From: Raillietiella orientalis
Lineage: Eukaryota
Direction: 5' to 3'
Assembly (NCBI GenBank): GCA_036172245.1
Contig: JAYWIR010000154.1
Location: 1-59,414 of the forward strand
Length of the DNA stretch: 59,414 bases
In this document: piece after piece, positions 1 through 59,414 of the stretch
Position numbering within the stretch: the first letter of the stretch is position 1
How the letters are laid out: every line of letters starts with the position of its first letter
Program-made: the position numbers and the translations under genes
Notes under the pieces: model-generated
What the model was told of the DNA's origin: nothing
Seen by the model: only the letters and a program-made list of their open reading frames with translations
Database searches by the model: none

Positions 1-2868
1 CCACGTGCTCCTGGCGGGACACTCCAGAGTGGTCCGCAGTGTGCAGCGGGCGTTGGGGCCGAATCGCAGGCGGTTCCAGTCCAGGGAAGTCTGGAGGTTC
101 AGCTTGGCCCACGTCGCAACGGATTCCAGCAGCCAGGCGGAGAAGTTGGCGGGGCTGCATACCGTCCAGCCCTTGTCTCTCACCAGGGCTTCCATGCGCC
201 CACGGAGAAGGCCGCATCTTCTGACCTTCCTTCTAGAGCACAGAAGGTACGACGCTGGTCCTTGCGTCCTGGACACACGGCTGGCGAGGATTCGGGCCGG
301 AAGGCACCAAGGGGTGCTCCATGACTTTGCTGCGATGGCGAGGGTGCGCCATCGCAGCTGTATGTCCAGGCGCTCCAGCGTCAGGAGGCCGAGACCGCCG
401 TCCCGAGGAGGAGCGCATAAGTCATCTAGAGGCACACGTGGCCTCCCGCTGCCCCAGAGGGCGATGCGGTGTAGGTCCTTGGTCCTCTTTTTAACATCAC
501 GGGGAACGGGGCACACAAAAAGCAGGGGGCGGAGGATGGGAGCCGCGAAGGCGTTCCACACGGCGGCCCGTTCCGGCAGAAGGAACTTGCCTTCCAGGAA
601 CGGGCCCATTGCCAACTCTACCTTCTGGAGACGAACTGACCAGGCTTCTGCGAGGCAGAAGTCCCCCAACGGGACACCCAGGTACTTCAGGTACCTGGCC
701 GTGGAGATCCCCAAGCGGATCCAGTCAGGCCGTCCGACCCATGTCGCACCCACCGGTACGACCGACGACTTCGCCTTGTTTACCCGCAGTCCAGTCCCAC
801 GACTTAGCACGTCGAAGAAATCCTCCACTGCGGCTGCCGGTGCGGACATGGGCAACATGAGCAGAAGATCGTCGGCGTATGCTGCAACGGCAAGCGTGCC
901 GGGGCACGAGCTGGGCAGGGCAGCCAAAGTCACCCTGTACGCTCTCAGCACCAACTCAAAGTAGGTGCTGAAGAGCAGGGGACTGAGGCTATCGGCCTGC
1001 CGTATGCCTCGCCGCATTGGCACGCCGTACACCTGTTGGCTGGAAAAGACGATGTTCACAATGGCATTGCGCCAGCATGAGCGCAGGTAGGAGAGAAGGG
1101 AGGGTGGGAAGCCCATGCGACCCAGGAGCTTCAACAGTAGCTCCTGGTCTACGCAGTCGAACGCCTTGTGGAGATCGACCGCGATCGCTAGGGCTCCCTT
1201 CCCAGCCCGGGTATCCATTCCCAGCCCAGCTGGCGGTCCCAAAGTGGGGTTGCCAATTTTTCCCCCTGTGTCGTTCAGGCAGCGCTGCACATGGAACCAT
1301 GTGCTCGCGAAGAACACGTTGGCATCCATACTTTGCCCGGGAACAGCGTACTTCTGCTCCGGGCTAATTATGGAGTCTGCCACCTGTCCTAGACGCGAAG
1401 CCCACAGTCCAGCGATCAGCTTGGCGTCCGTATTCACGATTGTGATCGGACGCCAATTGCCCAAGGATCTCAGGTCTCCTCCCTTCGGGAGGAACCTCAC
1501 ACGGGCTGACCGAAACGAGGCGGGAACGTCGCCTTCGTCTCGGATCAGCCCGGTCAACTGAAGCACCAGGGGTGCCAGCTCTGCCGCGAAACATTGAAAG
1601 AATTCCGCAGGCAAACCGTCCTCCCCTGGTACCTTTCGCCTCTTGAGCCTTTGAATACCGGCGAGAATTTCACCGGTAGAAAAAGGCTCATCGAAGCTGA
1701 TCTTCTCCTCCTCCCCTATTTCCGGCGCTCCATCCGGGAGCAGGAGCCGCGAGGCGTTCCGCTCTGGGGGTGCCCTAGCGTAGAGGGAGGAGTAGTAACG
1801 TCGCACGAGGTGCCTGTTCGCGGGTGCGCCGGATCGCTCCCGGCCCTGGTCGTCCAGGAAGCTGGCCGACCCGGATTGCCAGGCTTGGCGTTCGGCCCCG
1901 GCTCGATATTCCGCTAGGCGACGGACATTCGGGGTCCTCTCGCACCTGCGGGCCTGTAGATAAGCCCGATGGTTCCGAGCTCCCTCCCCGAATCCGGGGG
2001 GCAGGCGGTGCAGGGGAAACTCCTCGCAGAACTCGCGGACCGAGGCCTTGAAGAGGTACCAGTCTTGGAGACTGCGGAGGGTGACGCCTCTCAGGAATTC
2101 GCGAAGGTGTTCTTTCGCACCTGAGAGCAGCGTCCAGTTCCCAGGCAGCCGCCACGCCCTGGACGGGGGTCCTTTGTCGCGCGGGCAAACCTCGGCGATG
2201 ATCCTGGAATGGTCCGACAGCGTCGACGCAACTTTTCCCCGTTTGCCGACCCGTGAGCACAGGTCGACATCCACGAAGAAGTGGTCGATGCTGCGGTCCA
2301 TTCCCTCCGCGTCTGCCAACAAGTTGAGCGTGCGCATGGCAGCGCACAACTCGTTGGCCGTGCGTTCTTGTGCTTCGTGCTCACCTGACAGCAGACGGAG
2401 ATTGAAGTCTCCAGCTATCATCTGTGCCTTCCGCACATTCGCGTCGGCCAGCTAATCGCGCTTCAGGGTTTCCAGCAGCCTGGTACGGTCGCTGTATCCC
2501 CCTTTTCCGCTCGGGGCGTACACGTTCGTGACGATCAATTCGATCGAGTCGCACCAGCTGAGAATCAGCTGACCGACCCGACCGTCGTCATCAAAGCGTA
2601 CGCCCTTCACGGCACCGTCCATGGCCGGCTTGACGAAGAACGCGACCCCGCAGTTGTTGCGGGCGCCGCATCGCCAATACAGTCGACCCCCCGCGATCGT
2701 CTCGATCTCCTGGACGTCTGCCGAGGTGATCACGTGGATCTCCTGCAGCAGCGCCAGGTCGAAGTCACGCAGGGTGTCGGCCGTATCACGTCTGTTGCCG
2801 TCGTCGCGCAGCCCGTTGACGTTCCTACTGGCCACTCGGATTTGACGGCGACAGGCGAGCCCAGGTGT
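1..2868 (-). pseudogene. S1 ORF2 (APE endonuclease + RT), disrupted, runs off the window
   Basis: ORF 2452..2835 (NVNG, LQE, GVAF, NVYAP); RT motifs at about 600-1650. Confidence 0.88.
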
Positions 2869-4620
2869 TATTCCTGGGAAATCGGCTGTGCGGCGTCCGC
2901 CACCTGTTGGGGCGGGACGCTAGGTGGAGGAGGAGGGACAGGTGCCTCTAGCACCTGGCCACCCTCTTCCATCGGTGACGGAGCGTCGGGCGGTTCACCC
3001 TCAGGTGGGATCGCGCCTACCTGCTGGCCCTCCTCCATAGGGGTGGGATCCTCAGGGTCCGCGACGGCAGGAGGGATTTCGCCTCCCTGCTCACCCTCCT
3101 CCATGGGAGTGTCCTGCTCGACGGCTTCCGCTCGTGGGAGCTCCCCCTCCGGGATTCCCACGCTACCGGCGACTTCCTGCTTCTCCTCCTCGCTTGTGGA
3201 GGGGAGGTGCTTCCTCGACTTTTGGGACTTGTGTCCCGTCTTCCGGGGGGGTGCCTCCGAGGAGGAGGATGCACTTCCGGCCCCCAGGTCGCACTCACCT
3301 GCGGGGGCCTTCTTCGGCGGAGCCGGCCTTCGCACGGCCTTGCTAGAGGGGTTCTCACGCTCAGCCAGCGTAACCGCGAGCTCCTCCGCCGCCTTCACGA
3401 AGGCGGCGTCCTCGCCGGCGGCGAGCGCGTCGCGCGTGTCACCCTCTGTGCAAACAGAGGGTTCGCCGTCGCGAATCTCGGGCGCGGCGGAAACGGCAAG
3501 GGGAGGCTCGTCGCACCGGGTGGCAGCCTCGGGAACGCTGATGCGCTCCAGTGCTACCGAGCACTCGCATGGAGTTTTAGATCGCGGACCAGGTTTTTTC
3601 GCCTTCGCGACCGACTTTTTCTCCGCCTTCTCTTGTGAACCCTTTTTGGGTTCTTTTCTGGCCTTTCCGAGCGTCCATCCTTCTTCCTCGCCCGCGTCTT
3701 TCGCGGTTTTTTCCGCTCCCGCCTGATTTGGAGGAGGAGGAGAAGGCTGCTGGGGCCGGCAATTCTCGCGATGAGGTCTTTCGACCTTATTCATCTTTAT
3801 CACCTGTGCCTTTTTGGCAGCAAGTGGCACAGGGGTGGGGCGTTTAGAGCACACACGACGGACGTGTCCCTTTTCTTCGCACAAGTGGCACTCGATATTC
3901 GGGCACCGCCTGCGCACATGCCCTACTGCATTGCAGTAGCCACAATCGAGGGGGCTTCCCCACGTACCAGAGGTCGACGGGCTCCTTCCCGACCTCCAGT
4001 TTGTGGGGTAACCCAGCACCCTCGTTCACAGTGACACGCGCTGCTGCCTGGCCACCAAAGAGGCTGTTATAGCCGTCAAAAATGGTTGGCTTTGGCCACA
4101 GCGCGTGCACATCTCCGTATTTTTTCAATTCCGCGTCCACCGCAGAGCGCGTCATGCGTTTCGTGATCCCCGTTAGATGGACCACTACGGAGCGGTCCAT
4201 GCTAACGGGTAGGATCTTTCGGCCAGCCACATTCAGCGGGGTGTTTATGAGGCGCTGCTCTAGGGCTACGTCTTTGCAGACGACCTCCACGCGTTGCCCC
4301 CCGCTGAGTACGGCGAGGCCGTCAAGATCCTCCTCACGCACGGGGAATTCCTGTAGTGCCTTGCTAAAGGCACGCGCGGTGCGACCGTCGAACATGTTTC
4401 CTACCTTATGAACCAGGGATGGTTTATATCCGGAGGCCCTGTAGGCCGCTTGCTCAGCCAAGGTTATCGCGCTCTGCGCGGCGACCATGGCGCTCCAGCT
4501 CCTCGTCTTGGGCGACGAGGGCGATTCCGGGACGGATGCTTCTGATTCTGTAGGTCGTGGGGGGGGGCTAGCCTCCCTTACGCCTACCTCCATCGTAATG
4601 TCCTCTGGCAGCGATGCCAT
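2868..4620 (-). pseudogene. S1 ORF1 (RRM-like, two CCHC knuckles, acidic/Pro tail), frameshift near 3955
   Basis: ORFs 3844..4704 (MASLPEDITMEVG...WYVGKP) and 2868..4019 (CGYCNAVGHVRRRC, CHLCEEKGHVRRVC ... PISQE*). Confidence 0.88.
2935..3125 (-). repeat. Three ~66-bp (22-aa) coding repeats (PMEEG...) in the ORF1 tail; also at ~47410-47590 and ~52150-52260
   Basis: TPMEEGEQGGEIPP / TPMEEGQQVGAIPP / SPMEEGGQVLEAP. Confidence 0.7.
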
Positions 4621-4696
4621 CGGACAACAACGATGTGAAAAAGCACACACTGAACCAAAAAAAACCGCTTTCCGCTGCTCGTTCGCAAAGCGCCGG

Positions 4697-4716
4697 AAAA
4701 ACACGTCCGCTCTCGA
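4697..4716 (-). promoter_or_regulatory. Conserved 5'-terminal motif (GAGAGC)GGAYG(TGTTTT), candidate internal promoter element
   Basis: Also at ~11100-11114(-), 19851-19861(-), 41685-41699(-), 45852-45863(+), each about 75-90 nt upstream of an ORF1 ATG. Confidence 0.55.
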
Positions 4717-4721
4717 GGAGA

Positions 4722-7625
4722 GGGATTTGGGGAGGGGTCGCGTAACGAAAGGTGCTATTTTCAGGCCCGACGTTACGCGAGAACCCTTGACATGCGCAGG
4801 TTAGCAGAGTATCGAGCGGGAGCCGAGAGGCAAGCCTGGCAATCCGAGTCGGCCAGCATGTTGGACGACCAGGGCCGGGAGCACTCAGTTCCCGCTCAGA
4901 AACCTGGATAGTGAGTAAATTTTACTCCTCCCTGTACGCCAGGGCGCCTCCGGAGCAGGATGTCTCACGACTGCTGCTTCCGGAAGGTGCTCCAGCAATT
5001 GGGGAGGAGGAGAAAAGAAGCCTTGACCAGCCTTTTACGATGGACGAGATCCTCTCGTCCATTGGAAAGCTCAAGAGGCGGAAGGCTCCAGGGGAGGACG
5101 GCCTGCCCGCGGAGTTTTACCAAACTTTCGCGGCTGAGCTTACCACCCTGGTACAGCAACTCACCTTGCTGATTCGCGAAACAGGTGACGTTCCCACCTC
5201 GTTTCGTTCAGCAAAGGTGCGGCTCCTCCCTAAGGGAGGAGACCTTAGGAGCATGAACAACTGGCGTCCCATCACAATAGTGAATGCGGAAGCCAAGTTG
5301 CTAGCCAAGCTGTGGCAGAGCGCCTGGCACGGGTCGCAAACATCTTCATCAGCTCGGAACAGACATATGCTGTTCCCGGGCGAAGTATGGAGGCCAACCT
5401 GTTCCACACTTCCACATGGTTAGAGCTCTAACAAGGAAGGAGCATAATAAGCAACCGGAATTCCGGTGCGTCCGTCGGTGGGGGACGAGATGGTCAGAGG
5501 GGAGAGGAGCCCTCGTGGTCGCAGTCGATTTGCATAAAGCATTCGATTGCGTCGACCAGAATCTCCTTTTGGAGCTTCTGGAACGCTTGGGATTCCCGGC
5601 CTCTTTGCTGGCCTACATGCGCTTCAGCTGGCGCGACACGCTCATTGATGTTTTTTTTAGTGGATCCACCGTGTACGGCGTACCTGTGCGCGCGGCATAC
5701 GGCAGGGAGACAGCCTCAGCCCCTTGCTCTTCAGCGCCTATTTCGAATTGGTGCTGAGAGCGTACAGGGAGACTCTGGCGCACCTGCCGTGCGATTGTCC
5801 CGGTACGCCTTCAATTTCGGCGTACGCGGACGACCTTCTGCTGCTGCTGCCTATATCCACCCCGGCTGCGGCGGTCAAGGAGTTCTTCGACCTGCTGAGT
5901 CGGGGAACAGGACTGACGGTGAACAGGGCGAAGTCGTCCGTAATGCCAGTCGGAGCGGCGTGGGCAGGGCAGCAGGATTGGGTCCGTTTGGGGATCCCCA
6001 CGGTGAGGTACTTCAAGTAACTGGGTGTGCCGTTGGGGGACTACTCCCCTGCGGAAGCGTGGTCGGGCTGCCTTCAGAAGTCTCAGGCGGCGATCGGCCC
6101 GTTCCAGGACGGCAGGTGCTACCTGCAGAAACGGGCCGCGGCGTGAAACGCGTTTGCGGCCTCCCTCCTTCGCCCCTTGCTTTTTGTTTGTTCCCCCTTA
6201 GCGGAGTCAAAGAAGAGGACGAAGGACCTCCTGAGGATGGCCCATTGGGACAGAGGGCGGCCCCGAGTCCGTCTTTCGGACTTGTGCGCTCCTCTTCGGG
6301 ATAGTGGTCTGGGCCTCCTGACGTTGGAGCGGCTGGAGCTACAGCTCCAGTTCCGAGTTGTTGCCTTTATGGCAGAAAATTGGTGCACTCTTGGTGCCTC
6401 CCTGCACATCTTCTCTTCGAGCGGGCCAATGGCAATGCGGGACTGTCGTCCTACTTTGCACTCCGAAGCCCCATCTGCCACTGCTGACTTCATCTTCGGA
6501 GGGCGGCCAAGCTCGTGAAGAACAACTCGGCGCGGATTCTCGTACGCTTCGCGAACGGTCCTGCCTGGTTGCAGGAAACCGTCCGTACGTGGGCGATGAT
6601 TCAGGAGCAGAGCCCGCAACACGAGCGAACAGCTCTGTTTGGGCCGCATGCCCACCGCACGCTCCGAGAAATCGAGTATCCCCGAAGGAGAGCGTTGGCA
6701 CAAAAAAACTCCCTTGCTGCGGTACTGCCTACCCTACGATGACATCTGGGCAGCGACGTCACGGCACAATGGGAGGTTACTGTCAAGATCGCCAGCAGGG
6801 CAAAGAAGATCGGGGATTGGAGAACGGATCAGCTCACCAACGATGCTACCCCGAGGACCACCCCAAATGGACTGTCGCGCTGGGAAGAGCTACTGGATCT
6901 TCCAGAGGAACATCTCGAGTGGCCCCCGGTGCTCATGGACTCGCGCACCCTCCCCATGAAGTGGGAACAGTCGGCACTGCTGGTGTTGAATTTGGGGCTT
7001 CCTTGCAACGCCCGCCGACACCACTGCACGCGGGGGGCTGTCAACCCTAATTGTGTCAGGTGCGGGGAGAGGGAATACCTCCCCCACCTGTTAGTGGATT
7101 GGGTTGCCCTCCGTCCCTTGTGGAAACGCTTTGCCGCAGCCCTGGGGATCCCCGAAGGCAACCCCAGAGACACCTTGCGCCCCCTTTTCGTCCGTGACGC
7201 CCTGCCTCCAGTGGCCTCGCTTGCAGCCCTGTGCTGCCTACGCGGGATCGTCGTGGCATGGAGCAAAGCGACGGGAGGATCCAGCGACAGGGATGCCAAC
7301 GTGTATGCCGCCCGTTTCCTCAGGATGGCGACGCGATGGCACCACCTGTAACCACACACGCAGAAACAGCTTGCCGGCATCCTCCAGAGTATGACGGACC
7401 CTCCCAGGAGACTGTGATCCCTTCTCGCTTCCTCCCTGATATTTGTGTATGTTTTGTTTTGTTTTTGTTTCGTTTTCCCTCTTCTCTGCTGCCGAGGTGG
7501 ACCGCGCCGGTCTGCGCACCGGTAGCCCGGAAAGCTATACCTTTCCAGGGCGTCGCTGGACTACTGGTCCAGTCACAGATTGTATAGGTTTATCCGTGAG
7601 AATAAACGTCCCGGCGCACCCGGGT
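4722..7625 (+). mobile_element. S2: 3' part of an element (ORF2 linker, RT, CCHC, 3'UTR, intact 3' end)
   Basis: Starts GFGEGSRNER; KAPGEDG, WRPIT, DLHKAFD, YADD (~5823), CVRCGEREYLPHLLVD; stop ~7415; AATAAA plus hairpin 7601-7625. Confidence 0.92.
7601..7625 (+). terminator. Conserved 3'-terminal AATAAA plus hairpin (one of nine copies)
   Basis: Consensus AATAAACGCCCCGG-N5-CCGGGTG; also 7978-8003(-), 15879-15904(+), 21942-21967(+), 36669-36694(-), 42947-42972(-), 47851-47876(-), 49914-49939(-), 54702-54727(-). Confidence 0.8.
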
Positions 7626-7629
7626 TTCA

Positions 7630-7975
7630 ATGGAGATTCCGGAGCGTGACGCCTCTCAGGTATTCGCGAAGGTGTGCTTTCGCACCTGAGAGTCGCGTCC
7701 AGTCCCCCGGCAGAAGCCAATCACTGGATGGCGGTCCTTTGTCGCGAGGCCGCATCTCGAAAATTAACCAGGAATGGTCCGACAACGTCGACGAAACCCT
7801 CCCCCGTTTGCCGAACCGTAAACGCAGGTCAGCGTCAAGGAAGACGTGGTCGATGCTGCGGACCATACCCCTCTCACCCTCGAACAAGTTGCGCGCACGC
7901 ATAACGGCGCACAACTCGTTCATCGCGTTCTCTTGTGTTTCTGGCTCACCTGTTAGCAGACAGAGATTGAAATTT
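7630..7975 (-). mobile_element. S3: endonuclease fragment (FN...IDHVF...SDH...RGVTLRNL)
   Basis: ORF 7627..7980; paralogous to 54365-54700. Confidence 0.88.
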
Positions 7976-10735
7976 ATCACCCGGACACGCCGGGGCGTTT
8001 ATTAATAATAATAAACTGGTCAGGGCAATGTCTCCAACAAACAGAACGACAGAGAACATAGAAAAATCACCGTCACGCAGGCCTGGTAAACAAACCGCTT
8101 TTAGCGTGGAGGGAATGAGGTGAAACAAACAAAAATCAAAAAGTGGAGGGAAGGGTAACGGGTTTTTGGTTAGGCTCCGTACTCACGGGGATTTAAACGA
8201 TGAGCACCTGAAATGTTTTGGAGCCTATGAAGACGCGGGTGTAAAAAGAAAATACGAAATTAGTTTATGGAGGGTAGGGCAATGATCACCGGGTTGGCCG
8301 CAGCTGAGGGTGTGTAAACCGGCGGTGTATTGCGACGAGATTCCTTTTTGTCTCCTCTGTCAAATAAAACCATCTAGCGAATGCTCCCATGTAGAAGGAT
8401 GCTTTGCTGATTACCTCTTGGTGCTGTCCGTTGATTACCAACGCCTGGCGGACGGAAACTATCGCGCGTATGCAACCGATGGTTGCAATCCTTGCGCTTA
8501 GTGACATCCCGCTCGGCGTGAAGAATCGTCGCAGCAAGTCTCCTGCGGTGTCCACGGATTGCATAAGTGCTGTTGCCATCCTACGACACAGTCCTTGTAG
8601 GACAACGCAGTCCAGAAGTAGGTGCGGAATCGACTCCGTCGATCCGCCCCGAACGCAGTTCGCAGACGCAAGTCCCCCGGAGTCACGATGCCCACGCTCG
8701 TTGCACTGAAAACCCCAGTGAACGAAAAGCAGCATGGCTTGTTTGCAAGCAAGGGGGAACAGCGAACTGTCAATACACTGTAAAGGAACTACAAGTTCTT
8801 CGGGGGTGACAGCAAGTTGTTCTGCCCACCGGAGGAGTCCCTGTGCAGTAACACGAGGAGTGGCGGCGTCCGCCAACTCACTCGTCTTCTAGGCGCCAAG
8901 GATTGTGGTTTTTCCCGCTATCGTGCAGGAAACCTCTTACCTCGCCGGTTGGTAACTGTCGTTTCTTGCCCAAGGTGCAGACAGCGCTGCGGCAAGAGGC
9001 GTGGCAGATAGGGTAGAAAACTTCACCTCGTCCTGCAGTTCTTCTTCCAAAGATCTTGGAAAAAATTGGCTCAGGGGGCGAAGATCTTCAGAGGGTATTT
9101 CTTGGAACGCCGCTTAGGATTCAACAGACTCCGGCCGCCAAGCTTCAAAGTTCATTGGGCGGCAGGACATCCACGAGTGTGCTTCCAGAAGTGCGGTCAA
9201 CTGCCGCAATGGAAACACGAAACCCCGCTTCCTGTATCGAGTGCCCGGCAAAAGCAAGAGAAATCGTCCGCTGCCGGCGCAACTCCGCAGAAGGAATGCG
9301 GGCTGGCACACACAGGGGGGATGTCCATAGCTGGCCACACAGTGCCAGCAGTCGGAACTGTACCTGCAGTCCGATTCGCTCCATTGTCAAGATACCCAAA
9401 CCAGCATCCCGACGCGGAGCTAACAAATCTTTAAGGCGGATCCTGGATCTCGCCGGACCCCAGAGAGCGTTCCTAAGCAGGCGTTTAGCCCGCTGTTTTG
9501 CGTCCTAGGAGAAGTTCAAAACAAAGAAGAGGGGACGGAGGAGGGGGGCAACAAAGGTGCTCCAAATAGTCCTCCGTACCTGCAAGGTAAACTTGCCGTT
9601 AATGAACGGGCTGACGGCCAACTCTGCTTTCTGGAGACAGTCCTACCACGCTTCGGCTGCGCCTAAAGCGCCTAACGGAACGCCAAGGCACTTAAAGTAC
9701 CCGCCCGTGGGGATCCGCAGGCGGATCCAGTCGGACTGCCCCTCCCACGACGTACCCACAGGAACGACCACGCTCTTCTCTCTGTTCACGCTCACGCCCG
9801 CTCCTCGACGAATCAGGTCGAATAAATCCTCGACAATGGACGCCGTTGTGGACATGGGTAGCAGAAGAAGCAGGTCATCAGCGTAGGCGGCCACGGCAGG
9901 CGTTCCCGGGCAGGGACTTGGCAAGTGAGACAGCGTCAGCCTGCATGCTCTTAGCACCAACTCAAAGAAGATGCTGCAGAGCAACGTGCTTAAGCTGTCG
10001 CCCTGTCGGATGCCCCTACGAACGGAAATACCATACACGCGGCACCCGCTGAAAGTAATGCAGGATAGCGCGTGGCGTCAGCACGCGCGCAAATACAGCA
10101 GGAGTTGCGCCGGGAACCCAAGGCGTTCCATAAGCTCCAAAAGCAGCTTCTGGTTTACGCAGTCGAACGCCTTGTATAGATCGACTGCGACCGCCAAGGC
10201 ACCTGGCATTCCCTCTTGCCGTCGGCGCCTGTTCTTCTTGCCTGCGGCAGTAACTTTCGCAGCAGCCTGGATTTGCTGAGCCACAACTTCCTGCAGCTGC
10301 ATCCATGTACGCGCGAAAAGGATGTTCGCCTCCATGGATCGTCCCGGAACCGCGTAGGTTTGTTCCGGGCTCACCACAGATTTCGCGATACTTCCTAACC
10401 GCGCGACCCACAGCTTGGAAAACAACTTGACGTCCAAGTTCACCAAGGTGATCGGACGCCAGTTGTTAAGTTGTTGCAAGTCTCCGCCTTTCGGCAGGAG
10501 ACGCACCTTTGCTGAGCGGAAGGAATCCGGGACATTCCCGGATTCACTCATCAGCGTCGCGAGTTTCAGCATCAAGGGAATGAGCTCCACTGCAAAGGAC
10601 TGATAAAACTTTGCAGGGAGCCCATCCTCACCTGGCGCCTTTCGTCTCTTCAGCCCAGCGATTGCATACGGAAATTCATCCGCCGTGAAGGGCTCGTTGA
10701 GACGTTCGCGTTCCTTTTCGCCGACAACACCAGCT
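7976..10735 (-). mobile_element. S4: 3' part of a subfamily C element (RT, CCHC, 3'UTR, intact 3' end)
   Basis: ORFs 10078..10590 (WRPIT, DLYKAFD), 9643..10038 (RQGD, YADD), 8286..8876; terminal motif 7978-8003. Confidence 0.92.
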
Positions 10736-11117
10736 CCTCTTTTTGTACACCGAGAACGCGCATGGCCTGCGAGAAGGCGCGCGCGTTCTCGGGAGAATAT
10801 AGACCGCCTACCTTATATAGAAGGGGTGGGTTATACCCCTCCTTCAGGTAAGCGCGCATTTCCGCCATAGCCGCTGGCGTAGGTGCCGCAGCCACGGCGT
10901 TCCAAGTCCTGGGTAGGGCCGGGGGCGCATCCGTGCTGGCGGGAGCCTTCATTGATGCGGGAGCTCCCACCTCCATCTCCTCCGGGGCAATGAGGTCATC
11001 GCCCCCGGATCCTCACCGGTGGTGGTATCAGGCATTGCTGCCTAATCCTCCACCCACACCACGCACACGCACCAACGAAAATGAAACTCAGGAGCAACGA
11101 AAAGACACGTCCGCGAG
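10736..11117 (-). mobile_element. S5: 5'UTR and ORF1 N-terminus fused to the S4 linker
   Basis: GCGGACGTGTCTTTT at ~11100-11114; ATG 11035 (MPDTTT...MEVG...TWNAVAA...GYNPPLLYKVG). Confidence 0.82.
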
Positions 11118-12785
11118 ACGCTCCAGAGTCTCTCGGATTGGGACCATTTCATGGCCTCGGTCCGTTAGTTCTGCAAGCAGTGCACCCTGGACCGCCTGCC
11201 TTCCAAATTGTGCGAAAGCCCTCAAATATATCGGGCCTATTTAGAGGCTCGCAGGTACGAGAGAACCCTTAATGTTCGTCGTCTTACCGTGTACCGCGCC
11301 GGGGCCGAATGCCATTATTGGCAATTCGGTTCGGCCAGCTTGCTGGGCGACCAGGGCCGGGAATGATCGCCCTTGATGTCGGTACGACATATCGCGAGGT
11401 GTTTTTGTTTTTATCTTTACGAAACGTAGCCCACGGATCGAGACGCCTCTTGGCGCTTTCATCCATATGGCGCTTCGTCATTAGGGGAGGAGAAGATGCA
11501 AAGTTTCCACGAGCCTTTCACCACCTGCGAAATTCTCGCCTTTTTGCTTTCTCCGCCACCAGAGAGTGCAAAAGAGGACAAAGGACGTTCTACGTACCGC
11601 CCTTTGTGACAAGGGGAGGCCCCGAGTCCTTCTGAGGGAGTTGTGCGCTCCGCGTCGGGGCTGCGGTCCTGGCCTCCTTACAGTGGAGCGCGTGGAAATC
11701 CAGCTGCGGTTGCGAACCCTCGCCATTGCAGGGAAGATGTGGAGCACCCCTTGGTGCGTTCTGGCCCGCCTCCTCGCCAGGCGTGTGTCCCAATGCGAAA
11801 GACTCGCGTCGTTTCTTCTGTTCCCTGGCTGCAAGATCCGAAGATGCGGCCTCATGCTCCGACCCATAGCAACCCTGGCGCAGCCGAACGGTTGGATGGT
11901 TTGTGGCCCCGCCAAATCCTCCGTCTGGCTGAAGGAGACTGCTGGCACATGGGCCAAGCAAAACCGGAGAAGAGAAGACAATATGAACTACCTGCGAATC
12001 GGCCCATACGCCAACCGCACCCTGCGGGAAATACTGGAGTTTCCCCGGAGTCGCAGGTGGGCGTTGACGACTCCCCTTGCTACGGCTATGTTCTACCTCC
12101 TGAGAACGCTTCAGGATCCCCAGAAGCCGAGTTGGCAGGTCACCTGTTAGATCGCAGGCAGGGAGGAGATGTTAAGCGGCTGGACCACAGGAGAACTGGC
12201 GGACGCCACGACCCAGTGCTTCTAGCCGCGTCGATTGATGAGATGGGCCGAGCTGCTCGCCATCTTTACGAATGTGCTAAAGTGGCCTCCGGTGAAGAAG
12301 GAATTCAGGATCCTGTCCCTCAAGTAGCTGTAGTCGGAGTTGCTACTGATGCACTAGGGTTTACCCTGCAACGCACGCTGCTTTCACTGGACAATGTGAG
12401 CTCTTGATCATGAGTGTGTCAGGTGTGGAGAGCGGCAATCGCTTTTCCACCTTGTTGTGGACTGTGCAGCCCTCAGAACCCATTGGGAACGGTTCGGGAC
12501 GACCCTCGGGCTCCCTACGGGCAGCACTCTCAGAGACGTTCTTGGGCCCCTCTTCGTGAAGGACGCACTGCAGCCCGCCGCAGCCATCGCAGCCTTGGGC
12601 TGCGTCCGTGGCATCGTGGCGGCATGGAGCGACGCCAACAACGAAGGAGTGGGTTCACAGGCGAGGGATGTCATCTTGTATGCCCAACGCTTCTTGCCAA
12701 GAGCTGCCAGATGTCCAAAACTGGGAAATATGCAGACATACCTCGAGGAGTTCGTTCGACGGATGGGCCGAGTTTCCTAGCTCAA
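11118..12785 (+). mobile_element. S6: ORF2 remnant (EN end and linker, RT deleted near 11535, post-RT and CCHC region)
   Basis: TLQSLSDWDHF...ARRYERT, then ORF 11566..12150 (LCAPRRG), CVRCGER..HLVVDC at ~12415-12465. Confidence 0.85.
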
Positions 12786-13344
12786 GTTACCTAGAATTGG
12801 GGCTGGAGAAACAGGAAGGAAAAGCTCGCCCTAGAGCAACAGGCCCGCTCGGCGGTAGTGAGCGCTGAGCTCAGCAGGACGCACGGAAGAGGCGTGCCGG
12901 GGCAAACAGCGCCTCAACCGTCAAGGGGAGCGGCAACCTGGCAGCGGCATGTTCCGATGGGGGATCAGGGACCAAGCAGCGCATCCAGAAACTGGGAATT
13001 CCAATGCTGGGTGGTCGATCGTAGTGACTTCGAAGCTCACTCCACTTGGCACGCCAAGTACAACTCTGGAGGGGGGAAAAGGGAGAAAAGCGCATCACGG
13101 ACTTCCGTCGAGGAGCTTCCTCGGGGGGAAGGTTAGCTCCCGAGGGGTCGCCGTGCGTGCGAGGAGAGATTCGTCGAGATGTTCCTATAATGGTTTGTTG
13201 GCCAACTGAAGAGACTCTTCAAGGGAAACGAGGGAAGGCACAAAGCGAAGCATGGAATGCGGAGAGACCGCTGGCCGTGGCGGCCCACAGACGACCGGGG
13301 GAATCGCCGGGGCAGCTCGGCCGACCGGAACTACTTCCAGATGA

Positions 13345-15905
13345 AACTTGCGCCCGTGGAGTTTTACCATCGCTTCGCGCCAGAGCTGGCCCCCCTGGTG
13401 CTCAGGTTAAGTGCGCTGATCCGCGAACACGGCGAAGTTCCCGCCTCGTTCCGGTCAGCTAAAGTACGTCTCCTGCCGAAGTCAGGAGACTTACGCAACA
13501 TTGGCAGCTGGCGTCCCATCACAGTGGTGAATGCGGACGCAAAGTTGTATGCCAAGTTGTGGGCTGAGCGTTTGGGGCGGGTGGCCGCTTCCGTGGTGAG
13601 TCCCGAGCAGACCTATGCTGTTCCCGGACGAACCATGGAGGCCAATCTGCTCCTCGCCTGCTCATGGTGGCAGTTGCGACAACGCGTTGCACAGGACGGT
13701 CAAGGGAGCCTCGCGCCCCCCTCTGACCAAGAAGATCGGGCAGAGGGTGGGATGGACTCCGCGGGAGCCTTTGCCGTCGCGGTCGATTTGCACAAAGCAT
13801 TCGACTGCGTCGACCAGGATCTCCTTCTGGAGCTCCTGGAACGCATGGGTTTCCCTGCCGTGCTTCAATCTTACCTGCGCTCCTGCTGGCGCAACGCGTC
13901 AATCAATATTGGTTTCAGCGGCCGGCACGTGTACGGCGTGCCCGTACGCCGCGGCATCCGGCAGGGTGCCAGCCTGAGCCCCTTGCTCTTCAGCATCTAC
14001 TTTGAGTTGGTGCTGAGGGCATACAGGGTAACTCTGGCAACCCTGCCGAGCTCGTGTGCCGGCACGCCTGCCGTGTCGGCCTATGCAGACGATCTTCTGC
14101 TGCTGCTTCCCGGGTCCACCCCGGCGAGTGCGCTCGAGGACTTCTTCGAGTTGCTGCGCCGCGGGACGGGCCTGGAGGTGAACAGAGCGAAGTCGTCCAT
14201 GGTCTTCGTCGGTTCGGCGTGGGCTGGACCGTCGGATTGGATCCGCTTGGGGATCCCCACGGACAGGTGCTTCAAGTACCTAGGCGTTCCGATGGGGGAC
14301 TTCTGCGCAGCAGAAGCCTGGTCCGACCGTCTCCAATAGGCACCGTTGGCGTCCGGTCCGTTCCAAGAAAGAAAGCTCTACTTGCAAGAACGGGCCGCGG
14401 TGTGGAACGCGTTTGCGGCCCCCCTTCTTCGCCCCCTACTTTTTGTGTGCCCCGCCCCTTACTTCATCCGTAAACGAGCAGCGGGCCTCCTGAGGACAGT
14501 CCTTTGGGGCAAAGGGAGGTCCCGTGTGAGGCTCAAAGACTTGTGCGCTCCACGTAAGGACGGTGAACTTGGCGTACTTACGCTGGAGCGCATGGAACTA
14601 CAACTTCGATTTAGGACTCTCGCCCTTGCGGCAGAATTGTGGGACACGCCTTGGTGCGTTCCAGCACGCCTCCTGGCCCAACGAGCCTGCGGAATCGGCG
14701 GACATTTGTCGTTTCTGTCTGCGCGCGTCTGCAGAAGACCATACTGTGGCTCTATGCTGCGACGCATCTTTGTTGCGGTTCGGGAGAACGCCTGGATCTC
14801 CTGCCTCCCAGGAAACTACTCCGCCTGGTTGCACGAGTCAGTCTCCACCTGGAAAAGCATTCACGTTCCGGCGGGCACAAGGAACACTTGTATGAAAAGG
14901 CACGCCCGCTGGACGCTGCAGGAGATCGTGCTGTCCCACGACAAGCTTCTGTGGGCCTTGATAACCCCCCTCGCCACAGTGCTGCCCTTCCTTGTGAATG
15001 CCAGGGACAGTAGCGAGCAGGGGAAATGGACCGTGTCCTGCACTATAGGCGGCAGGACACAATCGATAAAGGCGTGGACATCTGGGCAGCTAGCTGACGC
15101 TGCGACGCCGAGTGTCCCGCCCAACGGAATTCGACGCTGGGGCGAGCTACTCAAACTATCTCCGAGGGAGATGAAGTGGCCCCCAGCGTCCTGGAACAGT
15201 GCATCCCTCCCCCTGAAATGGCAGGATGTGGCGTTGCTTGTGGTACTCTGGGGATTACCATTTAAAGCTCGCCTGCACCACACCACCCAAGGGGCTGTGG
15301 ATTCCAATTGTGACCGGTGTGGGGAAAAAGAAACATTCCCCCACCTTCTCCTTGAGTGTAGCGCCCTCCGCCCTTTGTGGGATCGTCTCGCGGAGATCCT
15401 GGACTTGCGCGGATGCGGCCCAAAGGACGTTTTCAGGCGCCTCTTCTGTAGTGACGCCTTGTCCCCGCCCGCTAGTGTAGCAGTCCCCTGCTGCATCAGA
15501 GAAATAGTGGCGGCTTGGAACGCCACCAGAAGAAGGCGTCAGCCAACCGGCAACGCCTTACACTGGACTCGCCTTTTCGCGCGCAGTGTCTGCAAGTGGC
15601 GCCACTTGGGCGCTGAAAGGACTCAGCTTGTGCGGATCCTGAATAGGATCTACAGGACCTCTCCACGCGCACCGTGATCCCTTCCCCGCCCTCCCACCCC
15701 TACAACATTTGTTCCCCCCCACATTTGAACTTCTTGTTTCTTTTTGTTTTTCTTTATTTCCCATCCCCGCGCATCGGAAGGACCTCTCCGGCACGGAGCC
15801 GGTAACCAGCAAGCTGTTTTGGAGTGGTGAACCTTCGGGTTCGCCACGCGACATTTTTCTGTAATTTTATTTCTATGAAATAAATGCCCCGGCACATCCG
15901 GGTGT
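13345..15905 (+). mobile_element. S8: 5'-truncated element, best-preserved ORF2 (RT to end; one stop at 14337-14339), intact 3' end
   Basis: Same-frame ORFs 13257..14339 and 14346..15677 with WRPIT, DLHKAFD, RQG, YADD, KYLG, CDRCGEKETFPHLLLEC; terminal motif 15879-15904. Confidence 0.95.
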
Positions 15906-15909
15906 GAAC

Positions 15910-18835
15910 AACCCGCCGCCGCGCTAACGGGAGAATGCCGGCGGATTGGCTGAGTCATTCGGAAGCGGCGGTGCATCTTCACTAGTTCCTCCGCGGCTTT
16001 GCCATCCGGGAACTCGCAGACTGGGACCATCTTAAAAGATCGGTTCCCGAGTTTTGCGACCGGTTTCCCCTGCACCTGCTACCACGCAGCTCCGGGGAAG
16101 GCGTGGCCAATAGCAGAGCATTTCTGCAGGCGCGCACCTTCTCGAGACGTGCGGAAGTCCGGCAACTCGCAGAGTACAAGGCGAGGGCCGAGCGCCAGGT
16201 CTGGCAGTCTGGAGAGGCTATTCTGCTCGACGACGAAGGCCGGGAATGCGCGGTTCCTGCCGAAGTTCGGCGAGCACCAAAGCGTCACTTCTCCTTGCTC
16301 TACGCTAATTCCCCGACGGAAGGAGTCCTCTCCGAACTACTTTTGCCGCGGGCTGCACATGACATCGGCGAGGAGGAAAGCGCTCGTCTCGACGAGCCCT
16401 CCACGTTGGAGGAAGTTTCTTCCGCCATCGCAGGACTCAAGAGACGGAAGACGCCATGTGAGGATGGACTGCCCGCGGAGTTCTATCCGAGCTTCGCGGC
16501 GGAACTCGTCCCACTGGTGCTTAGAATCTCGACGCTGATCAGGGTGACGGGCGATGTCCCCTCTTCCTTCCTCTCAGCGAGGGTGCGTCTCCTTCCGAAA
16601 GGAAGGAATCTGCGCCAACTCAACAACTGGTGTCCGATCATATTAGTGAATACGGACGTCAAGTTGTTTTCGATGCTGTGGGTCACGCGCTTAGGGAATG
16701 TCGCGGAGTCCGTGGTATGCCCGTAGCAGTCTTTCGCTGTACCAAGTAGATCCATGGATGCGAACCTTCTTATCGCGCGCAGCTGGTAGCAGCTTGAAGA
16801 GCCCGTTGCGGCGGATAGACGAACAGCGGCATGACCTTCTGCCGATTGCGTGCGCCAGTGCGGACGGACGGGAGAAAAACCGGGAGCCTTGGCACTGGCA
16901 GTAGATTTGCACAAAGCATTCGACTGCGTAAACCAGGAACTCCTCTTGGAGCTGCTGGAGCGTCTTGGGCTTCCGAATCATCTTCTCCTGTACTTGCGCT
17001 CCTGCTAGCGCCACGCTATTATCAACTTGTATTTCAGTGGCACACGCGTGTACGGAGTGGCCGTGCGCAGAGGCATCAGACAGGGCGACAGCTTAAACCC
17101 GTTGCTCTTCAGCATCTACTTTGAGTTGGTTCTAAAAGCGTACAGGCTGACGCTGGTCGTCCTGCCCAGCGCCTCTCCGTGCACTCCGTCCGCGGCAGCA
17201 TACGCCGACGACCTTCTGCTTCGGTTGCCCATGTCTACTCCGCCGGACTCGGTCCAAGACTTCTTCGAGCTGATCCGTCGTAAAGCGGGCATGAGCGTTA
17301 ACAGGGCGAAGTGCTCCGTCGTGCCGGTGGGTGCGTCGTGGGAGGGACAGGCCGACTGGATCCGCCTGGGGATCCCCACGGTCAGGTACTTCAAGTACCT
17401 TGGCGTACCGTTAGGCGACTTCTGCTCGTCTGAGTCGTCGTCGGCCTGTCTTCAAGAAGCAGAGATGGCTCTAGGCCCGTTCCTGGAAGGCAAGTTCGTC
17501 TTGCCGGAAAGGGCTTGCATATGGAACACCTTCCTTGCCTCCCTCCTCCGCCCATTATTTTTTGTTTGCCCGCCTCCCTATGTGGTTAAACTCCGGGCGC
17601 AGCGTCTCCCACGTAAGGTCTTGTGGGGCTCTGCGCGATCCAGGGTTCGCCTCAAAGATTTGGTCGCGTCATGCCAGGACGCAGGCCTGATCATCCTGAC
17701 CATCCAGAAGATTGGACTGCAAGTGCAGTTCCGGCTTCTATCCCTATGTGGGAAATTGTGGTCTAGTCACTGGTGTGCTCCGGATTGCCATATTCTCCAG
17801 CGATTGTGGGCAGTGCAGGATTGCTTTCGTTGCTGCCGCGCAACCTTCGCCGGAGAACTGGATTTGGCTACCTACTGAGGCACTTGTCCTCGTTGCTGTT
17901 AGCCCATTTCTGGATTTCGTGCCGCCCCTCCAATCGGAATGCTTGGCAGCAGGAAGCTCTGGAGCACTGGACGTCAACTTTGGATGTGCGCCCAGAGCAA
18001 CTGCGACCCTTACAGGGCCTCTTACTCAAACCGCTAGGAGTGATCCTACAGAACTGGTCGCTCATCGCCGCAGCGCTGTCTGCTCTCAGGGCAAACAACG
18101 ACAGTAGCCAACCGGCAAGGTGCGAGTTTTTCTGTAGCATTGCAGGAGTGGGAACACTGCTGAGCGTCTGCAGAACGAGCGTGTTGGTAGACGCTGCCAC
18201 TCCTCGTTACCTGGCAAAGGGACTTCTTCGTTGGAGTGAGGTTCTTGGATTACTACCCGAAGATCTCGTTGTCCCTTCCTTGTGTGTGGACAGCTCCGTG
18301 TTTCCGCTTCGATGGAAACAGGATGTTCTTCTTTTTCTGCACTAGGGATTCCAGTGCAATAAGCGTAGAAACTTGGTTACAAGGGAAGTCGTCTCCCCGA
18401 ACTGTCTCAGCTGGGGGGCGATAGAATCGCTTACGCACCTGCTCCTTGAGTGTAGTGACTTGCGGGAGTTATGGCGGAGACTTGCTTCGCAGCTTCGTCG
18501 TCCTCGGCACACTGCCACAGACTTGCTTCGACGCTTCTTTAGCAAAGACGGACTGGATAAAGGCGCTGCTATCGCAACAATCTCTTGTATCCGCGCCATC
18601 GTGATCGCCCGCCGTAAAGTAGAAGGCAGCTCGCAGCAAACGGACTCCGCCAGAATCGCTGCGCATCTTATGGAAGCAGCTGTCAGGTGGCCTCATCTGC
18701 CCAGAAAAGTCACCAAGGAAGTCGCCATTGTCAAACAGCGCTTCTAGAAAGATTAGGAACGTTTACCACCAAAGATCCCTAACCTCACTCTCCACTGTTT
18801 TTTTTTTGTTTGTTCTCTTATGTTTTGTTTATTTT
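15910..18835 (+). mobile_element. S9: subfamily C fragment (EN end, linker, RT, CCHC, start of 3'UTR)
   Basis: RMPADWL...ADWDHLKRSV; ORFs 16103..16726, 17027..17878 (RQGD, YADD, KYLG), 18373..18747; T-rich UTR at 18798-18835. Confidence 0.92.
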
Positions 18836-19870
18836 GTAACCCTCGCCCTCCGTACGGCCTGGGTCGTGGGCGCGGGTGGCACAGACTTCGCGGTAGCTTT
18901 CGCCGCCAGCCTTTTCTGCAGAAGGCGGGCGCGTTTTTTAAGGTTTTTCTTGGAAACCACCCGCACTGCTGCTTTTGGGCACACCTCTCTCGTGTGACTT
19001 TTTGTGCCGCATACTTGGCAGTCCACGTTGGGACACCTCTTTTTGAGGTGGCCCGACGTATTGCAGAAGCCACAGTTTTCGGCTTCCCCACATACCAGAG
19101 GTCGACGGTTTCGCCTTCGACCACCAGTTTGTGGGGAAGAGTGCAGCCCACCCGGACGGTCACGCGCGCAGCCATGACGCCTTGTTGCAGCCCCGTGTAG
19201 TCTTCGAAAAAACTAACTTTCGTCCACTGCGCGTGGACCGTTCCAAATTGTTCCAGAGCGGCGCGAAGCTGTTCTTCGCGCATTCGCGCGGTTACGCCTA
19301 ACATGTGGACCACCATGCTGCGGTCCGCCGTAGTGGGGAGGAGCCTGCGCGTCTTCATCACAACGGGGTTTTAAGCAGTCGTTGGGCCAGCTCTGCATGT
19401 TTGCAGATGACCTCAACGTACTGACCTTCGCTTCGGATGGTCATAGCGCTGAGCTCCTCCTCTTTCACATCGAGAGCGCGCATGACTTTCGAAAAGGCGC
19501 GCTTCTCTCTAAAGAATAGAGATTGCCTACCTTGTAGAACAATGAGGGGTTATACCCCTCCTCAACATAGGCTGACAATTTCGCCGCGGCTGCAGGCGAT
19601 GGCGCCAACACAACGGCGCTCCACGCCCGTGCCGCAGCGGGGACCGATTCTGTGGGTCCGGATGCCCCACCTCCATCGCCAGTGGGGGCGAAGTTGCCGC
19701 CGCCCCCTGGCTCTCCATCGCCTCTGGAGGCGGCGTTGCTTCTGTCCCCTGGCCATCCCTGGTGGTCGCGTCAGGCATCGCTTCCTGATCGACTACCGAA
19801 CGACACGACGCTTGCACTGGGGGACACTTCCTGGCACGAGGAGCACCGAGAAAACACATCCACCCCGGAG
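18836..19870 (-). mobile_element. S10: 5'UTR and ORF1 through the CCHC knuckles
   Basis: GGATGTGTTTT at 19851-19861; ATG 19778 (MPDATT); ORF 18753..19361 (DLWYVGKP); CQVCGTKSHTREVC. Confidence 0.87.
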
Positions 19871-19871
19871 C

Positions 19872-21967
19872 ACGCAAGGCGGTCGACTTCGTGGACCAGG
19901 AGCTTTTGTTGGAGCTCCCGGGTCGCATGGGCTTCCCACCCTTCCTACTAACCTACCTGCGCTCTTGCTGGCGCAACGCTATAATCAACGTCTCTTTCAG
20001 TAGTTAACAAGTGTACGGCGTGCCGGTGCGACGGGGCATCAGGCAGGGCGATAGCCTTAGTCCCCTGCTCTTCAGCGCCTACTTCCAGTTTGTGCTGAGA
20101 GCATACAGGGTGACTTTTGCTGCTTTGCCGAGCTCGTGCCCCGGCACGCTCGCCGTAGCGGCTTACGCCGATGATCTTCTGCTCCTTTGGCCCATGTCCG
20201 CCCCGGCAACCGCAGTCGAGGACTTCTTCGACCTGTTAAGTCGTGGGACTGGACTGCGGGTAAATAAGGCAAAGTCATCGGTGGTAGCGGCTGGTGCGAC
20301 GTGGGTCGGACGGCCTGACTGGATCCGTTTGTGGATCCCCATGGCGGGGTGCTTGAAGTTCCTTGGTGTGCCGTTGGGGGACTATTCCCCTTAGGAAGCG
20401 TGGTCTCCGGAAAGTAGAGTTGGAGATCGTCCCGTTCTTGGAAGACAGGTTTCTCCTTCCGGAACGGGCCGCGGTGTGAAACGCGTTCGCGGCTTCCATC
20501 CTCCATCCCCTGCTTTTTGTTTGCCCCGTCCCGCTGCAGTTGAAGAAACGGACGAAGGACCTTCAAAGGATCGCCCTTCGGGGAAGAGGGAGGCCCTGAC
20601 TCCCGTTGATGAACTTGTGTGCTCCGCGTCGGGATGGCGGTCTCGGCCTCTTGACGCTGGAGAGAGTGGAGTCTCAGCTGCGATTACGTACCCTGGCCAT
20701 CGCAGCGAAGTTATGGAGCACCCCTAGGTGCATTCAGGCCCGCCTCCTAGCCAGCCGTGTGTCCCGCTCCGATGGACTCGCATCTTTTCTTCTGCGCCCA
20801 GGCCAGAAGATAAGAAGATGCGGCCTACTGCTCGGGCGCGTGGCAACATTGGTCAAGGAGAACGTCTGGATGGCATGCAGTTCCGCCAACTCCTCCGCAT
20901 GGCTAAAGGAATCAGTGGGAACGTGGGCGAGGTTAAATGCCCAAGGTGAAGAAAAGTACAACTGCCTGCGATTCTACAACCGTGCCCGCTGCAGCCTGCA
21001 GACCTTCTTTGCAATGTCCCGCCCGGTGCACGTGGGCCGAGACCACGCCCCTAGCTACGGCGATGCTCTTCCTGAAGAGAACGCTCTCCCGCAGCCGCAC
21101 GCCTAGGTGGTAAGTCTACTGCCTAATCGCAGGCAAAGAGAAGAAGTTAAGCGGCTGGACCAAGGCCCAACTGGCCGATGCCACTACCCGAAGTGTCCTC
21201 CCGCGTGGTTTCAAGAGATGTGGCGAGCTGCTCGGCATCTTGACGGATCACCTGATGTGGCCCCGAATTTTCTTGGATCGAGGATCCTCCCCCTGAAGTG
21301 GCAGGAGTCGGCGCTTCTTCTTGCATTGGGGTCTACCCTGCAACGCATGCCGCCACCACTGTACCAGGGGTCGAGTAGATCCTGCCTGCATCAGGTGTGG
21401 GGAGAGGGAAACCCTCCCCACCTCCTTGTTGATTGCGCTGCCCTCCGACCCCTGTGGGAGCGTCTTGGTACCTGCGTACGGCTTCAGGAGGGCAGACAGA
21501 CCAGAGACGTTTTTCGGCTTCTTTTCGTGCGGGATGCCTTGAGACTAGCCGCCGCCCTGGAAGCACTCTGCTGCATCCGAGGGATCGTGACAAGTTGGAG
21601 CGATTACAGAAGACCGAGCCACGAGAGGGACGCCGGTAGCGGACTGCCATCGAACTGGCAGTCCGCTACCTGCGGCTTGCAACCAGATGGCCCCACATGG
21701 GAATCATTCCGACGGACCTCGAGGGCATCCTCGAAAGGATGGACCTTCATCCCAGCGGACCGCGATCCCTTCCCCGCCCTCCAAATACTTTTTGTTTTTC
21801 TGTTTTATTTTTCCTTTAGTTTTTCCCCACTCCCTTCCGCTGACCAGGAGAGTCGCGCCGGTCTGCGTACCGGCGACCCGGCAGGTCCTGTTGAGTTGCA
21901 CGTAGTGGGGACTAGTACCACTAATTGTAAAAAAAGTTTACAATAAACGCCCTGGCGTGACCGGGTG
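19872..21967 (+). mobile_element. S11: 3' part of an element (RT domain 3 to intact 3' end)
   Basis: ORF 20011..20394 (RQGD, YADD); CIRCGERE; terminal motif 21942-21967. Confidence 0.92.
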
Positions 21968-22912
21968 GCAACGTAAAGGGAGGACCAGAACCCTCGCACG
22001 AGGTGCCTGATCGCAAGTGGGGCCGAGCGTTTCCAGCCCCGGTCGTCCAGCAAGCTGGCCGACCCGAATTGCCAGGCTTGGCGCACGGCCCCGGCTCGGT
22101 ATTCTGCTAGGCTAAGGACGTTGGGGGTTCTCTCGTACCGGCGGGCCTGTAGATTGGCCCGATGGTTGCGAGGGCCCTCACCAAATCCGGGGGGCAGGCA
22201 ATCCAACGGGAACTGCTCGCAGAACTCGCGGACCGATCCCTTAAAGGGGTCCCAGTCAGCGAGATTCCGGAGGGGTACGCCTCTCAGGAATTGGCGAAGG
22301 TGTTCCTTCGCACCTAAGAGCCTCGTCCAGTCCCCAGGCAGCCGCCAGGACCTGTGCAGGGATCCTTTGTAGCGCGGGCATACCTCTGCGATTAACTCGG
22401 AATGGTCAGACAGCGTCGACGCAACTCTCCCCCGTTTGCCGACTTGCGAGCACAGATCGGCATCCAGCAAGACGTGGTCTATTCTGCGGTGCATTCCCTC
22501 AACGTCCGCCAGCAAGTTGCGCGTGCGCACGGCAGCGCAAAGCTCGTTGGCCGTGCGTTCTTGTGCTTCGGGCTCACCTGACAGCAGACGGAGATTGAAG
22601 TTCCCAGCGATCAGGTGTGCCTTCCGCACGTTCGTCTCGGCCAGTTATTCGCGCTTAAGGGTTTCCAGCAGCTTGGTACGGTCGCTGTATCCCTTTTTTC
22701 CTCTCGGGGCGTGCACATTCCTGACGATCAGGTCGATCGAATCGCTCCAGCTGAGAATCAGCTGACCGACTTGACCGTCGTCATTAAAGCGCAAGTTCTT
22801 TACGGCAGCGTCGATGGCAGGCTTCACGAAAAACGCGACCTCACAGGTGTTGCTTGCACAGCATCGCCAAACCAGCAGACCCCCCTCAATCCTCTTGATC
22901 TCCTGGACGTCC
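21968..22912 (-). mobile_element. S12: endonuclease and linker fragment
   Basis: ORFs 22645..22827 (NVHAP) and 21805..22629 (IAGNFN, IDH, SDH, ...SSLYVA). Confidence 0.9.
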
Positions 22913-22914
22913 GA

Positions 22915-23971
22915 TCTCCTGGATACATGCCTGCACTCCGTTATAAGGTCAGTAGGCCCCTTAACGGGAGAATCGGTCGTGAGCTCAATGATGAGCTCGT
23001 CCGGATCGGCGTTCGCAAGCAGGAACTCCTTGCCATAATGCCAGCTGGCCGGATGGAATATACGAAGATTCGGTGCAAGAACGCAGCACTTGTGCAGCGC
23101 CTTCTCCGTACGCCGTCGACCATCAATGGCAAGGAAGTCCTACCTACCGCGATGGACGACTCTTTTGTCGTTCAATTGTGCGACATCGAACCGGAAATCT
23201 CCGACCGCGATGTTGTAAGCGTGCTGGCGAAGTTCGCCACAGTGCACGCCCTGTAGAGGACGCCGAACCCTTTGAAGGATTCCTCCTTTGTCCACATCGG
23301 ACAAGCCTCCGCTCGGATCACCGTCGCGAACAGGCGTGTTGTGCCTGAGCAGCTGCAGTTGAACGGCACGGTCGTTCATCTGTGATTTATAGACCAAACT
23401 CGCGCGTGCAAGCAGTGAGGCAAGAATGGGCTCCGAATTAAAGAGTGCCCCTCTCCTAGATGCCGTTATTGCAAAGATTCCGGGCACGAAATCAAAAAAT
23501 GCTCGGTACTTGCACGAAAAAGAGCCGCATCGGAAATTCGTCGGGTTGAAGAGACCACTGCACGAAAAGCCGCAGCGGCAAATAAAAAACGTCGTCGGCA
23601 AAAACTCGGAACAAACAACGAGCGATCCGCGGATGAAAAGAAAGCATCTTCGCCCGCAACGCCCCTAAACTGGAAAGTCACGGCGCGGAAGACAATTAGA
23701 AAGGGGCGCGAGGGTTTCACGCGTGCCGTGCCTTCCCTCTCTGCCGAAATCGCATGAAACTCTCCGAGCCAGGAACCAGGAAATCTCCGTAACACCCTGA
23801 AGGGAAAGGTAGAAAAACAAAAAGATCGCAACAGTACGAAGAGTTTTAGACCCGTTCCTTTGTCCCTTCCGAGTTCCGGACATCCCCACTGCAGCGCAGG
23901 CACCTCTTCAGAGGCTACGAAAGCCGTAAAAGCAGCGTCGCAACAAGCAAAAGCACGCTGCATGCAGTCGC
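22915..23971 (+). mobile_element. S13: divergent ORF1, N-terminal and central part; left half of the element hosting the family B dimer
   Basis: GYMPALRYKV...QRLLRTP...VHAL; CRYCKDSGHEIKKC; ends at GCAGTCGC. Confidence 0.8.
23964..23971. repeat. Putative 8-bp target-site duplication GCAGTCGC (partner 35463-35470)
   Basis: Exact direct repeat at both ends of the B dimer; removing the dimer gives a continuous frame ...KARCMQSREYENTQG... Confidence 0.65.
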
Positions 23972-24240
23972 CCCTTCGCCGACTCGGCAGGCTCCCCCAA
24001 CTCCCACAAAAGGTGGAGTAAATTTATTTTTCAAAGATTTTTCTACAAAAACATTCACACTACAGTCTCATTCATACCATTTGCACTGTCTTTACAACTC
24101 TGAGGTCCATGGGTTCACAAGTTCTCCACTCATGGTGCGTTTCCTGCTGTTTAGTCCTGGGCGTCGTCTTCTATCCTCTTCAGGATCAATCGGTACGTCC
24201 ATGCTTGGATTTTCCCACAGTTTCTAATTCGGATTTCCCT

Positions 24241-27200
24241 CTACAAAAGCCCTTGTAGGATCTCAATCGGTGGTGCGGCTATTCTGGCTTTCCTCACTTT
24301 CCACCATTGCACAAGGATGCCGGTGATGAAGAGGGCGCTGGTCGTCCACACCATGAGATTGTAACAGGGAACATTACCATCCCCATGAAACATCCCGGCG
24401 AGGATCTCCATAACGGATCTGTTCGTGAGTCCGATGATCCCTTTTAGGATCAGCCAGTCATGCAGCAATGTGGGACAGGTCAAGACGCGAAGACTCGTGT
24501 CGTTGTCATCACATGCCGTGCAGTCTCGATCTTCCCTTCTTCCGGTATAGTACTGCAATCGGGACCCACTCTGGATTCCTCCATGAGAAAACATCAGGAG
24601 GTCATCCTAGGTGCCCTGCGTTAGGTCACTCCTCCAGACCATCGTGCCGATCGTTAGCAGGTTGATCCGGTCACTTCCGTAGATATCGCCGGCTTCCTGG
24701 AGGGCACTGATGTGACGGACTTCTTCCCGAATTAATCATCGGAGGTTTGTTTTGAATACCCTGGGGCACGCGAAGTCGTTGTGGTTGATCCACACCTCGC
24801 GGGTCATGTGGGTAAACCTTCCTAACATCATCTTTATATACCTAAGTATAGAAGGGTGATGTAGGTACCCTTCTCGTTTTCGGTACAGGATTCGTTGTAG
24901 TTTAACTCTGGACCGCTGGTGGATCAAGCTTCTCGTGTCCGGCGGGACAGGAAGCATCCAAGAGATCACCAGGATAGTCTTGTCCTGCCAGAATTCCCGA
25001 CTTCTCGGAACGATCTTGATTTTGTGCATTCGCACCAGTTGTTGCTTCCTCGTGCAGGTTGGGTCGATTTTTATCCATTTGCCTGCTCCGCCTAGCAGCG
25101 CAGTAATCAGTCCTTTCGAGTTGTTCAACAACAACGCGTAGGCCCTGTGCGACGCATACAGCCATTTATCCCAGTAAGTGGCAATGTCCAGGATGTGTCC
25201 CGTATCCATGATATCTATTAACTGTGCAAGCGAATTCATCCCTGAACCGCCTTCTTCCTTGGGACAACACAGGTTTTATTCGAACTCTGGGGCGATAGTG
25301 GCCATACAGTGTTTTTCTCTGCAGCTTGTCGAACTCCCTCGTGGTTTCCTTGTTCAACCTCGCGAAGGCCTCCTCCAAGAGCACTTTGAGAAGGAGTACT
25401 TCATTCCATATGTTGGCCTTTCGCTTCATTCCAATGTCCATTCCGGTGTACTTGGCTGCTTCCTTGTCCGTTTTCTCTAGGATCTCCGTCCACAATAGCT
25501 TCGACGCGAAGACGTCGGCAATGTAGACACCCAGGTACTTGGCCTTGTCCACCGTTCAGAATCCTCTTCCCGCTAGAGCAGAGAGATCGAGGATTCCAAC
25601 AGGCAAGAGCTGGCTTTTCTGGGCGTTGATCTTTAGACCCAGACCTTGATCCCTCAGGTCTACCACATCCAGAAACGCTCGTTGATTTCTCTTTCCCTTG
25701 ATACACAAGAGTAGAACATCAACGTATGCCAGATGGGTAAGACGCTGGCTATCTATTGTTATGCCTTGCAGTCGTCCGCTTTTCTCGATAAAGGACGACA
25801 ACGCCTTCATGTAGATGACGAACAACATCGGACTTAGCGAATCGCCCTGCCGGACTCCCCGTCTCATCCGGATTGCTGCCGTCTTCTGGCCGTTGACTTT
25901 GATTCGGCAGTACTGCTTCTGGAGTACCACCCTTACAAAGTTGCTGGAGTGTTTCGGAAGGCCTACCTTTTCCAGAACTTTCAGCAGCTTCCCATGGTCG
26001 ATAGAGTCGAAAGCCTTCTCTACGTCAGTGAACAGCAGAGCCAGGTTCTCCCCGACGTATCAGGTGATTCCGACGGTGACCTGAGCCCACTTGACACTGT
26101 TCGACATGAGACGTCCAGGGACTGCACACGTTTATACTGGACAGATGAGCCTCAACATGACCTTGCCTGAGCGGTTGGACCAGATCATCGCCAAAGACCT
26201 GACATCGGAGTTCAGGATCGAGATTGGCCTCCATTGAGCGAGCTGCGTGAGGTCGCCTCGATTTGGCAACCATCTCATCCGACTCTCGTATTAGGACTGT
26301 AGAAGTCTTCCTTCTTCGCGGATGCAGAGGGTCAACTGGTGGAACAAACGCAGGCAGGCATGCAGGTGCCGCTGATAGTGAGTGCTGGGTACGCTGTCAG
26401 GGTCCGCTGCCACGTCCTTGCGTAGTTGACCAAACGCGGTCTTCACCTCGTCTTCGGAGAACTCCTCCTCCAGTCTGTTTTGCTGTAGATCCTCGGTCCT
26501 CTTCTCGAGATAGCACAGAAAGGCTTGTTGACTAGAACGATAGAGGTGTTGTCGCCTGAAGTGTTTCGTGTAATGCCTGTGAAAGGCTTCCACGATATTT
26601 TCGGACGACTCTCGCTCTCGACCGTCGTACTGGATGCGGAAGATATCTGTTGCAAGATTTCCCTTTTTATGATGTTGAGGACGTACCGACTCTCGTACTG
26701 ATCGAAGTACTTTGAGAGTAACCGATCTTGGATGTTCTGCTCTCGGTACGCCTACTGCCTCAAGCGACTATCCCCGAATTGAATCTTTGCAAACCGGTGT
26801 ATCCTGTGCTGCAAGCTGTCACAGTCGGCGACTCTTCTGATTTTTGTGGTCTTCAGATTCGTCTCCAGGACCTCCTGATGTCCAGGATGTGTCTCAAACC
26901 AGGAGGGCATGCTGATGAGCGCCGCCCTGGTGCCTTGCCTCCGCCGAGGATTCTCCGTTTTCAGGAAAAACCGAACCAGGGGATGATCGGACAACGTGGT
27001 CATAATGTCTCGAAAACCCTGGATGCGATTCCCAAGTTCGCTGCTGTGCAGGACGTGATCGATCGGATTGTGACTTGCAGTTCGCCACACCAGTCCGAAC
27101 TCTTCGGATAACCGCCCATACGCCGTCCTTCTACTGGCGTCCCCGGAGTGAGTGATCTCATCAATATGTTGAGATCGTCAGCAACAATCACGACGTCCTT

Positions 27201-27622
27201 GGGAGCAACCTTGTCACGCAGTGGTGCATGCAGCGCCTCCGCACAACGATGTTTTAGACTGTGCGGCCCGCACACGTTCACCAGGATGAGGTAAACAGTA
27301 GCGGAACAGACCAGTCGCACGCCGATGATTCGTCCGGGTTGGGGACAGAACATATCCAGAAAAGTGAAGGCCAAGTTGTTCTTGATTAGGACCGCCACAC
27401 CCTGCGTGTTCCGTTCTCTTTCGCTGACGAACACCTGCCCGTTAAATCGCCGTTCCATTTGCTGACTAATCTCGAGACCCACCTTGCGGGTCTCCTGCAG
27501 GCACACTATGTCTTGTTTTGCGATGGTCCGCACATTCCTTTTTCTTTTCCCTGGTCGACAACACCGTTCACATTCAAGGAGGCGATGTTCAGCCTCCTGA
27601 AGGTCGATAGTGAAGAGGCCAT
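24241..27622 (-). pseudogene. B1 ORF2 (EN-RT-CCHC)
   Basis: MASSLST..NVNG, CLQET, GVAVL, DDLN, IDH, SDH, WRPIS, RQGD, YVDV, KYLG. Confidence 0.88.
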
Positions 27623-27635
27623 GAAAGGGGAACAT

Positions 27636-29422
27636 TTATTTCCTCGCCTTCCTGAGCTTGTTCTGTCTGAGAGAGCGTGCTCTTAAGGACAATGAAGAAA
27701 CAGCGGGCTTCTATATGCCGGCGTCACTCTCAGTTCCTGTGAGGTCGGTTTTTTCCGCCCCCTCCGTCAAGTGTTCGGCCCGCGCGATTAATTTTCGAGA
27801 TAGCGCCTCTATCTCGAGATTGGCGCAGAAGTTCGCCTTTACGTCGAGAAGCTGTTCCTCCAGCTTTTCGCGCTCGGTGACCTTCACAACCTGGTTGACC
27901 TTCTCCTGTACATTGCAGACCTTCTGCAAGATTTTCTCTTGCTGGGGACCGCTCTGCACCTCTATGTCTTCATTAGCCAGTGCTGCTAGCTCCTCCGTAG
28001 ATTGCAGGGCCTCCAGCGACAGTGGAGTGGCTTCGGCTATTTCTTCTTCCGCGCCTTCCTGCGCTACCTCCATCTAATCGCCTTCTTGCTCTTCACCTTT
28101 CAGGATAAGAGGGGTTTCTTGCTTCTCGACGAGCATCCTCCACTTTCCCTTGTTCCCTACCTGTATCAAGCCGTCTTCCGATACCGTGACGGCTTATTTC
28201 ACCTTCTTCGGTCTTCTTGCTTTCTGAGGCTGTTCCGCCTCCTCAGTGTTTCTTTCTCTCACGGAAGAGAGACTTCGAATCCTTCTGCAGTTTGCAAACT
28301 TCGGACAGCTCCATTTGGCATGTCCGTGTTTCTTGCAGAAGGAGCACACCTCCGGCTGCGGGCAGTTTCGGACTTGATGTCCTACTTTGCCGCAGCGGAA
28401 ACAACGACACGTTGGGCAAGCGCCCGCCCTGTGGCCGAACTGCTTGCACCCGGTGCAGAATATCTCCTGATGCCGGTAACGCACGTTCACTCCCTGGGAT
28501 AGTTCGTCAAGAGCGGCTAATCCAGGGATCACAGCTCCCTCTTTCAACTTCATTGCTGCGATCATGTCGCCAGAAAATATATTTCCAGAGAGGTTCGGGA
28601 ATTCAAGGTCCATAACTTCCCCATACTGCTCCAAAAAGTTCCATACCATTAGTTGCGGTGTGAGGATGGAGATCCCGTTCAGAAAGAAGGTTGTGTATGC
28701 CATTTCGCCAATACCACAAACCATACTCCCTTGTATATTGATCCCCTTCTGGATCAATCGCTCTCTAATATTTTCACAGTCTGTGAAGACTGTGAACTCG
28801 TCATTTGCCGGTATGATCCCCTGTATGCGATCAACATTGATATCCGTTTTATCCAGGGACAGATACACCTTCCTGATATTATTCAACTTTATCAGCCTAG
28901 TACTGAAAATGGTGGGCTTCACATTCGGCCCAACTTCCACGATTGGCCGATCCACCTTTTGGACTTTGCCTCATAGCGGCTTCCCGAATTTTCTTGGTGG
29001 GTGGACACTCGCTTGTCCAGCCGCCAGCGACGCATAGGAAGAATGCTGCGCCGCCGCAGCCGAACAAGATGGCGTCTCGCCCTGAACCGCGTGGACGCCC
29101 GCGGGTCCTGCCTGGGAGGCCGCCGCCGCGAGCGCAACCCTCGACGTCGCCACCGTTTCCGCCGCGGGCGGCACCCTCGGCATCGGCGCCGCAGGCGGGA
29201 ACTTCCCCGCCGCTGGCACGATCCTCGGCGTCGCCGCCGCGGGCACGACCTCCGCCGTCGTCGCCGCGGGCACGAACTTTGGCATCGCCGCCGCCGGCGC
29301 AGCAAAGCCCACCCGGGCGCGATTCTCGGCATGCCTGCCACCGCCTCGCCGTTGACGCACGTTACCTCCATGGCTTCCATGGGGGACGACGGTCTCTCTA
29401 CTTCTCCTTCAGGTGCCTGCAT
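27636..29422 (-). pseudogene. B1 ORF1 (Ala/Pro repeats, RRM-like, three CCHC knuckles; ZCCHC3/Tx1-ORF1-like)
   Basis: CTGCKQFGHRAGAC, CFRCGKVGHQVRNC, CSFCKKHGHAKWSC in ORF 28194..28955; frameshifts and stops. Confidence 0.88.
29135..29300 (-). repeat. ~27-bp degenerate coding repeats (AAAxPxxVP) in B ORF1; also ~34765-34930
   Basis: AAAMPKFVP/AATTAEVVP/AAATPRIVP/AAPMPRVPP. Confidence 0.7.
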
Positions 29423-29591
29423 CCTGGCAGCTGGTCTTGCTGCACGGGACCACTGCAGGTCTTCCGCCGCGATCTCATTGGCGCTTGTTTTGTAGTTTCG
29501 TCTGGAAACTTCCCCTCTCCTGGCACACACGAGCAACATTAACTGATTAAGTTTCCGAGCGCACATTACTTTGAGCTGCAAAGCAATTTCA

Positions 29592-32500
29592 CCGACTCGG
29601 CAGTTTTACCCAACTCCCACAAAAGGTGGAGTATATTTCTATTTCAAAAATTTTTCTACACAAACATTCACACTACAGTCTCATTCATACCATTTGCACT
29701 GTCTTTGCAACTCTGAGGTCCATGGGTTCACAAGTTCTCCACTCATGGTGCGTTTCCTGCTGTTTAGTCCTGGGCGTCGTCTTCTATCCTCTTCAGGATC
29801 AATCGGTACGTCCATGCTTGGATTTTCCCACAGTTTCTAATTCGGATTTCCCTCTACAAAAGCCCTTGTAGGATCTCAATCGGTGGTGCGGCTATTCTGG
29901 CTTTCCTCACTTTCCACCATTGCACAAGGATGCCGGTGATGAAGAGGGCGCTGGTCGTCCACACCATGAGATTGTAACAGGGAACATTACCATCCCCATG
30001 AAACATCCCGGCGAGGATCTCCATAACGGATCTGTTCGTGAGTCCGATGATCCCTTTTAGGATCAGCCAGTCATGCAGCAATGTGGGACAGGTCAAGACG
30101 CGAAGACTCGTGTCGTTGTCATCACATGCCGTGCAGTCTCGATCTTCCCTTCTTCCGGTATAGTACTGCAATCGGGACCCACTCTGGATTCCTCCATGAG
30201 AAAACATCAGGAGGTCATCCTAGGTGCCCTGCGTTAGGTCACTCCTCCAGAGCATCGTGCCGTTCGTTAGCAGGTTGATCCGGTCACTTCCGTACATATC
30301 GCCGGCTTCCTGGAGGGCACTGATGTGACGGACTTCTTCCCGAATTAATCTTCGGAGGTTTGTTTTGAATATCCTGGAGCACGCGAAGTCGTTGTGGTTG
30401 ATCCACACCTCGCGAGTCATGTGGGTAAACCTTCCTAACATCATCTTTATATACCTAAGTATAGAAGGGTGATGTAGGTACCCTTCTCGTTTTCGGTACT
30501 GGATTCGTTGTAGTTTAACTCTGGACCGCTGGTGGATCAAGCTTCTCGTGTCCGGCGGGACAGGAAGCATCCAAGAGATCACCAGGATAGTCTCGTCCTG
30601 CCAGAATTCCCGACTTCTCGGAACGATCTTGATTTTGTGCATTCGCACCAGCCGTTGCTTCCTCGTCCAGGCTGGGTCGATTTTTTTCCATTCGCCTGCT
30701 CGGCCTAGGAGCGCAGTCATCAGGCCTTTCGAGTTGTTTAACAACAACGGGTAGGCCCTGTGCGCCGCATACGGACAGTCTTCCTTGTGAGTGGCAATGT
30801 CCAGGATGTTTTGCGTATCCATGATTTCAATGCAGTGTGCAAGCGACTTCATCCCGGAATAGCCTTCTTCCCTGCGACGACACAGGGGCCTTAGTCGGAC
30901 TCTTGGGCGATAGTGGCCCCACAGTGTTTCTCTCTACAGCTTGTCGAACAGCCTCGTGGTGTCCTTTTTCATCCTCGCGAAGGCCACCCCAAAGAGCACT
31001 TTTGGAAGGAGTACTCCGTTCCATATGTTGGCCTTTCGCTTCATTGCATGGTCCCTTAAGGTGTACTTGGCTGCTTCCTTGGCCGTTTTCCCTAGGATCT
31101 CGGTCCACAATAGTTTCTACGCGGAGACGACGCCAATGTAGACACCCTGGTACTTGGCCTTGTCCAGCGTTCAGAATCCTCTCCCCGCTAGAGTGGAGAT
31201 ATCAACGATTCCAAAATGCAGAAGCTGGCTTTTCTGGGCTTTGATCTTTAGACCCCGACCTTGATCCATCAGGACAACCACATCCAGAAACGCTCATGAT
31301 TTCTCTCTCCCTTGACAAAGAAGAGTAGATCATCAACGTATGCCATATGGTTAAGACGCTGGCCATCGATTGTTATGCCTTGCAGTTGTCCGCTCTTCTC
31401 GATAAAGGGCGACAACGCCTCCATGTAGATGACGAACAGCATTGGACTTTCCGAATCGCCCTGCCGGATTACCCGTACCATCCGGATTGCTGCCGAGTCT
31501 TGGCCGTTCATTTTGATTCGGCAGTACTGGTTCTGGAGTACCACCTTTACGAAGTTGCTGAAGCTCAATGGAGGCTTAGATTCTCCAGAACCTTTAGCAT
31601 CATCCCATGGTCGATGGCTTCGAAAGCCTTCTCCAGGTCAGTGAACACCAGCGCCAGGTTCTTGTCTAAGTATCGGCTGAGTCCGACGTTGGCCTGGGCG
31701 CACTTGACATTGTCCGACATGAGACTTCCAGGGACTGCACACGTTTGGGGCGGTTAGATGAGCCTCGACATGACCTTGCCTGTGCGGTGGGACCAGATCT
31801 TCGCCAACCACTTGGCATCGGAGTTCAAGATCGAGATTGGCTTCCATTGAGCGACTTGCGTGAGCTCGCCTCCTTTTGGCAACAATCTCATTCAAATCTC
31901 GTAAAAGGCCTGTGGAAGTCTTCCTTCTTCGCGTATGCAGAGGATCAACTGGTGGAACAAACGCAGGTAGGCATGCAGGTACCGCTGATAGTGAGTGATG
32001 GGCACGCTGTCAGGGCCCGCTGCCACGTCCTTGCGTAGTTGAGCAAACGCAGTGTTCACCTCGTCTTCGGAGAACTCCTCTTCCAGTCTGTTTTGCTGTA
32101 GATCGTCGGTCCTCTTCTCGAGATAGCTCAGAAAGGACTGTTGACTAGAGCGACAGAGATGTTGTCGCCTAAAGTGTTTCGTGTAATGCCTGTGAAAGGC
32201 TTCCACGATATCTTCGCACGACTGTCACTCTTGACCGTCGTACTGGATGCAGAGTATATCTGTTGCCAGATTTTTTTTCTCCAGCACGCCGAATTCTCTT
32301 TTTATGTTCTTGAAGACCTACTGACTCCCCTACTGATCGAAGTACTTTGAGATTGAGCGATCTTGGATGTTAAGCTCCAGGTACCCTTCCTGCCTTAAGC
32401 GCCTATCCCCGAACTGCATGTTTGCAAACAGGTGTATCCTGTGTTTCCAGCTGTCCCATTCGGCGACTCTTCCGATTGTTGTTGCCTTCAGAATCGTCTC

Positions 32501-35462
32501 CAGGACAGCCTGATTTCCGGGATGGGTATCATCCCAGGCTGGCATGCTGATGAGCGCCGCCCTCGTGCCTTGCCTCCGCCAAGGATTCTCCGTTCTTAGG
32601 GAAAACAGCACCAGGGGGTGATCGGACAACGTGGTCATAATGTCTCGAAAACCCTGGATGCGATTCCCAAGTTCGGTGCTCTGCAGAACGTGATCGATCG
32701 GATTGTGACTTGCAGTTCGCAACACCAGTCCGAACTCTTTGGATAACCGCCGAGACGCCGTCCTTCCTCAGGCGTCTTCGGAGTAAGTGATTTCATCAAT
32801 ATGTTGAGATCGCCAGCAACAATCACGACTTCCTTGGGAGCAACCTTGTCACGGAGTGGTGCATGCAGCGCTTCCGCACAACGATGTTTTATACTGTGCG
32901 GCCCGCACACGTTCACCAGGATGAGGTGAACAGTAGCGGACCAGGCCAGTCGCACGCCGATGATTCGTCCGGGTTGGGGACAGAACATATCCAGAATAGT
33001 GAAGGCCAAGTTGTTCTAGATTAGGACCACCACACCCTGCGTGTTCCGTTCTCCCTCGCTGACGAACATCTGTTTGTGGAATTGCCGATCCATTTGCTGA
33101 CCAATCTCGAGACCCATCTTGTGGGTGTCCTGCAGGCACACTGTTATGCGATGGTCCGCACAATCCTCTTTCTTTTTCCCTGGTCGATGACACCGTTCAC
33201 ATTCCAGGAGGCGATGTTCAGACTCCTGGCGGTCGATAGGGAAGAGGCCATAAAAGGGGAAGATTTATTTCTTGGCCCTCCTGAGCTTCTTCCGTCTGAG
33301 AGAGCGTGCTCTTCCAGACAATGAAGAAGCAGCGGGCTTCTCGCTGCCAGCGTCACTCTCTGTTCCGGTGAGGTTGGTTACTTCCGCTTCCTCCGTCGAG
33401 TGTTCGGCCCGCGCAATCAGTTTTCGAGATAGCGTCTCTATCTCGACCTTGGCGCAGAAGTTCGCCTTCACGTCAAGAAGCTGTTTGTCCAGCTTCTTGC
33501 GTTCGGTAACCTCCGCAATCTGGTTGACCTTCTCCTGTGCATTGGAGATCTTCTGCAAGATTTTCTCTTGCTGGGAACAGCTCTGCACTCCTATGACTTC
33601 ATTAGCCAGTGATGCCAGCTCCTCCGTAGATTGCAGGGACTCCTGCGACAGCAGAGTGGGTTCGGCTATTTCTTCTTCCGCGGCTTCCTGCGCCACCTCC
33701 ATCTTCTCGCCTTCTTTTTTTACCTTCCAGGACAAGAGGAACTTCTTGCTCCTTGACCAGCATCCTCCTCTCTTCTTTCTTCCCTACCTGTATGAAGCCG
33801 TCTTCCGATACCGTGAGGGCGTCTTTCAGCTTCTTCGTCCTTCCTGCCTTCTGAGGCTGTTTTGCCTTCTTGGTGTTTCTCTCTCTCACGGGAGAGAGAC
33901 CTCCAATCCTTCTGCAGTTTGCAATCTCCGGACAGATCCATTTGGCATGTCCGTGTTTCTTGCAGAAGGAGCACTCTTCTGGCTGCGGACAGTTTCGCAC
34001 ATGATGTCCTACTTTGCCGCAGCGAAAACAACGACACGTTGGGCTAGCGCCCGCCCTGTGGCCGAACTGCTTGCACCCGGTGAAGAATATCTCCTGTTGC
34101 CGGTAACGCACGTTCACTCCCTGGGATTGTTCGTCAAGAACGGCTAATCCAGGGATCACAGCTCCCTCTTTCAACTTCATTGCTGCGATCATGTCGCCAG
34201 AAAATATATTTTCAGAGAGGTTCTGGAATTCAAGGTCCATAACTTCCCCATACTGCTCCAAAAAGTTCCATACCATTAGTTGCGGTGTGAGGATGGAGAT
34301 CCCGTGCAGAAAGACGGTTGTCTATGGCATTTCGCCAATACCACAAACCATACTCCCTTTTATATTGATCCCCTTCTGGATCAATCGCTCTCTAATATTT
34401 TCACAGTCTGTGAAGACTGTGAACCCGTCATTTGCCGGTATGATCCCCTGTATGCGATCAAAATTGATATCCGTTTTATCCAGGGACAGATACACCTCCC
34501 TGATATTATTTAATTTGATCAGTTTAGTCTTGAAAATGGTGGGCTGCACATTCGGTCCAACTTTTACGATTGGCCGATCCACCTTTTGGACTTTGCTGCA
34601 CAGCGGCTTCTTGAATTTTCTTGGTAGGTGGACACTCGCTTGTCCAGCCGCCACCGACGCATAGTAAAAGATCTGCGCTGCCGCAGCTGAACAAGATGGC
34701 GTCTCGCGCTGAACCGCGTGGACGCCCGCGGGTCCTTCCTGGGACGCAACCGCCGCGAGCGCAATCCTCGACGTCGCCACCGTTGCCGATGCGGGCGGCA
34801 CTCCCGGCATCGCCGCCGCAGGCGCGACGTTCCCCTCCGCGAGCACGATCCTCGGCTTCGCCGCCTCTGGCACGACCTTCGCTGTCGTTGCTGCGGGCAC
34901 GACCCTTGGCATCGCCGCCGCCGGCGCAGCAAAGCCAGCCGCGGGCGCGATCCTCGTCTTGCCTTCCACCGCCTCGCCGTTGCCGCACGTTACCTCCATG
35001 GCTTCCATGGGGGACGACGTTCTCTTTACTCCTCCTCCAGGTGCCTGCATCCTGGCAGCTGGTCTTGCTGCACGGGATTACTGCAGGTCTTCCGCCTCGA
35101 ACTCCTTGGCGCTTCTTTTGTAGTTTCTTCTGGAGACTTCCTTTCTCCGGGCACACACGGGCGCAATTAACTGATTAAGTTGTCGAGCGCACAATACTTT
35201 GAGCCGCGAAGCAAGTTTACCGACTTTGCAGGAGAGGAGCAGCCTCCCGACTGCCAACAAGGTGACTCCGTTGCCACCTTTTAAAAGCGTAGCGAATGCA
35301 TCGCCTCCATAGAACGCAGCTGAAATCCCGGAAGTTTCCGCTAGTACTGCTGCAAAAATTTCTGAAAATCGCGGAGGCGAATAGAAGGTTGAGGAGAGGA
35401 GGAAAGAGAAATCTCCAAAAAAACTTCGCAACATCCATCCTTGAGGTCTTCCAAAGGAAAAA
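29592..35462 (-). mobile_element. B2: family B copy 2, probably full length, head-to-tail with B1
   Basis: ORF1 35050-33265, ORF2 33251-29854 (SWNVNG, GDLN, IDH, SDH, RQGD, YVDD); 5'UTR reaches the putative TSD at 35463. Confidence 0.92.
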
Positions 35463-36664
35463 GCAGTCGCGCGAATACGAAAACACGCAGGGATTGCGCT
35501 TCTCCCCAGTAAACAGCCAGCGCCTTCAACGCGTGCAAGAGCGCTCCTGTGGACGCCGAGAAAACCATTCCGGTTGAATCGGACGGATGCAAGCGCACGT
35601 CGATCGTGCGAGCATCAGACTTCGCAAAGGAGTCCAATAGCGCCGACGAACGATGTGTTACTCGCACGGGAGCGAGCGCCCGCAGGGCTGAAGCCCTGAA
35701 GCGTCACAAACTCGCCGCGGAACGGCGAGTGCACACCCCGGAACCCACAGATTCTGCACCCGAAAAGGAGCACTCGATTACATGCTGCAGCACAGTTGAG
35801 GCCGGTGGCGACTGCGCCCTCCAGCCCGTCGTGCTGCTTACTGCCCGCTCGTTGGTTGAGGCGAGCAGACGGCCTCGCTTTCCAGGCCGTGATGAGGGCA
35901 ATCGCTTCTTCTCGTTGTGTTGCCGTGACGTCTTGGAGCGTCAACGCGCTCCAACACAAGGAGACCCGGCGACTAGTGGCTCACGCTCTGCGCGCCTTCG
36001 ACTTGACGCTCCTGCAGGAGATTCACAGCATCTCTGAAGAGCAGGCTGCCGAGGTGCGGTGTTGCACGTACGTAGGGCGTCGCTTTCCTCATGCGAGGAA
36101 CTTTGGCGGGAGCGGTGCGCAGCGTCCGTTTCGACTGGGAAGGCCGAATGGGACACATTTTACTCAAGTGGTGCGACTCGATCGACCTTGTCGTAACCAA
36201 CGTCTACGCGCCGAGCGGTGCTGGACGATGGGATGAAGGGATGGAGTTCTTCGGTACCGTTTAAAGCCAGTGGTTCACTCGATCTCAGCTTACCGTGGCA
36301 CATCTCATTGCTGGGGACTTTAACGTGCACCTGCTTTCCGAGAATAGCTCCCACAAAAGGGAAAAGTTGCTAGCGAAAGAGATGTGCGCGTCCGTGTACG
36401 CGTGCAACTTGTTCGCAAGCGACCCTCTTACGGCAATTTCACGGGAACATGTACTCCTTGATTAACACTTCCTCTCTTGAGTGAGTCGGAGATGTCCCGT
36501 TCCATCTGTGCTTTCAGAGCAAACAGGCTCGAGTTCGAGTTGCTCCCGCCAGGCAAGGGGCCTCCAAACTGTTTCTGGAGGATGCCGGCAGACTTGCTAA
36601 GGCACCCGTAGGCGGCTAAGCATCTTTGCCAGTACCTTCTCGGCTTTGCCATAAGGGAGTTTGA
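35463..36664 (+). mobile_element. S16: continuation of S13 (ORF1 C-terminus, TGATG junction at 35890-35894, ORF2 EN)
   Basis: MRAIASSRCVAVTSWSVNAL, LLQEIH, NVYAP, IAGDFN, ...GFAIREF. Confidence 0.85.
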
Positions 36665-39600
36665 TTTTCACCCGGTTGCGCCGGGGCGTGTATTCTGTGG
36701 AATGAAACAAAGGTTGGCGGCTGACCAGGTGGTCCGTCCACGCACTGGTATACAAAATTAAGCCTGCCGGGTCAAGGGTTCGTATTCCGGCACGATCCAC
36801 CACGACGGCAAAGGGCCCAAGGACAAAATAAAAAATAAAAGAAAAAACAAGAAATATATAAAATCAATATCTGGGGGGCACGGGAAGGAATCACAGTCTG
36901 CTGGGGTCCGTTACATCCCTTGCAGCATGCCGGCAAGCTGTTTTTGAATGTTCGAATCCAGATGGATCCATTTTGTCGCCGTCCGCATAAATTCGGCTGC
37001 GCACTGCACGCACCCCTATCGCGAGGTCCTCCCGTTGCTTTGCTTCATGCAGCGACTATCCCGCGAAAGCAGCACAGAGCTGTATACGCGGCCGAGGGCC
37101 GAAGGGCTTCGCAAACGAAGAGGGATCTCATTGCGTCTCTGGGGTTGCCACATGGGTTACCGATTGCTGCGGCAAAACGGTTCTAAAGGGGCCGAAGAGC
37201 CACACAATCCAAGAGGAGGTGAGTGAGAGACTCTAGTTCTCCACACCTCGCACAATTAGGGTTCACCGCTCCCCAAGTCCAATGGTGTCGACGGGCGTTG
37301 CAGGGGAGTCCCCAATGCAGCACCTATAGCGCCGACTCCTGCTATTTTAAGGGGAGGGTGGAGGTGTTCATAAGCACCAGGGCTCACTTTTATTGTTCCC
37401 GCGGAACATTAAGCAGCTCGCTTCAGCGCAAAAGTCCAATATGGGTGGTAGTCCGGGCAGAGATTTCCCGTTTTCCATTCCCCGATTTTTTTTTTCTCTG
37501 TACCGTAGATTTTGATGTAAACATCCCATTTCGCGGCAGTGTTGCTGTTTAAATGTTTCGCGGGCAGAAACAGCATTGCAGCGAGGGGAGTTTTTCTTGC
37601 ACACGCTCGTTTTTGAGGGCTCTCCAGGACCTCTTGGAGCGTCAGTCGTTTATTTCGGGCGGAGAATTGTCTTTGCCCTTCTTGGGTGCGTTGCGAATGC
37701 GTTCTACACCGCTGCCCGTTCCGGCTGGAAAAACCTGTGGCCTTGGAACGGGCCCAACGCCGTCTCTACCTTTTGAAGGCAGCTTGACCACGCATCCGAA
37801 GGGAGATAATCACCCATCGGTAAACCGAGGTACTTGAAGTACCGTACCGTGGGAATCCCCAAACTGACCCAGTTCGGCTGCCCTGCCCAAGCCGCACCGA
37901 TTGGCATGGCGGACAACTTCGCCCTGTTGACCTCAAGCCCGAATCCCCGACTTAGCAGGTCGAAGAACTCCTCGACCGCCGATGCCGGGGTGGACATAGG
38001 AAGCAGCAGCAATAGGTCGTCCGCATATGCTGACACCGCGGGCGTACCGGGAAAGTCGCGCGGCAGGTGCGCTAGAGCTTTCCTGTACGCTCTCAGTACC
38101 AACTCGAAGTAGGTACTGAAGAGCAAGGGACTCAGGCTGTCTCCCTGCCGTATCCCGCGTCGCACCGGAACGCTGTGCACGGTGTGTCCACTGAAAAAGA
38201 TCCTGATCAGCGCGTCGCGCCATTAGAATCGCAGGTAGGTCAGAAAAGAGACCGGGAAGCCCAAGCGTTCCAGGAGTAACTGGAGGAGCCTCTGGTCGAC
38301 ACAGTCGAATGCTTTATGCAAATCGACTGCGACTGCGAGGGCTCCCTCCCCCCCCCAAAAATCCCATTTCCTAGCGGTCGACCTTCCGGAAGTCCAGTTG
38401 CCCATCCTGACCGTTTCCTGTTGGAGCGCGAGAAACATGCTGGCGAGGAACAGGTTGGCATCCATGCTTCGCCCGGGAACAGCATATGTGTGCTTCGGGC
38501 TAATGAAGCTTTCCGCTTACCGCCCCAAGCGTTCAGCCCACAATTTCGCCAGCAACTTGGAGTCCGCGTTTATCACGGTAATCGGCCGCCGGTTGCTCAT
38601 GCTCTGAAGGTTTCCTTCCTTAGGGAGGAGACCTACCTTTGCCGAACGAAACCAGGCGGGGACATCGCCCGTTTCGGGGATCAGCAAGATGAGTTTCTTC
38701 ATCAGAGTAGTGAGCTCTGCCGCAAAACATTGAAAAATTTATGCTGGCAGGCCATCCTACCCTGGAGCCATCCGCCTCTTGAGCTTTCCGATGGTCGAGA
38801 TGATCTCGCCCATCGTAAAAGGCTCGTCGAGGGACTTTCTATCTTCCTCCCCGATCGTCTGAGGGTCTTCCGGAAGAAGAAGTCGCTAGAAATTCCGTTC
38901 CGGTGCAGAGCGCGCGTACAGGGAGGAGTAGAATTTTTTTAATAAGCCTTTTACCTGGGCGGGGGCCGATTGCTTTGAGCCCTGTTCGTCCAGTAAGCTA
39001 GCCGACCCGGATTGCGACGCCTGCCTCTCGGCTGTCGCACGGTATTCGGCTAGCCTGCGTACGTCTGGTGTTCGCGCGTAACGTCGCGATTGTAAATACC
39101 ATCTCTCGTTACGCACGCTTCCACCAAACCCGGCAGGCAGGAGGTTCATAGGGAACTGGTCGCAAAAATTCCGGACCGAGCGCTTGAAGCGGTCCCAGTC
39201 CTGAAGCGTCAGCAAGCTGAAACCTCGTATGAATCCGCGGAGGTGCTCCGCGGCTTCTGCAAGTTTCAGCCAGTCCCCCGGTAAGCGCCACGCAGGTGAC
39301 GACGGACCTCTATCGCGTGGGCGCACCTCGAGTACGATCCGGTCATTGTTCGACAGTTCCCAAGGTAACTTGCCGCGCCTGCCCACGCGTGAGCATAGGC
39401 GCTGGTCAAGAAACACGTGATCTATGCTGTCGGCCATTTCCGGATCTCCCGCGAGCAAGTTGCGCCTGTGCATCTCTGCGCACAGCTCGTTCACGCGGTC
39501 CCGAAGTGTGTCGGACGCACCTGACAGCAGGTGCAGGTTAAAGTCACCTGCGATTAGGTGCGCCTTGCGCACTCCCGCTTCGTCCAGATATTCGCGCCTC

Positions 39601-41699
39601 AGGGTAAGGAAGAAATTTCTCCTTGCCTTTGCCCTTAGCGCGTCGCGGCCGCTTGGGGCGTACACGTTGGTAATGACCAGATCGATGGAGTCGGACTACC
39701 TGATGGTCAACTGCCCGACGGGACCGGCACTATCGAACCGTACACCCTTTGCCGCAGCCTTGACAGCTGGACGAAGCAGGAACGCGACATCGCAAGTTTT
39801 AATGGTGCCGCAACGCCACAGCAGCCGCCCACCCGAGATACGCTCGATCTGCGTTGCTTGATCTGCGGAGATCAAGTATATCTCTTGCAGCAGCATCTGG
39901 TCTAACGATGCCAAGGTGTAGGCCACGTCTCGTCTCTTGCCGTCGTCGCCTAGCCCGTTGACGTTCCAAGAGGCCATTCGCAGACGGCGGTAAGAAGTGA
40001 TTCCCGGCATTAAGGCTGGAAACGTGGCGTTGCAGCACCTGTCAGGGGACAGGTAGGAGGGACGAGTAAGGGGACCGCGTCCATCTCAGGCACTTGAAGC
40101 ACCTGGGACTCTACCCTTTCCCTACCTCTCGAGGAGAGTCCCCGGAGTTCCCCACTTTATTCGCACGCTCGCTTCCCTCAATTATCTCTCCCTTTTCCAC
40201 GGACGGGATTATTTTGCGGCTAGCCTTTTTCGTGCGAATGGCCTTTGGGCGGGAGACCGCAATGCCACAGGCTGTGTTTTCCGCCTCTGCGTCAGACTTC
40301 GGAATCTCCGACTTCTTGATCGAGGTCGGACGCCCTAAGGCCTTTTTCGTGGATTTAAGGGGACGCTGCAAGGACGCAACGAACTCCTCCGCTGCTCGCT
40401 CGAAGGCGACGTCGTTGAGCATGCGTTCAACGACGGACCCCACCGCCGGGTCGATAGCCTCCGGCATTAATTTGCCGGAGGGCTGAAAGTCGGCAGCGAC
40501 GAGTGCAATTTTGCCGCTCTTTTCGAACGCAGGAATGCGGTTCATGACGACAGAGCAGCGTTTGATAATTTCTCGACGCGGCAAACTCTCGTTGCGTTTG
40601 GCGACATTTTTTTTAGCTTCCTTGAGGCTTTTCTGCCTCTTGGATTTTACTACCTGGCATTGAGGTTCCTGGCCGTTCTCCTCGACCTTGTCCGAGTTTT
40701 CCAAGATCTCGGAGCCTACCTTCACCTGGGGAACGATAGTTGTTTTTCGAGCGGCGGCTATCTCTCGCGCTGCCTGAACTTCGCCACGCGCTTCTTCGCA
40801 TTCCGTGCGGAAGCGACGCGGAGTTCATTTTGCGGGCACACTGGAAGAGTGTGCCCGGGTTGCTTGCACTGCTTGCACTGCAAGTGGCGGCTTTTTTTTT
40901 TCAGGTAACCTGAAGTGCTGCAATGCCCGCAGAAATGCGGCTTACCGACATACCAGATGTCTACGGGTTCGCCCTTGACCTCCAGCTTGTTTGGTAGGGA
41001 GCAACCTTCGCGGACCGTGATGCGCGCGGAAGCCATACCGCAATTCATTAGATCGTACTCCCAATACGGAATCGGCCTTCTCCACAACGCGTGGACGGTT
41101 CCTAATTTAATTAATTCCTTTCGGACAGCTTCTTTGGCCATCCGGAAGGTGATTTCGAGGAGGTGGATCACGATAGATCTATCCACGGTGATCGGGAGGA
41201 GCCGGCGATTCCCTAAAGGAACAGGTGTACGGAGCAGACGCTGGGCAAGACTTGCTTCTTTGCAAATCACCTCAACGTACTGTCCACCACTCCTGATGGT
41301 CATCGCCAAGAGCTCCTTCTGGGGTACTTTGAGGGACTGCATCGCTTTCGAGAAAGCGCGTTCACTCTCAAAGGAGTAAAGGTTGCCTACCTTGTAGAGT
41401 AGAGGAAGATTGTACTTCTCCTCCAGGTGGGCTTTCAATTCTGCCGCAGCCGCTTGCGTTGACGCCGCAGCCACGGAACTCAGCTTCTCCCTAGCGAGGG
41501 AGTCGCTTCTGTGGGGCGGTTGCCCCCACATCCATTGATTTAGGAGGCGACATAGACGTCGTCCCATCCTTAACATTGGTGATGGTCCCAGGCATTGCTG
41601 CCTAGCCACCACCGAATCCGTTGGCACATTAAGAAAGAAAAGAAAAATCTAAAACGAAAAACGCTCAAGAGCGAAACTAAAAGCCGTCCGCTCTCGCTC
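36665..41699 (-). mobile_element. S17: element with both termini (internal deletion near 37600-37690), nested antisense in S16
   Basis: 5' GAGCGAGAGCGGACG 41699-41685; ORF1 ATG 41595 to TAA 40012-40010; ORF2 40010 to ~36891 (WNVNG, GDFN, IDH, DLHKAFD, RQGD, YADD); 3' motif 36669-36694. Confidence 0.92.
40008..40055 (-). promoter_or_regulatory. ORF1/ORF2 translational coupling signal: hairpin plus TAATG stop-start overlap
   Basis: ACCTGTC-CCCT-GACAGGT stem (40037-40054), 24-nt spacer, TAATG at 40012-40008; equivalents at five other junctions. Confidence 0.6.
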
Positions 41700-41793
41700 T
41701 TGGACTGGGACGATCTGAAAAGATCAGTCCACGAGTTCTGAAGCTGCTTCCCCTTGCGCCTGCTTCCCTGTGGCTCGGGGCAGGCGTGGCCAA
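41700..41793 (+). mobile_element. S16': resumption of S16 ORF2 after the S17 insertion
   Basis: Translates LDWDDLKRSVHEF*SCFPLRLLPCGSG, matching S9 ADWDHLKRSVPEFCDRFPLHLLPRSSG. Confidence 0.8.
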
Positions 41794-41795
41794 CA

Positions 41796-42942
41796 CGACC
41801 TGCTAAGCCGTGGGAATGGACTGCAGGTAAAGAAGGCAAAGTAGTCCGTGGTACCGGGAGTTGCAACGTGGGCTGGACGGCCTGACTGGATCCGCTTGGA
41901 TATTCCCACGGCCAGGTACCTGGAGTACCTGGGTGTGTGTGTTGGGAAAATTCTGCCTCGCAGAAGCCTGGTGAGGTCGTCTTCAAAAGGTAGAGTTGGC
42001 AATCGGCCCGTTCCTGGAAGGCAAGTTCCTTCTTCCGGAACGGGCCGCGGTGTGGAACGCGTTCGCTGCTCTCATCCTTCGCCCCCTGCTCTTTGTGTGC
42101 CTTTTCCCCGTGACTTGAAGAAAAGGACAAAAGACCTTCTTCGCATCGCCCTCTGGGGCATCGGGAGGCCACGAGCGCTTTTTAAGAACATATGCGCTCC
42201 TCGTCGTGACGGAGGCCTTGGCCTCCTGAAGTTGGAGCGCCTGGACATACAGCTGCTATAGCGCACCCTCGCCATCGCAGCAAAGCCATGGAACACCCCG
42301 TTGTGCGCTCCGTCCCATATCCTCGCCAGCCGTGTATCCTGGACGCAAGGACTCGCGACTTTCCTTCTGTGCCCCGGCCGGAATGTCAGGAGATGCGGCC
42401 TTATCCTTGGACGCATTGGAACTCTAGTGAGAAAATACGGCTGGACTAAATGCAGCCCCGCCAACTTCTTGAGGAATCCGTTGCGACGTGGACCAAGCTG
42501 AACAATCCAGGAACCGAGAATTGGAACCGCTTGCGATTCGGTTCCATCGCCTGCTGCACCCTACGGAGCACTCTGAAGTGTTCCGCCAGCAGCACGTCGG
42601 TGGAGACAACCCCTTTAGCTTCGACGCTGCCCTTTCTTCGGAGGGCTTTAACCAGCGGTAGGATGCCAAAGTGGCAAGTCTTCTGCCGAATCGCATAAAA
42701 GGAAAAAAAGATGAGCGGTTGGACCATGGGAGAACTAGCAGCCGCCACCACCCCTAGTGCCCTCTCGCGTGGACTTTCGAGATAGGGTGAGCTGCTCGGT
42801 ATCCCGACGGATGACCTGATGTGGCCCCCAGTTCTCATCGGTTCCAGGCTTTTTTCTCGGAAGTGGCAAGGGACGGCGCGCTGCTGCTGTTGCACTGCGG
42901 TCTACCCTGCAACGCGCGCCGCTTCCACTGGACGCGGGGAAG
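41796..42942 (+). mobile_element. S18: ORF2 fragment (late RT to start of the CCHC region)
   Basis: DLLSRG, DWIRL, EYLG, CAPRRDGGLG, LPCNARRFH. Confidence 0.88.
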
Positions 42943-45849
42943 TTTTCTCCCGGTCACGCCGGTGCGTTTATTAAAAAACACTTTACATTTGCGGTACTAG
43001 GCCCCGCTACGGCCAATATTTCATGGGTCCATCCAGAAATCCGGTTCTCAGGCCAGCCTGTCCTCCTCGGCAGCGGAGGGGATAGGGGGTAAAACAAAAA
43101 GAAAAATAAATGAAATAACAAAAAGAAACTATTTGATAGGCCGGATAGGAATCACAACCCGCTATAGGAAGAGACTATGCTTTCCTGGATGCCCTCGAGG
43201 TCCCTCGTCATAGCTCCCAGATGGGACCAGCCGATCGCGATTCGCAGGCATCGACTACCGTGTACGATGAGATCCCTGTCGCTGCTTCCTCTGTTGGCTG
43301 CGCTCCACGCGGTCACAATCCCTCGGAGGCAGCAAAGTGCTGCCAGGGCTGAGGCTGGTGTCAAGGCGTGTCGCAGGAAGAGGAGCCTCATAACGTCTCT
43401 GATGGTGCTGCCTACGGGCACTGAAAGGTTCGTTGAAAGACGTTCCCACAAGGGCCGGAGGGCAGCGCAGTCCACTAACAGATGGGGGAGTGATTCCTTC
43501 TCCCTGTACACTGCACAGATCGGATGAACATACCCCCACGTCCAGTGTTGGCGGCGCCCGTTGCAAGGAAGACTTCAGTGCAACAACAACAGCGCCGTTT
43601 CCTGCCACTTTAGGGGGAGGATAAATGAATCAATGAACGTCGGGGGCGACTCTAGGTCATACATCGGGATGCCAAGCAGCTCGCCCCATCTCCGTAGTGT
43701 ATGCGGGTTAACTCTTGGGGTCGAGGTTTCAACCAGATCTTTCATGGTCCACCCAGTCAGATCCTTCTCTTTGCCCGCTATCCGCAGGAGACTTGCCATC
43801 TAGGATTCCGGATATTTTGGAGCGCCCTCCGTAGGAAGGGTAACGCCGTGGCCAGTGGGGTCGTCTCCGCCCAAGTTCTTCTGGCGGGACACACGTTCAT
43901 GTTCCGCAGCGTGCAGCGGGTGTAGATGCCGGTACGCAGGCCGTTGCAGGATTCTTCACTGATATTGTTTATCTTTGCCCACGTTCCAACTGTTTTTTCC
44001 AGCCATGCGCTAGAGTTGGCGGGGCTGCAGGTCATCCACGCTTTCTCCTTTGCCAGAGTGGCCATGCGTCCCAGGAGAACTACGCACCTTCTTATTTTCC
44101 GGCAGGGGCACAGATGAAAAGACGCGAGTCCTTCAGTCCCGGACACACGTCTGGCAAGAAGGTGGGCTGGAACGCACCAAGGGGTGTTCCACATTTTCGC
44201 TGCGATGGCTAGAGTGCCCCACCGCAGCTGTGTTTCCATTCGCTACATCGTCAGGACGCTAAGACCTCCGTCCCGATGTGGAGCGCACAAATACTTTAAA
44301 GGCACACGAGGCCTTTCGCCGCATCTCAGGGCGATGCGTAGGAGGTCCTTTGTTCTTTTTTTCAGTTCACGGTAACGGTGCAAACAAAAAGCAGAGGGCG
44401 AAGAAGGGGAGCCGCGAACGCGTTCCACACCGCGGTCCGTTCCGGCAAGTGAAGCTTGCCTTCCAGGAACGGGCCGATCGCTGACTCCACTTTTTGGAGA
44501 CAACCTGACCAGGCTTTCGACTAGCAGTAGTCCCCCAATGGAACTTCGAGGTACTTCAAGTACCTCCCCGTGGGGAACCCCAAGCGAATCCTGTCAGGCC
44601 GTCCAACCCACGTCGCACCAGCGGCTACCACCGATGACGTCGCCTCATTTACCCGTAGTCCAGTCCCGCGACTTAGCAGATCGAAGAAATCCTCGTCTGC
44701 GTGTGCCGGGGCGGTCATGGGCAAAAGGAGCAAAAGACAATCGGCGTAAGCCGCTACGGCCGGCGTACCTGGACACGAGCTTGGCAGGGCATCCAATGTC
44801 ACCCTGTATGCTCTCAGCACCAGTTTGAAATAGCTGCTAAAGAGCAGGGAAATCAGGCTGTCGCTCTGCCAGATGTTACGCCTCACCAGCATGCCGAACA
44901 CGTGCTGTCCTCTGAAAAACAAGTTATTGAACGCATTGCCCCAGCAGGCGCGCAGGTAAGCCAGTGAAGTGTCCGGGAAGCCCATGCGAACCAGGAGCCT
45001 CAGAAGGAGTTCCTGGTCCACGCAATCGAACGCTTTGTGCAGATCGTCTGCGATCGCTAGAGCTTCCTTTTCTTCCCGGTCGTCCCTTACTTGCTGCGCT
45101 GGCACTCATTAATCAGGTTTGTCTACATTCCGTTCTTTTTCCAAAGTTTTCTCGCGTTGCAAATGGAACCATGTGCTGGCGAAGAACAGGTTCGCTTCTA
45201 TGCTTCGTCCGGGAACAGCGTATGTCTGTTCCGGGCTGACGAAGCTGTCAACTACCTGTCCCAGTCGCGTAGCGCACAGTCCAGCCAGCAGCTTGGCGTC
45301 CGTGTTCACAATCGTGAATGGACGCCAGTTGCATAATTTTCTGAGGTCTTCTCCCTTAGGAAGGAGCCTACATCTGGCTGACCGGAACGAGGCGGGAACA
45401 TCGCCTCTGTTTCGGATCAGACTTGTTAATTGGAGCACCAGGGGGATCAGCTCTGCCGCGAAGCTCTGAAAGAACTCCGCCGGCAGGCCGTCCTCCCGTG
45501 GCGCCTTACGCCTCTTGAGCCTTTTAATAGCAGTGATAATTTCACCGGTCGTAAAAGGCTCTTCGAGGCTTTCTTTCTTCTCCTTCCTATGGCCGGGGCT
45601 CCATCTGGGAGCAAGCGCCGCGAGACGTCCCACTTCGCAGGTTCCCTGGCGTAATCGGAGGAGTGAAATCCACGCACAAGGCGACGCATCGATGACGGGT
45701 GCGAGTATTCCTGGTCCTGGTCGTCCAGCACGCTGGGCGGCCTGGATTGCCAGGCTTGACGCTCGGCCCCGGCTTTGTACCTGGCCAAGCGACGGATGTC
45801 AGCGGTCCTCGCGAAACGACGGGCGTGCAAGTACGCCCTTTTGTTACGA
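42943..45849 (-). mobile_element. S19: 3' part of an element (linker, RT, CCHC, intact 3' end)
   Basis: ORFs 45109..45633, 44521..45105, 43778..44239, 43152..43511; terminal motif 42947-42972. Confidence 0.92.
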
Positions 45850-47846
45850 AAGGACGTGTTTTTCCTTTGCTCTGTCAACAAGTACCGGGAAGCGGTTTCT
45901 TCTTGGGAAGTGTGTGTTTTTTCACATCGTAGGTGTCCGATGGCATAGCTGCCAGAGGACATTACGATGGAGGTGGGCATGGGGAAGGCTAGTCCCCCCC
46001 ACGCCCTACTGTATCAGGGGCATCCGTTTCGGAATCATCCCTGGCAACGCCGAGGACGTGGAGCGCCATGGTGGCCGCGTCGAGCGCGGAAACCTTGTCG
46101 GAGCAAGCGGCCTACAGGGCCTCCGGCTATAAACCATCTCTGGTTTATAAGGTAGGACCCCTGTTCGATGGTCGCACTTCCCGTGCACTTAGTAGGGCAC
46201 TGCAGGATTTCCCTGTTCGAGAGGAGGATCTTGACGGCCTCTCCGTACTCAGCGGGGGGCAGCGCGTGGAGGTCGTCTGCAAAGACGTAGCCTTAACACA
46301 GCGCCTGATAAACACCCCGCTGAATGCGGATGGTTGGAAAATCCTATCGGTTAGCATGGACCGCTCCGTAGTGGTCCATCTAACCGGAATCACAAATCGG
46401 ATGACGCGCTCGACGTTCAATTCCGAGTTGATGAAATACGGAGAGGTACACACGTTGTGGCCAAGGCCCACCATCTTCGAAGGCTTTCATAGCCATTTCG
46501 GAGGTCAGGCTGCAGCGCGTGTCACTGTCAATGAGAATGCTGGGTTGCCCCACAAACTGGAGGTCGCGAAGGAATCCGTCGACCTCTTGTACGTGGGGAA
46601 ACCCCGCTTTTGTGGCTACTGCAATGCAGTAGGGCACTTGCGCAAGCGGTGCCCGTACATTAAGTGCCACTTGTGCGGGGTTAAGGGACACGTGCGTCAT
46701 GTGAGCCCTAAACTCTCCACCCCGGTGTCATCTGCTGCCAAAAAGGCGTTGGCCAAAAAAATGAACAAGGTCGAAAGACCTAAGCGAAAAACTGGCCGGC
46801 CTCAGCCGCCATCTCCTCTTCTTCTCACCCAGGCGTCGGAGGATAAAGCCGCAAAAGACGCGGGAGTGGAGGAGGGATGGCACCTGGTAAAGGCCAGGAA
46901 GGAGAAACAAGTGGTGAAAGAACCACTGAAGAAAACGGAGAAAAAGAACACGGCCGGCAAAAAGAATGAAGCCGCGCCGCTGTCAAAAAAACTCCGCGAG
47001 TGCTTGGTAGCACTGGATCGCGTGAGCGTTCCTGAGGCTGCCACCCGGGCCGACGAGCCTCCCCTCGCGGTTTCCACCACGCTCGAGGTTCCACAAGCGC
47101 GCGCCGACGGCGAGGACGCCGCCTTAGCGAAGGCGACGGAGGAGCTCGCGGTCACGCTGGCCGAGCGTGAGAACCCCCCACGCAAGGCCGTGCGCAGGCC
47201 GGCTCCGTCAAAGAAGGCCCACGGAGGTGAGTTCGACCTGGGGGCCGGAAGTGCATCCTCCTCCTCGGAGGCACCCCCCCGAAAGACGGGACGTAAATCC
47301 CAAAAACCGAGGAGGCGCCTCCCCTCCACGAGCGAGGAGGAGAAGCCGGAAGCCGACGCCAGCGTGTGAAACCCGGAGGTAAAATTCCTATGCACGGAAG
47401 CCGTCGAGCAGACCACTCCCATAAAGGAGGTTGAACAGGGGGCCAAAGTCCTCCCTGTAGTCGCCGAACCTGAACAGCCCGCCCCCATGGAGGAGTGCGA
47501 ACAGGGAGGCGCGACCCAACCTGAGGGTGAACCGGCCGACGCGCCGTTACCCATGGAGGAGGGCGACCAGGTACCTTCAGCACCTGACCCTCCCCCTCTA
47601 CCTAGCGTCCCGCCCCAACAGGTATAGGACGTCGGACAGCCAATTTCCCAGGAATAACACCTGGGCTCGCCTGTCGCCGTCGGATCCGCGTGGGCAGTTG
47701 GAACGTCAACTGGCTGCGCGACGACGGCAACAGAAGAGATAACGCCGACACCCTGCATGACTTCGACCTGGCCCTGCTGCAGGAGATCCACGTGATCACC
47801 GCGGCAGACGTCCAGGAGATCGCAACGATCGCTGGGGGGCGGTTGT
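45850..47846 (+). mobile_element. S20: 5'UTR, ORF1 (45940-47657) and start of the ORF2 EN; close relative of S1
   Basis: GGACGTGTTTTT at 45852; ORF 46068..47369 (CGYCNAVGHLRKRC); WNVN..LLQEIH..AGGRL. Confidence 0.92.
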
Positions 47847-49880
47847 TTATCACTTGGGTGCGCTGGGGCGTTTATTGTAATCTATCTGGGAACAGGGTTC
47901 CTGGACAAAGGGGAAAACAAGAGACGAAGGGGGTGGGATCTTGGACATCGAGGTCGGTATGCCGAAAGTCCGGAACGGAAAAGAAAAGACCACAAATACA
48001 CTACTATAGAAAAATAAAAGAAAAATATGGTGGGCAGGGGACAGGGGTCTTTGGTGAGTCCCTTCCTTCCTTTCAAAACCGGCGATGGATGCCGGCGATC
48101 TCTCTTCTTACGTCCTGTGGCAGATGGGCCCACTCGGCAGCCGACGACGTGTTTGTGCTGGCTAATCCGGTGGGCTGACGAAGGATGGCCAGCTCCTCCA
48201 ACTCTCGGTGGGCCTTGTCGATGGCGCGGGTGCAACACACGGCTGCAACGACCGCACCCAAAGACAGGCCGCCTGGCGGGAAGAAGCGGCGCATCAAGTC
48301 CCTCGCGGTGTCCCTCTTGTGAAGGAAAGCTGAGGCCAGCCTCCGCCAGAGTCCCAGAAGGGCACCGCAGTCCAGGAGCAGGTGCGGGAGCGTTTCCACT
48401 TCCCCGCACCGCTTACAGTTTGGGGAGACAACTTTCCCGGAAACACGGTTCGTCGATGGTTGGAGTGAAAACCCCAATGCACCAGCATGATGACGTCCTA
48501 CTTCCACGAAAGGGGGAACACCGAAGTGATCAAACACGAGGGAGGGACCACAAGTTCTTCGGGGGGCACACTCAAGTGTTCACTCCACCGAAGGAGTCCC
48601 TTCGGTATGTGGCGAGGCGTGGCGGCATCTGCCAGCTCGCAAGTCCTCCAGCCGCCAATAGGTCGGGTTGTTCCTGCGATGGTGCAGGCGACCTCCCATC
48701 TCGCCGGATCGCAGCTGTCATCTCTTTCCCTGAGGGCTGACAGCGCATCGGCGAGGGGCGTGAGGCCAGGCGAGTCCACTTCTCTTGGCTGTTGCACACT
48801 TCATCCGCCGTGCAGTACGGGCAGAGGTGAGCGCAACGGAGTTCCAGGAGGGAAACATCCTGGTGCTTTGCCCAGCCATGCAACGGTTCCGGCCGCCAGG
48901 CTTAAAAGTTCGTTGGGCGGCAGGAGATCGATTCCTGGGGTTCCTGGAGCCGGCACAGCGGTTTCAAGGGGAAACCGAAGCTTCGCGTGGCGCGCTAAGT
49001 GTGGGGCCGCAGCGACAGAAGTCCATCGCTGCCTGCGCAGCGCCGCAGAAGCAGGCGTGCGGAAAGGTTGTGCACGAAAGGTTGACAAACAGGGCCAACA
49101 TCCGAAGCAGTACCTGCAGCTCGATAGTCTCCAGCGTCAGGATTCGTAAACCAGTATCCCGACACGGTGCCGCCAAGTCTTTGAGGCGTATCCTGGACCT
49201 CGCAGGTCATCACAGAGCGTTCCTCAACAGGCTTTGCGCATGGAGCTTGGCAGATCAGGGGGGCGGGCAAACAAAGAGCAAGGGGCGCAAGAGGGGGCAA
49301 CGAAGGTGTTTCATATCCTGGCCCGCTCCGGCAGGACGAACCTGCCATAGTGGAACGGGCTCAGGGCATTCGAAGCCTTCCGAAGGCAGTCCGACCACAC
49401 TTCCACCGGGCTGATGTTCCCCAGCGGAACGCTTAGATATTGCATGGAGGAAGCGGTCAAGATCCCCAGGCGGATCCAGTCGGACTGTCGCTCCCACGAC
49501 GAACCAATAGTTACGATCACGCTCTTGCTCCGCTTTACGCTCATGCACGCTCCCCGTCGAATCAGCTCGAAGAAATCCTCGAGACTGGGCGCCGATGTGG
49601 TCATGGGTAAGAGGAGAAGCAGGTCGTCAGCATAGGCCGCCACGGACGGCGTTCCTGGACAACAGCTCGGCAGGTTGGTCAGCGTCAGCCTATACGCCCT
49701 CAGCACCAACTCAAAGAAGATGCTGAAGAGCAACGGGCTTAAGCTGTCGCCCTGCCTGATGCCCCACCGCACCGGCACGCCGTACACGTGGCAGCCGCAA
49801 AAAGAGATGAATATGAGCTCGTGGCGCCAGCAAGCGCGCAAATACGCCACGAGGTGCATCGGGAGACGGAGACGTTCCAG
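47847..49880 (-). mobile_element. S21: 3' part of a subfamily C-like element (RT to intact 3' end)
   Basis: ORF 49311..49883 (RQGD, YADD); CKRCGEVETLPHLLLDC; terminal motif 47851-47876. Confidence 0.9.
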
Positions 49881-49910
49881 CACCTGTCAAGGGACAGGTG
49901 AGGCGGACGT

Positions 49911-50560
49911 TTTCACACGGTGAAGCCGGGGCTTTTATTTGAAAACTAACAGTATTTGCGGTACAAGGCCCCGGTGCGGCCAATAGTGCTATGGAACTGT
50001 CTGGTTGTCAGTGCACAGACCGACATAACACTCCACGTCAACGGATGGGGTTAGGGAAAAAATAAAAATAAAAATAAAAAGTAGAAACACTGGTCATTGG
50101 GAGGGCCGGGAAGTGATCATTGTGCGTTTTGTTTAGCTTCCATCCTTTGCAGGATGCCGACTTGGTCCTTCTGCAGATTTCCCAGGTGGAGCCATCAGGA
50201 TGCCATTCGCAGAAAGCGAGCTGCATGCTCAACGGCATTCCTTCTGTTAGCATCCTCCGCTTCGTCGGATCCACTCCAAGCTGCCAGAATAGCGCGTACG
50301 CAGCAGAGAGCTGCTATAACAGCGGCTGAGCTGCAGGGCGTCCCGCAAGAAGAGGAGCCGAAAAACGTCTCTACGAAGACTACCGTCCAGGATCCCTAAG
50401 ATGAAACCGACACGCTCCCACAGGGGCCGGAGGGCAGCACACTCAACCAGAAGGTGCGAGAGGGTTTCCCGCTCCCCGCACCGGGAACAGTTTGCGTTCA
50501 CACTTCCCCGTGTCGCTATAGGGAGCAGACGTGATTTGGCATCGCTCCACGGACTGGTTA
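49911..50560 (-). mobile_element. S22: CCHC region, 3'UTR and intact 3' end
   Basis: NCSRCGERETLSHLLVEC; terminal motif 49914-49939. Confidence 0.87.
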
Positions 50561-50564
50561 GTGG

Positions 50565-53185
50565 GAAGCTTTTCGTTGGTTGTCTGGTGTATGGAAGCAC
50601 CAATGTCCCATGGATGAAATGCCTGAGGACATCGCGATGGAAGTTGAAGGAGGAGAAGCGACATGCTTTCCGACACCAATAAAAGTGGGGGCATCCGCTC
50701 CCACGGAATCCGGGGAACGTGCCCCATCGGAATCGGGAGCAATCCCCCCTTCGCGACCCTCTTCGCCATTGGCAAGGAGTTGGAGTGACGTCGTTGCTGC
50801 ACCATCCCCGGATGCAGTAGCGGAGCAGACTGCCTACAAGGACAGCGGCTACAAGCCGTCTCTGATCTATAAGGTAGGCAGTGTGTTTGATGAAAAAATT
50901 GCACGCTCCTTCGAAATGGAGCTGCAAAGGTTGAACGTGAGGGAGGAAGACCTTGAAGGCCTATCCCTCCTTAGTGGAGGCCAGCGAGTTGAGCTGACAT
51001 GCAAAGAGGCAAGTCTGGCTCAGCGACTGCTGAACACCCCTCTTACGGTGGACGGCCGCAGGATCTTCCCTGTGACGGAGGACCGCTCTGTCATGGTCCA
51101 CCTCACGGGCGTATCACTCCGAATGGACAAAACCAGAGTCCATGAGGAGTTGTCGATGCATAGTAGTGTGCACGTGTATTTGGCCAAACCCAATGTCTTC
51201 CGAACGTACGGAAGGCTATTCAGTGGGATGGCCGCAGCCGGCGTCAACCTACCAGAGAATGGTGAACTTCCCACAAATTGAATATCGGCGAAGAAAAAGT
51301 CGATGTTTGGTACGTGGGTAATTCCAACTATTGTGGCCATTGCGATGCTACAGGGCATCTAAGAAAGCGGTGCCCTAACATCCAATGCCACTTATGTGGA
51401 AATAAGGGCCACATCCGTAAGGTGTGCCCAAGGAGAGAAATCCCGTCCCCATTTGCTGCCAAAAAGGCAAAGGGGAAACGCACGGGAGAGACGCATACAC
51501 AGAAACAAGCTGTAAACACCCAGATGACAGTCACTAAGCCCCCACAGCAAACGTCGGTTGAGAACACTCCCGACGACGCTGATGACGGCGAAGGCTGGCA
51601 GACGGTACAGCCACGAAGAAAACCCGGGAGTCCCGAACGGAACGCGGTGAAAACAAAAACACAGCGTAAAAAACCGTGCCGCGAAAAGCTCCGCGCGTGT
51701 TTGGTAAAATTAGAAGGTGTGGAGGCAACCGATGTTGCCACCGGGGGAGCATTCTCCCCCCTCACGTCCGCCAAAGCAGCGACGGTCGATGGTGAACCCT
51801 CTGGCGAATCACAGGGGGAACCGCGCGCCGCGCTGGACGCGATCGAGGAGGCCGGCTCCCAGCAGGCGGTGGGAGAACTCACGGCTGAACTGCAAGGCCG
51901 TGAAAAGAACTCGCGAAAGGCGTTGCGAAGGCCGGTCGCGAGGAAGGCTCCGGAGGTAGGTGAGGCCGATCCGGACGTCGAAATTGCGTCCTCTTTAGCG
52001 GAGTCGCCACCAAAGAAGACGGGACGTAACTCTCAGAATCCCAGAAGGCGCATCCGGATCAATAAGGAGACGGAGGAACCATCCCCCGAGGAAGAAGCCG
52101 GCAGCGTGGGAGGCAAGGGTGGGAATATCTGATTCCCCGACACCGTGCAGCTAGCGACTTCCATGGAGGAGGATGCGCAGGTGGGTGAACTACTACTTCC
52201 TCTGCAAGGCCCCGACGACGAATCGTCCTCCATGGAGGAGGGAGAAGCGGTGCGCGACACACCCCCTTCTCCTAGCGTCCCGCTTGACAAGGTGGCAGGA
52301 GCCCCATTGCCAATTTCCCAGGATTAACACCTGGACTCGTCTGTCGCCGTAGGATACGCGTAGCCTGCTGGAACGCCAACGGGCTGCGCGATGATGGCAA
52401 CAGGCGGGACACGGCCGACACCCCGCGTGACTTCGACCTGGCCCTCCCGCAGGAGATCCATGTGATCACCGCAAGGAATGCCCAGGAGATCGAGAGGGGG
52501 GTCGTCTGTTTTGGCAATGCGGCTCTTGCAACACCTGTGACGTCGCGTTTTTTATGAACCCAGCAATCGCTTCCTTCTTCCAGGACAGTCGGGTTGGCCA
52601 GCTTATCCTTAGGTGGTCCGACTCGATCGACCTTGTCGTGACTAATGTGTGCGCTACGAGCGGAGGACGCGGGTACGGTGAACGTTCCCGGTTCCTCGGA
52701 ACCCTGAAGCGCGAATGGCCGGCGGATAGAAACGTACGCAAGGCACATCTTATCGGTGGGGATTTCAACATCCGCCTGCTCTCAAATGTGCCTTGCAGGC
52801 AAAAAGACGCAAACAACGAGTTGTGCGCCGCTATGCGTACGCGCAATTTGCTGGGGGACTTTCCGGAAATGGCCCAAAGCGTAGATCACGTCTTCCTTGA
52901 CGCCGACCTGTGCTTAAGGGTCCGCAGACTAGGCAAACTTACGTCGAAGCTATCGGACCACTACTGGCTGATAAGCGAGATTATGCCACGCGACAATCGA
53001 CCACTATCCAGGGTGTGGCGTATGCCAGGGGACTGGACGCATATCTCAGGTGCGGCGGAACATCTCCGTCAGTTCCTGAGAGGCGTCATCCTTTGCAACC
53101 TCGAAGGTTGGGACCACATGAAGGTCTCGGTCCGCGAGTTCAGCGAGGATTTTCCTTTGCACCGCCTGCCACGGGGATTTGGAGT
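50565..53185 (+). mobile_element. S23: ORF1 (50610-52327) and ORF2 EN up to GFG
   Basis: ORFs 50580..51281, 51278..52132 (CGHCDATGHLRKRC, CHLCGNKGHIRKVC), 52554..53297 (GGDFN, VDH, SDH). Confidence 0.92.
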
Positions 53186-53196
53186 TGTAACCAGGG

Positions 53197-54699
53197 TACC
53201 TTCCAGGAACGGGCGGATCGCCGTCTCGACTTTTTGGAGGCAGCTGCACCACGCTTCCGCTGCGGAAAAGTCCCCCAACGGCACACCAAGGTACTAAATG
53301 CACCTCGCAGTGGGGATCCCCAAACGGACCCAGTCCTGCTGCCCTGCCCACGCCGCACCAACTGGCACCACCGACGACTTCGCCCTGTTCACCGTAAGTC
53401 CGGACCCGCGGCTGAGCAGGTCGAAGAAATCTCCGACCGCCTTTGCCGGGGTGGACATTGGCAACAAGAGCAGAAGATCGTCGGCATAAACACTTACGGC
53501 GAGTGTGCCGCGGCATGAGCTGGCGGCCCCAATGTTGGGTTGCCGATTTTCCCTTCCCTTTCTTCTCTCTTCTCTGAGAATGCATCCAAGTGCTTGCGAA
53601 GAAGAGGTTGGCGTCCATACTTCGCCCGGTAACAGCATAGGTCTGCTCCGGGCTAGTTGTGGACTCTGCCACCTGCCCCAAACGCGAAGCCCATAGCCCT
53701 GCTAGCAACTTGGCGTCCGTGTTCACGATCGTGATCGGACGAAAGTTGTTCAATTACCTGAGGTTTCCCTCTTTCGGGAGGAGCCTCACTCTGGATGAAC
53801 GAAAAGAGGCGGGAACATCGCCTTCGTCTCGGATCAGCCTTGTCAACACGAGCACCACGGGGGCCAGATCTTGCGCGAAGCACTGAAAAAACTCCGCAGG
53901 CAAGCGGTCCTCTCCTAGCGCCTTAAGCCTCTTGATCCTTTTGATATCGGCGAGAAATTCTCAGAGAGTGAAAGGCTCGTCGAGGCTTACCGACTCCTCT
54001 TCCCCTATTGCGAGGGCACCATCCGGGAGCAAGCGCCAAGAGGCATCTTGGTCCGAAGGCGTCCTGACTTAGAGGGATGAATAAAATCTCCGCAGGAGAT
54101 GCCGTTATGACGCCGGAAACGAACATTCCCGGCCCTGGTCGTACAGCAAGCTGGCCGACCCGGATTGCTAGGCTTGGCGTTCGGCCCCAGCGCGGTACTC
54201 GGCCAAGCAACGCACATTAGGGGTTCTCTCGTAACGACGGGCCTCTAAATAGGCTCTATGGTTGTGAGGACCCTCGCCAAATCCGGGGGGCAGGCGATCC
54301 AGGGGGAACTGTTCGCAGAGCTCCCGGACCTAGGCCTCAAAAAGGAACCAATCCGAGAGACGCTGGAGCGTGACGCCTCTCAGAAATTTGCGAAGGTGTT
54401 CCTTCGCACCTTAGAGTCGCGTCCAGTCCCCCGGCAGACGCCAATATCTGGATGGCGGTCTTTTGTCGCGACGCCGCATCTCGAAAACTAACCGGGCATG
54501 GTTCAACAACCTCGACGCAACCCTCCCTCGTTTGCCGAACCGTGAAAACACGTGAACGTCGAGGTAGACGTGGTCGATGCTGCGGATTATTCCCTTCTCA
54601 CCCGCGAACAAGTTGCGCGCACGCATGGCGGCGCAAAACTCGTTCATCGCGTTCTCTTGTGTTTCAGGCTCACCTGTTAGCAGGCGGAGATTGAAATTT
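53197..54699 (-). mobile_element. S24: EN-linker-RT fragment with an internal deletion near 53520; paralog of S3
   Basis: ORF 54411..54647 (IDH), FRPIT, YADD in 53294..53638. Confidence 0.88.
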
Positions 54700-57600
54700 A
54701 TTACCCGGTCACGCCGGGGCGTTTATTAATAATAATAAACTGGTCAGGCACAAAGTCCTCAACAACAGAACGTCACGGAACATAGAAAAATTACCGGCAC
54801 GCAGGCCTGGTAAACAAACCGCTCGCAGCGTTGGAGGAATGAGGGGAAACAAACAAAAATCAAAAACTGGAGGGAAGGGTAACGGGTTTTTGGTTAGGCT
54901 CCGTACTCAAGGGGATTTATACGATGAGCACCTGAAATGTTCCGCAGCCTATGGGGACGCGGGTGTGAAAAGAAAATTCAAAATTAGTTTATGGAGGGAA
55001 GGGCAATGATCACCGGGTTGGCCGCTGCTAAGCGTGTGTAAATCGGCGGTGTATTGCGGCGAGATTCCTTTTTTTCTCCTCAGTCAAATGAGGCCATCTA
55101 GCGGATGCTCCCATGTAGAAGGATACTTTGCTGATTACCTCCTGGTGCTGTCCGTTGATTGCCAACGCCTAACGGACGGAAACTATCGCGCGTATGCATC
55201 CGATGGTTTCAATCCTTGCGCTTAGTGACAGCCCGCTCGGCGTGAAGAATCGTCGCAGGAAGTCTCTTGCGGTGTCCACGGGATGCATCAGTGCTGTTGC
55301 CAGCCTACGCCACAGTCATTGTAGGATTCCGCAGTCCAGAAGTAGGGGCGGAATCGACTCCGTGGATCCGCACCGAACTTAGTTGGCAGACGCAAGTCCC
55401 CCGGAGTCACGATGCCAACGCTCTTTGCACTGAAAACCCCAGTGAAAAAAAAGCAGCACGGCTTGTTTCCAAGCAAGGGAGAGCAGCGAACTGTTAATAC
55501 ACTGTGGAGGCACTACAAGTTCTTCGGGGGTTACAGCGAGTTCTTCTGCCCACCGGAGTAGACCCTTTGCAGTAACACGAGGAGTGGCGGCGTCCGCCAA
55601 CTCACTCGTCTTCCAGGTACCAAGGAGTTTGGTTTTTCCCGCTATCGTGCAGGAAACCTCCCGCCTCGCCGGTTTGCAATTGTCGTTTCCTGCTCTGAGG
55701 GCAGAGAGCGCTGCGGCAAGAGGCGTGGCAGCCAGGGTAGAAAACTTCACCTCGTCCTGCAGTACTTCCTCCAAGCATCGTGGAAAAAATTAGCGCAGGG
55801 GGCGAAGATCTTCAGGGCGTATTCCTTGGAACGCCGCCCAGGATTCAACAGACTTCTGCCGTCAAGCTTCAAAGTTCATTGGGCGGCAGGAGATCCACGA
55901 CTGAGCTTCCAGAAATGCGGTCATCTGCCGCAATGGAAACCCGAAACCCCGCTTCCTGTATTGAGTGCCCAGCAAAAGCGAGAGAAATCCTCTGCTGCCG
56001 GCGCAACTCCACAGGAGAATGCGGACTGGCACACACAGGTCGGATGTCCATAGCTGGGCACAGTGCCAGTAGTCGGAACTGCACCTGCAGTCCGATTCGC
56101 TCCATTGTCAGGATATTCAAACCAGCATCCCGACGCGGAGCTAACAAATCTTTAAGGCGGATCCTGGATCTCGCCGGACTCCAGAGAGCGTTGCTGATCA
56201 GGCGTTTAGCCCGCTGTTTTGCCGCATAGGGGGGATCCAAAACAAAAAACAGGGGACGGAGGAGCGGGGCCACAAAGGTGTTCCCAATAGTCGCCCGTTC
56301 CTGCAAGGTAAACTTGCCGTTAAAGAACGGGCTGATGGCCAACTCTGCTTTCTGAAGACAGTCCGCCCACGCTTCGGCTGCGCCAAAAGCGCCCAACGGA
56401 ACGCCAAGGTACTTAAAGTACACGCCCGTGGGGATCCCCAAGCGGATCCAGTCGGACTGCCCCTCCCACGACGTACCCAAAGGAACGACCACGCTCTTCT
56501 CTCTGTTCACGCTCACGCACGCTCCCCGACGAATCACTGCGAAGAAATGTTCGAAACTGGAAGCCGGAGTGGACATGGGGAGCAAAAGAAGCAGGTCATC
56601 AGCGTAGGCGGCCACAGCAAACGTTCCCGGGCAGGAGCTTGGCAAATGAGACAGGGTCAGCCTGTATGCTCTAAGCACCAACTCAAAGAAGATGCTGAAG
56701 AGCAACGGGCTTAAGCTGTCGCCCTGTCGGATGCCCCTACGCACAGGAATACCATACACGCGGCCGCCGCTGAAAGTGATGCAGGTTAGCGTGTGGCGCC
56801 AGCACGCGCGCAAATACAGCAGGAGTTGCGCCGGAAACCCAAGGCGTTACATAAGCTCCAAAAGCAGCTTCTGGTTTACGCAGTCAAACCCCTTGTGAAA
56901 ATCGACCGCGACCGCCAAGGCACCTTTCGTTCCCTCCTGCCGTCGGCGCCTGTTCTTCTTGCCTGCGGCAGTGACTTTTGCAGCAGCCTGGCTTTGCTGC
57001 GCTACAACTTCCTAAAGCTGCATCCATGTACGCGCAAAAAGGATGTTCGCCTCCATGGATCGTCCGGGAACCGCGTAGGTTTGCTCCGGACTCACCACAA
57101 ATTCCGCGATACTTCCTAACCGCGCGACCTACATCTTGGAAAACAACTTGACGTCCGAGTTCACCAAGGTGATCGGACACCAGTTGTTAAGTTGACGCAA
57201 GTCTCCGCCTTTCGGCAGGAGACGCACCTGTGCTGAGCGGAAGGAATCCGGGACATTCCCGGATTCACTCATCAGCGTCGCGAGTCTCCCCGCCTTTCGT
57301 CTCTTCAGCCCAGCGATGGCGGTCGAAAATTCATCCGCCGTGAAGGGCTCGTTGAGACGTTCGCGTTCCTCCTCGCCGACAACACGAGCATCCTGAGACA
57401 GGAGTATCTCCGAGAGAATATCCTCCTTCGGGGATTCGGCGTAGGGCGAGGAATATTTGCGTCTCACAATGCGGCGTACGTCGGCTGGGGCCGAACATTC
57501 CTGGCCCTTGTCGTCAACAGGCATGCTGCTCCGGACTGCCAGAACTGTCGCTCGGTTCTTGCCTTGTACTCCGCGAGACGCTTGACATCCGCGCGTCTCG

Positions 57601-58720
57601 GAAACGTGCGGGCCTGCAGAAAGTCTCTACTGTTGGCCACGCTCTCTCCGAAAGCCCGTCGACGCCGGTGCAAGGGGAATTGGCAGCAGAACTCGCGGAC
57701 AGATCTTGTGAGATCGTTTCGGTCCGCAAGTTCTTGAATGGCAAAGCCTCGGAGGTGTGCACATGGATGCTTCTGAGCCTTTGGTTGGCTAAGCCAATCC
57801 GCCTGCATCCTCCAGTTTTGCAGCGGAGGCTTTCTTGCTGGCGGAAGGATCTCAAACTTCAACCTGTGGTGGTCAGAAAGCCTAGTCAACAATCTTCCTC
57901 TCCTACCCACACGCGAATTCAGGCTTTCATCGAGGAAAACGTGATCGAGCGATCTTTCCATTCCAGGTTCGCTGACCATCAAGTTGGCGGCGTGCACGGA
58001 CGCGCACATCTCGATGGGCAGCGCGCGCTCCCTCGGGCGGCTCCAATCGTCGGAGAGCAGGTGGACGTTGAAGACCCAAGCGACGAGGTGCGCCACTTAA
58101 AAGCCGGAGTTGTTGAGCCAGTGGTTCTGCACCTCACCAAAGAAAGCTACTTTTTCTTCGAGGTAGCGAGAGCCACACGGTGCGTAAACGTTCGTAACGA
58201 CGAGATCGATGGACTCGGACCACTTGATGACAAGCTGGCCTATCCGTCCGTCGTCATCGAAACGAACACTACGCACCGCTTCCGCCATTTTTCCTCTTAC
58301 GAGGAACGCGACGCCGCACGTGTGTGCGCCGCCGCACCGCCAATGTAGCGTTCCGCCTGCGCGCTCCTCGATTTCGGCTGCCTGCTCGTCAGAGATTACG
58401 TGAATCTCCTGCAGGAGCGCGAGGTCGAAGGGGCGCAGGGCGTTAACTACTAATCGCCTCTTCTCGTCGTTCTGTAGGCCGTTTACGTTCCAACACGTTA
58501 CGGACAGACGACGAGAAGACGCGATTCCCCGCATTACGGCTGGGAAGGTGGCGGCTTTTTGCTCGCTTTATCCGGCGAGCAGAGGCTAGCAGCACGACTG
58601 GCTGGAGGGGACGGTCGCCACCGTCCTCTGTCGCGCTGCATGCTTGTAATGCCTCCACGCCGGGCTGGACCCCGTCGGGTTCCGGGCTTCCACACTTTCA
58701 ACAACTAGTCTTGCCTCCGC
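54700..58720 (-). mobile_element. S25: subfamily C element with ORF1 tail, whole degenerate ORF2 (58534 to ~55010), 3'UTR and intact 3' end; paralog of S4
   Basis: ORFs 58097..58534 (CWNVNG, NVYAP), 57464..58096 (LDH, SDH), 55869..56813 (RQGD, YADD, KYLG); terminal motif 54702-54727. Confidence 0.93.
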
Positions 58721-58739
58721 TCACATGAGCTGACCAAAA

Positions 58740-59414
58740 ACGCGTGCGGCACCGTCGTAGGTTTGCCGCATTCTGCGGGATTTTTATTCCTCCCTTTACG
58801 CGCTGAGACTACCAGAGCGCTCCTCTGCCCAGCGCCTGCTGCCAAAGGGTGCTCCCGCATTGAGGGAGGAAGAAATAAACACCTTCCTTTAAGAGTTCTC
58901 GATGGCGGAGATAATCTCCGCCATCACTAAATTGAAAAAAAACAAAGCACCAGGGGAAGACGGCCTTCCAGCTGAATTCTACCAACACTTCGCGGCAGAG
59001 CTGGCACCCATGGTGCTAAAACTGTGTATGCTGATCCGTGAACGTGGGGATGTCCCCAACTCGTTCCGGTCAACTGGAGTACGTCTCCTTTTTAAGGGAG
59101 GAGACTTGCGCAACGTTGGCAACTGGCGTCCCATCACTGTAGTGAATGCAGACGCAAAGTTGCTTGCCAAACTGTGAGCTGAGCGCCTGGGACGGGTTGC
59201 GGACTCCGTGGTCAGTCCGGAACAGACATACGCTGTTCCCGCACGAACCATGGAGACCGACCTGTTCCTCGCCAGCACATTCTGGCAGTTGCAAATGCAA
59301 GGCGCATCTACGTCGGGAAAGTCTTGGACTCTCCTTTGAAAAAGGTGAGGGAAGTCGGGAAGAAGATGCGGCGCCTGGAGCCCTTGCGATCGCAGTCGAT
59401 TTGCGTAAAGCTTT
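58740..59414 (+). mobile_element. S26: ORF2 linker and N-terminal RT fragment, runs off the window
   Basis: KAPGEDGLPAEFY, WRPIT, VDLRKA at the window end. Confidence 0.9.

Follow-up and report, generated by a model that had tools for sequence, protein, structure and literature searches.

The 59,414 bp of Raillietiella orientalis DNA analyzed here (the window; assembly GCA_036172245.1, contig JAYWIR010000154.1, 1..59414, forward strand) consist of LINEs lying inside one another, which raises the question whether these elements were aimed at each other or merely came to rest in the same place. We consider it probable (about 0.72), judging from the arrangement of the sequence, that this LINE-only island was built by repeated target-primed reverse transcription (TPRT) of several diverged L1-type families into the ORF2 of sibling elements.

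Composition of the window and element ends

LINE ORF1 and ORF2 protein homology, as found by HMM, tblastn and phmmer searches, accounts for 87.8% of the 59,414 bp, and coverage rises to 95.4% when in-window nucleotide repeats are added. Most of the non-covered remainder is UTR beside mapped element ends, and leftover gaps of at least 100 bp are mostly hairpin-terminated 3' UTRs, 5' UTRs, the UTRs of the LINE B and the decayed ORF1 of the element H1; sequence without any assignment is confined to two stretches of together ~0.7 kb (~1.2%; gaps in Table 1). Among the 228 ORFs (150 + 78) that extend over 110 aa or more from stop to stop, RVT_1, Exo_endo_phos, zf-RVT and zf-CCHC were the only Pfam families at or near the cut-off, and no non-LINE Pfam domain was found, with zf-C2H2_10 and Phage_Mu_Gp48 far under the cut-off. 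Searches across the 59-kb window returned neither tRNAs nor Rfam families, no telomere repeat, LTR element, DNA transposon, satellite or gene was seen in it, and its three tandem repeats are short and coding. The nest of LINEs alone, free of other TE classes or genes, that had been proposed in an earlier, sequence-only reading is thus borne out. The ~99% which that reading assigned to one group requires UTRs to be counted in by position (homology and repeats give 95.4%), and the single L1/Tx1 group may not include B, an APE-type LINE of another lineage that makes up 19% of the window.

Some 24 element pieces were mapped (Table 1). The elements carry an APE endonuclease, a reverse transcriptase (RT) and a C-terminal zinc domain, and the best solved relative of their ORF2 is human LINE-1 ORF2p (E = 3e-37; R2, E = 7e-16). 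A CCHC knuckle in ORF1 was demonstrated in B; the 458-aa ORF1 of E16 gave no Pfam match. Their 3' end runs from AATAAA through a CCGG hairpin of 5 bp into a tail of ~6 nt, without poly(A). Nine 3' ends in the window share this conserved AATAAA-hairpin motif and match AATAAACGCCCCGGCGnnnCCGGGTGA (chance expectation 0.00), and six 5' starts match GAGCGGACGTGTTTTn6GCT (chance expectation 0.02). Host homology begins ~6 nt past the hairpin in eight of the nine hairpin ends, a spacing that suggests a defined RNA 3' end. All 15 motif-bearing ends adjoin ORF2 sequence of another LINE, for which the chance is 0.72^15 = 0.007, given that ORF2 makes up 72% of the non-B DNA. This confirms the nine 3' ends within group members that had been noted before; the five 5' ends noted likewise all adjoin ORF2 of another LINE, although the motif count gives six.

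Table 1. Elements, junctions and unassigned stretches along the window
Feature	Position	Strand	Content	Placement
E1	1..4721	-	near full-length LINE; 5' start motif 4689-4712; ORF1 ~4700-2871; ORF2 aa 1-973, one in-frame stop, 3' part cut by window start	antisense insertion into E2
E2	4722..7630	+	ORF2 G309 (LPPGFGEG) to end, 3' UTR, hairpin, 6-nt tail	host of E1; antisense in F at Q284 codon
F	7631..7973	-	ORF2 fragment aa ~171-284	flanked by E2 tail (site 1) and E3 tail (GDFN codons)
E3	7974..10738	-	ORF2 aa 397 to end, 3' hairpin end	
E3b	10739..11117	-	5' start motif 11093-11116, 5' UTR, ORF1 aa ~1-80	5' end adjoins E4 antisense, 17 nt upstream of site-1 nick
E4	11118..12777	+	ORF2 aa ~279-422 fused to aa 809-end (internal deletion); without hairpin end	
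Gap	12778..13352	.	575 bp; homology searched, none found	
E5	13353..15912	+	ORF2 aa 437 to end, one in-frame stop, zf-RVT, 3' hairpin end	tail adjoins E6 in sense near K249/G250
E6	15913..18851	+	ORF2 aa ~250 to end; 3' UTR cut ~100 nt past stop	
E6/E7 junction	18851/18852		deletion-type	
E7	18852..19874	-	5' start motif 19842-19865; ORF1 aa 1 to ~281 only	5' end adjoins E8 antisense at H584/K585 of DLHKAFD
E8	19875..21972	+	ORF2 aa 585 to end, 3' hairpin end	tail adjoins E9 antisense directly past SSLY codons (Y380/A381)
E9	21973..22923	-	ORF2 aa ~59-381	host to E8 (left) and H1 (right)
E9/H1 break	22923/22924		L58/Q59 of LLQEIH	
H1 part 1	22924..23978	+	5'-truncated, divergent family; ORF1 aa ~38 through zinc-knuckle region	
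B copy 1	23979..29591	-	5.6-kb LINE, other lineage; CCHC ORF1, APE endonuclease, RT; without poly(A), terminates in CTGCCGAGTCGG	
B copy 2	29592..35219	-		head to tail with copy 1
H1 part 2	35226..36664	+	remaining ORF1, ORF2 aa ~14-284	stops at site-1 column (...GGGAGTTTGA)
E12	36665..41701	-	end-to-end; 5' start motif 41670-41693, ORF1, internally deleted ORF2, hairpin end	antisense in H1; host bases neither duplicated nor lost
H1 part 3	41702..41795	+	ORF2 D285-N316 (DWDDLK...LPxGxG..AN)	restarts exactly at site-1 nick
E14	41796..42942	+	ORF2 D703 to aa ~1084; DNA identity to E1 82.6%	E15 tail interrupts it at site 2 (HWTRG codons; 42942/42943)
E15	42943..45848	-	ORF2 R315 to end, hairpin end	antisense in E14 at site 2; host of E16
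E16	45849..47841	+	5' start motif, 458-aa open ORF1 stretch, ORF2 aa 1 to ~81	antisense in E15; cut by E17 tail
E17	47842..49908	-	ORF2 aa ~590 to end, hairpin end	tail adjoins E16 antisense at R79-F81
E18	49909..50513	-	ORF2 aa ~1081 to end, hairpin end; 5' side cut by E19	tail adjoins E17 in sense at D588-V590 codons (KAFDCV)
E19	50514..53183	+	5' start motif 50523-50546, ORF1, ORF2 aa 1-311	5' end adjoins E18 antisense, 11 nt upstream of site-2 nick
Filler	53184..53197	.	14 nt	convergent E19 aa 311 / E20 aa 777 deletion junction, not insertion end
E20/E21	53198..54697	-	one ORF2 fragment, aa 171-777; 313-bp internal deletion	
E22	54698..58650	-	ORF1 end, ORF2 aa 9 to end, hairpin end	tail adjoins E21 in sense, GDFN codons
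Gap	58651..58763	.	113 bp without assignment	directly before E23
E23	58764..59414	+	ORF2 from aa ~369; runs past window end	

Insertion sites within ORF2

Placed on a 12-sequence alignment, the junctions of the E2 tail with F (7630/7631) and of the E12 tail with H1 (36664/36665) fall in an identical column, the Q284 codon of ORF2 (site 1), and both insertions are antisense. The inserts (E2, E12) are 68.7% and the hosts (F, H1) 49.8% identical, and the pair is therefore not made up of copies of one event. That two unrelated hosts were entered in antisense at one column, in the Q284 codon, is new, and because two independent 3' junctions share this column, the nesting reflects more than crowding. 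To the right of E12, H1 restarts at 41702 with GGACTGGG, and rejoined across E12 it has the same length as its intact relative E6 (18/18 nt), which indicates that nothing was duplicated or lost; the insertion of E12 is exact at both junctions. The surroundings of site 1, from -17 to +91 nt, hold another three antisense 5' junctions: E3b/E4 17 nt upstream, E1/E2 73 nt downstream and E16/E15 91 nt downstream. E1 and E16 inserted independently, since these inserts are 82.8% and their hosts (E2, E15) 70.9% identical. The two downstream junctions (G309, R315) may represent a separate adjacent site in LPxGFGEG rather than site 1. For two 3' junctions to coincide to within 4 nt, chance gives P = 0.026-0.034, in a small sample of two exact 3' junctions; for at least three of seven further 5' junctions to fall in a 110-nt window it gives P = 3e-5 to 1e-4, a value that is optimistic because this 110-nt window was picked after data inspection.

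A second position, at the HWTxG codons immediately before the C-terminal zinc motif (CxxC), was used twice (site 2; one 3' and one 5' junction). The E15 tail follows ...CGGGGAAG in E14, and 11 nt upstream of that column the 5' end of E19 adjoins E18; both junctions are antisense. Other junctions lie in GDFN, KAFD and SSLY codons, and no target motif is common to the sites. E8, E15 and E18, which are 62-67% identical in their 3' regions, occupy three different sites, which leaves 'one family, one site' unsupported in the window. By the junction map, antisense orientation holds for 12 of the 16 insertions deduced; of the nine tail junctions, three run in sense, and template jumping rather than targeted nicking could have joined these head to tail.

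H1 contains both E12 and the B dimer (23979-35219, minus strand), whose head-to-tail copies are 90.4% identical. AGTCGG is present at both outer junctions of the dimer and at the inner one, and both ends of the dimer sit in ORF1 of H1, so that its placement within a group member, as previously proposed, holds. The two nests described earlier (the B dimer and S17) both reconstruct exactly, with the B dimer and E12 inside H1, and nest depth reaches at least seven levels (E9 > H1 > E14 > E15 > E16 > E17/E18 > E19).

Origin of the nested arrangement

At least some LINEs of the window thus seem to aim at each other rather than to land at random, and mutual, sequence-directed targeting by several subfamilies would be the best reading. 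Mutual targeting, already suggested by the sequence-only reading, gains support from the two 3' junctions that coincide in hosts of 49.8% identity, the exact insertion of E12 in H1, the 5' junctions clustered within ~110 nt and the site-2 pair. The dedicated chromosomal domain of that reading (centromere, subtelomere or piRNA-type cluster) would be a hypothetical role for the island. At a minimum, the E2/E12 family would be nucleotide-specific: its endonuclease would cut the host sense strand at a CTCCA/AGACTGG-like sequence (Q284/D285, 'QDW' codons), and the element would enter the host ORF2 antisense, with a precise 3' and a variable 5' junction as TPRT would predict. Other families might have sites of their own at the HWTxG codons directly preceding the C-terminal zinc domain's CxxC, at the GDFN endonuclease codons, at the KAFD RT codons and at the SSLY codons. 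The putative targets are conserved codons needed by each functional sibling; because functional siblings must retain them, they would provide constant landing pads while host genes are spared, and as each insertion would disable a competitor, the island would grow as a nest. What the sequence shows directly is the map of elements, their junctions and the coincidence of sites; endonuclease specificity as the cause, a single site per family and any benefit to the elements are what we infer from it.

One might instead regard the window as a passive graveyard, a gene-poor heterochromatic or piRNA-cluster-like trap that merely tolerates insertions, in which nesting follows from LINE density and the coincidences from chance or local hot spots. 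The elements are indeed old and decayed (50-90% pairwise identity, many stops), and the five deletion-type junctions (within E4, at E6/E7, E19/E20 and E3/E3b, and internally in E12 and E20/21) indicate that rearrangement was frequent. A trap of this kind is nevertheless improbable: the stretch has captured LINEs only, site 1 was hit exactly, E12 inserted there cleanly on both sides, further antisense 5' junctions are grouped around it (P at most 1e-4), and ORF2 holds 15 of 15 motif-bearing ends (P ~0.007).

Copying of nested blocks at the DNA level, by segmental duplication, unequal crossing-over or gene conversion, has left traces: 7631-10738 (E3+F) and 54355-57394 (E22+E21) form a 3.1-kb duplicate with the same tail-to-GDFN junction (flank 87.5%, insert 90.4% identical), which we take to be a single event that was duplicated, and in-frame stops common to both copies of B imply descent from one dead copy. 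That such copying replaced repeated insertion is less likely still, considering that the site-1 hosts are unalignable families, that the hosts of E1 and E16 (70.9% identical) are much more diverged than these two inserts (82.8%), whose 5' junctions lie 18 nt apart, and that the site-2 pair combines different junction types in different hosts. Least likely of all are wrong contig joins through similar repeats: the region is built from repeats of 70-90% identity, but the copies, at no more than 90%, are too diverged for typical mis-joins, the junctions lie at termini with conserved end motifs rather than within shared homology prone to collapse, and the host frame is exactly restored across E12.

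Comparison with known systems

Site-specific TPRT has its general model in the rDNA-specific LINEs R1 and R2, whose target host gene is 28S rDNA; the endonuclease of R2 is of the restriction-like type. The window elements resemble them in that a conserved multicopy target is entered with a precise 3' and a variable 5' junction and that one conserved site is used repeatedly, but the target here is LINE ORF2 itself.

Also among the closest known systems are the L1-type LINE clusters of Zepp (Chlorella/Coccomyxa C-169) and ZeppL-1_cRei (Chlamydomonas). While ZeppL of Chlamydomonas is a single family, the window holds at least four diverged families and the unrelated LINE B. Unlike in Zepp/ZeppL clusters, junctions lie at exact ORF2 codons, insertions are mostly antisense, and six copies retain the full 5' start, so that the array does not consist mainly of 3' ends. 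Table 3 of PMC3747384 gives the 3' end of Zepp and L1-1_CR as (A)n, in contrast to the hairpin and 6-nt tail found here. Cnl1 of Cryptococcus, according to PMC9942834, is likewise a LINE with preferential self-insertion and nested arrays, but it is one 3.4-kb family that inserts in tandem (sense) and adjoins telomere repeats, whereas the window has multiple families, mostly antisense insertions, no telomere repeats and junctions at fixed coding sites.

In the parts of PMC4494074 and PMC3747384 that describe the Tx1 clade, Tx1L inserts in the piggyBac element Tx1D, Tx1-Mar in Mariner-N4_AMi, Tx1-8_Crp and Tx1-4_AMi in LTR retrotransposons, and Keno in U2 snRNA genes. Like these APE-type LINEs of the wider L1 group, the window elements use one target sequence inside another repeat, and their targeting may work like Tx1-type target specificity. 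The Tx1 targets described there comprise DNA transposons, LTR elements, RNA genes and microsatellites. The window elements differ in being inserted in coding motifs within sibling LINEs, with cross-targeting among several families; the likeness is one of targeting behavior, and for the window elements 'Tx1-type' and 'Zepp-like' are functional analogies.

Composition of the window and the main LINE families

Homology to LINE ORF1 and ORF2 accounts for 87.8% of the window, and for 95.4% once nucleotide repeats are included, the gaps beyond this being mostly UTRs beside recognised element ends. Self-comparison found at least one further copy inside the window for 86% of it, mostly at 64-90% identity. 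Among 228 stop-to-stop ORFs of at least 110 amino acids (150 + 78), RVT_1, Exo_endo_phos, zf-RVT and zf-CCHC were the sole Pfam families near or above cut-off; neither tRNA genes nor Rfam families were found in the 59,414 bp, and the three tandem repeats are all short and coding (Table). Two stretches stay outside the LINE assignment, 12778-13352 (575 bp) and 58651-58763 (113 bp). The longer one, between the stop codon of E4 and the 5'-truncated E5 (E1-E23, F and H1 are LINE pieces numbered from left to right), showed no in-window similarity and no Pfam match; an open frame starting at 13191 extends into E5. The GC content is 50-63% in 2-kb steps. Over the whole window, observed/expected ratios are 0.58 for TpA and 0.97 for CpG, the latter giving no sign of methylation-driven CpG decay.

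The main families (E1-E23 and H1) have an ORF2 of about 1,210 amino acids (residues numbered on E1, 2919 to 1 on the minus strand, and on E5, with 382 added to the E5 residue). An APE-type endonuclease at its N-terminus precedes a reverse transcriptase (RT), as in the L1 group; the two domains are collinear in E1, E12 and E22, and RVT_1 matches occur in 14 ORFs. At the C-terminus the HW...CxxC codons are conserved among copies, and zf-RVT (PF13966) falls just short of its cut-off in E5 (27.3 vs 27.5 bits). The best PDB match of ORF2 is human LINE-1 ORF2p (E = 3e-37), with R2 proteins at 7e-16 or weaker, a comparison with solved structures only, and not a phylogeny, by which the main families appear closer to L1 ORF2p than to other LINE clades. 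The closest database protein is a 619-aa metagenome fragment (P0001; 66% identity to the E1 RT, window 106-1860(-)), which indicates that a related organism or element family is present in environmental data. The next ORF2 matches listed are 23-35% identical, bar one 132-aa fragment at 70%, and the nearest named proteins, from a turtle, a pseudoscorpion and Closterium, are uncharacterised and about 28-33% identical. A metagenome scan for ORF2 relatives yielded seven loci, at most 35% identical and only along short segments, with none close enough for junction comparison, and Protein Atlas matches were generic RVT/APE clusters only, lacking informative taxa.

Element B, present as two head-to-tail copies at 23979-35219(-), is a separate LINE with a CCHC ORF1 and an APE endonuclease, whose RT shares 23-28% identity with the main-family RTs; the hairpin found at main-family 3' ends is absent in B. 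Its RT piece matches R2 (1e-16) and L1 ORF2p (about 1e-15) equally in PDB and thus does not appear closer to L1 than to other clades; its endonuclease had no PDB match, and none of 102 database matches to B bears a clade name. Of the L1/Tx1-type assignment made for the whole group in the sequence-only reading, the L1 part is supported for the main families, with LINE-1 ORF2p as best PDB match, and not for B, whose RT ties R2 and L1. At 90.4% identity, the two B copies differ by nine indels, none a multiple of 3; A/G changes between them are twice as frequent as C/T changes (175 vs 85, as read on the strand). Several ORF-ending stops, among them an in-frame TGA in the RT, are common to both copies, and the dimer thus descends from a single copy that was dead beforehand; for the same reason it is unlikely that two active copies inserted independently. 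AGTCGG occurs at both outer B junctions and at the inner junction.

Coordinates of element ends, ORF2 motifs, domain matches and tandem repeats
Feature	Element or source	Position	Strand
3' hairpin end	E2	7601-7627	+
3' hairpin end	E3	7977-8003	-
3' hairpin end	E5	15879-15905	+
3' hairpin end	E8	21942-21968	+
3' hairpin end	E12	36668-36694	-
3' hairpin end	E15	42946-42972	-
3' hairpin end	E17	47850-47876	-
3' hairpin end	E18	49913-49939	-
3' hairpin end	E22	54701-54727	-
LLQEIH	ORF2	aa 57-62	
GDFN	ORF2	aa 170-173	
SLQDW	ORF2	aa 282-286	
LPPGFGEG	ORF2	aa 306-313	
SSLY	ORF2	aa 377-380	
DLHKAFD	ORF2	aa 582-588	
YADD	ORF2	aa 681-684	
C-terminal zinc motif HW..G..CxxC	ORF2	~aa 1079-1092	
Exo_endo_phos match	Pfam	2455-2919	-
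Exo_endo_phos match	Pfam	58100-58567	-
Short coding tandem repeat, 27-nt unit	B ORF1, both copies	29207-29298, 34830-34925	
Short coding tandem repeat, 42-nt unit	E7 ORF1	19671-19753	

Element ends

Nine 3' ends carry AATAAACGCCCCGGCGnnnCCGGGTGA (0.00 expected by chance), the terminus consisting of AATAAA, a 5-bp CCGG/CCGG hairpin and a TGAWAA-like tail about 6 nt long. None of the nine carries poly(A), and the poly(A) or simple-repeat tail of the L1 group is thus missing from the main families; 5 of 15 green-algal L1 families listed in one table (PMC3747384, Table 3) also have no 3' repeat, so that absence of poly(A) occurs in some L1 lineages as well. Covariation in the hairpin was found at none of its five pairs. 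Host homology starts about 6 nt past the hairpin at eight of the nine ends. At the opposite terminus, six 5' starts have the motif GAGCGGACGTGTTTTn6GCT (0.02 expected).

By their 3' regions the elements fall into E2 and E12 (66% identical), E8, E15, E18, E14 and E4 (62-89%), E3/E22, E17 and E6 (53-58%), and E5 alone. One 3' terminus is common to families that are just 43-67% identical in these regions (90% for the duplicates E3/E22), and it may be a recognition element for the reverse transcriptase.

Architecture of the nest

All 15 motif-bearing ends adjoin ORF2 of another LINE; ORF2 makes up 72% of the non-B DNA (P = 0.007 under uniform insertion). The B dimer has both ends within ORF1 of the host H1, a 5'-truncated member of a divergent family with 66% DNA identity to the 5' part of E22. 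H1 lies in three collinear pieces (22924-23978, 35226-36664 and 41702-41795), the first two parted by the B dimer and the last two by E12 (36665-41701). With the B flanks summed, zinc knuckle and ORF2 start lie about 1,020 nt apart in H1 vs about 950 nt in E16, and the flanks thus fit one ORF1. Both nests that had been proposed from the sequence alone, around the B dimer and around E12, are therefore real, and the cluster as a whole is, as had been claimed, a LINE-only nest built by insertion into pre-existing copies in the manner of Zepp and ZeppL. To the right, E14 breaks H1 at N316, E15 breaks E14 at the zinc motif, E16 breaks E15 and E17 breaks E16; E18 lies just upstream of E17 and is broken by E19. 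H1 itself is inside E9, as is E8, which in turn contains E7. Nest depth reaches seven, and the right-hand halves of the nested hosts would lie past the window end.

Other groupings of the pieces were rejected. E12 might be taken for two elements joined at 37693, where alignment ends pile up; the same position is a conservation boundary in six other copies, and E2 is the closest relative of both halves. Likewise, the second part of H1 (E11) and E14 do not form one host, as E14 is 82.6% identical to E1, the H1 endonuclease region has just 56 nt in common with E1, and the true continuation of H1 is 41702-41795.

Rearrangement has also shaped the window. E3 with F and E22 with E21 (7631-10738 and 54355-57394) are one duplicated block (flank 87.5%, insert 90.4% identity), and the tail-to-GDFN junctions of E3 and E22, which could be read as two events, were accordingly counted as one. 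This 3.1-kb segmental duplication copied an already nested block, a 3' part with its host flank, at 87.5-93% identity along its length, and one copy was later struck by E2 at site 1, the Q284 codon of host ORF2. Between the converging elements E19 and E20 a 14-nt filler, TTGTAACCAGGGTA (53184-53197), is an end-joining deletion scar; the join (53183 to 53198) was discarded as an LPxGFG insertion, since both elements point inward. There are internal deletions in E4, E12 and E20/21, and the 3' UTR of E6 is cut.

Recurrent insertion sites

In a host-sense alignment of 12 copies, F ends ...GGAATCTCCA before the E2 tail and H1 ends ...GGGAGTTTGA before the E12 tail, both ends falling on one column within the Q284 codon (site 1, with up to about 4 nt of uncertainty from microhomology) and both with antisense inserts. 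The inserts E2 and E12 are 68.7% identical and the hosts F and H1 49.8%, and the pair is thus not one copied event. At the 5' junction of E12, H1 resumes at 41702 with GGACTGGGACGATC (D285 W286 ...); joined across E12, H1 has the exact length of its intact relative E6, so that this insertion entailed neither duplication nor loss. Three more 5' junctions, all antisense, are found 17 nt upstream of the site 1 nick (E3b/E4) and at +73 nt (E1/E2, G309) and +91 nt (E16/E15, R315). E1 and E16 are 82.8% identical and their hosts 70.9%, which makes these two insertions independent; their junctions may represent a distinct site nearby, in the LPxGFGEG codons. The 26 nt upstream of the 5' motif of E1 are not part of E1, being E2 host sequence that encodes GFGEG.

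Site 2 lies just before the C-terminal zinc motif, where E14 ends ...CACTGGACGCGGGGAAG ahead of the antisense E15 tail, and E18 begins ACACGGGGAAG... behind the antisense 5' end of E19, 11 nt upstream of the same column. Further junctions fall on other ORF2 codons: the E3/E22 tail on the D codon of GDFN (sense), the E18 tail at D588-V590 of KAFDCV (sense), the E7 5' end at H584/K585 in the same KAFD region (antisense), the E8 tail just past SSLY (antisense), the E17 tail at R79-F81 (antisense) and the E5 tail near K249/G250 (sense); the 5' end of H1 meets E9 at L58/Q59 of LLQEIH. Altogether 12 of 16 inferred insertion events are antisense.

Under a uniform insertion model, some pair of 3' junctions would coincide with P = 0.026-0.034, and at least three of seven further 5' junctions would fall in a 110-nt window, correctly oriented, with P = 3e-5 to 1e-4, a value that is optimistic as this window was picked after the data had been seen. 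Sequence-specific insertion into a repeated target, a trait of the Tx1 clade, is seen at site 1, in two coincident 3' junctions and the two-sided E12 insertion, and at site 2, in one junction pair.

Mechanism and comparison with known systems

Exact 3' ends, together with 5' ends that are either complete or truncated and have 0 nt, +17/+11 nt or -73/-91 nt of host sequence at the junction, form the pattern of target-primed reverse transcription. For the three sense junctions, template jumping, which would give head-to-tail joins, is an alternative explanation. The APE endonuclease of each family would recognise a short sequence particular to that family within conserved ORF2 codons, that of E2 and E12 presumably nicking the host sense strand at a CTCCA|AGACTGG-like sequence. 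The GA(C/T)TGG half of site 1 is kept in nearly all of 10 host copies compared, and such conserved codons would offer a durable multicopy target at no cost to the host.

We consider it possible, at a rough probability of 45%, that the window records a hyperparasitic guild of at least six diverged L1-type families, each with its own nucleotide-exact endonuclease site in sibling codons that cannot change, namely GDFN (endonuclease), KAFD (RT), the QDW/LPxGFGEG linker, SSLY and HWTxG (zinc domain). These families would insert mostly backwards, disable rivals, spare host genes and build LINE-only domains. If true, such a cross-targeting network among sibling LINEs would join two known ideas, site-specific LINEs and self-nesting clusters, and would explain how LINE-only islands, like those marking the centromeres of some green algae, assemble themselves without a chromatin-reading domain. 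In addition, the network would supply a natural collection of APE endonucleases whose DNA specificities differ and can be read off, and would clearly exemplify how transposable elements compete with and parasitise one another.

Self-nesting LINE clusters have been described for Zepp and ZeppL (PMC8226300, PMC3446292, PMC9940879) and for Cnl1 (PMC9942834), and Tx1-clade LINEs target DNA transposons, LTR elements or RNA genes (PMC4494074). We found no published case, in open-access text, of one LINE aiming at the coding motifs of another. In contrast to Zepp/ZeppL, Cnl1 and Tx1 LINEs, as far as they are characterised in the passages cited, the window contains several families that target each other, their targets are codons of sibling LINE ORF2, the insertions are mostly antisense, and the 3' end is a hairpin without poly(A).

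Follow-up and report, generated by a model that had tools for sequence, protein, structure and literature searches.

Six ORF1/ORF2 junctions of one L1-like family of non-LTR retrotransposons were found in the 59,414-nt window, that is, in the whole stretch of DNA that was analysed. In one lineage of this family (copies A, B, and C), the AUG with which ORF2 opens in the other three copies (D, E, and F) is replaced by ACA, and ORF2 is nevertheless under purifying selection in the comparisons among the AUG-less copies. We tentatively propose, with rather less than even confidence, that a natural and long-lived L1-like lineage translates its endonuclease/reverse-transcriptase gene without an AUG or a near-cognate start codon. 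The best reading of the data, to which we would give an even chance, is a SART1-like, termination-coupled restart that does not need AUG.

The retrotransposon family and the state of its copies

The six copies belong to a single L1-like non-LTR retrotransposon family, and five junction queries, searched with blastn at sensitive settings, brought up no further junctions in the window. ORF2 matched Pfam RVT_1 with an E value of 1.4e-19 (71.1 bits vs. a cut-off of 29.6), and the best solved relative in the structural database was human L1 ORF2p (E 3e-37), while the R2 proteins scored 7e-16 or weaker. The N-terminal 155-residue piece matched Pfam Exo_endo_phos at E 3.5e-5 with 24.1 bits, slightly below the cut-off of 24.5; this match begins at the N of NVNG, and both the NVNG and the LQE motifs are visible in ORF2. 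PF03372 and PF14529 were present among the more distant relatives, and the nearest named proteins, from a turtle, a pseudoscorpion, and Closterium, were 28–33% identical. ORF2 lies in the −1 frame relative to ORF1. The ORF1 tail is highly variable (38.6% identity between A and C), and two CX2CX4HX4C knuckles could be read by eye in ORF1 of each of copies A, B, and C; ORF1 of A or B did not reach Pfam zf-CCHC at E 0.01.

Close relatives were scarce in the collections searched. Word-based protein searches returned one 66% relative of the reverse transcriptase part and no relative of the N-terminal piece of ORF2, and an exhaustive HMMER search yielded no close sequences beyond two fragments, P0002 (66%) and P0016 (70%), on metagenome contigs under 3 kb. 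Genome contigs and viral contigs scanned for the element gave no match, and a pattern scan of metagenomes yielded 18 loci, none of which (0/18) encoded the element by tblastn.

All three copies of the TAACA lineage are defective: A carries a frameshift and a stop, while B and C are truncated and contain stops (Table 1). The ORF2 of copy A has one in-frame stop among 973 translated codons and an R in place of W in the WNVNG motif, and that of copy C is interrupted by another insertion. No intact master copy of the TAACA lineage was found among the copies in the window.

Table 1. Positions of the copies, junctions, and predicted hairpins in the window
Copy	Feature	Positions	Strand	Remarks
A	ORF1	2868..4620	-	ATG 4620-4618 to TAA 2870-2868; one frameshift near 3950-4025
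A	ORF2, APE-type endonuclease and reverse transcriptase	1..2868	-	extends beyond the window
B	ORF1 and ORF2	45940..47848	+	ORF1 from ATG 45940 with premature stops; ORF2 ends after ~81 codons
C	ORF1 (3′ part) and ORF2	51266..53183	+	ORF1 part with one stop; ORF2 to about codon 294-311, one frameshift
A	junction TAACA	2866..2870	-	ORF1 stop TAA 2870-2868; ACA 2868-2866 at the place of the ORF2 AUG
B	junction TAACA	47655..47659	+	
C	junction TAACA	52325..52329	+	preceding ORF2-frame codon TTA, vs. ATA in A and B
D	junction TAATG	40008..40012	-	overlapping stop-start
E	junction TAATG	58532..58536	-	
F	junction TGATG	35890..35894	+	
A	HP1	2860..2878	-	CCCAGG/CCUGGG arms; 7-nt loop AAUAACA contains the stop codon and ACA
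B	HP1	47647..47665	+	arms and loop as in A
C	HP1	52318..52334	+	5 bp
A	HP2 (predicted)	2787..2859	-	alignment A2 columns 51-123; weakened in copy A
B	HP2 (predicted)	47666..47738	+	
C	HP2 (predicted)	52336..52408	+	
D	HP2 (predicted)	39929..40001	-	
E	HP2 (predicted)	58453..58525	-	
F	HP2 (predicted)	35901..35973	+	

The ORF1/ORF2 junctions

All six junction pentanucleotides reported in the first-pass annotation were recovered, TAACA in A, B, and C and TAATG or TGATG in D, E, and F, and the opening peptides of ORF2 that it quoted are correct for D (MPGITSYRRLRMASWN) and E (MRGIASSRRLSVTCWN). The ORF2 of copy F opens with MRAIASSRCVAVTSWS, and the ORF2-frame peptides of the AUG-less copies are TPGLACRRQIRVASRN in A, TPGLACRRRIRVGSWN in B, and TPGLVCRRRIRVACWN in C. 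The same annotation had noticed that no AUG precedes NVNG in the TAACA copies. Indeed, the ORF2 frame of A, B, and C is free of ATG from the upstream stop to NVNG, which leaves no alternative in-frame ATG in this interval, and the first Met of the ORF2 of copy A lies about 85 codons in, past both NVNG and LQE. With two positions changed relative to AUG, ACA does not count as a near-cognate start; a GTG stands at ORF2 codon +11 in A and B, where C has GTA. The ORF1 stop occupies the identical alignment column in all six copies.

The split between {A, B, C, fragment f22929} and {D, E, F} received a support of 0.997 with FastTree on nucleotides, 0.987 with FastTree on protein, and 100 in the IQ-TREE ultrafast bootstrap. 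According to the tree, TAACA is a single state shared by one clade rather than the product of three independent events, in agreement with its earlier description as a subfamily trait.

Purifying selection on the AUG-less ORF2

ORF2 is under purifying selection within the TAACA group, including its first 42 codons. The dN/dS values, calculated by the Nei–Gojobori method (not likelihood-based, with dS up to 0.76), were 0.29 for the A–C pair (bootstrap CI 0.20–0.40, 284 codons), 0.16 for B–C (0.07–0.34, 61 codons), and 0.34 for A–B (0.15–0.80, 64 codons). In the shifted-frame controls, the same pairs gave 1.17 and 1.36, 1.45 and 0.93, and 1.10 and 0.95, respectively. Purifying selection between TAACA copies indicates that the AUG-less ORF2 was translated, and over a long period as judged from the A–C dS of 0.76. 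Codons 1–42 are constrained as well between A and C (pN 0.08, pS 0.41), so that translation included the part before and around NVNG.

Predicted hairpins at the start of ORF2

A long stem-loop, HP2, is predicted to begin 8 nt past the ORF1 stop in all six copies. RNAalifold predicted 29 pairs in columns 51–123 of alignment A2, with a slightly unfavourable covariation term (+0.98). The proportion of paired cells was 83.9%, vs. 31–53% when the partners were slid, and nine pairs had changed on both sides, vs. 0–3 with the partners slid; these compensatory changes mostly divide A/B/C/D from E/F and therefore represent few independent events. In shuffles, the covariation score was reached in 0/500 and the number of doubly changed pairs in 3/500, HP2 being scored here on the same six sequences from which it had been derived. 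The stem-loop also forms in each copy folded alone, with dG values of −33 to −48 kcal/mol and z-scores of −0.5 (A), −3.6 (B), −6.1 (C), −3.1 (D), −6.2 (E), and −1.9 (F). In B, C, and E, no windows of the whole copy are more stable than those between −10 and +10 relative to the stop, while the HP2 window ranks 484/735 in A, which is weak, and 106/614 in D and 23/304 in F, which is only moderate.

The first 792 nt of ORF2 were also scanned in 54 windows of a five-sequence alignment. The consensus energy was −33.7 for ORF2 nt 1–84 and −29.5 for nt 13–96; the third window overlapping the stem (nt 25–108) gave −13.9, and the remaining 51 of the 54 windows gave −11.8 or weaker. The predicted HP2 is thus conserved, shows compensatory changes, and is a clear outlier among the 54 alignment windows. 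It was considered whether such a structure could be a generic by-product of coding for WNVNG. The window also contains another, distantly related LINE family whose ORF2 begins with ATG and carries LNVNG at the corresponding position, and no comparable structure was seen there (z −0.75, mononucleotide shuffles); this explanation was rejected.

The small hairpin HP1 (Table 1) forms a two-hairpin module with HP2 that coincides with the ORF2 start in four lineages. It was rejected as a column-for-column covarying helix, as its register is off by one nucleotide between A/B/C and E, and it is offered as a recurrent feature only. No Rfam family matched in the window at gathering thresholds.

Possible routes to ORF2 translation

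In the model that we favour, translation of ORF2 would be coupled to termination at the ORF1 stop codon. On finishing ORF1, a ribosome would meet HP2, the base of which lies 8 nt past the stop, and would be held there, and a fraction of the terminating ribosomes would begin again at the overlapping codon, in the −1 frame. The restart codon would be AUG in the D, E, and F lineages (UAAUG or UGAUG), while in the A/B/C lineage it would have become ACA, and ORF2 translation would have continued from at or just before this ACA with no need for AUG. If no near-cognate codon is used, the post-termination ribosome could pick up the −1 frame by a route other than standard start-codon recognition. We infer the dependence on termination, the holding of the ribosome by HP2, and the starting codon with its tRNA.

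Initiation could instead be internal and independent of termination, occurring at a non-AUG codon with HP1 and HP2 acting as IRES-like or ribosome-positioning elements, but this seems unlikely to us. A hairpin shortly downstream of a weak start reportedly favours initiation, as Kozak is said to have found in 1990, and the two-hairpin module stands exactly at the ORF2 start in the four lineages. A near-cognate candidate, AUA, lies directly ahead of ACA in A and B; however, copy C has UUA there and is left with no near-cognate codon at positions −1 or 0. IRES elements have been reported for mouse L1, according to the account in PMC4091050, but the window holds no match to an Rfam family, and internal initiation gives no reason for the ORF1 stop to stay at the start codon in each of the six copies.

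A programmed −1 frameshift shortly before the ORF1 stop, stimulated by HP2 and producing an ORF1-ORF2 fusion, is in our judgment distinctly unlikely. Unusual initiation would not be needed in this case, the ATG of D, E, and F would be an internal Met, and the change from ATG to ACA would be an ordinary Met-to-Thr replacement. In every copy, the ORF2 frame stays free of stops for some way ahead of the junction (17, 17, 13, 25, 11, and 64 codons in A, B, C, D, E, and F, respectively), but such lengths are expected by chance at this GC content (~31 codons). Frameshift stimulators follow a 5–9 nt spacing rule, and the strong predicted stem-loop does lie downstream at a stimulator-typical spacing. 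However, the 8 nt are counted from the stop codon, which itself occupies the position 5–9 nt before HP2; therefore, the A-site codon of a well-placed heptamer would be the stop. The ORF2-frame peptide xFP[GA][ILV] immediately ahead of the start has been kept in the different lineages, and some of its changes are synonymous in that frame, as would suit a fusion protein, but the substitutions in the 8 codons preceding the junction did not separate the ORF1 frame from the ORF2 frame. Reading by eye, we saw no X XXY YYZ heptamer of the ORF1 frame in the open −1-frame stretch of any copy, including the 33–39 nt that are open in E and C, and the near-slippery C AAA AAG occurs in E only. Moreover, a frameshift requires neither the exact stop-start overlap seen in three deep lineages nor the stop column kept in 6/6 copies. 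The first-pass annotation had proposed AUG-independent restart or a −1 fusion, remarking itself that no canonical slippery heptamer is seen in the ORF1 frame. This remark holds and leaves the fusion unsupported, whereas restart fits better, because the stop column is fixed in 6/6 copies, the stem-loop follows 8 nt on, and X XXY YYZ is absent.

We consider it improbable that the TAACA lineage leaves ORF2 untranslated. On that view, its copies would amount to non-autonomous passengers or simple products of decay, and the signal of selection would have been credited to the wrong source, as could happen if it was inherited from ATG-bearing ancestors and the junction then spread by recombination. 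The sample consists of three copies from one 59-kb window, all of them defective, and ATG-bearing relatives in the same cluster could supply the ORF2 protein in trans. Neutral evolution of a non-autonomous ORF2 had been raised in the first-pass annotation as well, but the dN/dS values of the TAACA copies, 0.16–0.34 vs. about 1 in the shifted frames, argue against it. As regards the spread of the junction, the A–C pS is similar along ORF2 (0.35–0.61) and the junction does not stand out by an isolated peak of identity, thus recent conversion or recombination of the junction was rejected. Since the pS next to the junction (0.41) matches the rest of the gene and no identity block was found, the junction is as old as the A–C split. 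Independent double changes from ATG to ACA in two lineages are very unlikely, and the decay of a true ACG start into ACA was ruled out, because the observed/expected CpG ratio is 0.97–1.10 in the window and in each copy.

Finally, translation of ORF2 from a spliced or trans-spliced RNA, with YTTYCCAG as the 3′ acceptor and an AUG supplied by an upstream exon, is very improbable: YTTYCCAG is conserved just upstream of the ORF1 stop in all six copies and donor-like GAG/GTAGGC (A) and GAG/GTGGGC (B) follow the second ATG of ORF1, but these phase-0 donors joined to CAG/GAATAA stay in the ORF1 frame into TAA and do not enter ORF2, B has not kept GTAAGG, the other donor candidate of A, and YTTYCCAG is equally explained by the 5′ arm of HP1.

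Comparison with known systems

SART1, the telomeric non-LTR retrotransposon of Bombyx mori, belongs to another clade than L1, unlike the family described here, which matches L1 ORF2p best. D and E share the overlapping stop and AUG of the SART1 type as UAAUG, and F has UGAUG, while the A/B/C lineage differs from SART1 in having ACA for AUG (UAACA). According to the accounts of Kojima et al. (2005) given in PMC5972666 and PMC3894237, the UAAUG coupling of SART1 requires downstream structure. Likewise, substantial RNA structure is predicted here downstream, and not upstream, of the stop-restart site, as in SART1 by the description in PMC5972666, and HP2 provides it in all six copies.

Human LINE-1 resembles this family in the ORF2 protein, its ORF2p being the best structural-database match given above. 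The translation of ORF2 in human L1 is AUG-independent and needs the upstream ORF to be completed (Alisch et al., 2006, as related in PMC4091050 and PMC1965478). By the same accounts, however, the two ORFs of human L1 are separated by a 63-nt spacer, its natural ORF2 does start with AUG, and the AUG-independence came from engineered mutants, whereas here the ORFs overlap and the AUG has been lost naturally. Zorro3 of Candida albicans, a member of the L1 clade, is likewise built of two ORFs and encodes an APE endonuclease as well as a reverse transcriptase, but changing its ORF2 ATG to ACG reduced retrotransposition to under 5% (as reported in PMC1965478), therefore AUG-independence is not general. 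The tolerance of AUG loss implied by the TAACA lineage is the opposite of this behaviour, and the ORFs of Zorro3 do not overlap. Overlapping stop-start pentanucleotides with low-frequency restart are also described for caliciviruses, influenza B, and the hypovirus CHV1 in the summary given by PMC5972666; in such TURBS-type viral systems, an upstream element pairs with 18S rRNA, whereas the conserved structure predicted here lies downstream.

It has long been asked how the bicistronic RNA of LINEs allows ORF2 to be translated. A limited search of open-access text found no natural AUG-less LINE ORF2; if our proposal is true, the TAACA lineage would provide the first case in nature to match the AUG-independent ORF2 translation engineered in human L1, and it would offer a compact RNA element for dissecting this poorly understood mechanism. 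The natural loss of AUG, the selection on ORF2, and the kept downstream stem-loop link the coupling of SART1 with the AUG tolerance of engineered L1. The TAATG and TAACA copies are paired natural variants of one family with a common hairpin module and are suited for direct tests. For annotation, the lesson is that LINE ORF2s without ATG should not be taken as dead by default.

A nested insertion pattern was also seen among the copies in the window. Nested clusters of self-targeted insertions are described for Zepp and Zepp-like L1 elements of green algae in the account of PMC8226300, and the present cluster shares the nested pattern with them.

The ORF1/ORF2 junction and its AUG-less state

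The ORF1/ORF2 junction is kept in exactly six copies (A–F) of one L1-like non-LTR retrotransposon family within the window, and direct reading together with alignment reproduced, for six of six, the junction pentanucleotides and positions claimed by the first-pass annotation. In TAACA, the TAA is the ORF1 stop and ACA stands in place of the ORF2 AUG. The ORF2 frame lies at −1 and is open upstream of ACA for 17, 17, and 13 codons in copies A, B, and C, respectively. As had also been noticed, no ATG occurs in this frame from the upstream stop through to the catalytic NVNG motif in any of the three; the first Met of copy A comes about 85 codons in, beyond both the NVNG and LQE motifs. The ORF1 stop occupies the same alignment column in all six copies, while the ORF1 tail is highly variable.

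Features of the window
Feature	Position	Strand	Remarks
Junction, copy A	2870–2866	−	TAACA
Junction, copy B	47655–47659	+	TAACA
Junction, copy C	52325–52329	+	TAACA
Junction, copy D	40012–40008	−	TAATG
Junction, copy E	58536–58532	−	TAATG
Junction, copy F	35890–35894	+	TGATG
Codon before ACA, copy A	2871–2873		ATA
Codon before ACA, copy B	47652–47654		ATA
ORF1 start (ATG), copy A	4620–4618	−	two CX2CX4HX4C knuckles, read by eye
ORF1 C-terminal tail	2871–3200	−	P-M-E-E-G repeats
ORF1 C-terminal tail	47330–47654	+	P-M-E-E-G repeats
ORF1 C-terminal tail	52130–52324	+	P-M-E-E-G repeats
5′ untranslated region, copy A	4621–4800	−	
5′ untranslated region, copy B	45800–45939	+	
Near-slippery heptamer, copy E	58555–58562	−	C AAA AAG
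Second, distant LINE family	25253–29605	−	~25–27% identical to copy A ORF2
Its ORF1	28194–28970	−	Pfam zf-CCHC match
Its endonuclease	27000–27635	−	
Its reverse transcriptase	25556–26059	−	
Its ORF2 ATG	27622	−	~570 nt after ORF1 stop
Further fragment of this kind	30766–33135	−	
Tandem array	29207–29298		3.4 copies
Tandem array	34830–34925		3.6 copies

Trees built on the first 294 ORF2 codons, with the ORF2 fragment f22929 included, separated {A, B, C, f22929} from {D, E, F} with support of 0.997 (FastTree, nucleotides), 0.987 (FastTree, protein), and 100 (IQ-TREE). Thus, the three TAACA copies share one state by descent, and TAACA marks a subfamily, as proposed. CpG decay from a hypothetical ACG start was considered as a source of ACA and rejected, since CpG is not depleted in the window (observed/expected 0.97, GC 56.6%) even in old repeat copies, which also speaks against extensive CpG methylation followed by deamination in this part of the genome.

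The evidence on TAACA comes from three defective copies in one window. Copies A, B, and C are all dead. In A, ORF1 is frameshifted once, a single stop interrupts the 973 codons of ORF2, and the W of WNVNG is replaced by R. The ORF1 of B contains several stops and its ORF2 ends after about 81 codons. In C, ORF1 contains a single stop and ORF2 is frameshifted once and truncated near codon 300.

Selection on ORF2

dN/dS was determined by the Nei–Gojobori counting method with codon bootstrap, and shifted frames served as control.

Selection on ORF2 within the TAACA subfamily
Pair	Codons	dN	dS	dN/dS (95% CI)	Shifted frames
A–C	284	0.220	0.756	0.29 (0.20–0.40)	1.17 / 1.36
B–C	61	0.113	0.693	0.16 (0.07–0.34)	1.45 / 0.93
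A–B	64	0.077	0.224	0.34 (0.15–0.80)	1.10 / 0.95

Neutral evolution of ORF2 in this lineage, named beforehand as the outcome that would undermine the idea, was not borne out (0.16–0.34 against 0.93–1.45 in shifted frames). Since the A–C alignment spans 284 of the 294 codons, the low ratio does not come from retaining conserved segments alone. In codons 1–42 of this pair pN was 0.08 versus a pS of 0.41, which indicates that the stretch from ACA to the endonuclease core was itself translated. The pS was even along ORF2 (0.35–0.61) and the sliding identity plot contained no isolated block at the junction, which argues against recent junction transfer between lineages. For ORF1, dN/dS was 0.54 (A–B) and 0.48 (A–C). 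Judging from these substitution patterns, the TAACA element probably kept making functional ORF2 protein over about 0.76 synonymous substitutions per site. The alternative that this lineage does without ORF2 translation is contradicted by the same values and appears quite improbable.

Predicted RNA structure at the junction

From the six junctions, RNAalifold predicted a stem-loop of 29 pairs, HP2, spanning alignment columns 51–123. Its base lies 8 nt past the end of the stop codon and 6 nt past the AUG/ACA codon, and its apex covers the WNVNG codons. Scored on the same sequences from which the structure was derived, 83.9% of the alignment cells were paired versus 31–53% when the 3′ partners were slid by 1–3 columns, and nine pairs were changed on both sides versus 0–3 in these controls, the compensatory changes mostly dividing A/B/C/D from E/F. 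Among 500 shuffles, none reached the covariation score and three the number of pairs changed on both sides. Each copy alone folds into HP2 (ΔG −32.9 to −48.3 kcal/mol; z-scores from A to F −0.5, −3.6, −6.1, −3.1, −6.2, and −1.9), which is degraded in copy A. When each copy was scanned in 95-nt windows, those placed at −10 to +10 relative to the stop exceeded all others of the copy in stability in B, C, and E; the junction window ranked 23rd of 304 windows in F, 106th of 614 in D, and 484th of 735 in A. A place-blind RNAalifold control on copies A, C, D, E, and F, with 54 windows of 84 nt spanning nt 1–792 of ORF2, gave the strongest consensus energies at nt 1–84 (−33.7) and 13–96 (−29.5), followed by nt 25–108, which overlaps the stem (−13.9); the remaining 51 windows reached −11.8 or weaker. 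What is new here is this predicted RNA module, conserved across the junctions. The window contains no match to any Rfam family.

A small hairpin, HP1, directly precedes HP2, and its loop contains both the stop codon and the start position (CCCAGG / AAUAACA / CCUGGG in A, B, and C). Copy E has an equal layout with other pairing, and in copy D a similar hairpin appears among the suboptimal folds; because the register differs between the lineages, HP1 was taken as a recurring feature rather than as covariation.

How ORF2 may be started

A ribosome with a stop codon in its A site would abut a downstream stem at the spacing found between the ORF1 stop and HP2. Considering this distance and the fixed stop column, we read the module as termination-coupled restart of the SART1 kind with AUG no longer needed in A, B, and C, to which we give an even chance. 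The ribosome ending ORF1 would abut HP2 and its restart at the junction would yield ORF2; in the A/B/C lineage the AUG would have been lost while ORF2 expression was retained. SART1 has an overlapping stop-start and secondary structure downstream of the restart site (PMC5972666, PMC3894237), the same junction anatomy as here. In contrast to what the A/B/C lineage implies, changing the ORF2 ATG of Zorro3 to ACG was as damaging as a nonsense mutation (PMC1965478). A small search of open-access text returned no natural AUG-less LINE ORF2.

Among possible start codons, AUA just before ACA is a near-cognate candidate in A and B, where it overlaps the stop as ATAA; C and D have TTA at this position (UUA in the C transcript). 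The ATAA mirrors the common ATGA stop-start overlap, except that its first codon is near-cognate.

Internal, termination-independent initiation of ORF2 leaves the fixed ORF1 stop unexplained and is unlikely. Synthesis of ORF2 as a −1 frameshift fusion with ORF1, the other option of the first-pass annotation, is rather improbable: no X XXY YYZ heptamer exists in the ORF1 frame within the 11–13 codons open in E and C, as that annotation had said, the stop codon itself occupies the position 5–9 nt before HP2, and upstream the −1 frame stays open over no greater length than expected by chance. Substitution patterns in the 8 codons preceding the start did not distinguish the ORF1 from the ORF2 frame. 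Copy E, unlike the other five, has a near-slippery heptamer in its ORF1 frame about 20 nt before the stop. Splicing at the conserved YTTYCCAG as the supplier of the ORF2 start fails on phase and donor conservation and is highly improbable. Of the original interpretation, AUG-independent translation of ORF2 is supported by selection, the restart part is partly supported by the fixed stop and HP2, and the fusion is left without a slippery heptamer. The data thus partly support a LINE ORF2 stop-start coupling that is naturally AUG-less here and has a conserved downstream stem-loop.

The element family and its surroundings

The tblastn map showed the entire window (1–59414, 59.4 kb) to consist of fragments from a single diverged L1-like family, nested in one another on both strands; nineteen ORF2-bearing fragments plus copy A were followed. 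The fragments are 37–86% identical to copy A at the protein level and many interrupt one another; copy C, for example, is cut at ~53185 by reverse-oriented fragments (53189–54698). In its pattern the cluster recalls the self-targeting Zepp and Zepp-like L1 clusters of green-algal centromeres (PMC8226300).

The ORF2 protein contains an RVT_1 domain (Pfam, E 1.4e-19), and an Exo_endo_phos match just under the Pfam cut-off begins at the NVNG motif at its N-terminus. Among proteins of solved structure it matches human L1 ORF2p best (E 3e-37), followed by R2 proteins (7e-16 or weaker). Close relatives are nearly absent from public protein sets: two short metagenome fragments (66% and 70% identity) are followed by a match of 33%, and the named matches are from turtle, pseudoscorpion, and Closterium. 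Metagenomes, prokaryote genome contigs, and viral contigs yielded no further family copies.

ORF1 ends in an acidic, proline-rich C-terminal tail, whose P-M-E-E-G motif is repeated in numbers that vary among copies (three in A); tail length varies while the stop position relative to ORF2 is constant. Copies A and B can also be aligned across their 5′ untranslated regions, each with a T-rich tract and the common motif TTTCACATCG ~20 nt before the ORF1 ATG, features which may belong to an internal promoter or 5′ end signal.

The second LINE family has no stable stem-loop like HP2 after its ORF2 start (z −0.75). Two short tandem arrays, 5.6 kb apart, consist of a related 27-nt GC-rich unit.

What the first reader, a model, noticed from the sequence alone, without database searches (positions are those of the whole stretch)
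4718..53190. Insertion/breakpoint hot spot in a ~120-nt stretch at the EN-linker boundary of ORF2, hit antisense
Seen: projected on the ORF2 peptide RGVTLxNLxDWDxxKxSVREFCxxFPLxxLPxGFGEGxRN, junctions fall at ~11117 (|TLQSLSDW; S5 5' end), ~7628 (RNL|; S2 3' end), 36664/41700 (REF|DWDD; both ends of S17), ~4720 (|GFGEG; S1 5' end) and ~45850 (|RNKRAY; S20 5' end), plus breaks at ~53185 (GFG|) and ~41793. All five with a true element terminus are antisense to the host. Junctions at ~15908, ~21968 and ~58740 lie within ~200 nt of this stretch. Seven of roughly 30 junctions in about 2% of the element length suggests regional target preference without a strict sequence motif (inference).
Basis: partly seen in the sequence, partly recalled or inferred. 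Interest (0 to 1): 0.75.

Follow-up and report, generated by a model that had tools for sequence, protein, structure and literature searches.

The report
LINE copies re-enter own ORF2 backwards
In a graveyard of nested LINE retrotransposon copies, new copies repeatedly entered older copies backwards at the same few spots just behind the endonuclease-coding part, which suggests that this element homes to its own sequence.

Summary
Observation confirmed. The window is a nest of one L1-like non-LTR family with at least three subfamilies. A profile map gives 31 internal fragment ends. Seven lie in 118 nt (profile 2480-2598, P0001 aa 125-164). Scan p is about 0.001 under a uniform null and 0.004 coverage-weighted.

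Five of the seven touch a true element terminus, and all five are antisense. They resolve into two discrete sites:
- N1: two independent 3' ends after the same nucleotide, one of them a blunt full-length insertion, plus one 5' junction 17 nt upstream.
- N2, 88 nt downstream: two 5' junctions 18 nt apart.

Segmental duplication is rejected by unequal divergence, and twin priming by subfamily mismatch. I found no local nick consensus and no excess synonymous conservation. A weak hairpin spans N1.

Best reading (confidence 0.55): strand-specific, site-preferring target-primed insertion into the family's own ORF2.

Limits: only 13 informative events, one window and no genome. Only one nest closes inside the window.

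Novelty: a new variant of the Zepp-type self-nesting LINE.

The parts
1..4722 (-). S0: youngest-looking copy (subfamily alpha). It runs from the 5' terminus at about 4722 through ORF1, the endonuclease (EN) part and RT, and runs off the window. It holds an uninterrupted hot stretch at 1975-2091. There, N1 lies between 2066 and 2065 and N2 between 1978 and 1977.
   Evidence: 817-aa open frame; RVT_1 at 71 bits; profile 4-4013; 0 stops in 817 aa; motif positions.
4723..7630 (+). S1: subfamily beta copy, profile 2567 to the 3' terminus. Its 5' side is the host side of the S0 5' junction. Its 3' terminus sits on F3 at N1.
   Evidence: It has 3 stops and 3 frames in 662 aa. It is 76.5% identical to S17.
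7631..7973 (-).
   Evidence: It is 88.6% identical to the uninterrupted paralogue F3' over 2155-2486, but only 5 of the last 10 nt match.
10730..11117 (-). E11: 5' terminus plus 390 nt of a copy related to E19 and S17, head-to-head with S5.
11118..12782 (+). S5: host fragment that starts at profile 2480, 17 nt upstream of N1.
35777..36664 (+). H17, upstream half (subfamily gamma, strongly decayed). It ends at N1 (..IREFE codon, second base). Its left limit is uncertain.
36665..41701 (-). S17: complete 5037-nt copy (beta), inserted antisense into H17 with no duplication and no loss of host bases.
   Evidence: The host reads in frame across the empty site (IREFE|DWDD).
41702..42942 (+). H17, downstream half. 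It covers profile 2497 to about 2593, then jumps at 41795/41796 to 3736-4436. It ends at site N3 against the S20 3' terminus.
42943..45848 (-). S20: copy from profile 2585 to the 3' terminus. Its 5' side is the host side of the E20' 5' junction.
   Evidence: It has 5 stops in 682 aa.
45849..47846 (+). E20': alpha copy from the 5' terminus to profile 1880, with ORF1 open for 458 aa. It ends against the 3' terminus of Y.
   Evidence: It is 79.8% identical to S0.
50521..53197 (+). E50: copy from the 5' terminus to profile 2578-2598. Its 5' terminus abuts X at about profile 4422 (site N3). Its break lies in or just behind the hot stretch.
53537..54697 (-). F3': paralogue of F3 that runs uninterrupted through N1 and N2 (profile 2154-3312).
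7974..10728 (-). F4: gamma copy, profile 2841 to the 3' terminus. Together with F3 it forms the 90% duplicate of 54357-57394.
13352..23514 (.). Further family fragments, which supply the junctions outside the hot stretch:
- F7 13352-15908 (+)
- F8 15909-18852 (+)
- E19 18933-19870 (-)
- F10 19871-21971 (+)
- F11 21972-22913 (-)
- F12 22921-23514 (+)
47847..50520 (-). Y (47847 to about 49890; profile about 3415 to the 3' terminus) and X (49910-50520; profile about 4422 to the 3' terminus).

Best explanation
The window is a cluster of nested copies of one L1-like non-LTR retrotransposon family. New copies enter older copies by target-primed reverse transcription.

Entry is not random. The coding strand of an older copy is cut at a few preferred positions. 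Because the cut coding strand primes the cDNA, the new copy ends up antisense.

Two of these positions lie 88 nt apart in the linker-coding stretch about 40-80 codons behind the endonuclease motif SDH:
- N1 lies between the 2nd and 3rd base of the codon before DW(D).
- N2 lies just behind GFGEG.

The second strand is cut either opposite (blunt, as for S17) or about 17-18 nt upstream. This places the 5' junctions 17-18 nt before the nick.

Shown: the junction positions, their strand, their independence and their excess over chance in this window.

Inferred: that a nick preference of the element's own machinery causes them; the 17-18 nt stagger, since no single insert shows both ends except the blunt S17; and that the preference holds outside this window.
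For: 1. Clustering: 7 of 31 internal ends lie in 118 nt (p = 0.0008 uniform, 0.0035 coverage-weighted). Of the 13 terminus junctions, 5 lie in 106 nt (p = 0.0006).
2. An ungapped alignment (A3) shows the F3 and H17 upstream sides ending in the same column. H17's downstream side starts in the next column, and S5 starts 17 columns earlier.
3. The chance that any two of 8 independent 3' junctions lie within 2 nt on the same strand is 0.01.
4. Alignment A4 shows S1 and S20 starting 18 columns apart.
5. Independence: hosts F3 and H17 are 50.5% alike while inserts S1 and S17 are 76.5% alike. Inserts S0 and E20' are 79.8% alike while hosts S1 and S20 are 69.9% alike.
6. Order: the inserts look younger than their hosts. 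S0 has 0 stops in 817 aa while S1 has 3 stops and 3 frames. E20' has ORF1 open for 458 aa while S20 has 5 stops.
7. S17 is a closed, blunt, full-length insertion whose host reads in frame across the empty site.
8. A third recurrent place: the S20 3' end sits at H17 profile 4436, and the E50 5' junction sits at X profile about 4422. Close pairs within 20 nt number 5, against 0.57 expected (p = 0.0006).
9. Orientation: 5 of 5 in the stretch and 10 of 13 overall are antisense (p = 0.03 and 0.046).
10. The inserts at N1 (S1, S17, E11) are beta or beta-like, and those at N2 (S0, E20') are alpha.
Against: - The sample is small: 13 informative events in one 59-kb window. The window width was chosen after seeing the data.
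- The other five independent 3' junctions lie elsewhere (profile 1880, 2154, 2389, 2783, about 3415), so the preference is far from strict.
- No shared sequence is seen around the nicks.
- Third-codon positions of the stretch are no more conserved than elsewhere.
- Only S17 shows both ends in one host. The other nests do not close inside the window, so deletions or target-site deletions must be assumed.
- Two junctions have the wrong apparent age order: the decayed Y and F10 abut the intact-looking E20' and F11 by their 3' termini.
- The S0 3' end lies outside the window, so its insertion into S1 is inferred from one junction only.
- The profile coordinates come from the same window.
Confidence: 0.55

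Rival explanations
1. The stretch is a fragile or structure-prone place. An imperfect inverted repeat could form a hairpin or cruciform on the coding strand, and a G-rich run follows it. Breaks arise there without the element's endonuclease. They are then filled by endonuclease-independent insertion or by rearrangement.
For: - A consensus stem (profile 2492-2503 with 2519-2530) is kept in 8 of 8 aligned copies, with N1 in its 5' arm.
- Three of six 150-nt folds have a z-score of -1.8 or below, and one has -3.2.
- Two of the seven junctions are plain internal breaks.
- The wider region 2389-2951 holds 12 of 31 internal ends (p = 0.0005).
Against: - Covariation support is weak: covariation term -0.32 kcal/mol, with 2 of 10 pairs carrying a double change.
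- Three of six folds are no better than shuffles.
- Breaks at a passive fragile site should take inserts in both orientations, yet 5 of 5 are antisense.
- The two 3' junctions agree to the nucleotide.
Confidence: 0.15
2. Chance clustering, noticed because the conserved peptide is easy to recognise by eye.
For:
- At a width of 60 nt the scan p is only 0.11.
- n is small.
Against: - The map was remade without the peptide, from a nucleotide profile over the whole element.
- The cluster stays the densest: p is 0.0005-0.007 for widths of 118-500 nt.
- Two 3' junctions fall on one nucleotide (p = 0.01).
Confidence: 0.08
3. Survivorship. Insertions land anywhere, but sense-oriented nested copies, or insertions at other places, are lost more often (for example by recombination between direct repeats). 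What remains looks antisense and clustered.
For: Antisense junctions prevail overall (10 of 13). Most nests are incomplete, which shows that much sequence has been lost.
Against: Loss by recombination can bias orientation, but it cannot place two 3' ends on one nucleotide or five junctions in 106 nt. Dead copies are not under selection for where they are hit.
Confidence: 0.07
4. Twin priming (5' inversion). Each head-to-head pair is one retrotransposition event: the inverted 5' arm and the direct 3' arm come from a single RNA. In a variant, the second primer is the homologous host strand.
For: - All 6 intact 5' termini lie head-to-head with an antisense fragment.
- 4 of those fragments run to an intact 3' terminus.
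- That is the layout twin priming gives, as described in passages of PMC10760644.
Against: - The arms belong to different lineages. The S0 5' part is 80-87% like E20' but 54-58% like S17, whereas S1 is closest to S17. E19 is 52-56% like S0, whereas F10 is 84% like S0.
- The arms differ in decay.
- In 5 of 5 pairs the inverted arm does not end where the direct arm begins (ends 392, 911, 1880, 2578-2598 and beyond 4013, against starts 2480, 3378, 2585, 4422 and 2567).
- S0 has one open 817-aa frame across the supposed joint.
Confidence: 0.03
5. The junctions descend from one or two old events copied by segmental duplication, or they are misassemblies of a repeat-rich region.
For: The window does hold large duplications: 7633-10738 ~ 54357-57394, and the tandem 23975-29603 ~ 29588-35231, both about 90% identical.
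Against: - Neither duplication contains one of the seven junctions.
- Insert sides and host sides of the look-alike junction pairs diverged unequally, and their breakpoints differ by 18 nt.
- The two arms of each head-to-head joint are different subfamilies. Fold-back read artefacts, which give identical arms, therefore do not fit.
Confidence: 0.04

Closest known systems
Zepp (Coccomyxa/Chlorella) and Zepp-like ZeppL-1_cRei (Chlamydomonas), the centromere-associated L1-type LINEs of green algae
   Same: Both are LINE-only, GC-rich clusters of nested copies. [quoted passage not shown] One cluster per chromosome is reported in passages of PMC3446292.
   Different: - Zepp and L1-1_CR end in poly(A) (table 3 of PMC3747384). 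This family ends in AATAAA, a 5-bp-stem hairpin and TGAWAA, with no poly(A) (9 of 9 termini).
- Zepp arrays are described as tandem 3' ends. Here 10 of 13 junctions are antisense.
- A defined target inside ORF2 is not mentioned in the passages I read.
- Higashiyama 1997 and Yamamoto 2003 are not held, so their detail is unseen.
- Kinship to Zepp could not be tested.
Human LINE-1 (ORF2p; target-primed reverse transcription, twin priming, target-site deletions)
   Same: - It is the closest solved protein. P0001 aa 211-564 aligns to L1 ORF2p 406-740 (E = 5e-37), well ahead of R2 proteins (E = 1e-10 to 7e-16).
- The order of parts (endonuclease, linker, RT) is the same.
- 5' truncation, blunt or staggered target cuts and target deletions are known L1 outcomes (passages of PMC10760644).
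   Different: - There is no poly(A).
- The 3' stem-loop suggests recognition of a specific 3' end, the 'stringent' type described in passages of PMC3747384.
- L1 is not known to me to prefer a place in its own ORF2 (recalled, not searched exhaustively).
- Twin priming was tested here and not met.
Strictly site-specific LINEs (R2, R1, Tx1 and the like; recalled, not read here)
   Same: Insertions recur at one nucleotide with a fixed orientation relative to the target (N1: 3 of 3; N2: 2 of 2; N3: 2 of 2).
   Different: Only 2 of 8 independent 3' junctions use N1. The target is the element's own coding sequence, not a host multicopy gene. No shared recognition sequence is seen.
Nested plant LTR retrotransposons that target specific regions of other elements (PMC6911290; title and start of abstract seen in the listing only)
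   Same: Non-random positions of nesting within other elements.
   Different: It is a different class (integrase, not target-primed reverse transcription). I have not read the paper's results.

Membership tests
APE-type non-LTR retrotransposon, L1-like | Reverse transcriptase domain of the LINE type | tested here: met
   PF00078 scores 71.1 bits against a cut-off of 29.6. The best solved relative is human L1 ORF2p, E = 5e-37.
APE-type non-LTR retrotransposon, L1-like | Apurinic-type endonuclease domain upstream of RT in the same ORF | tested here: inconclusive
   PF03372 scores 24.1, 15.9 and 13.2 bits in three copies, all under the cut-off of 24.5. Together they cover profile positions 4-225 of 225.
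APE-type non-LTR retrotransposon, L1-like | Copies share one 3' end and are cut short at varied 5' positions | tested here: met
   All 9 of 9 3' termini share AATAAA-hairpin-TGAWAA. 5' starts lie at profile 2154, 2389, 2567, 2585, 2841, 2951, 3378, about 3415 and about 4422, beside 6 full 5' termini.
APE-type non-LTR retrotransposon, L1-like | ORF1 with CCHC zinc knuckles (many L1-like plant and algal elements; recalled) | tested here: inconclusive
   zf-CCHC scores 20.1 bits against a cut-off of 20.8. Two Cys-X2-Cys-X4-His-X4-Cys motifs can be read in the S0 ORF1.
Zepp / ZeppL | Clusters built by insertion into existing copies | tested here: met
   About 47 kb of the 59-kb window is family sequence in 25 or more fragments. 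There is one closed nested insertion and 12 further terminus-to-copy junctions.
Zepp / ZeppL | 3' poly(A) tail | tested here: not met
   No poly(A) at any of 9 termini. Zepp and L1-1_CR are listed with (A)n in table 3 of PMC3747384.
Zepp / ZeppL | Placement with Zepp in a tree of chlorophyte L1 elements | not testable with these tools
   No Zepp sequence is at hand. The nearest database protein is unnamed (66% identity) and the next are 25% or less. The source organism is unknown.
L1 twin-priming inversion | Inverted 5' arm and direct 3' arm derive from one RNA | tested here: not met
   Subfamily and decay mismatch in the pairs S0/S1, E19/F10 and E20'/S20.
L1 twin-priming inversion | The inverted arm ends about where the direct arm begins | tested here: not met
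   0 of 5 pairs meet this. The gaps are 701-2470 nt, and one pair overlaps by more than 1400 nt.
Strictly site-specific LINE | Nearly all 3' junctions at one target nucleotide | tested here: not met
   Only 2 of 8 independent 3' junctions lie at N1. The others lie at profile 1880, 2154, 2389, 2783, about 3415 and 4436.
Strictly site-specific LINE | Fixed orientation relative to the target | tested here: met
   All 7 of 7 junctions at N1, N2 and N3 are antisense.

The most novel reading that the evidence does not exclude
The family carries its own landing pads. Its integration machinery recognises a feature of the linker-coding DNA of any family copy. This could be a structure, or a hybrid formed with the incoming sense RNA that lays the coding strand bare. 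It cuts the coding strand at fixed nucleotides, with subfamily-specific choice (beta at N1, alpha at N2).

Each new copy would therefore enter backwards and split the ORF2 of an older, often rival, copy between endonuclease and RT. Such homing would confine the family to self-made islands. It would explain how LINE-only, centromere-like clusters grow.
Probability: 0.3. Interest if true: 0.75.

Novelty: new variant of a known kind. Interest (0 to 1): 0.55.

Why it matters
Self-nesting LINE clusters mark the centromeres of several green algae, but in the texts I could read the way a copy finds another copy is left open.

A defined, strand-specific entry point inside ORF2 would turn that into a testable question:
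- a short DNA target for cutting assays;
- a prediction for every other cluster of the genome;
- a possible case of competition between subfamilies, since each hit separates the endonuclease from the RT of the older copy.

If the excess is not seen genome-wide, the window is only an ordinary, much rearranged LINE graveyard.

Tried and rejected
Searches for more data that failed:
- Earlier notes of the scan held nothing.
- Outside copies were not found. The protein search gave 6 hits at E <= 1e-10, one of them close and unnamed. The search for related loci found no relative in genome contigs or viral contigs.
- A 3'-end pattern taken from the window's termini found 17 metagenome loci. None of the 17 matches the family profile, so they are chance hits.
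- One public run (X1) holds 674 contigs 80-99% like window 1-20000. The rows shown only join ordinary uninterrupted copies and say nothing on hot spots. 444 loose ends were not listed. No RNA holder is listed.
- The protein atlas gave only RVT_1/Exo_endo_phos clusters, most with no taxa recorded and none informative for placement.

Explanations rejected:
- Twin priming, and my own variant in which the homologous host strand primes on the RNA and makes a chimeric copy. They were rejected on subfamily, decay and arm coordinates and on the open 817-aa frame of S0.
- Segmental duplication as the source of the junctions.

Features looked for and not found, or not trusted:
- Extra nucleotide constraint on the stretch: third-codon conservation is 0.44-0.54, within the range of 0.36-0.71 seen elsewhere in ORF2.
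- A shared nick sequence: none is seen among the flanks of 8 3' junctions.
- A G-rich word, GGAYKYGGGG, occurs in the family only at profile 166, 2567 and 4424, and two of these are junction sites. The word was defined after the fact and its register to the nicks differs. I keep it as a lead only.
- The reverse complement of the 5' terminus resembles profile 2437-2465. This holds well for E11 only, and I judge it chance.

Corrections to my own earlier steps:
- A fourth close pair (3378 and about 3400) was dropped after the start of Y was re-read as about 3415.
- My interim placing of the H17 break at 2611 was wrong and was corrected to about 2593. The figures for all internal ends used the wrong value. 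One search is the final count.

Full report
WHAT THE WINDOW IS

The window has 50-63% G+C and holds no obvious cellular genes. It is filled with copies of one non-LTR retrotransposon family.

The best copy, S0 (minus strand, 1-4722), has these parts:
- a 5' untranslated start;
- an ORF1 with two CCHC-like knuckles (zf-CCHC scores 20.1 bits, just under Pfam's 20.8);
- an endonuclease part (PF03372, sub-threshold at 24.1, 15.9 and 13.2 bits in three copies);
- an 817-residue open frame that runs off the window, with RVT_1 at 71 bits.

Its closest solved relative is human LINE-1 ORF2p (E = 5e-37), far ahead of R2 proteins. Only one close protein exists in the large protein collection (66% identity, unnamed); the next are 25% or less.

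All nine 3' termini in the window share AATAAA, a hairpin with a 5-bp stem, and TGAWAA. There is no poly(A). Six copies share one 5' terminus.

HOW I MAPPED IT

No genome is held. I therefore built an nhmmer profile from the window's own copies, seeded on the one complete copy S17 (5033 positions). I read the ends of all 40 hits, then checked each junction by eye on the sequence and by ungapped alignments.

S17 lacks about 490 nt that the other copies carry behind profile 4013, so the element is about 5.5 kb long.

The copies fall into at least three subfamilies:
- alpha: S0, E20', F11, F10, and less closely S20, F3 and F3';
- beta: S17 and S1, with E11 and E19 nearer to S17 than to alpha;
- gamma: F4, F4', F8 and H17.

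I count 31 internal fragment ends. I excluded natural termini, one junction that is duplicated at 90%, and two ends that only reflect the limit of the profile. Seven of the 31 lie between profile 2480 and 2598, which is P0001 residues 125-164. This stretch starts about 40 residues behind the SDH motif of the endonuclease.

A scan statistic gives p = 0.0008 under a uniform null. It gives p = 0.0035 when positions are weighted by how often they are present in the window. For the 13 junctions where a true 5' or 3' terminus meets family sequence, 5 lie within 106 nt (p = 0.0006).

The width was chosen after the fact. At 60 nt p is 0.11, and at 150-500 nt it is 0.0005-0.007.

The wider region 2389-2951 is also rich in ends: 12 of 31.

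THE CLUSTER RESOLVES INTO TWO SITES

In alignment A3 (ten sequences, no gaps), the upstream host sides of two different insertions end in the same column: F3 against the S1 tail, and H17 against the S17 tail. The downstream side of H17 starts in the next column. S5, against the E11 5' terminus, starts 17 columns earlier. This is site N1, 2496^2497.

S17 is complete (5037 nt). Its host reads in frame across the empty site (..IREFE|DWDD..), so that insertion was blunt.

In alignment A4, S1 (against the S0 5' terminus) starts at GGATTTGG. S20 (against the E20' 5' terminus) starts 18 columns later, at CGTAAC. This is site N2.

The same geometry recurs in the 3' region. The S20 tail sits on H17 at profile 4436, and the E50 5' terminus sits on X at about 4422. 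This is site N3.

Five pairs of the 13 events lie within 20 nt of each other, against 0.57 expected (p = 0.0006).

A nick on the coding strand, with a second cut either opposite or 14-18 nt upstream, would give exactly these offsets. This is inference: only S17 shows both of its ends.

INDEPENDENCE

The two large duplications of the window are 7633-10738 ~ 54357-57394 and the tandem 23975-29603 ~ 29588-35231, both about 90% identical. Neither contains one of the seven junctions.

For the look-alike junction pairs, the insert sides and host sides diverged unequally:
- S1/S17 are 76.5% alike and F3/H17 are 50.5% alike.
- S0/E20' are 79.8% alike and S1/S20 are 69.9% alike.
The breakpoints of the second pair also differ by 18 nt.

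One detail remains unexplained. The 90% similarity of F3 to its uninterrupted paralogue F3' holds up to profile 2486 (88.6%). It then drops to 5 of 10 matches in the last ten bases before the S1 tail.

TWIN PRIMING AND MY OWN VARIANT OF IT ARE REJECTED

All six intact 5' termini lie head-to-head with an antisense fragment. That is the layout of an L1 5' inversion (passages of PMC10760644). I also considered that the homologous host strand might prime on the incoming RNA.

Both readings need the two arms to come from one RNA. The evidence is against this:
- The S0 5' part is alpha (80-87% to E20', 54-58% to S17), while S1 is nearest to S17.
- E19 is not alpha (52-56% to S0), while its partner F10 is (84% to S0).
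- The arms differ in decay.
- In 0 of 5 pairs does the inverted arm end where the direct arm begins.
- S0 has one open frame across the supposed joint.

WHAT COULD MAKE THE SITES

- I see no shared sequence around the eight independent 3' junctions.
- The stretch has no excess conservation at third codon positions.
- A modest stem (profile 2492-2503 with 2519-2530) is kept in 8 of 8 copies and has N1 in its 5' arm. Covariation is weak.
- A G-rich word occurs in the family only at profile 166, 2567 and 4424, and two of these are junction sites. I defined it after the fact.
- Inserts at N1 are beta or beta-like and those at N2 are alpha. With five events this split is only suggestive.

WEAK POINTS OF THE NESTED-INSERTION READING

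- Only S17 closes inside the window. For S0 the other end lies off the window.
- For E11, E19, E20' and E50 the 3' parts are missing. Later deletions, or insertions with target-site deletion (known for L1; passages of PMC10760644), must be assumed.
- The decayed copies Y (1.7 stops per 100 aa) and F10 abut the intact-looking E20' and F11 by their 3' termini. This is the wrong age order, unless dead copies with a good 3' hairpin are mobilised in trans.
- Six of the eight 3' junctions are not at N1.

COMPARISON WITH WHAT IS KNOWN

Zepp clusters of green algae are said to arise by nested insertion that targets existing copies (passage of PMC8226300; passages of PMC3446292; passages of PMC9940879 and of 10.1101/2024.02.27.582245).

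This family works alike in that respect but fails one defining feature. Zepp and L1-1_CR carry poly(A) (table 3 of PMC3747384), and this family does not. Its junctions are also mostly antisense rather than tandem.

I found no mention of a defined entry point inside ORF2, or of antisense entry, in the passages read or in four searches. The two primary Zepp papers are not held, so this may be in print there.

VERDICT

The best reading is a strand-specific, site-preferring self-insertion (confidence 0.55). It is a new variant of a known kind. Its weight depends on a genome-wide count that I could not make.

Noticed in passing
window 23975-35231: A second, distantly related non-LTR family lies on the minus strand (about 24-28% amino-acid identity to P0001). 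It is present as a direct tandem duplication of a 5.6-kb unit (23975-29603 ~ 29588-35231, 89.8% identical). It sits between family fragments F12 and H17.
   Followed up: partly
window 7633-10738 and 54357-57394: A composite of two nested family fragments is duplicated at 90% identity. The left copy is cut at both ends: by the S1 tail at 7630/7631, and by E11 at 10728/10730. The right copy runs on at both ends. The similarity fades 10 nt before the S1 junction.
   Followed up: partly
window 42935-42950 and 50510-50545: A third recurrent place (profile about 4422-4436, in a GGACKYGGGGAAG-like word) is used by the S20 3' end and by the E50 5' junction. Both are antisense and lie 14-17 nt apart.
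   Followed up: partly
3' termini at 7630, 7974, 15908, 21971, 36665, 42943, 47847, 49910, 54698: The element ends in AATAAA, a CCCGG-N5-CCGGG hairpin and six bases (TGAWAA), without poly(A). This suggests that the reverse transcriptase recognises a specific 3' stem-loop.
   Followed up: partly
window 36665-41701 (S17), near 37690: The only complete copy lacks about 490 nt that all other copies carry behind profile 4013, in the part of ORF2 behind the RT.
   Followed up: no
window 1-2451 and 45993-47369: S0 keeps an 817-aa open ORF2 frame. One in-frame stop lies just upstream of it, at 2452-2454. E20' keeps a 458-aa open ORF1. The alpha subfamily may therefore be active or recently active.
   Followed up: partly
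window 35700-35870 and 58560-58730: The two gamma copies H17 and F4' stay alike for about 100-170 nt upstream of the point where the profile stops (about 1670), and then fade. The gamma subfamily may have a different 5' part, or none.
   Followed up: partly
window 2012-2092 (S0) and homologous places: There is an imperfect inverted repeat: CTCG..GACTGG pairs with TCGGTC..CGAG. It is kept in 8 of 8 copies, with weak covariation. N1 lies in its 5' arm.
   Followed up: yes
window 11087-11117: The reverse complement of the E11 5' terminus resembles profile 2437-2465, so nhmmer ran the S5 alignment into it. Other 5' termini resemble that stretch much less.
   Followed up: partly
window 1-20000 versus run X1: A public DNA run holds 674 contigs 80-99% like this stretch (15 of them at 99% or more). 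The same or a related organism has therefore been sequenced elsewhere.
   Followed up: partly
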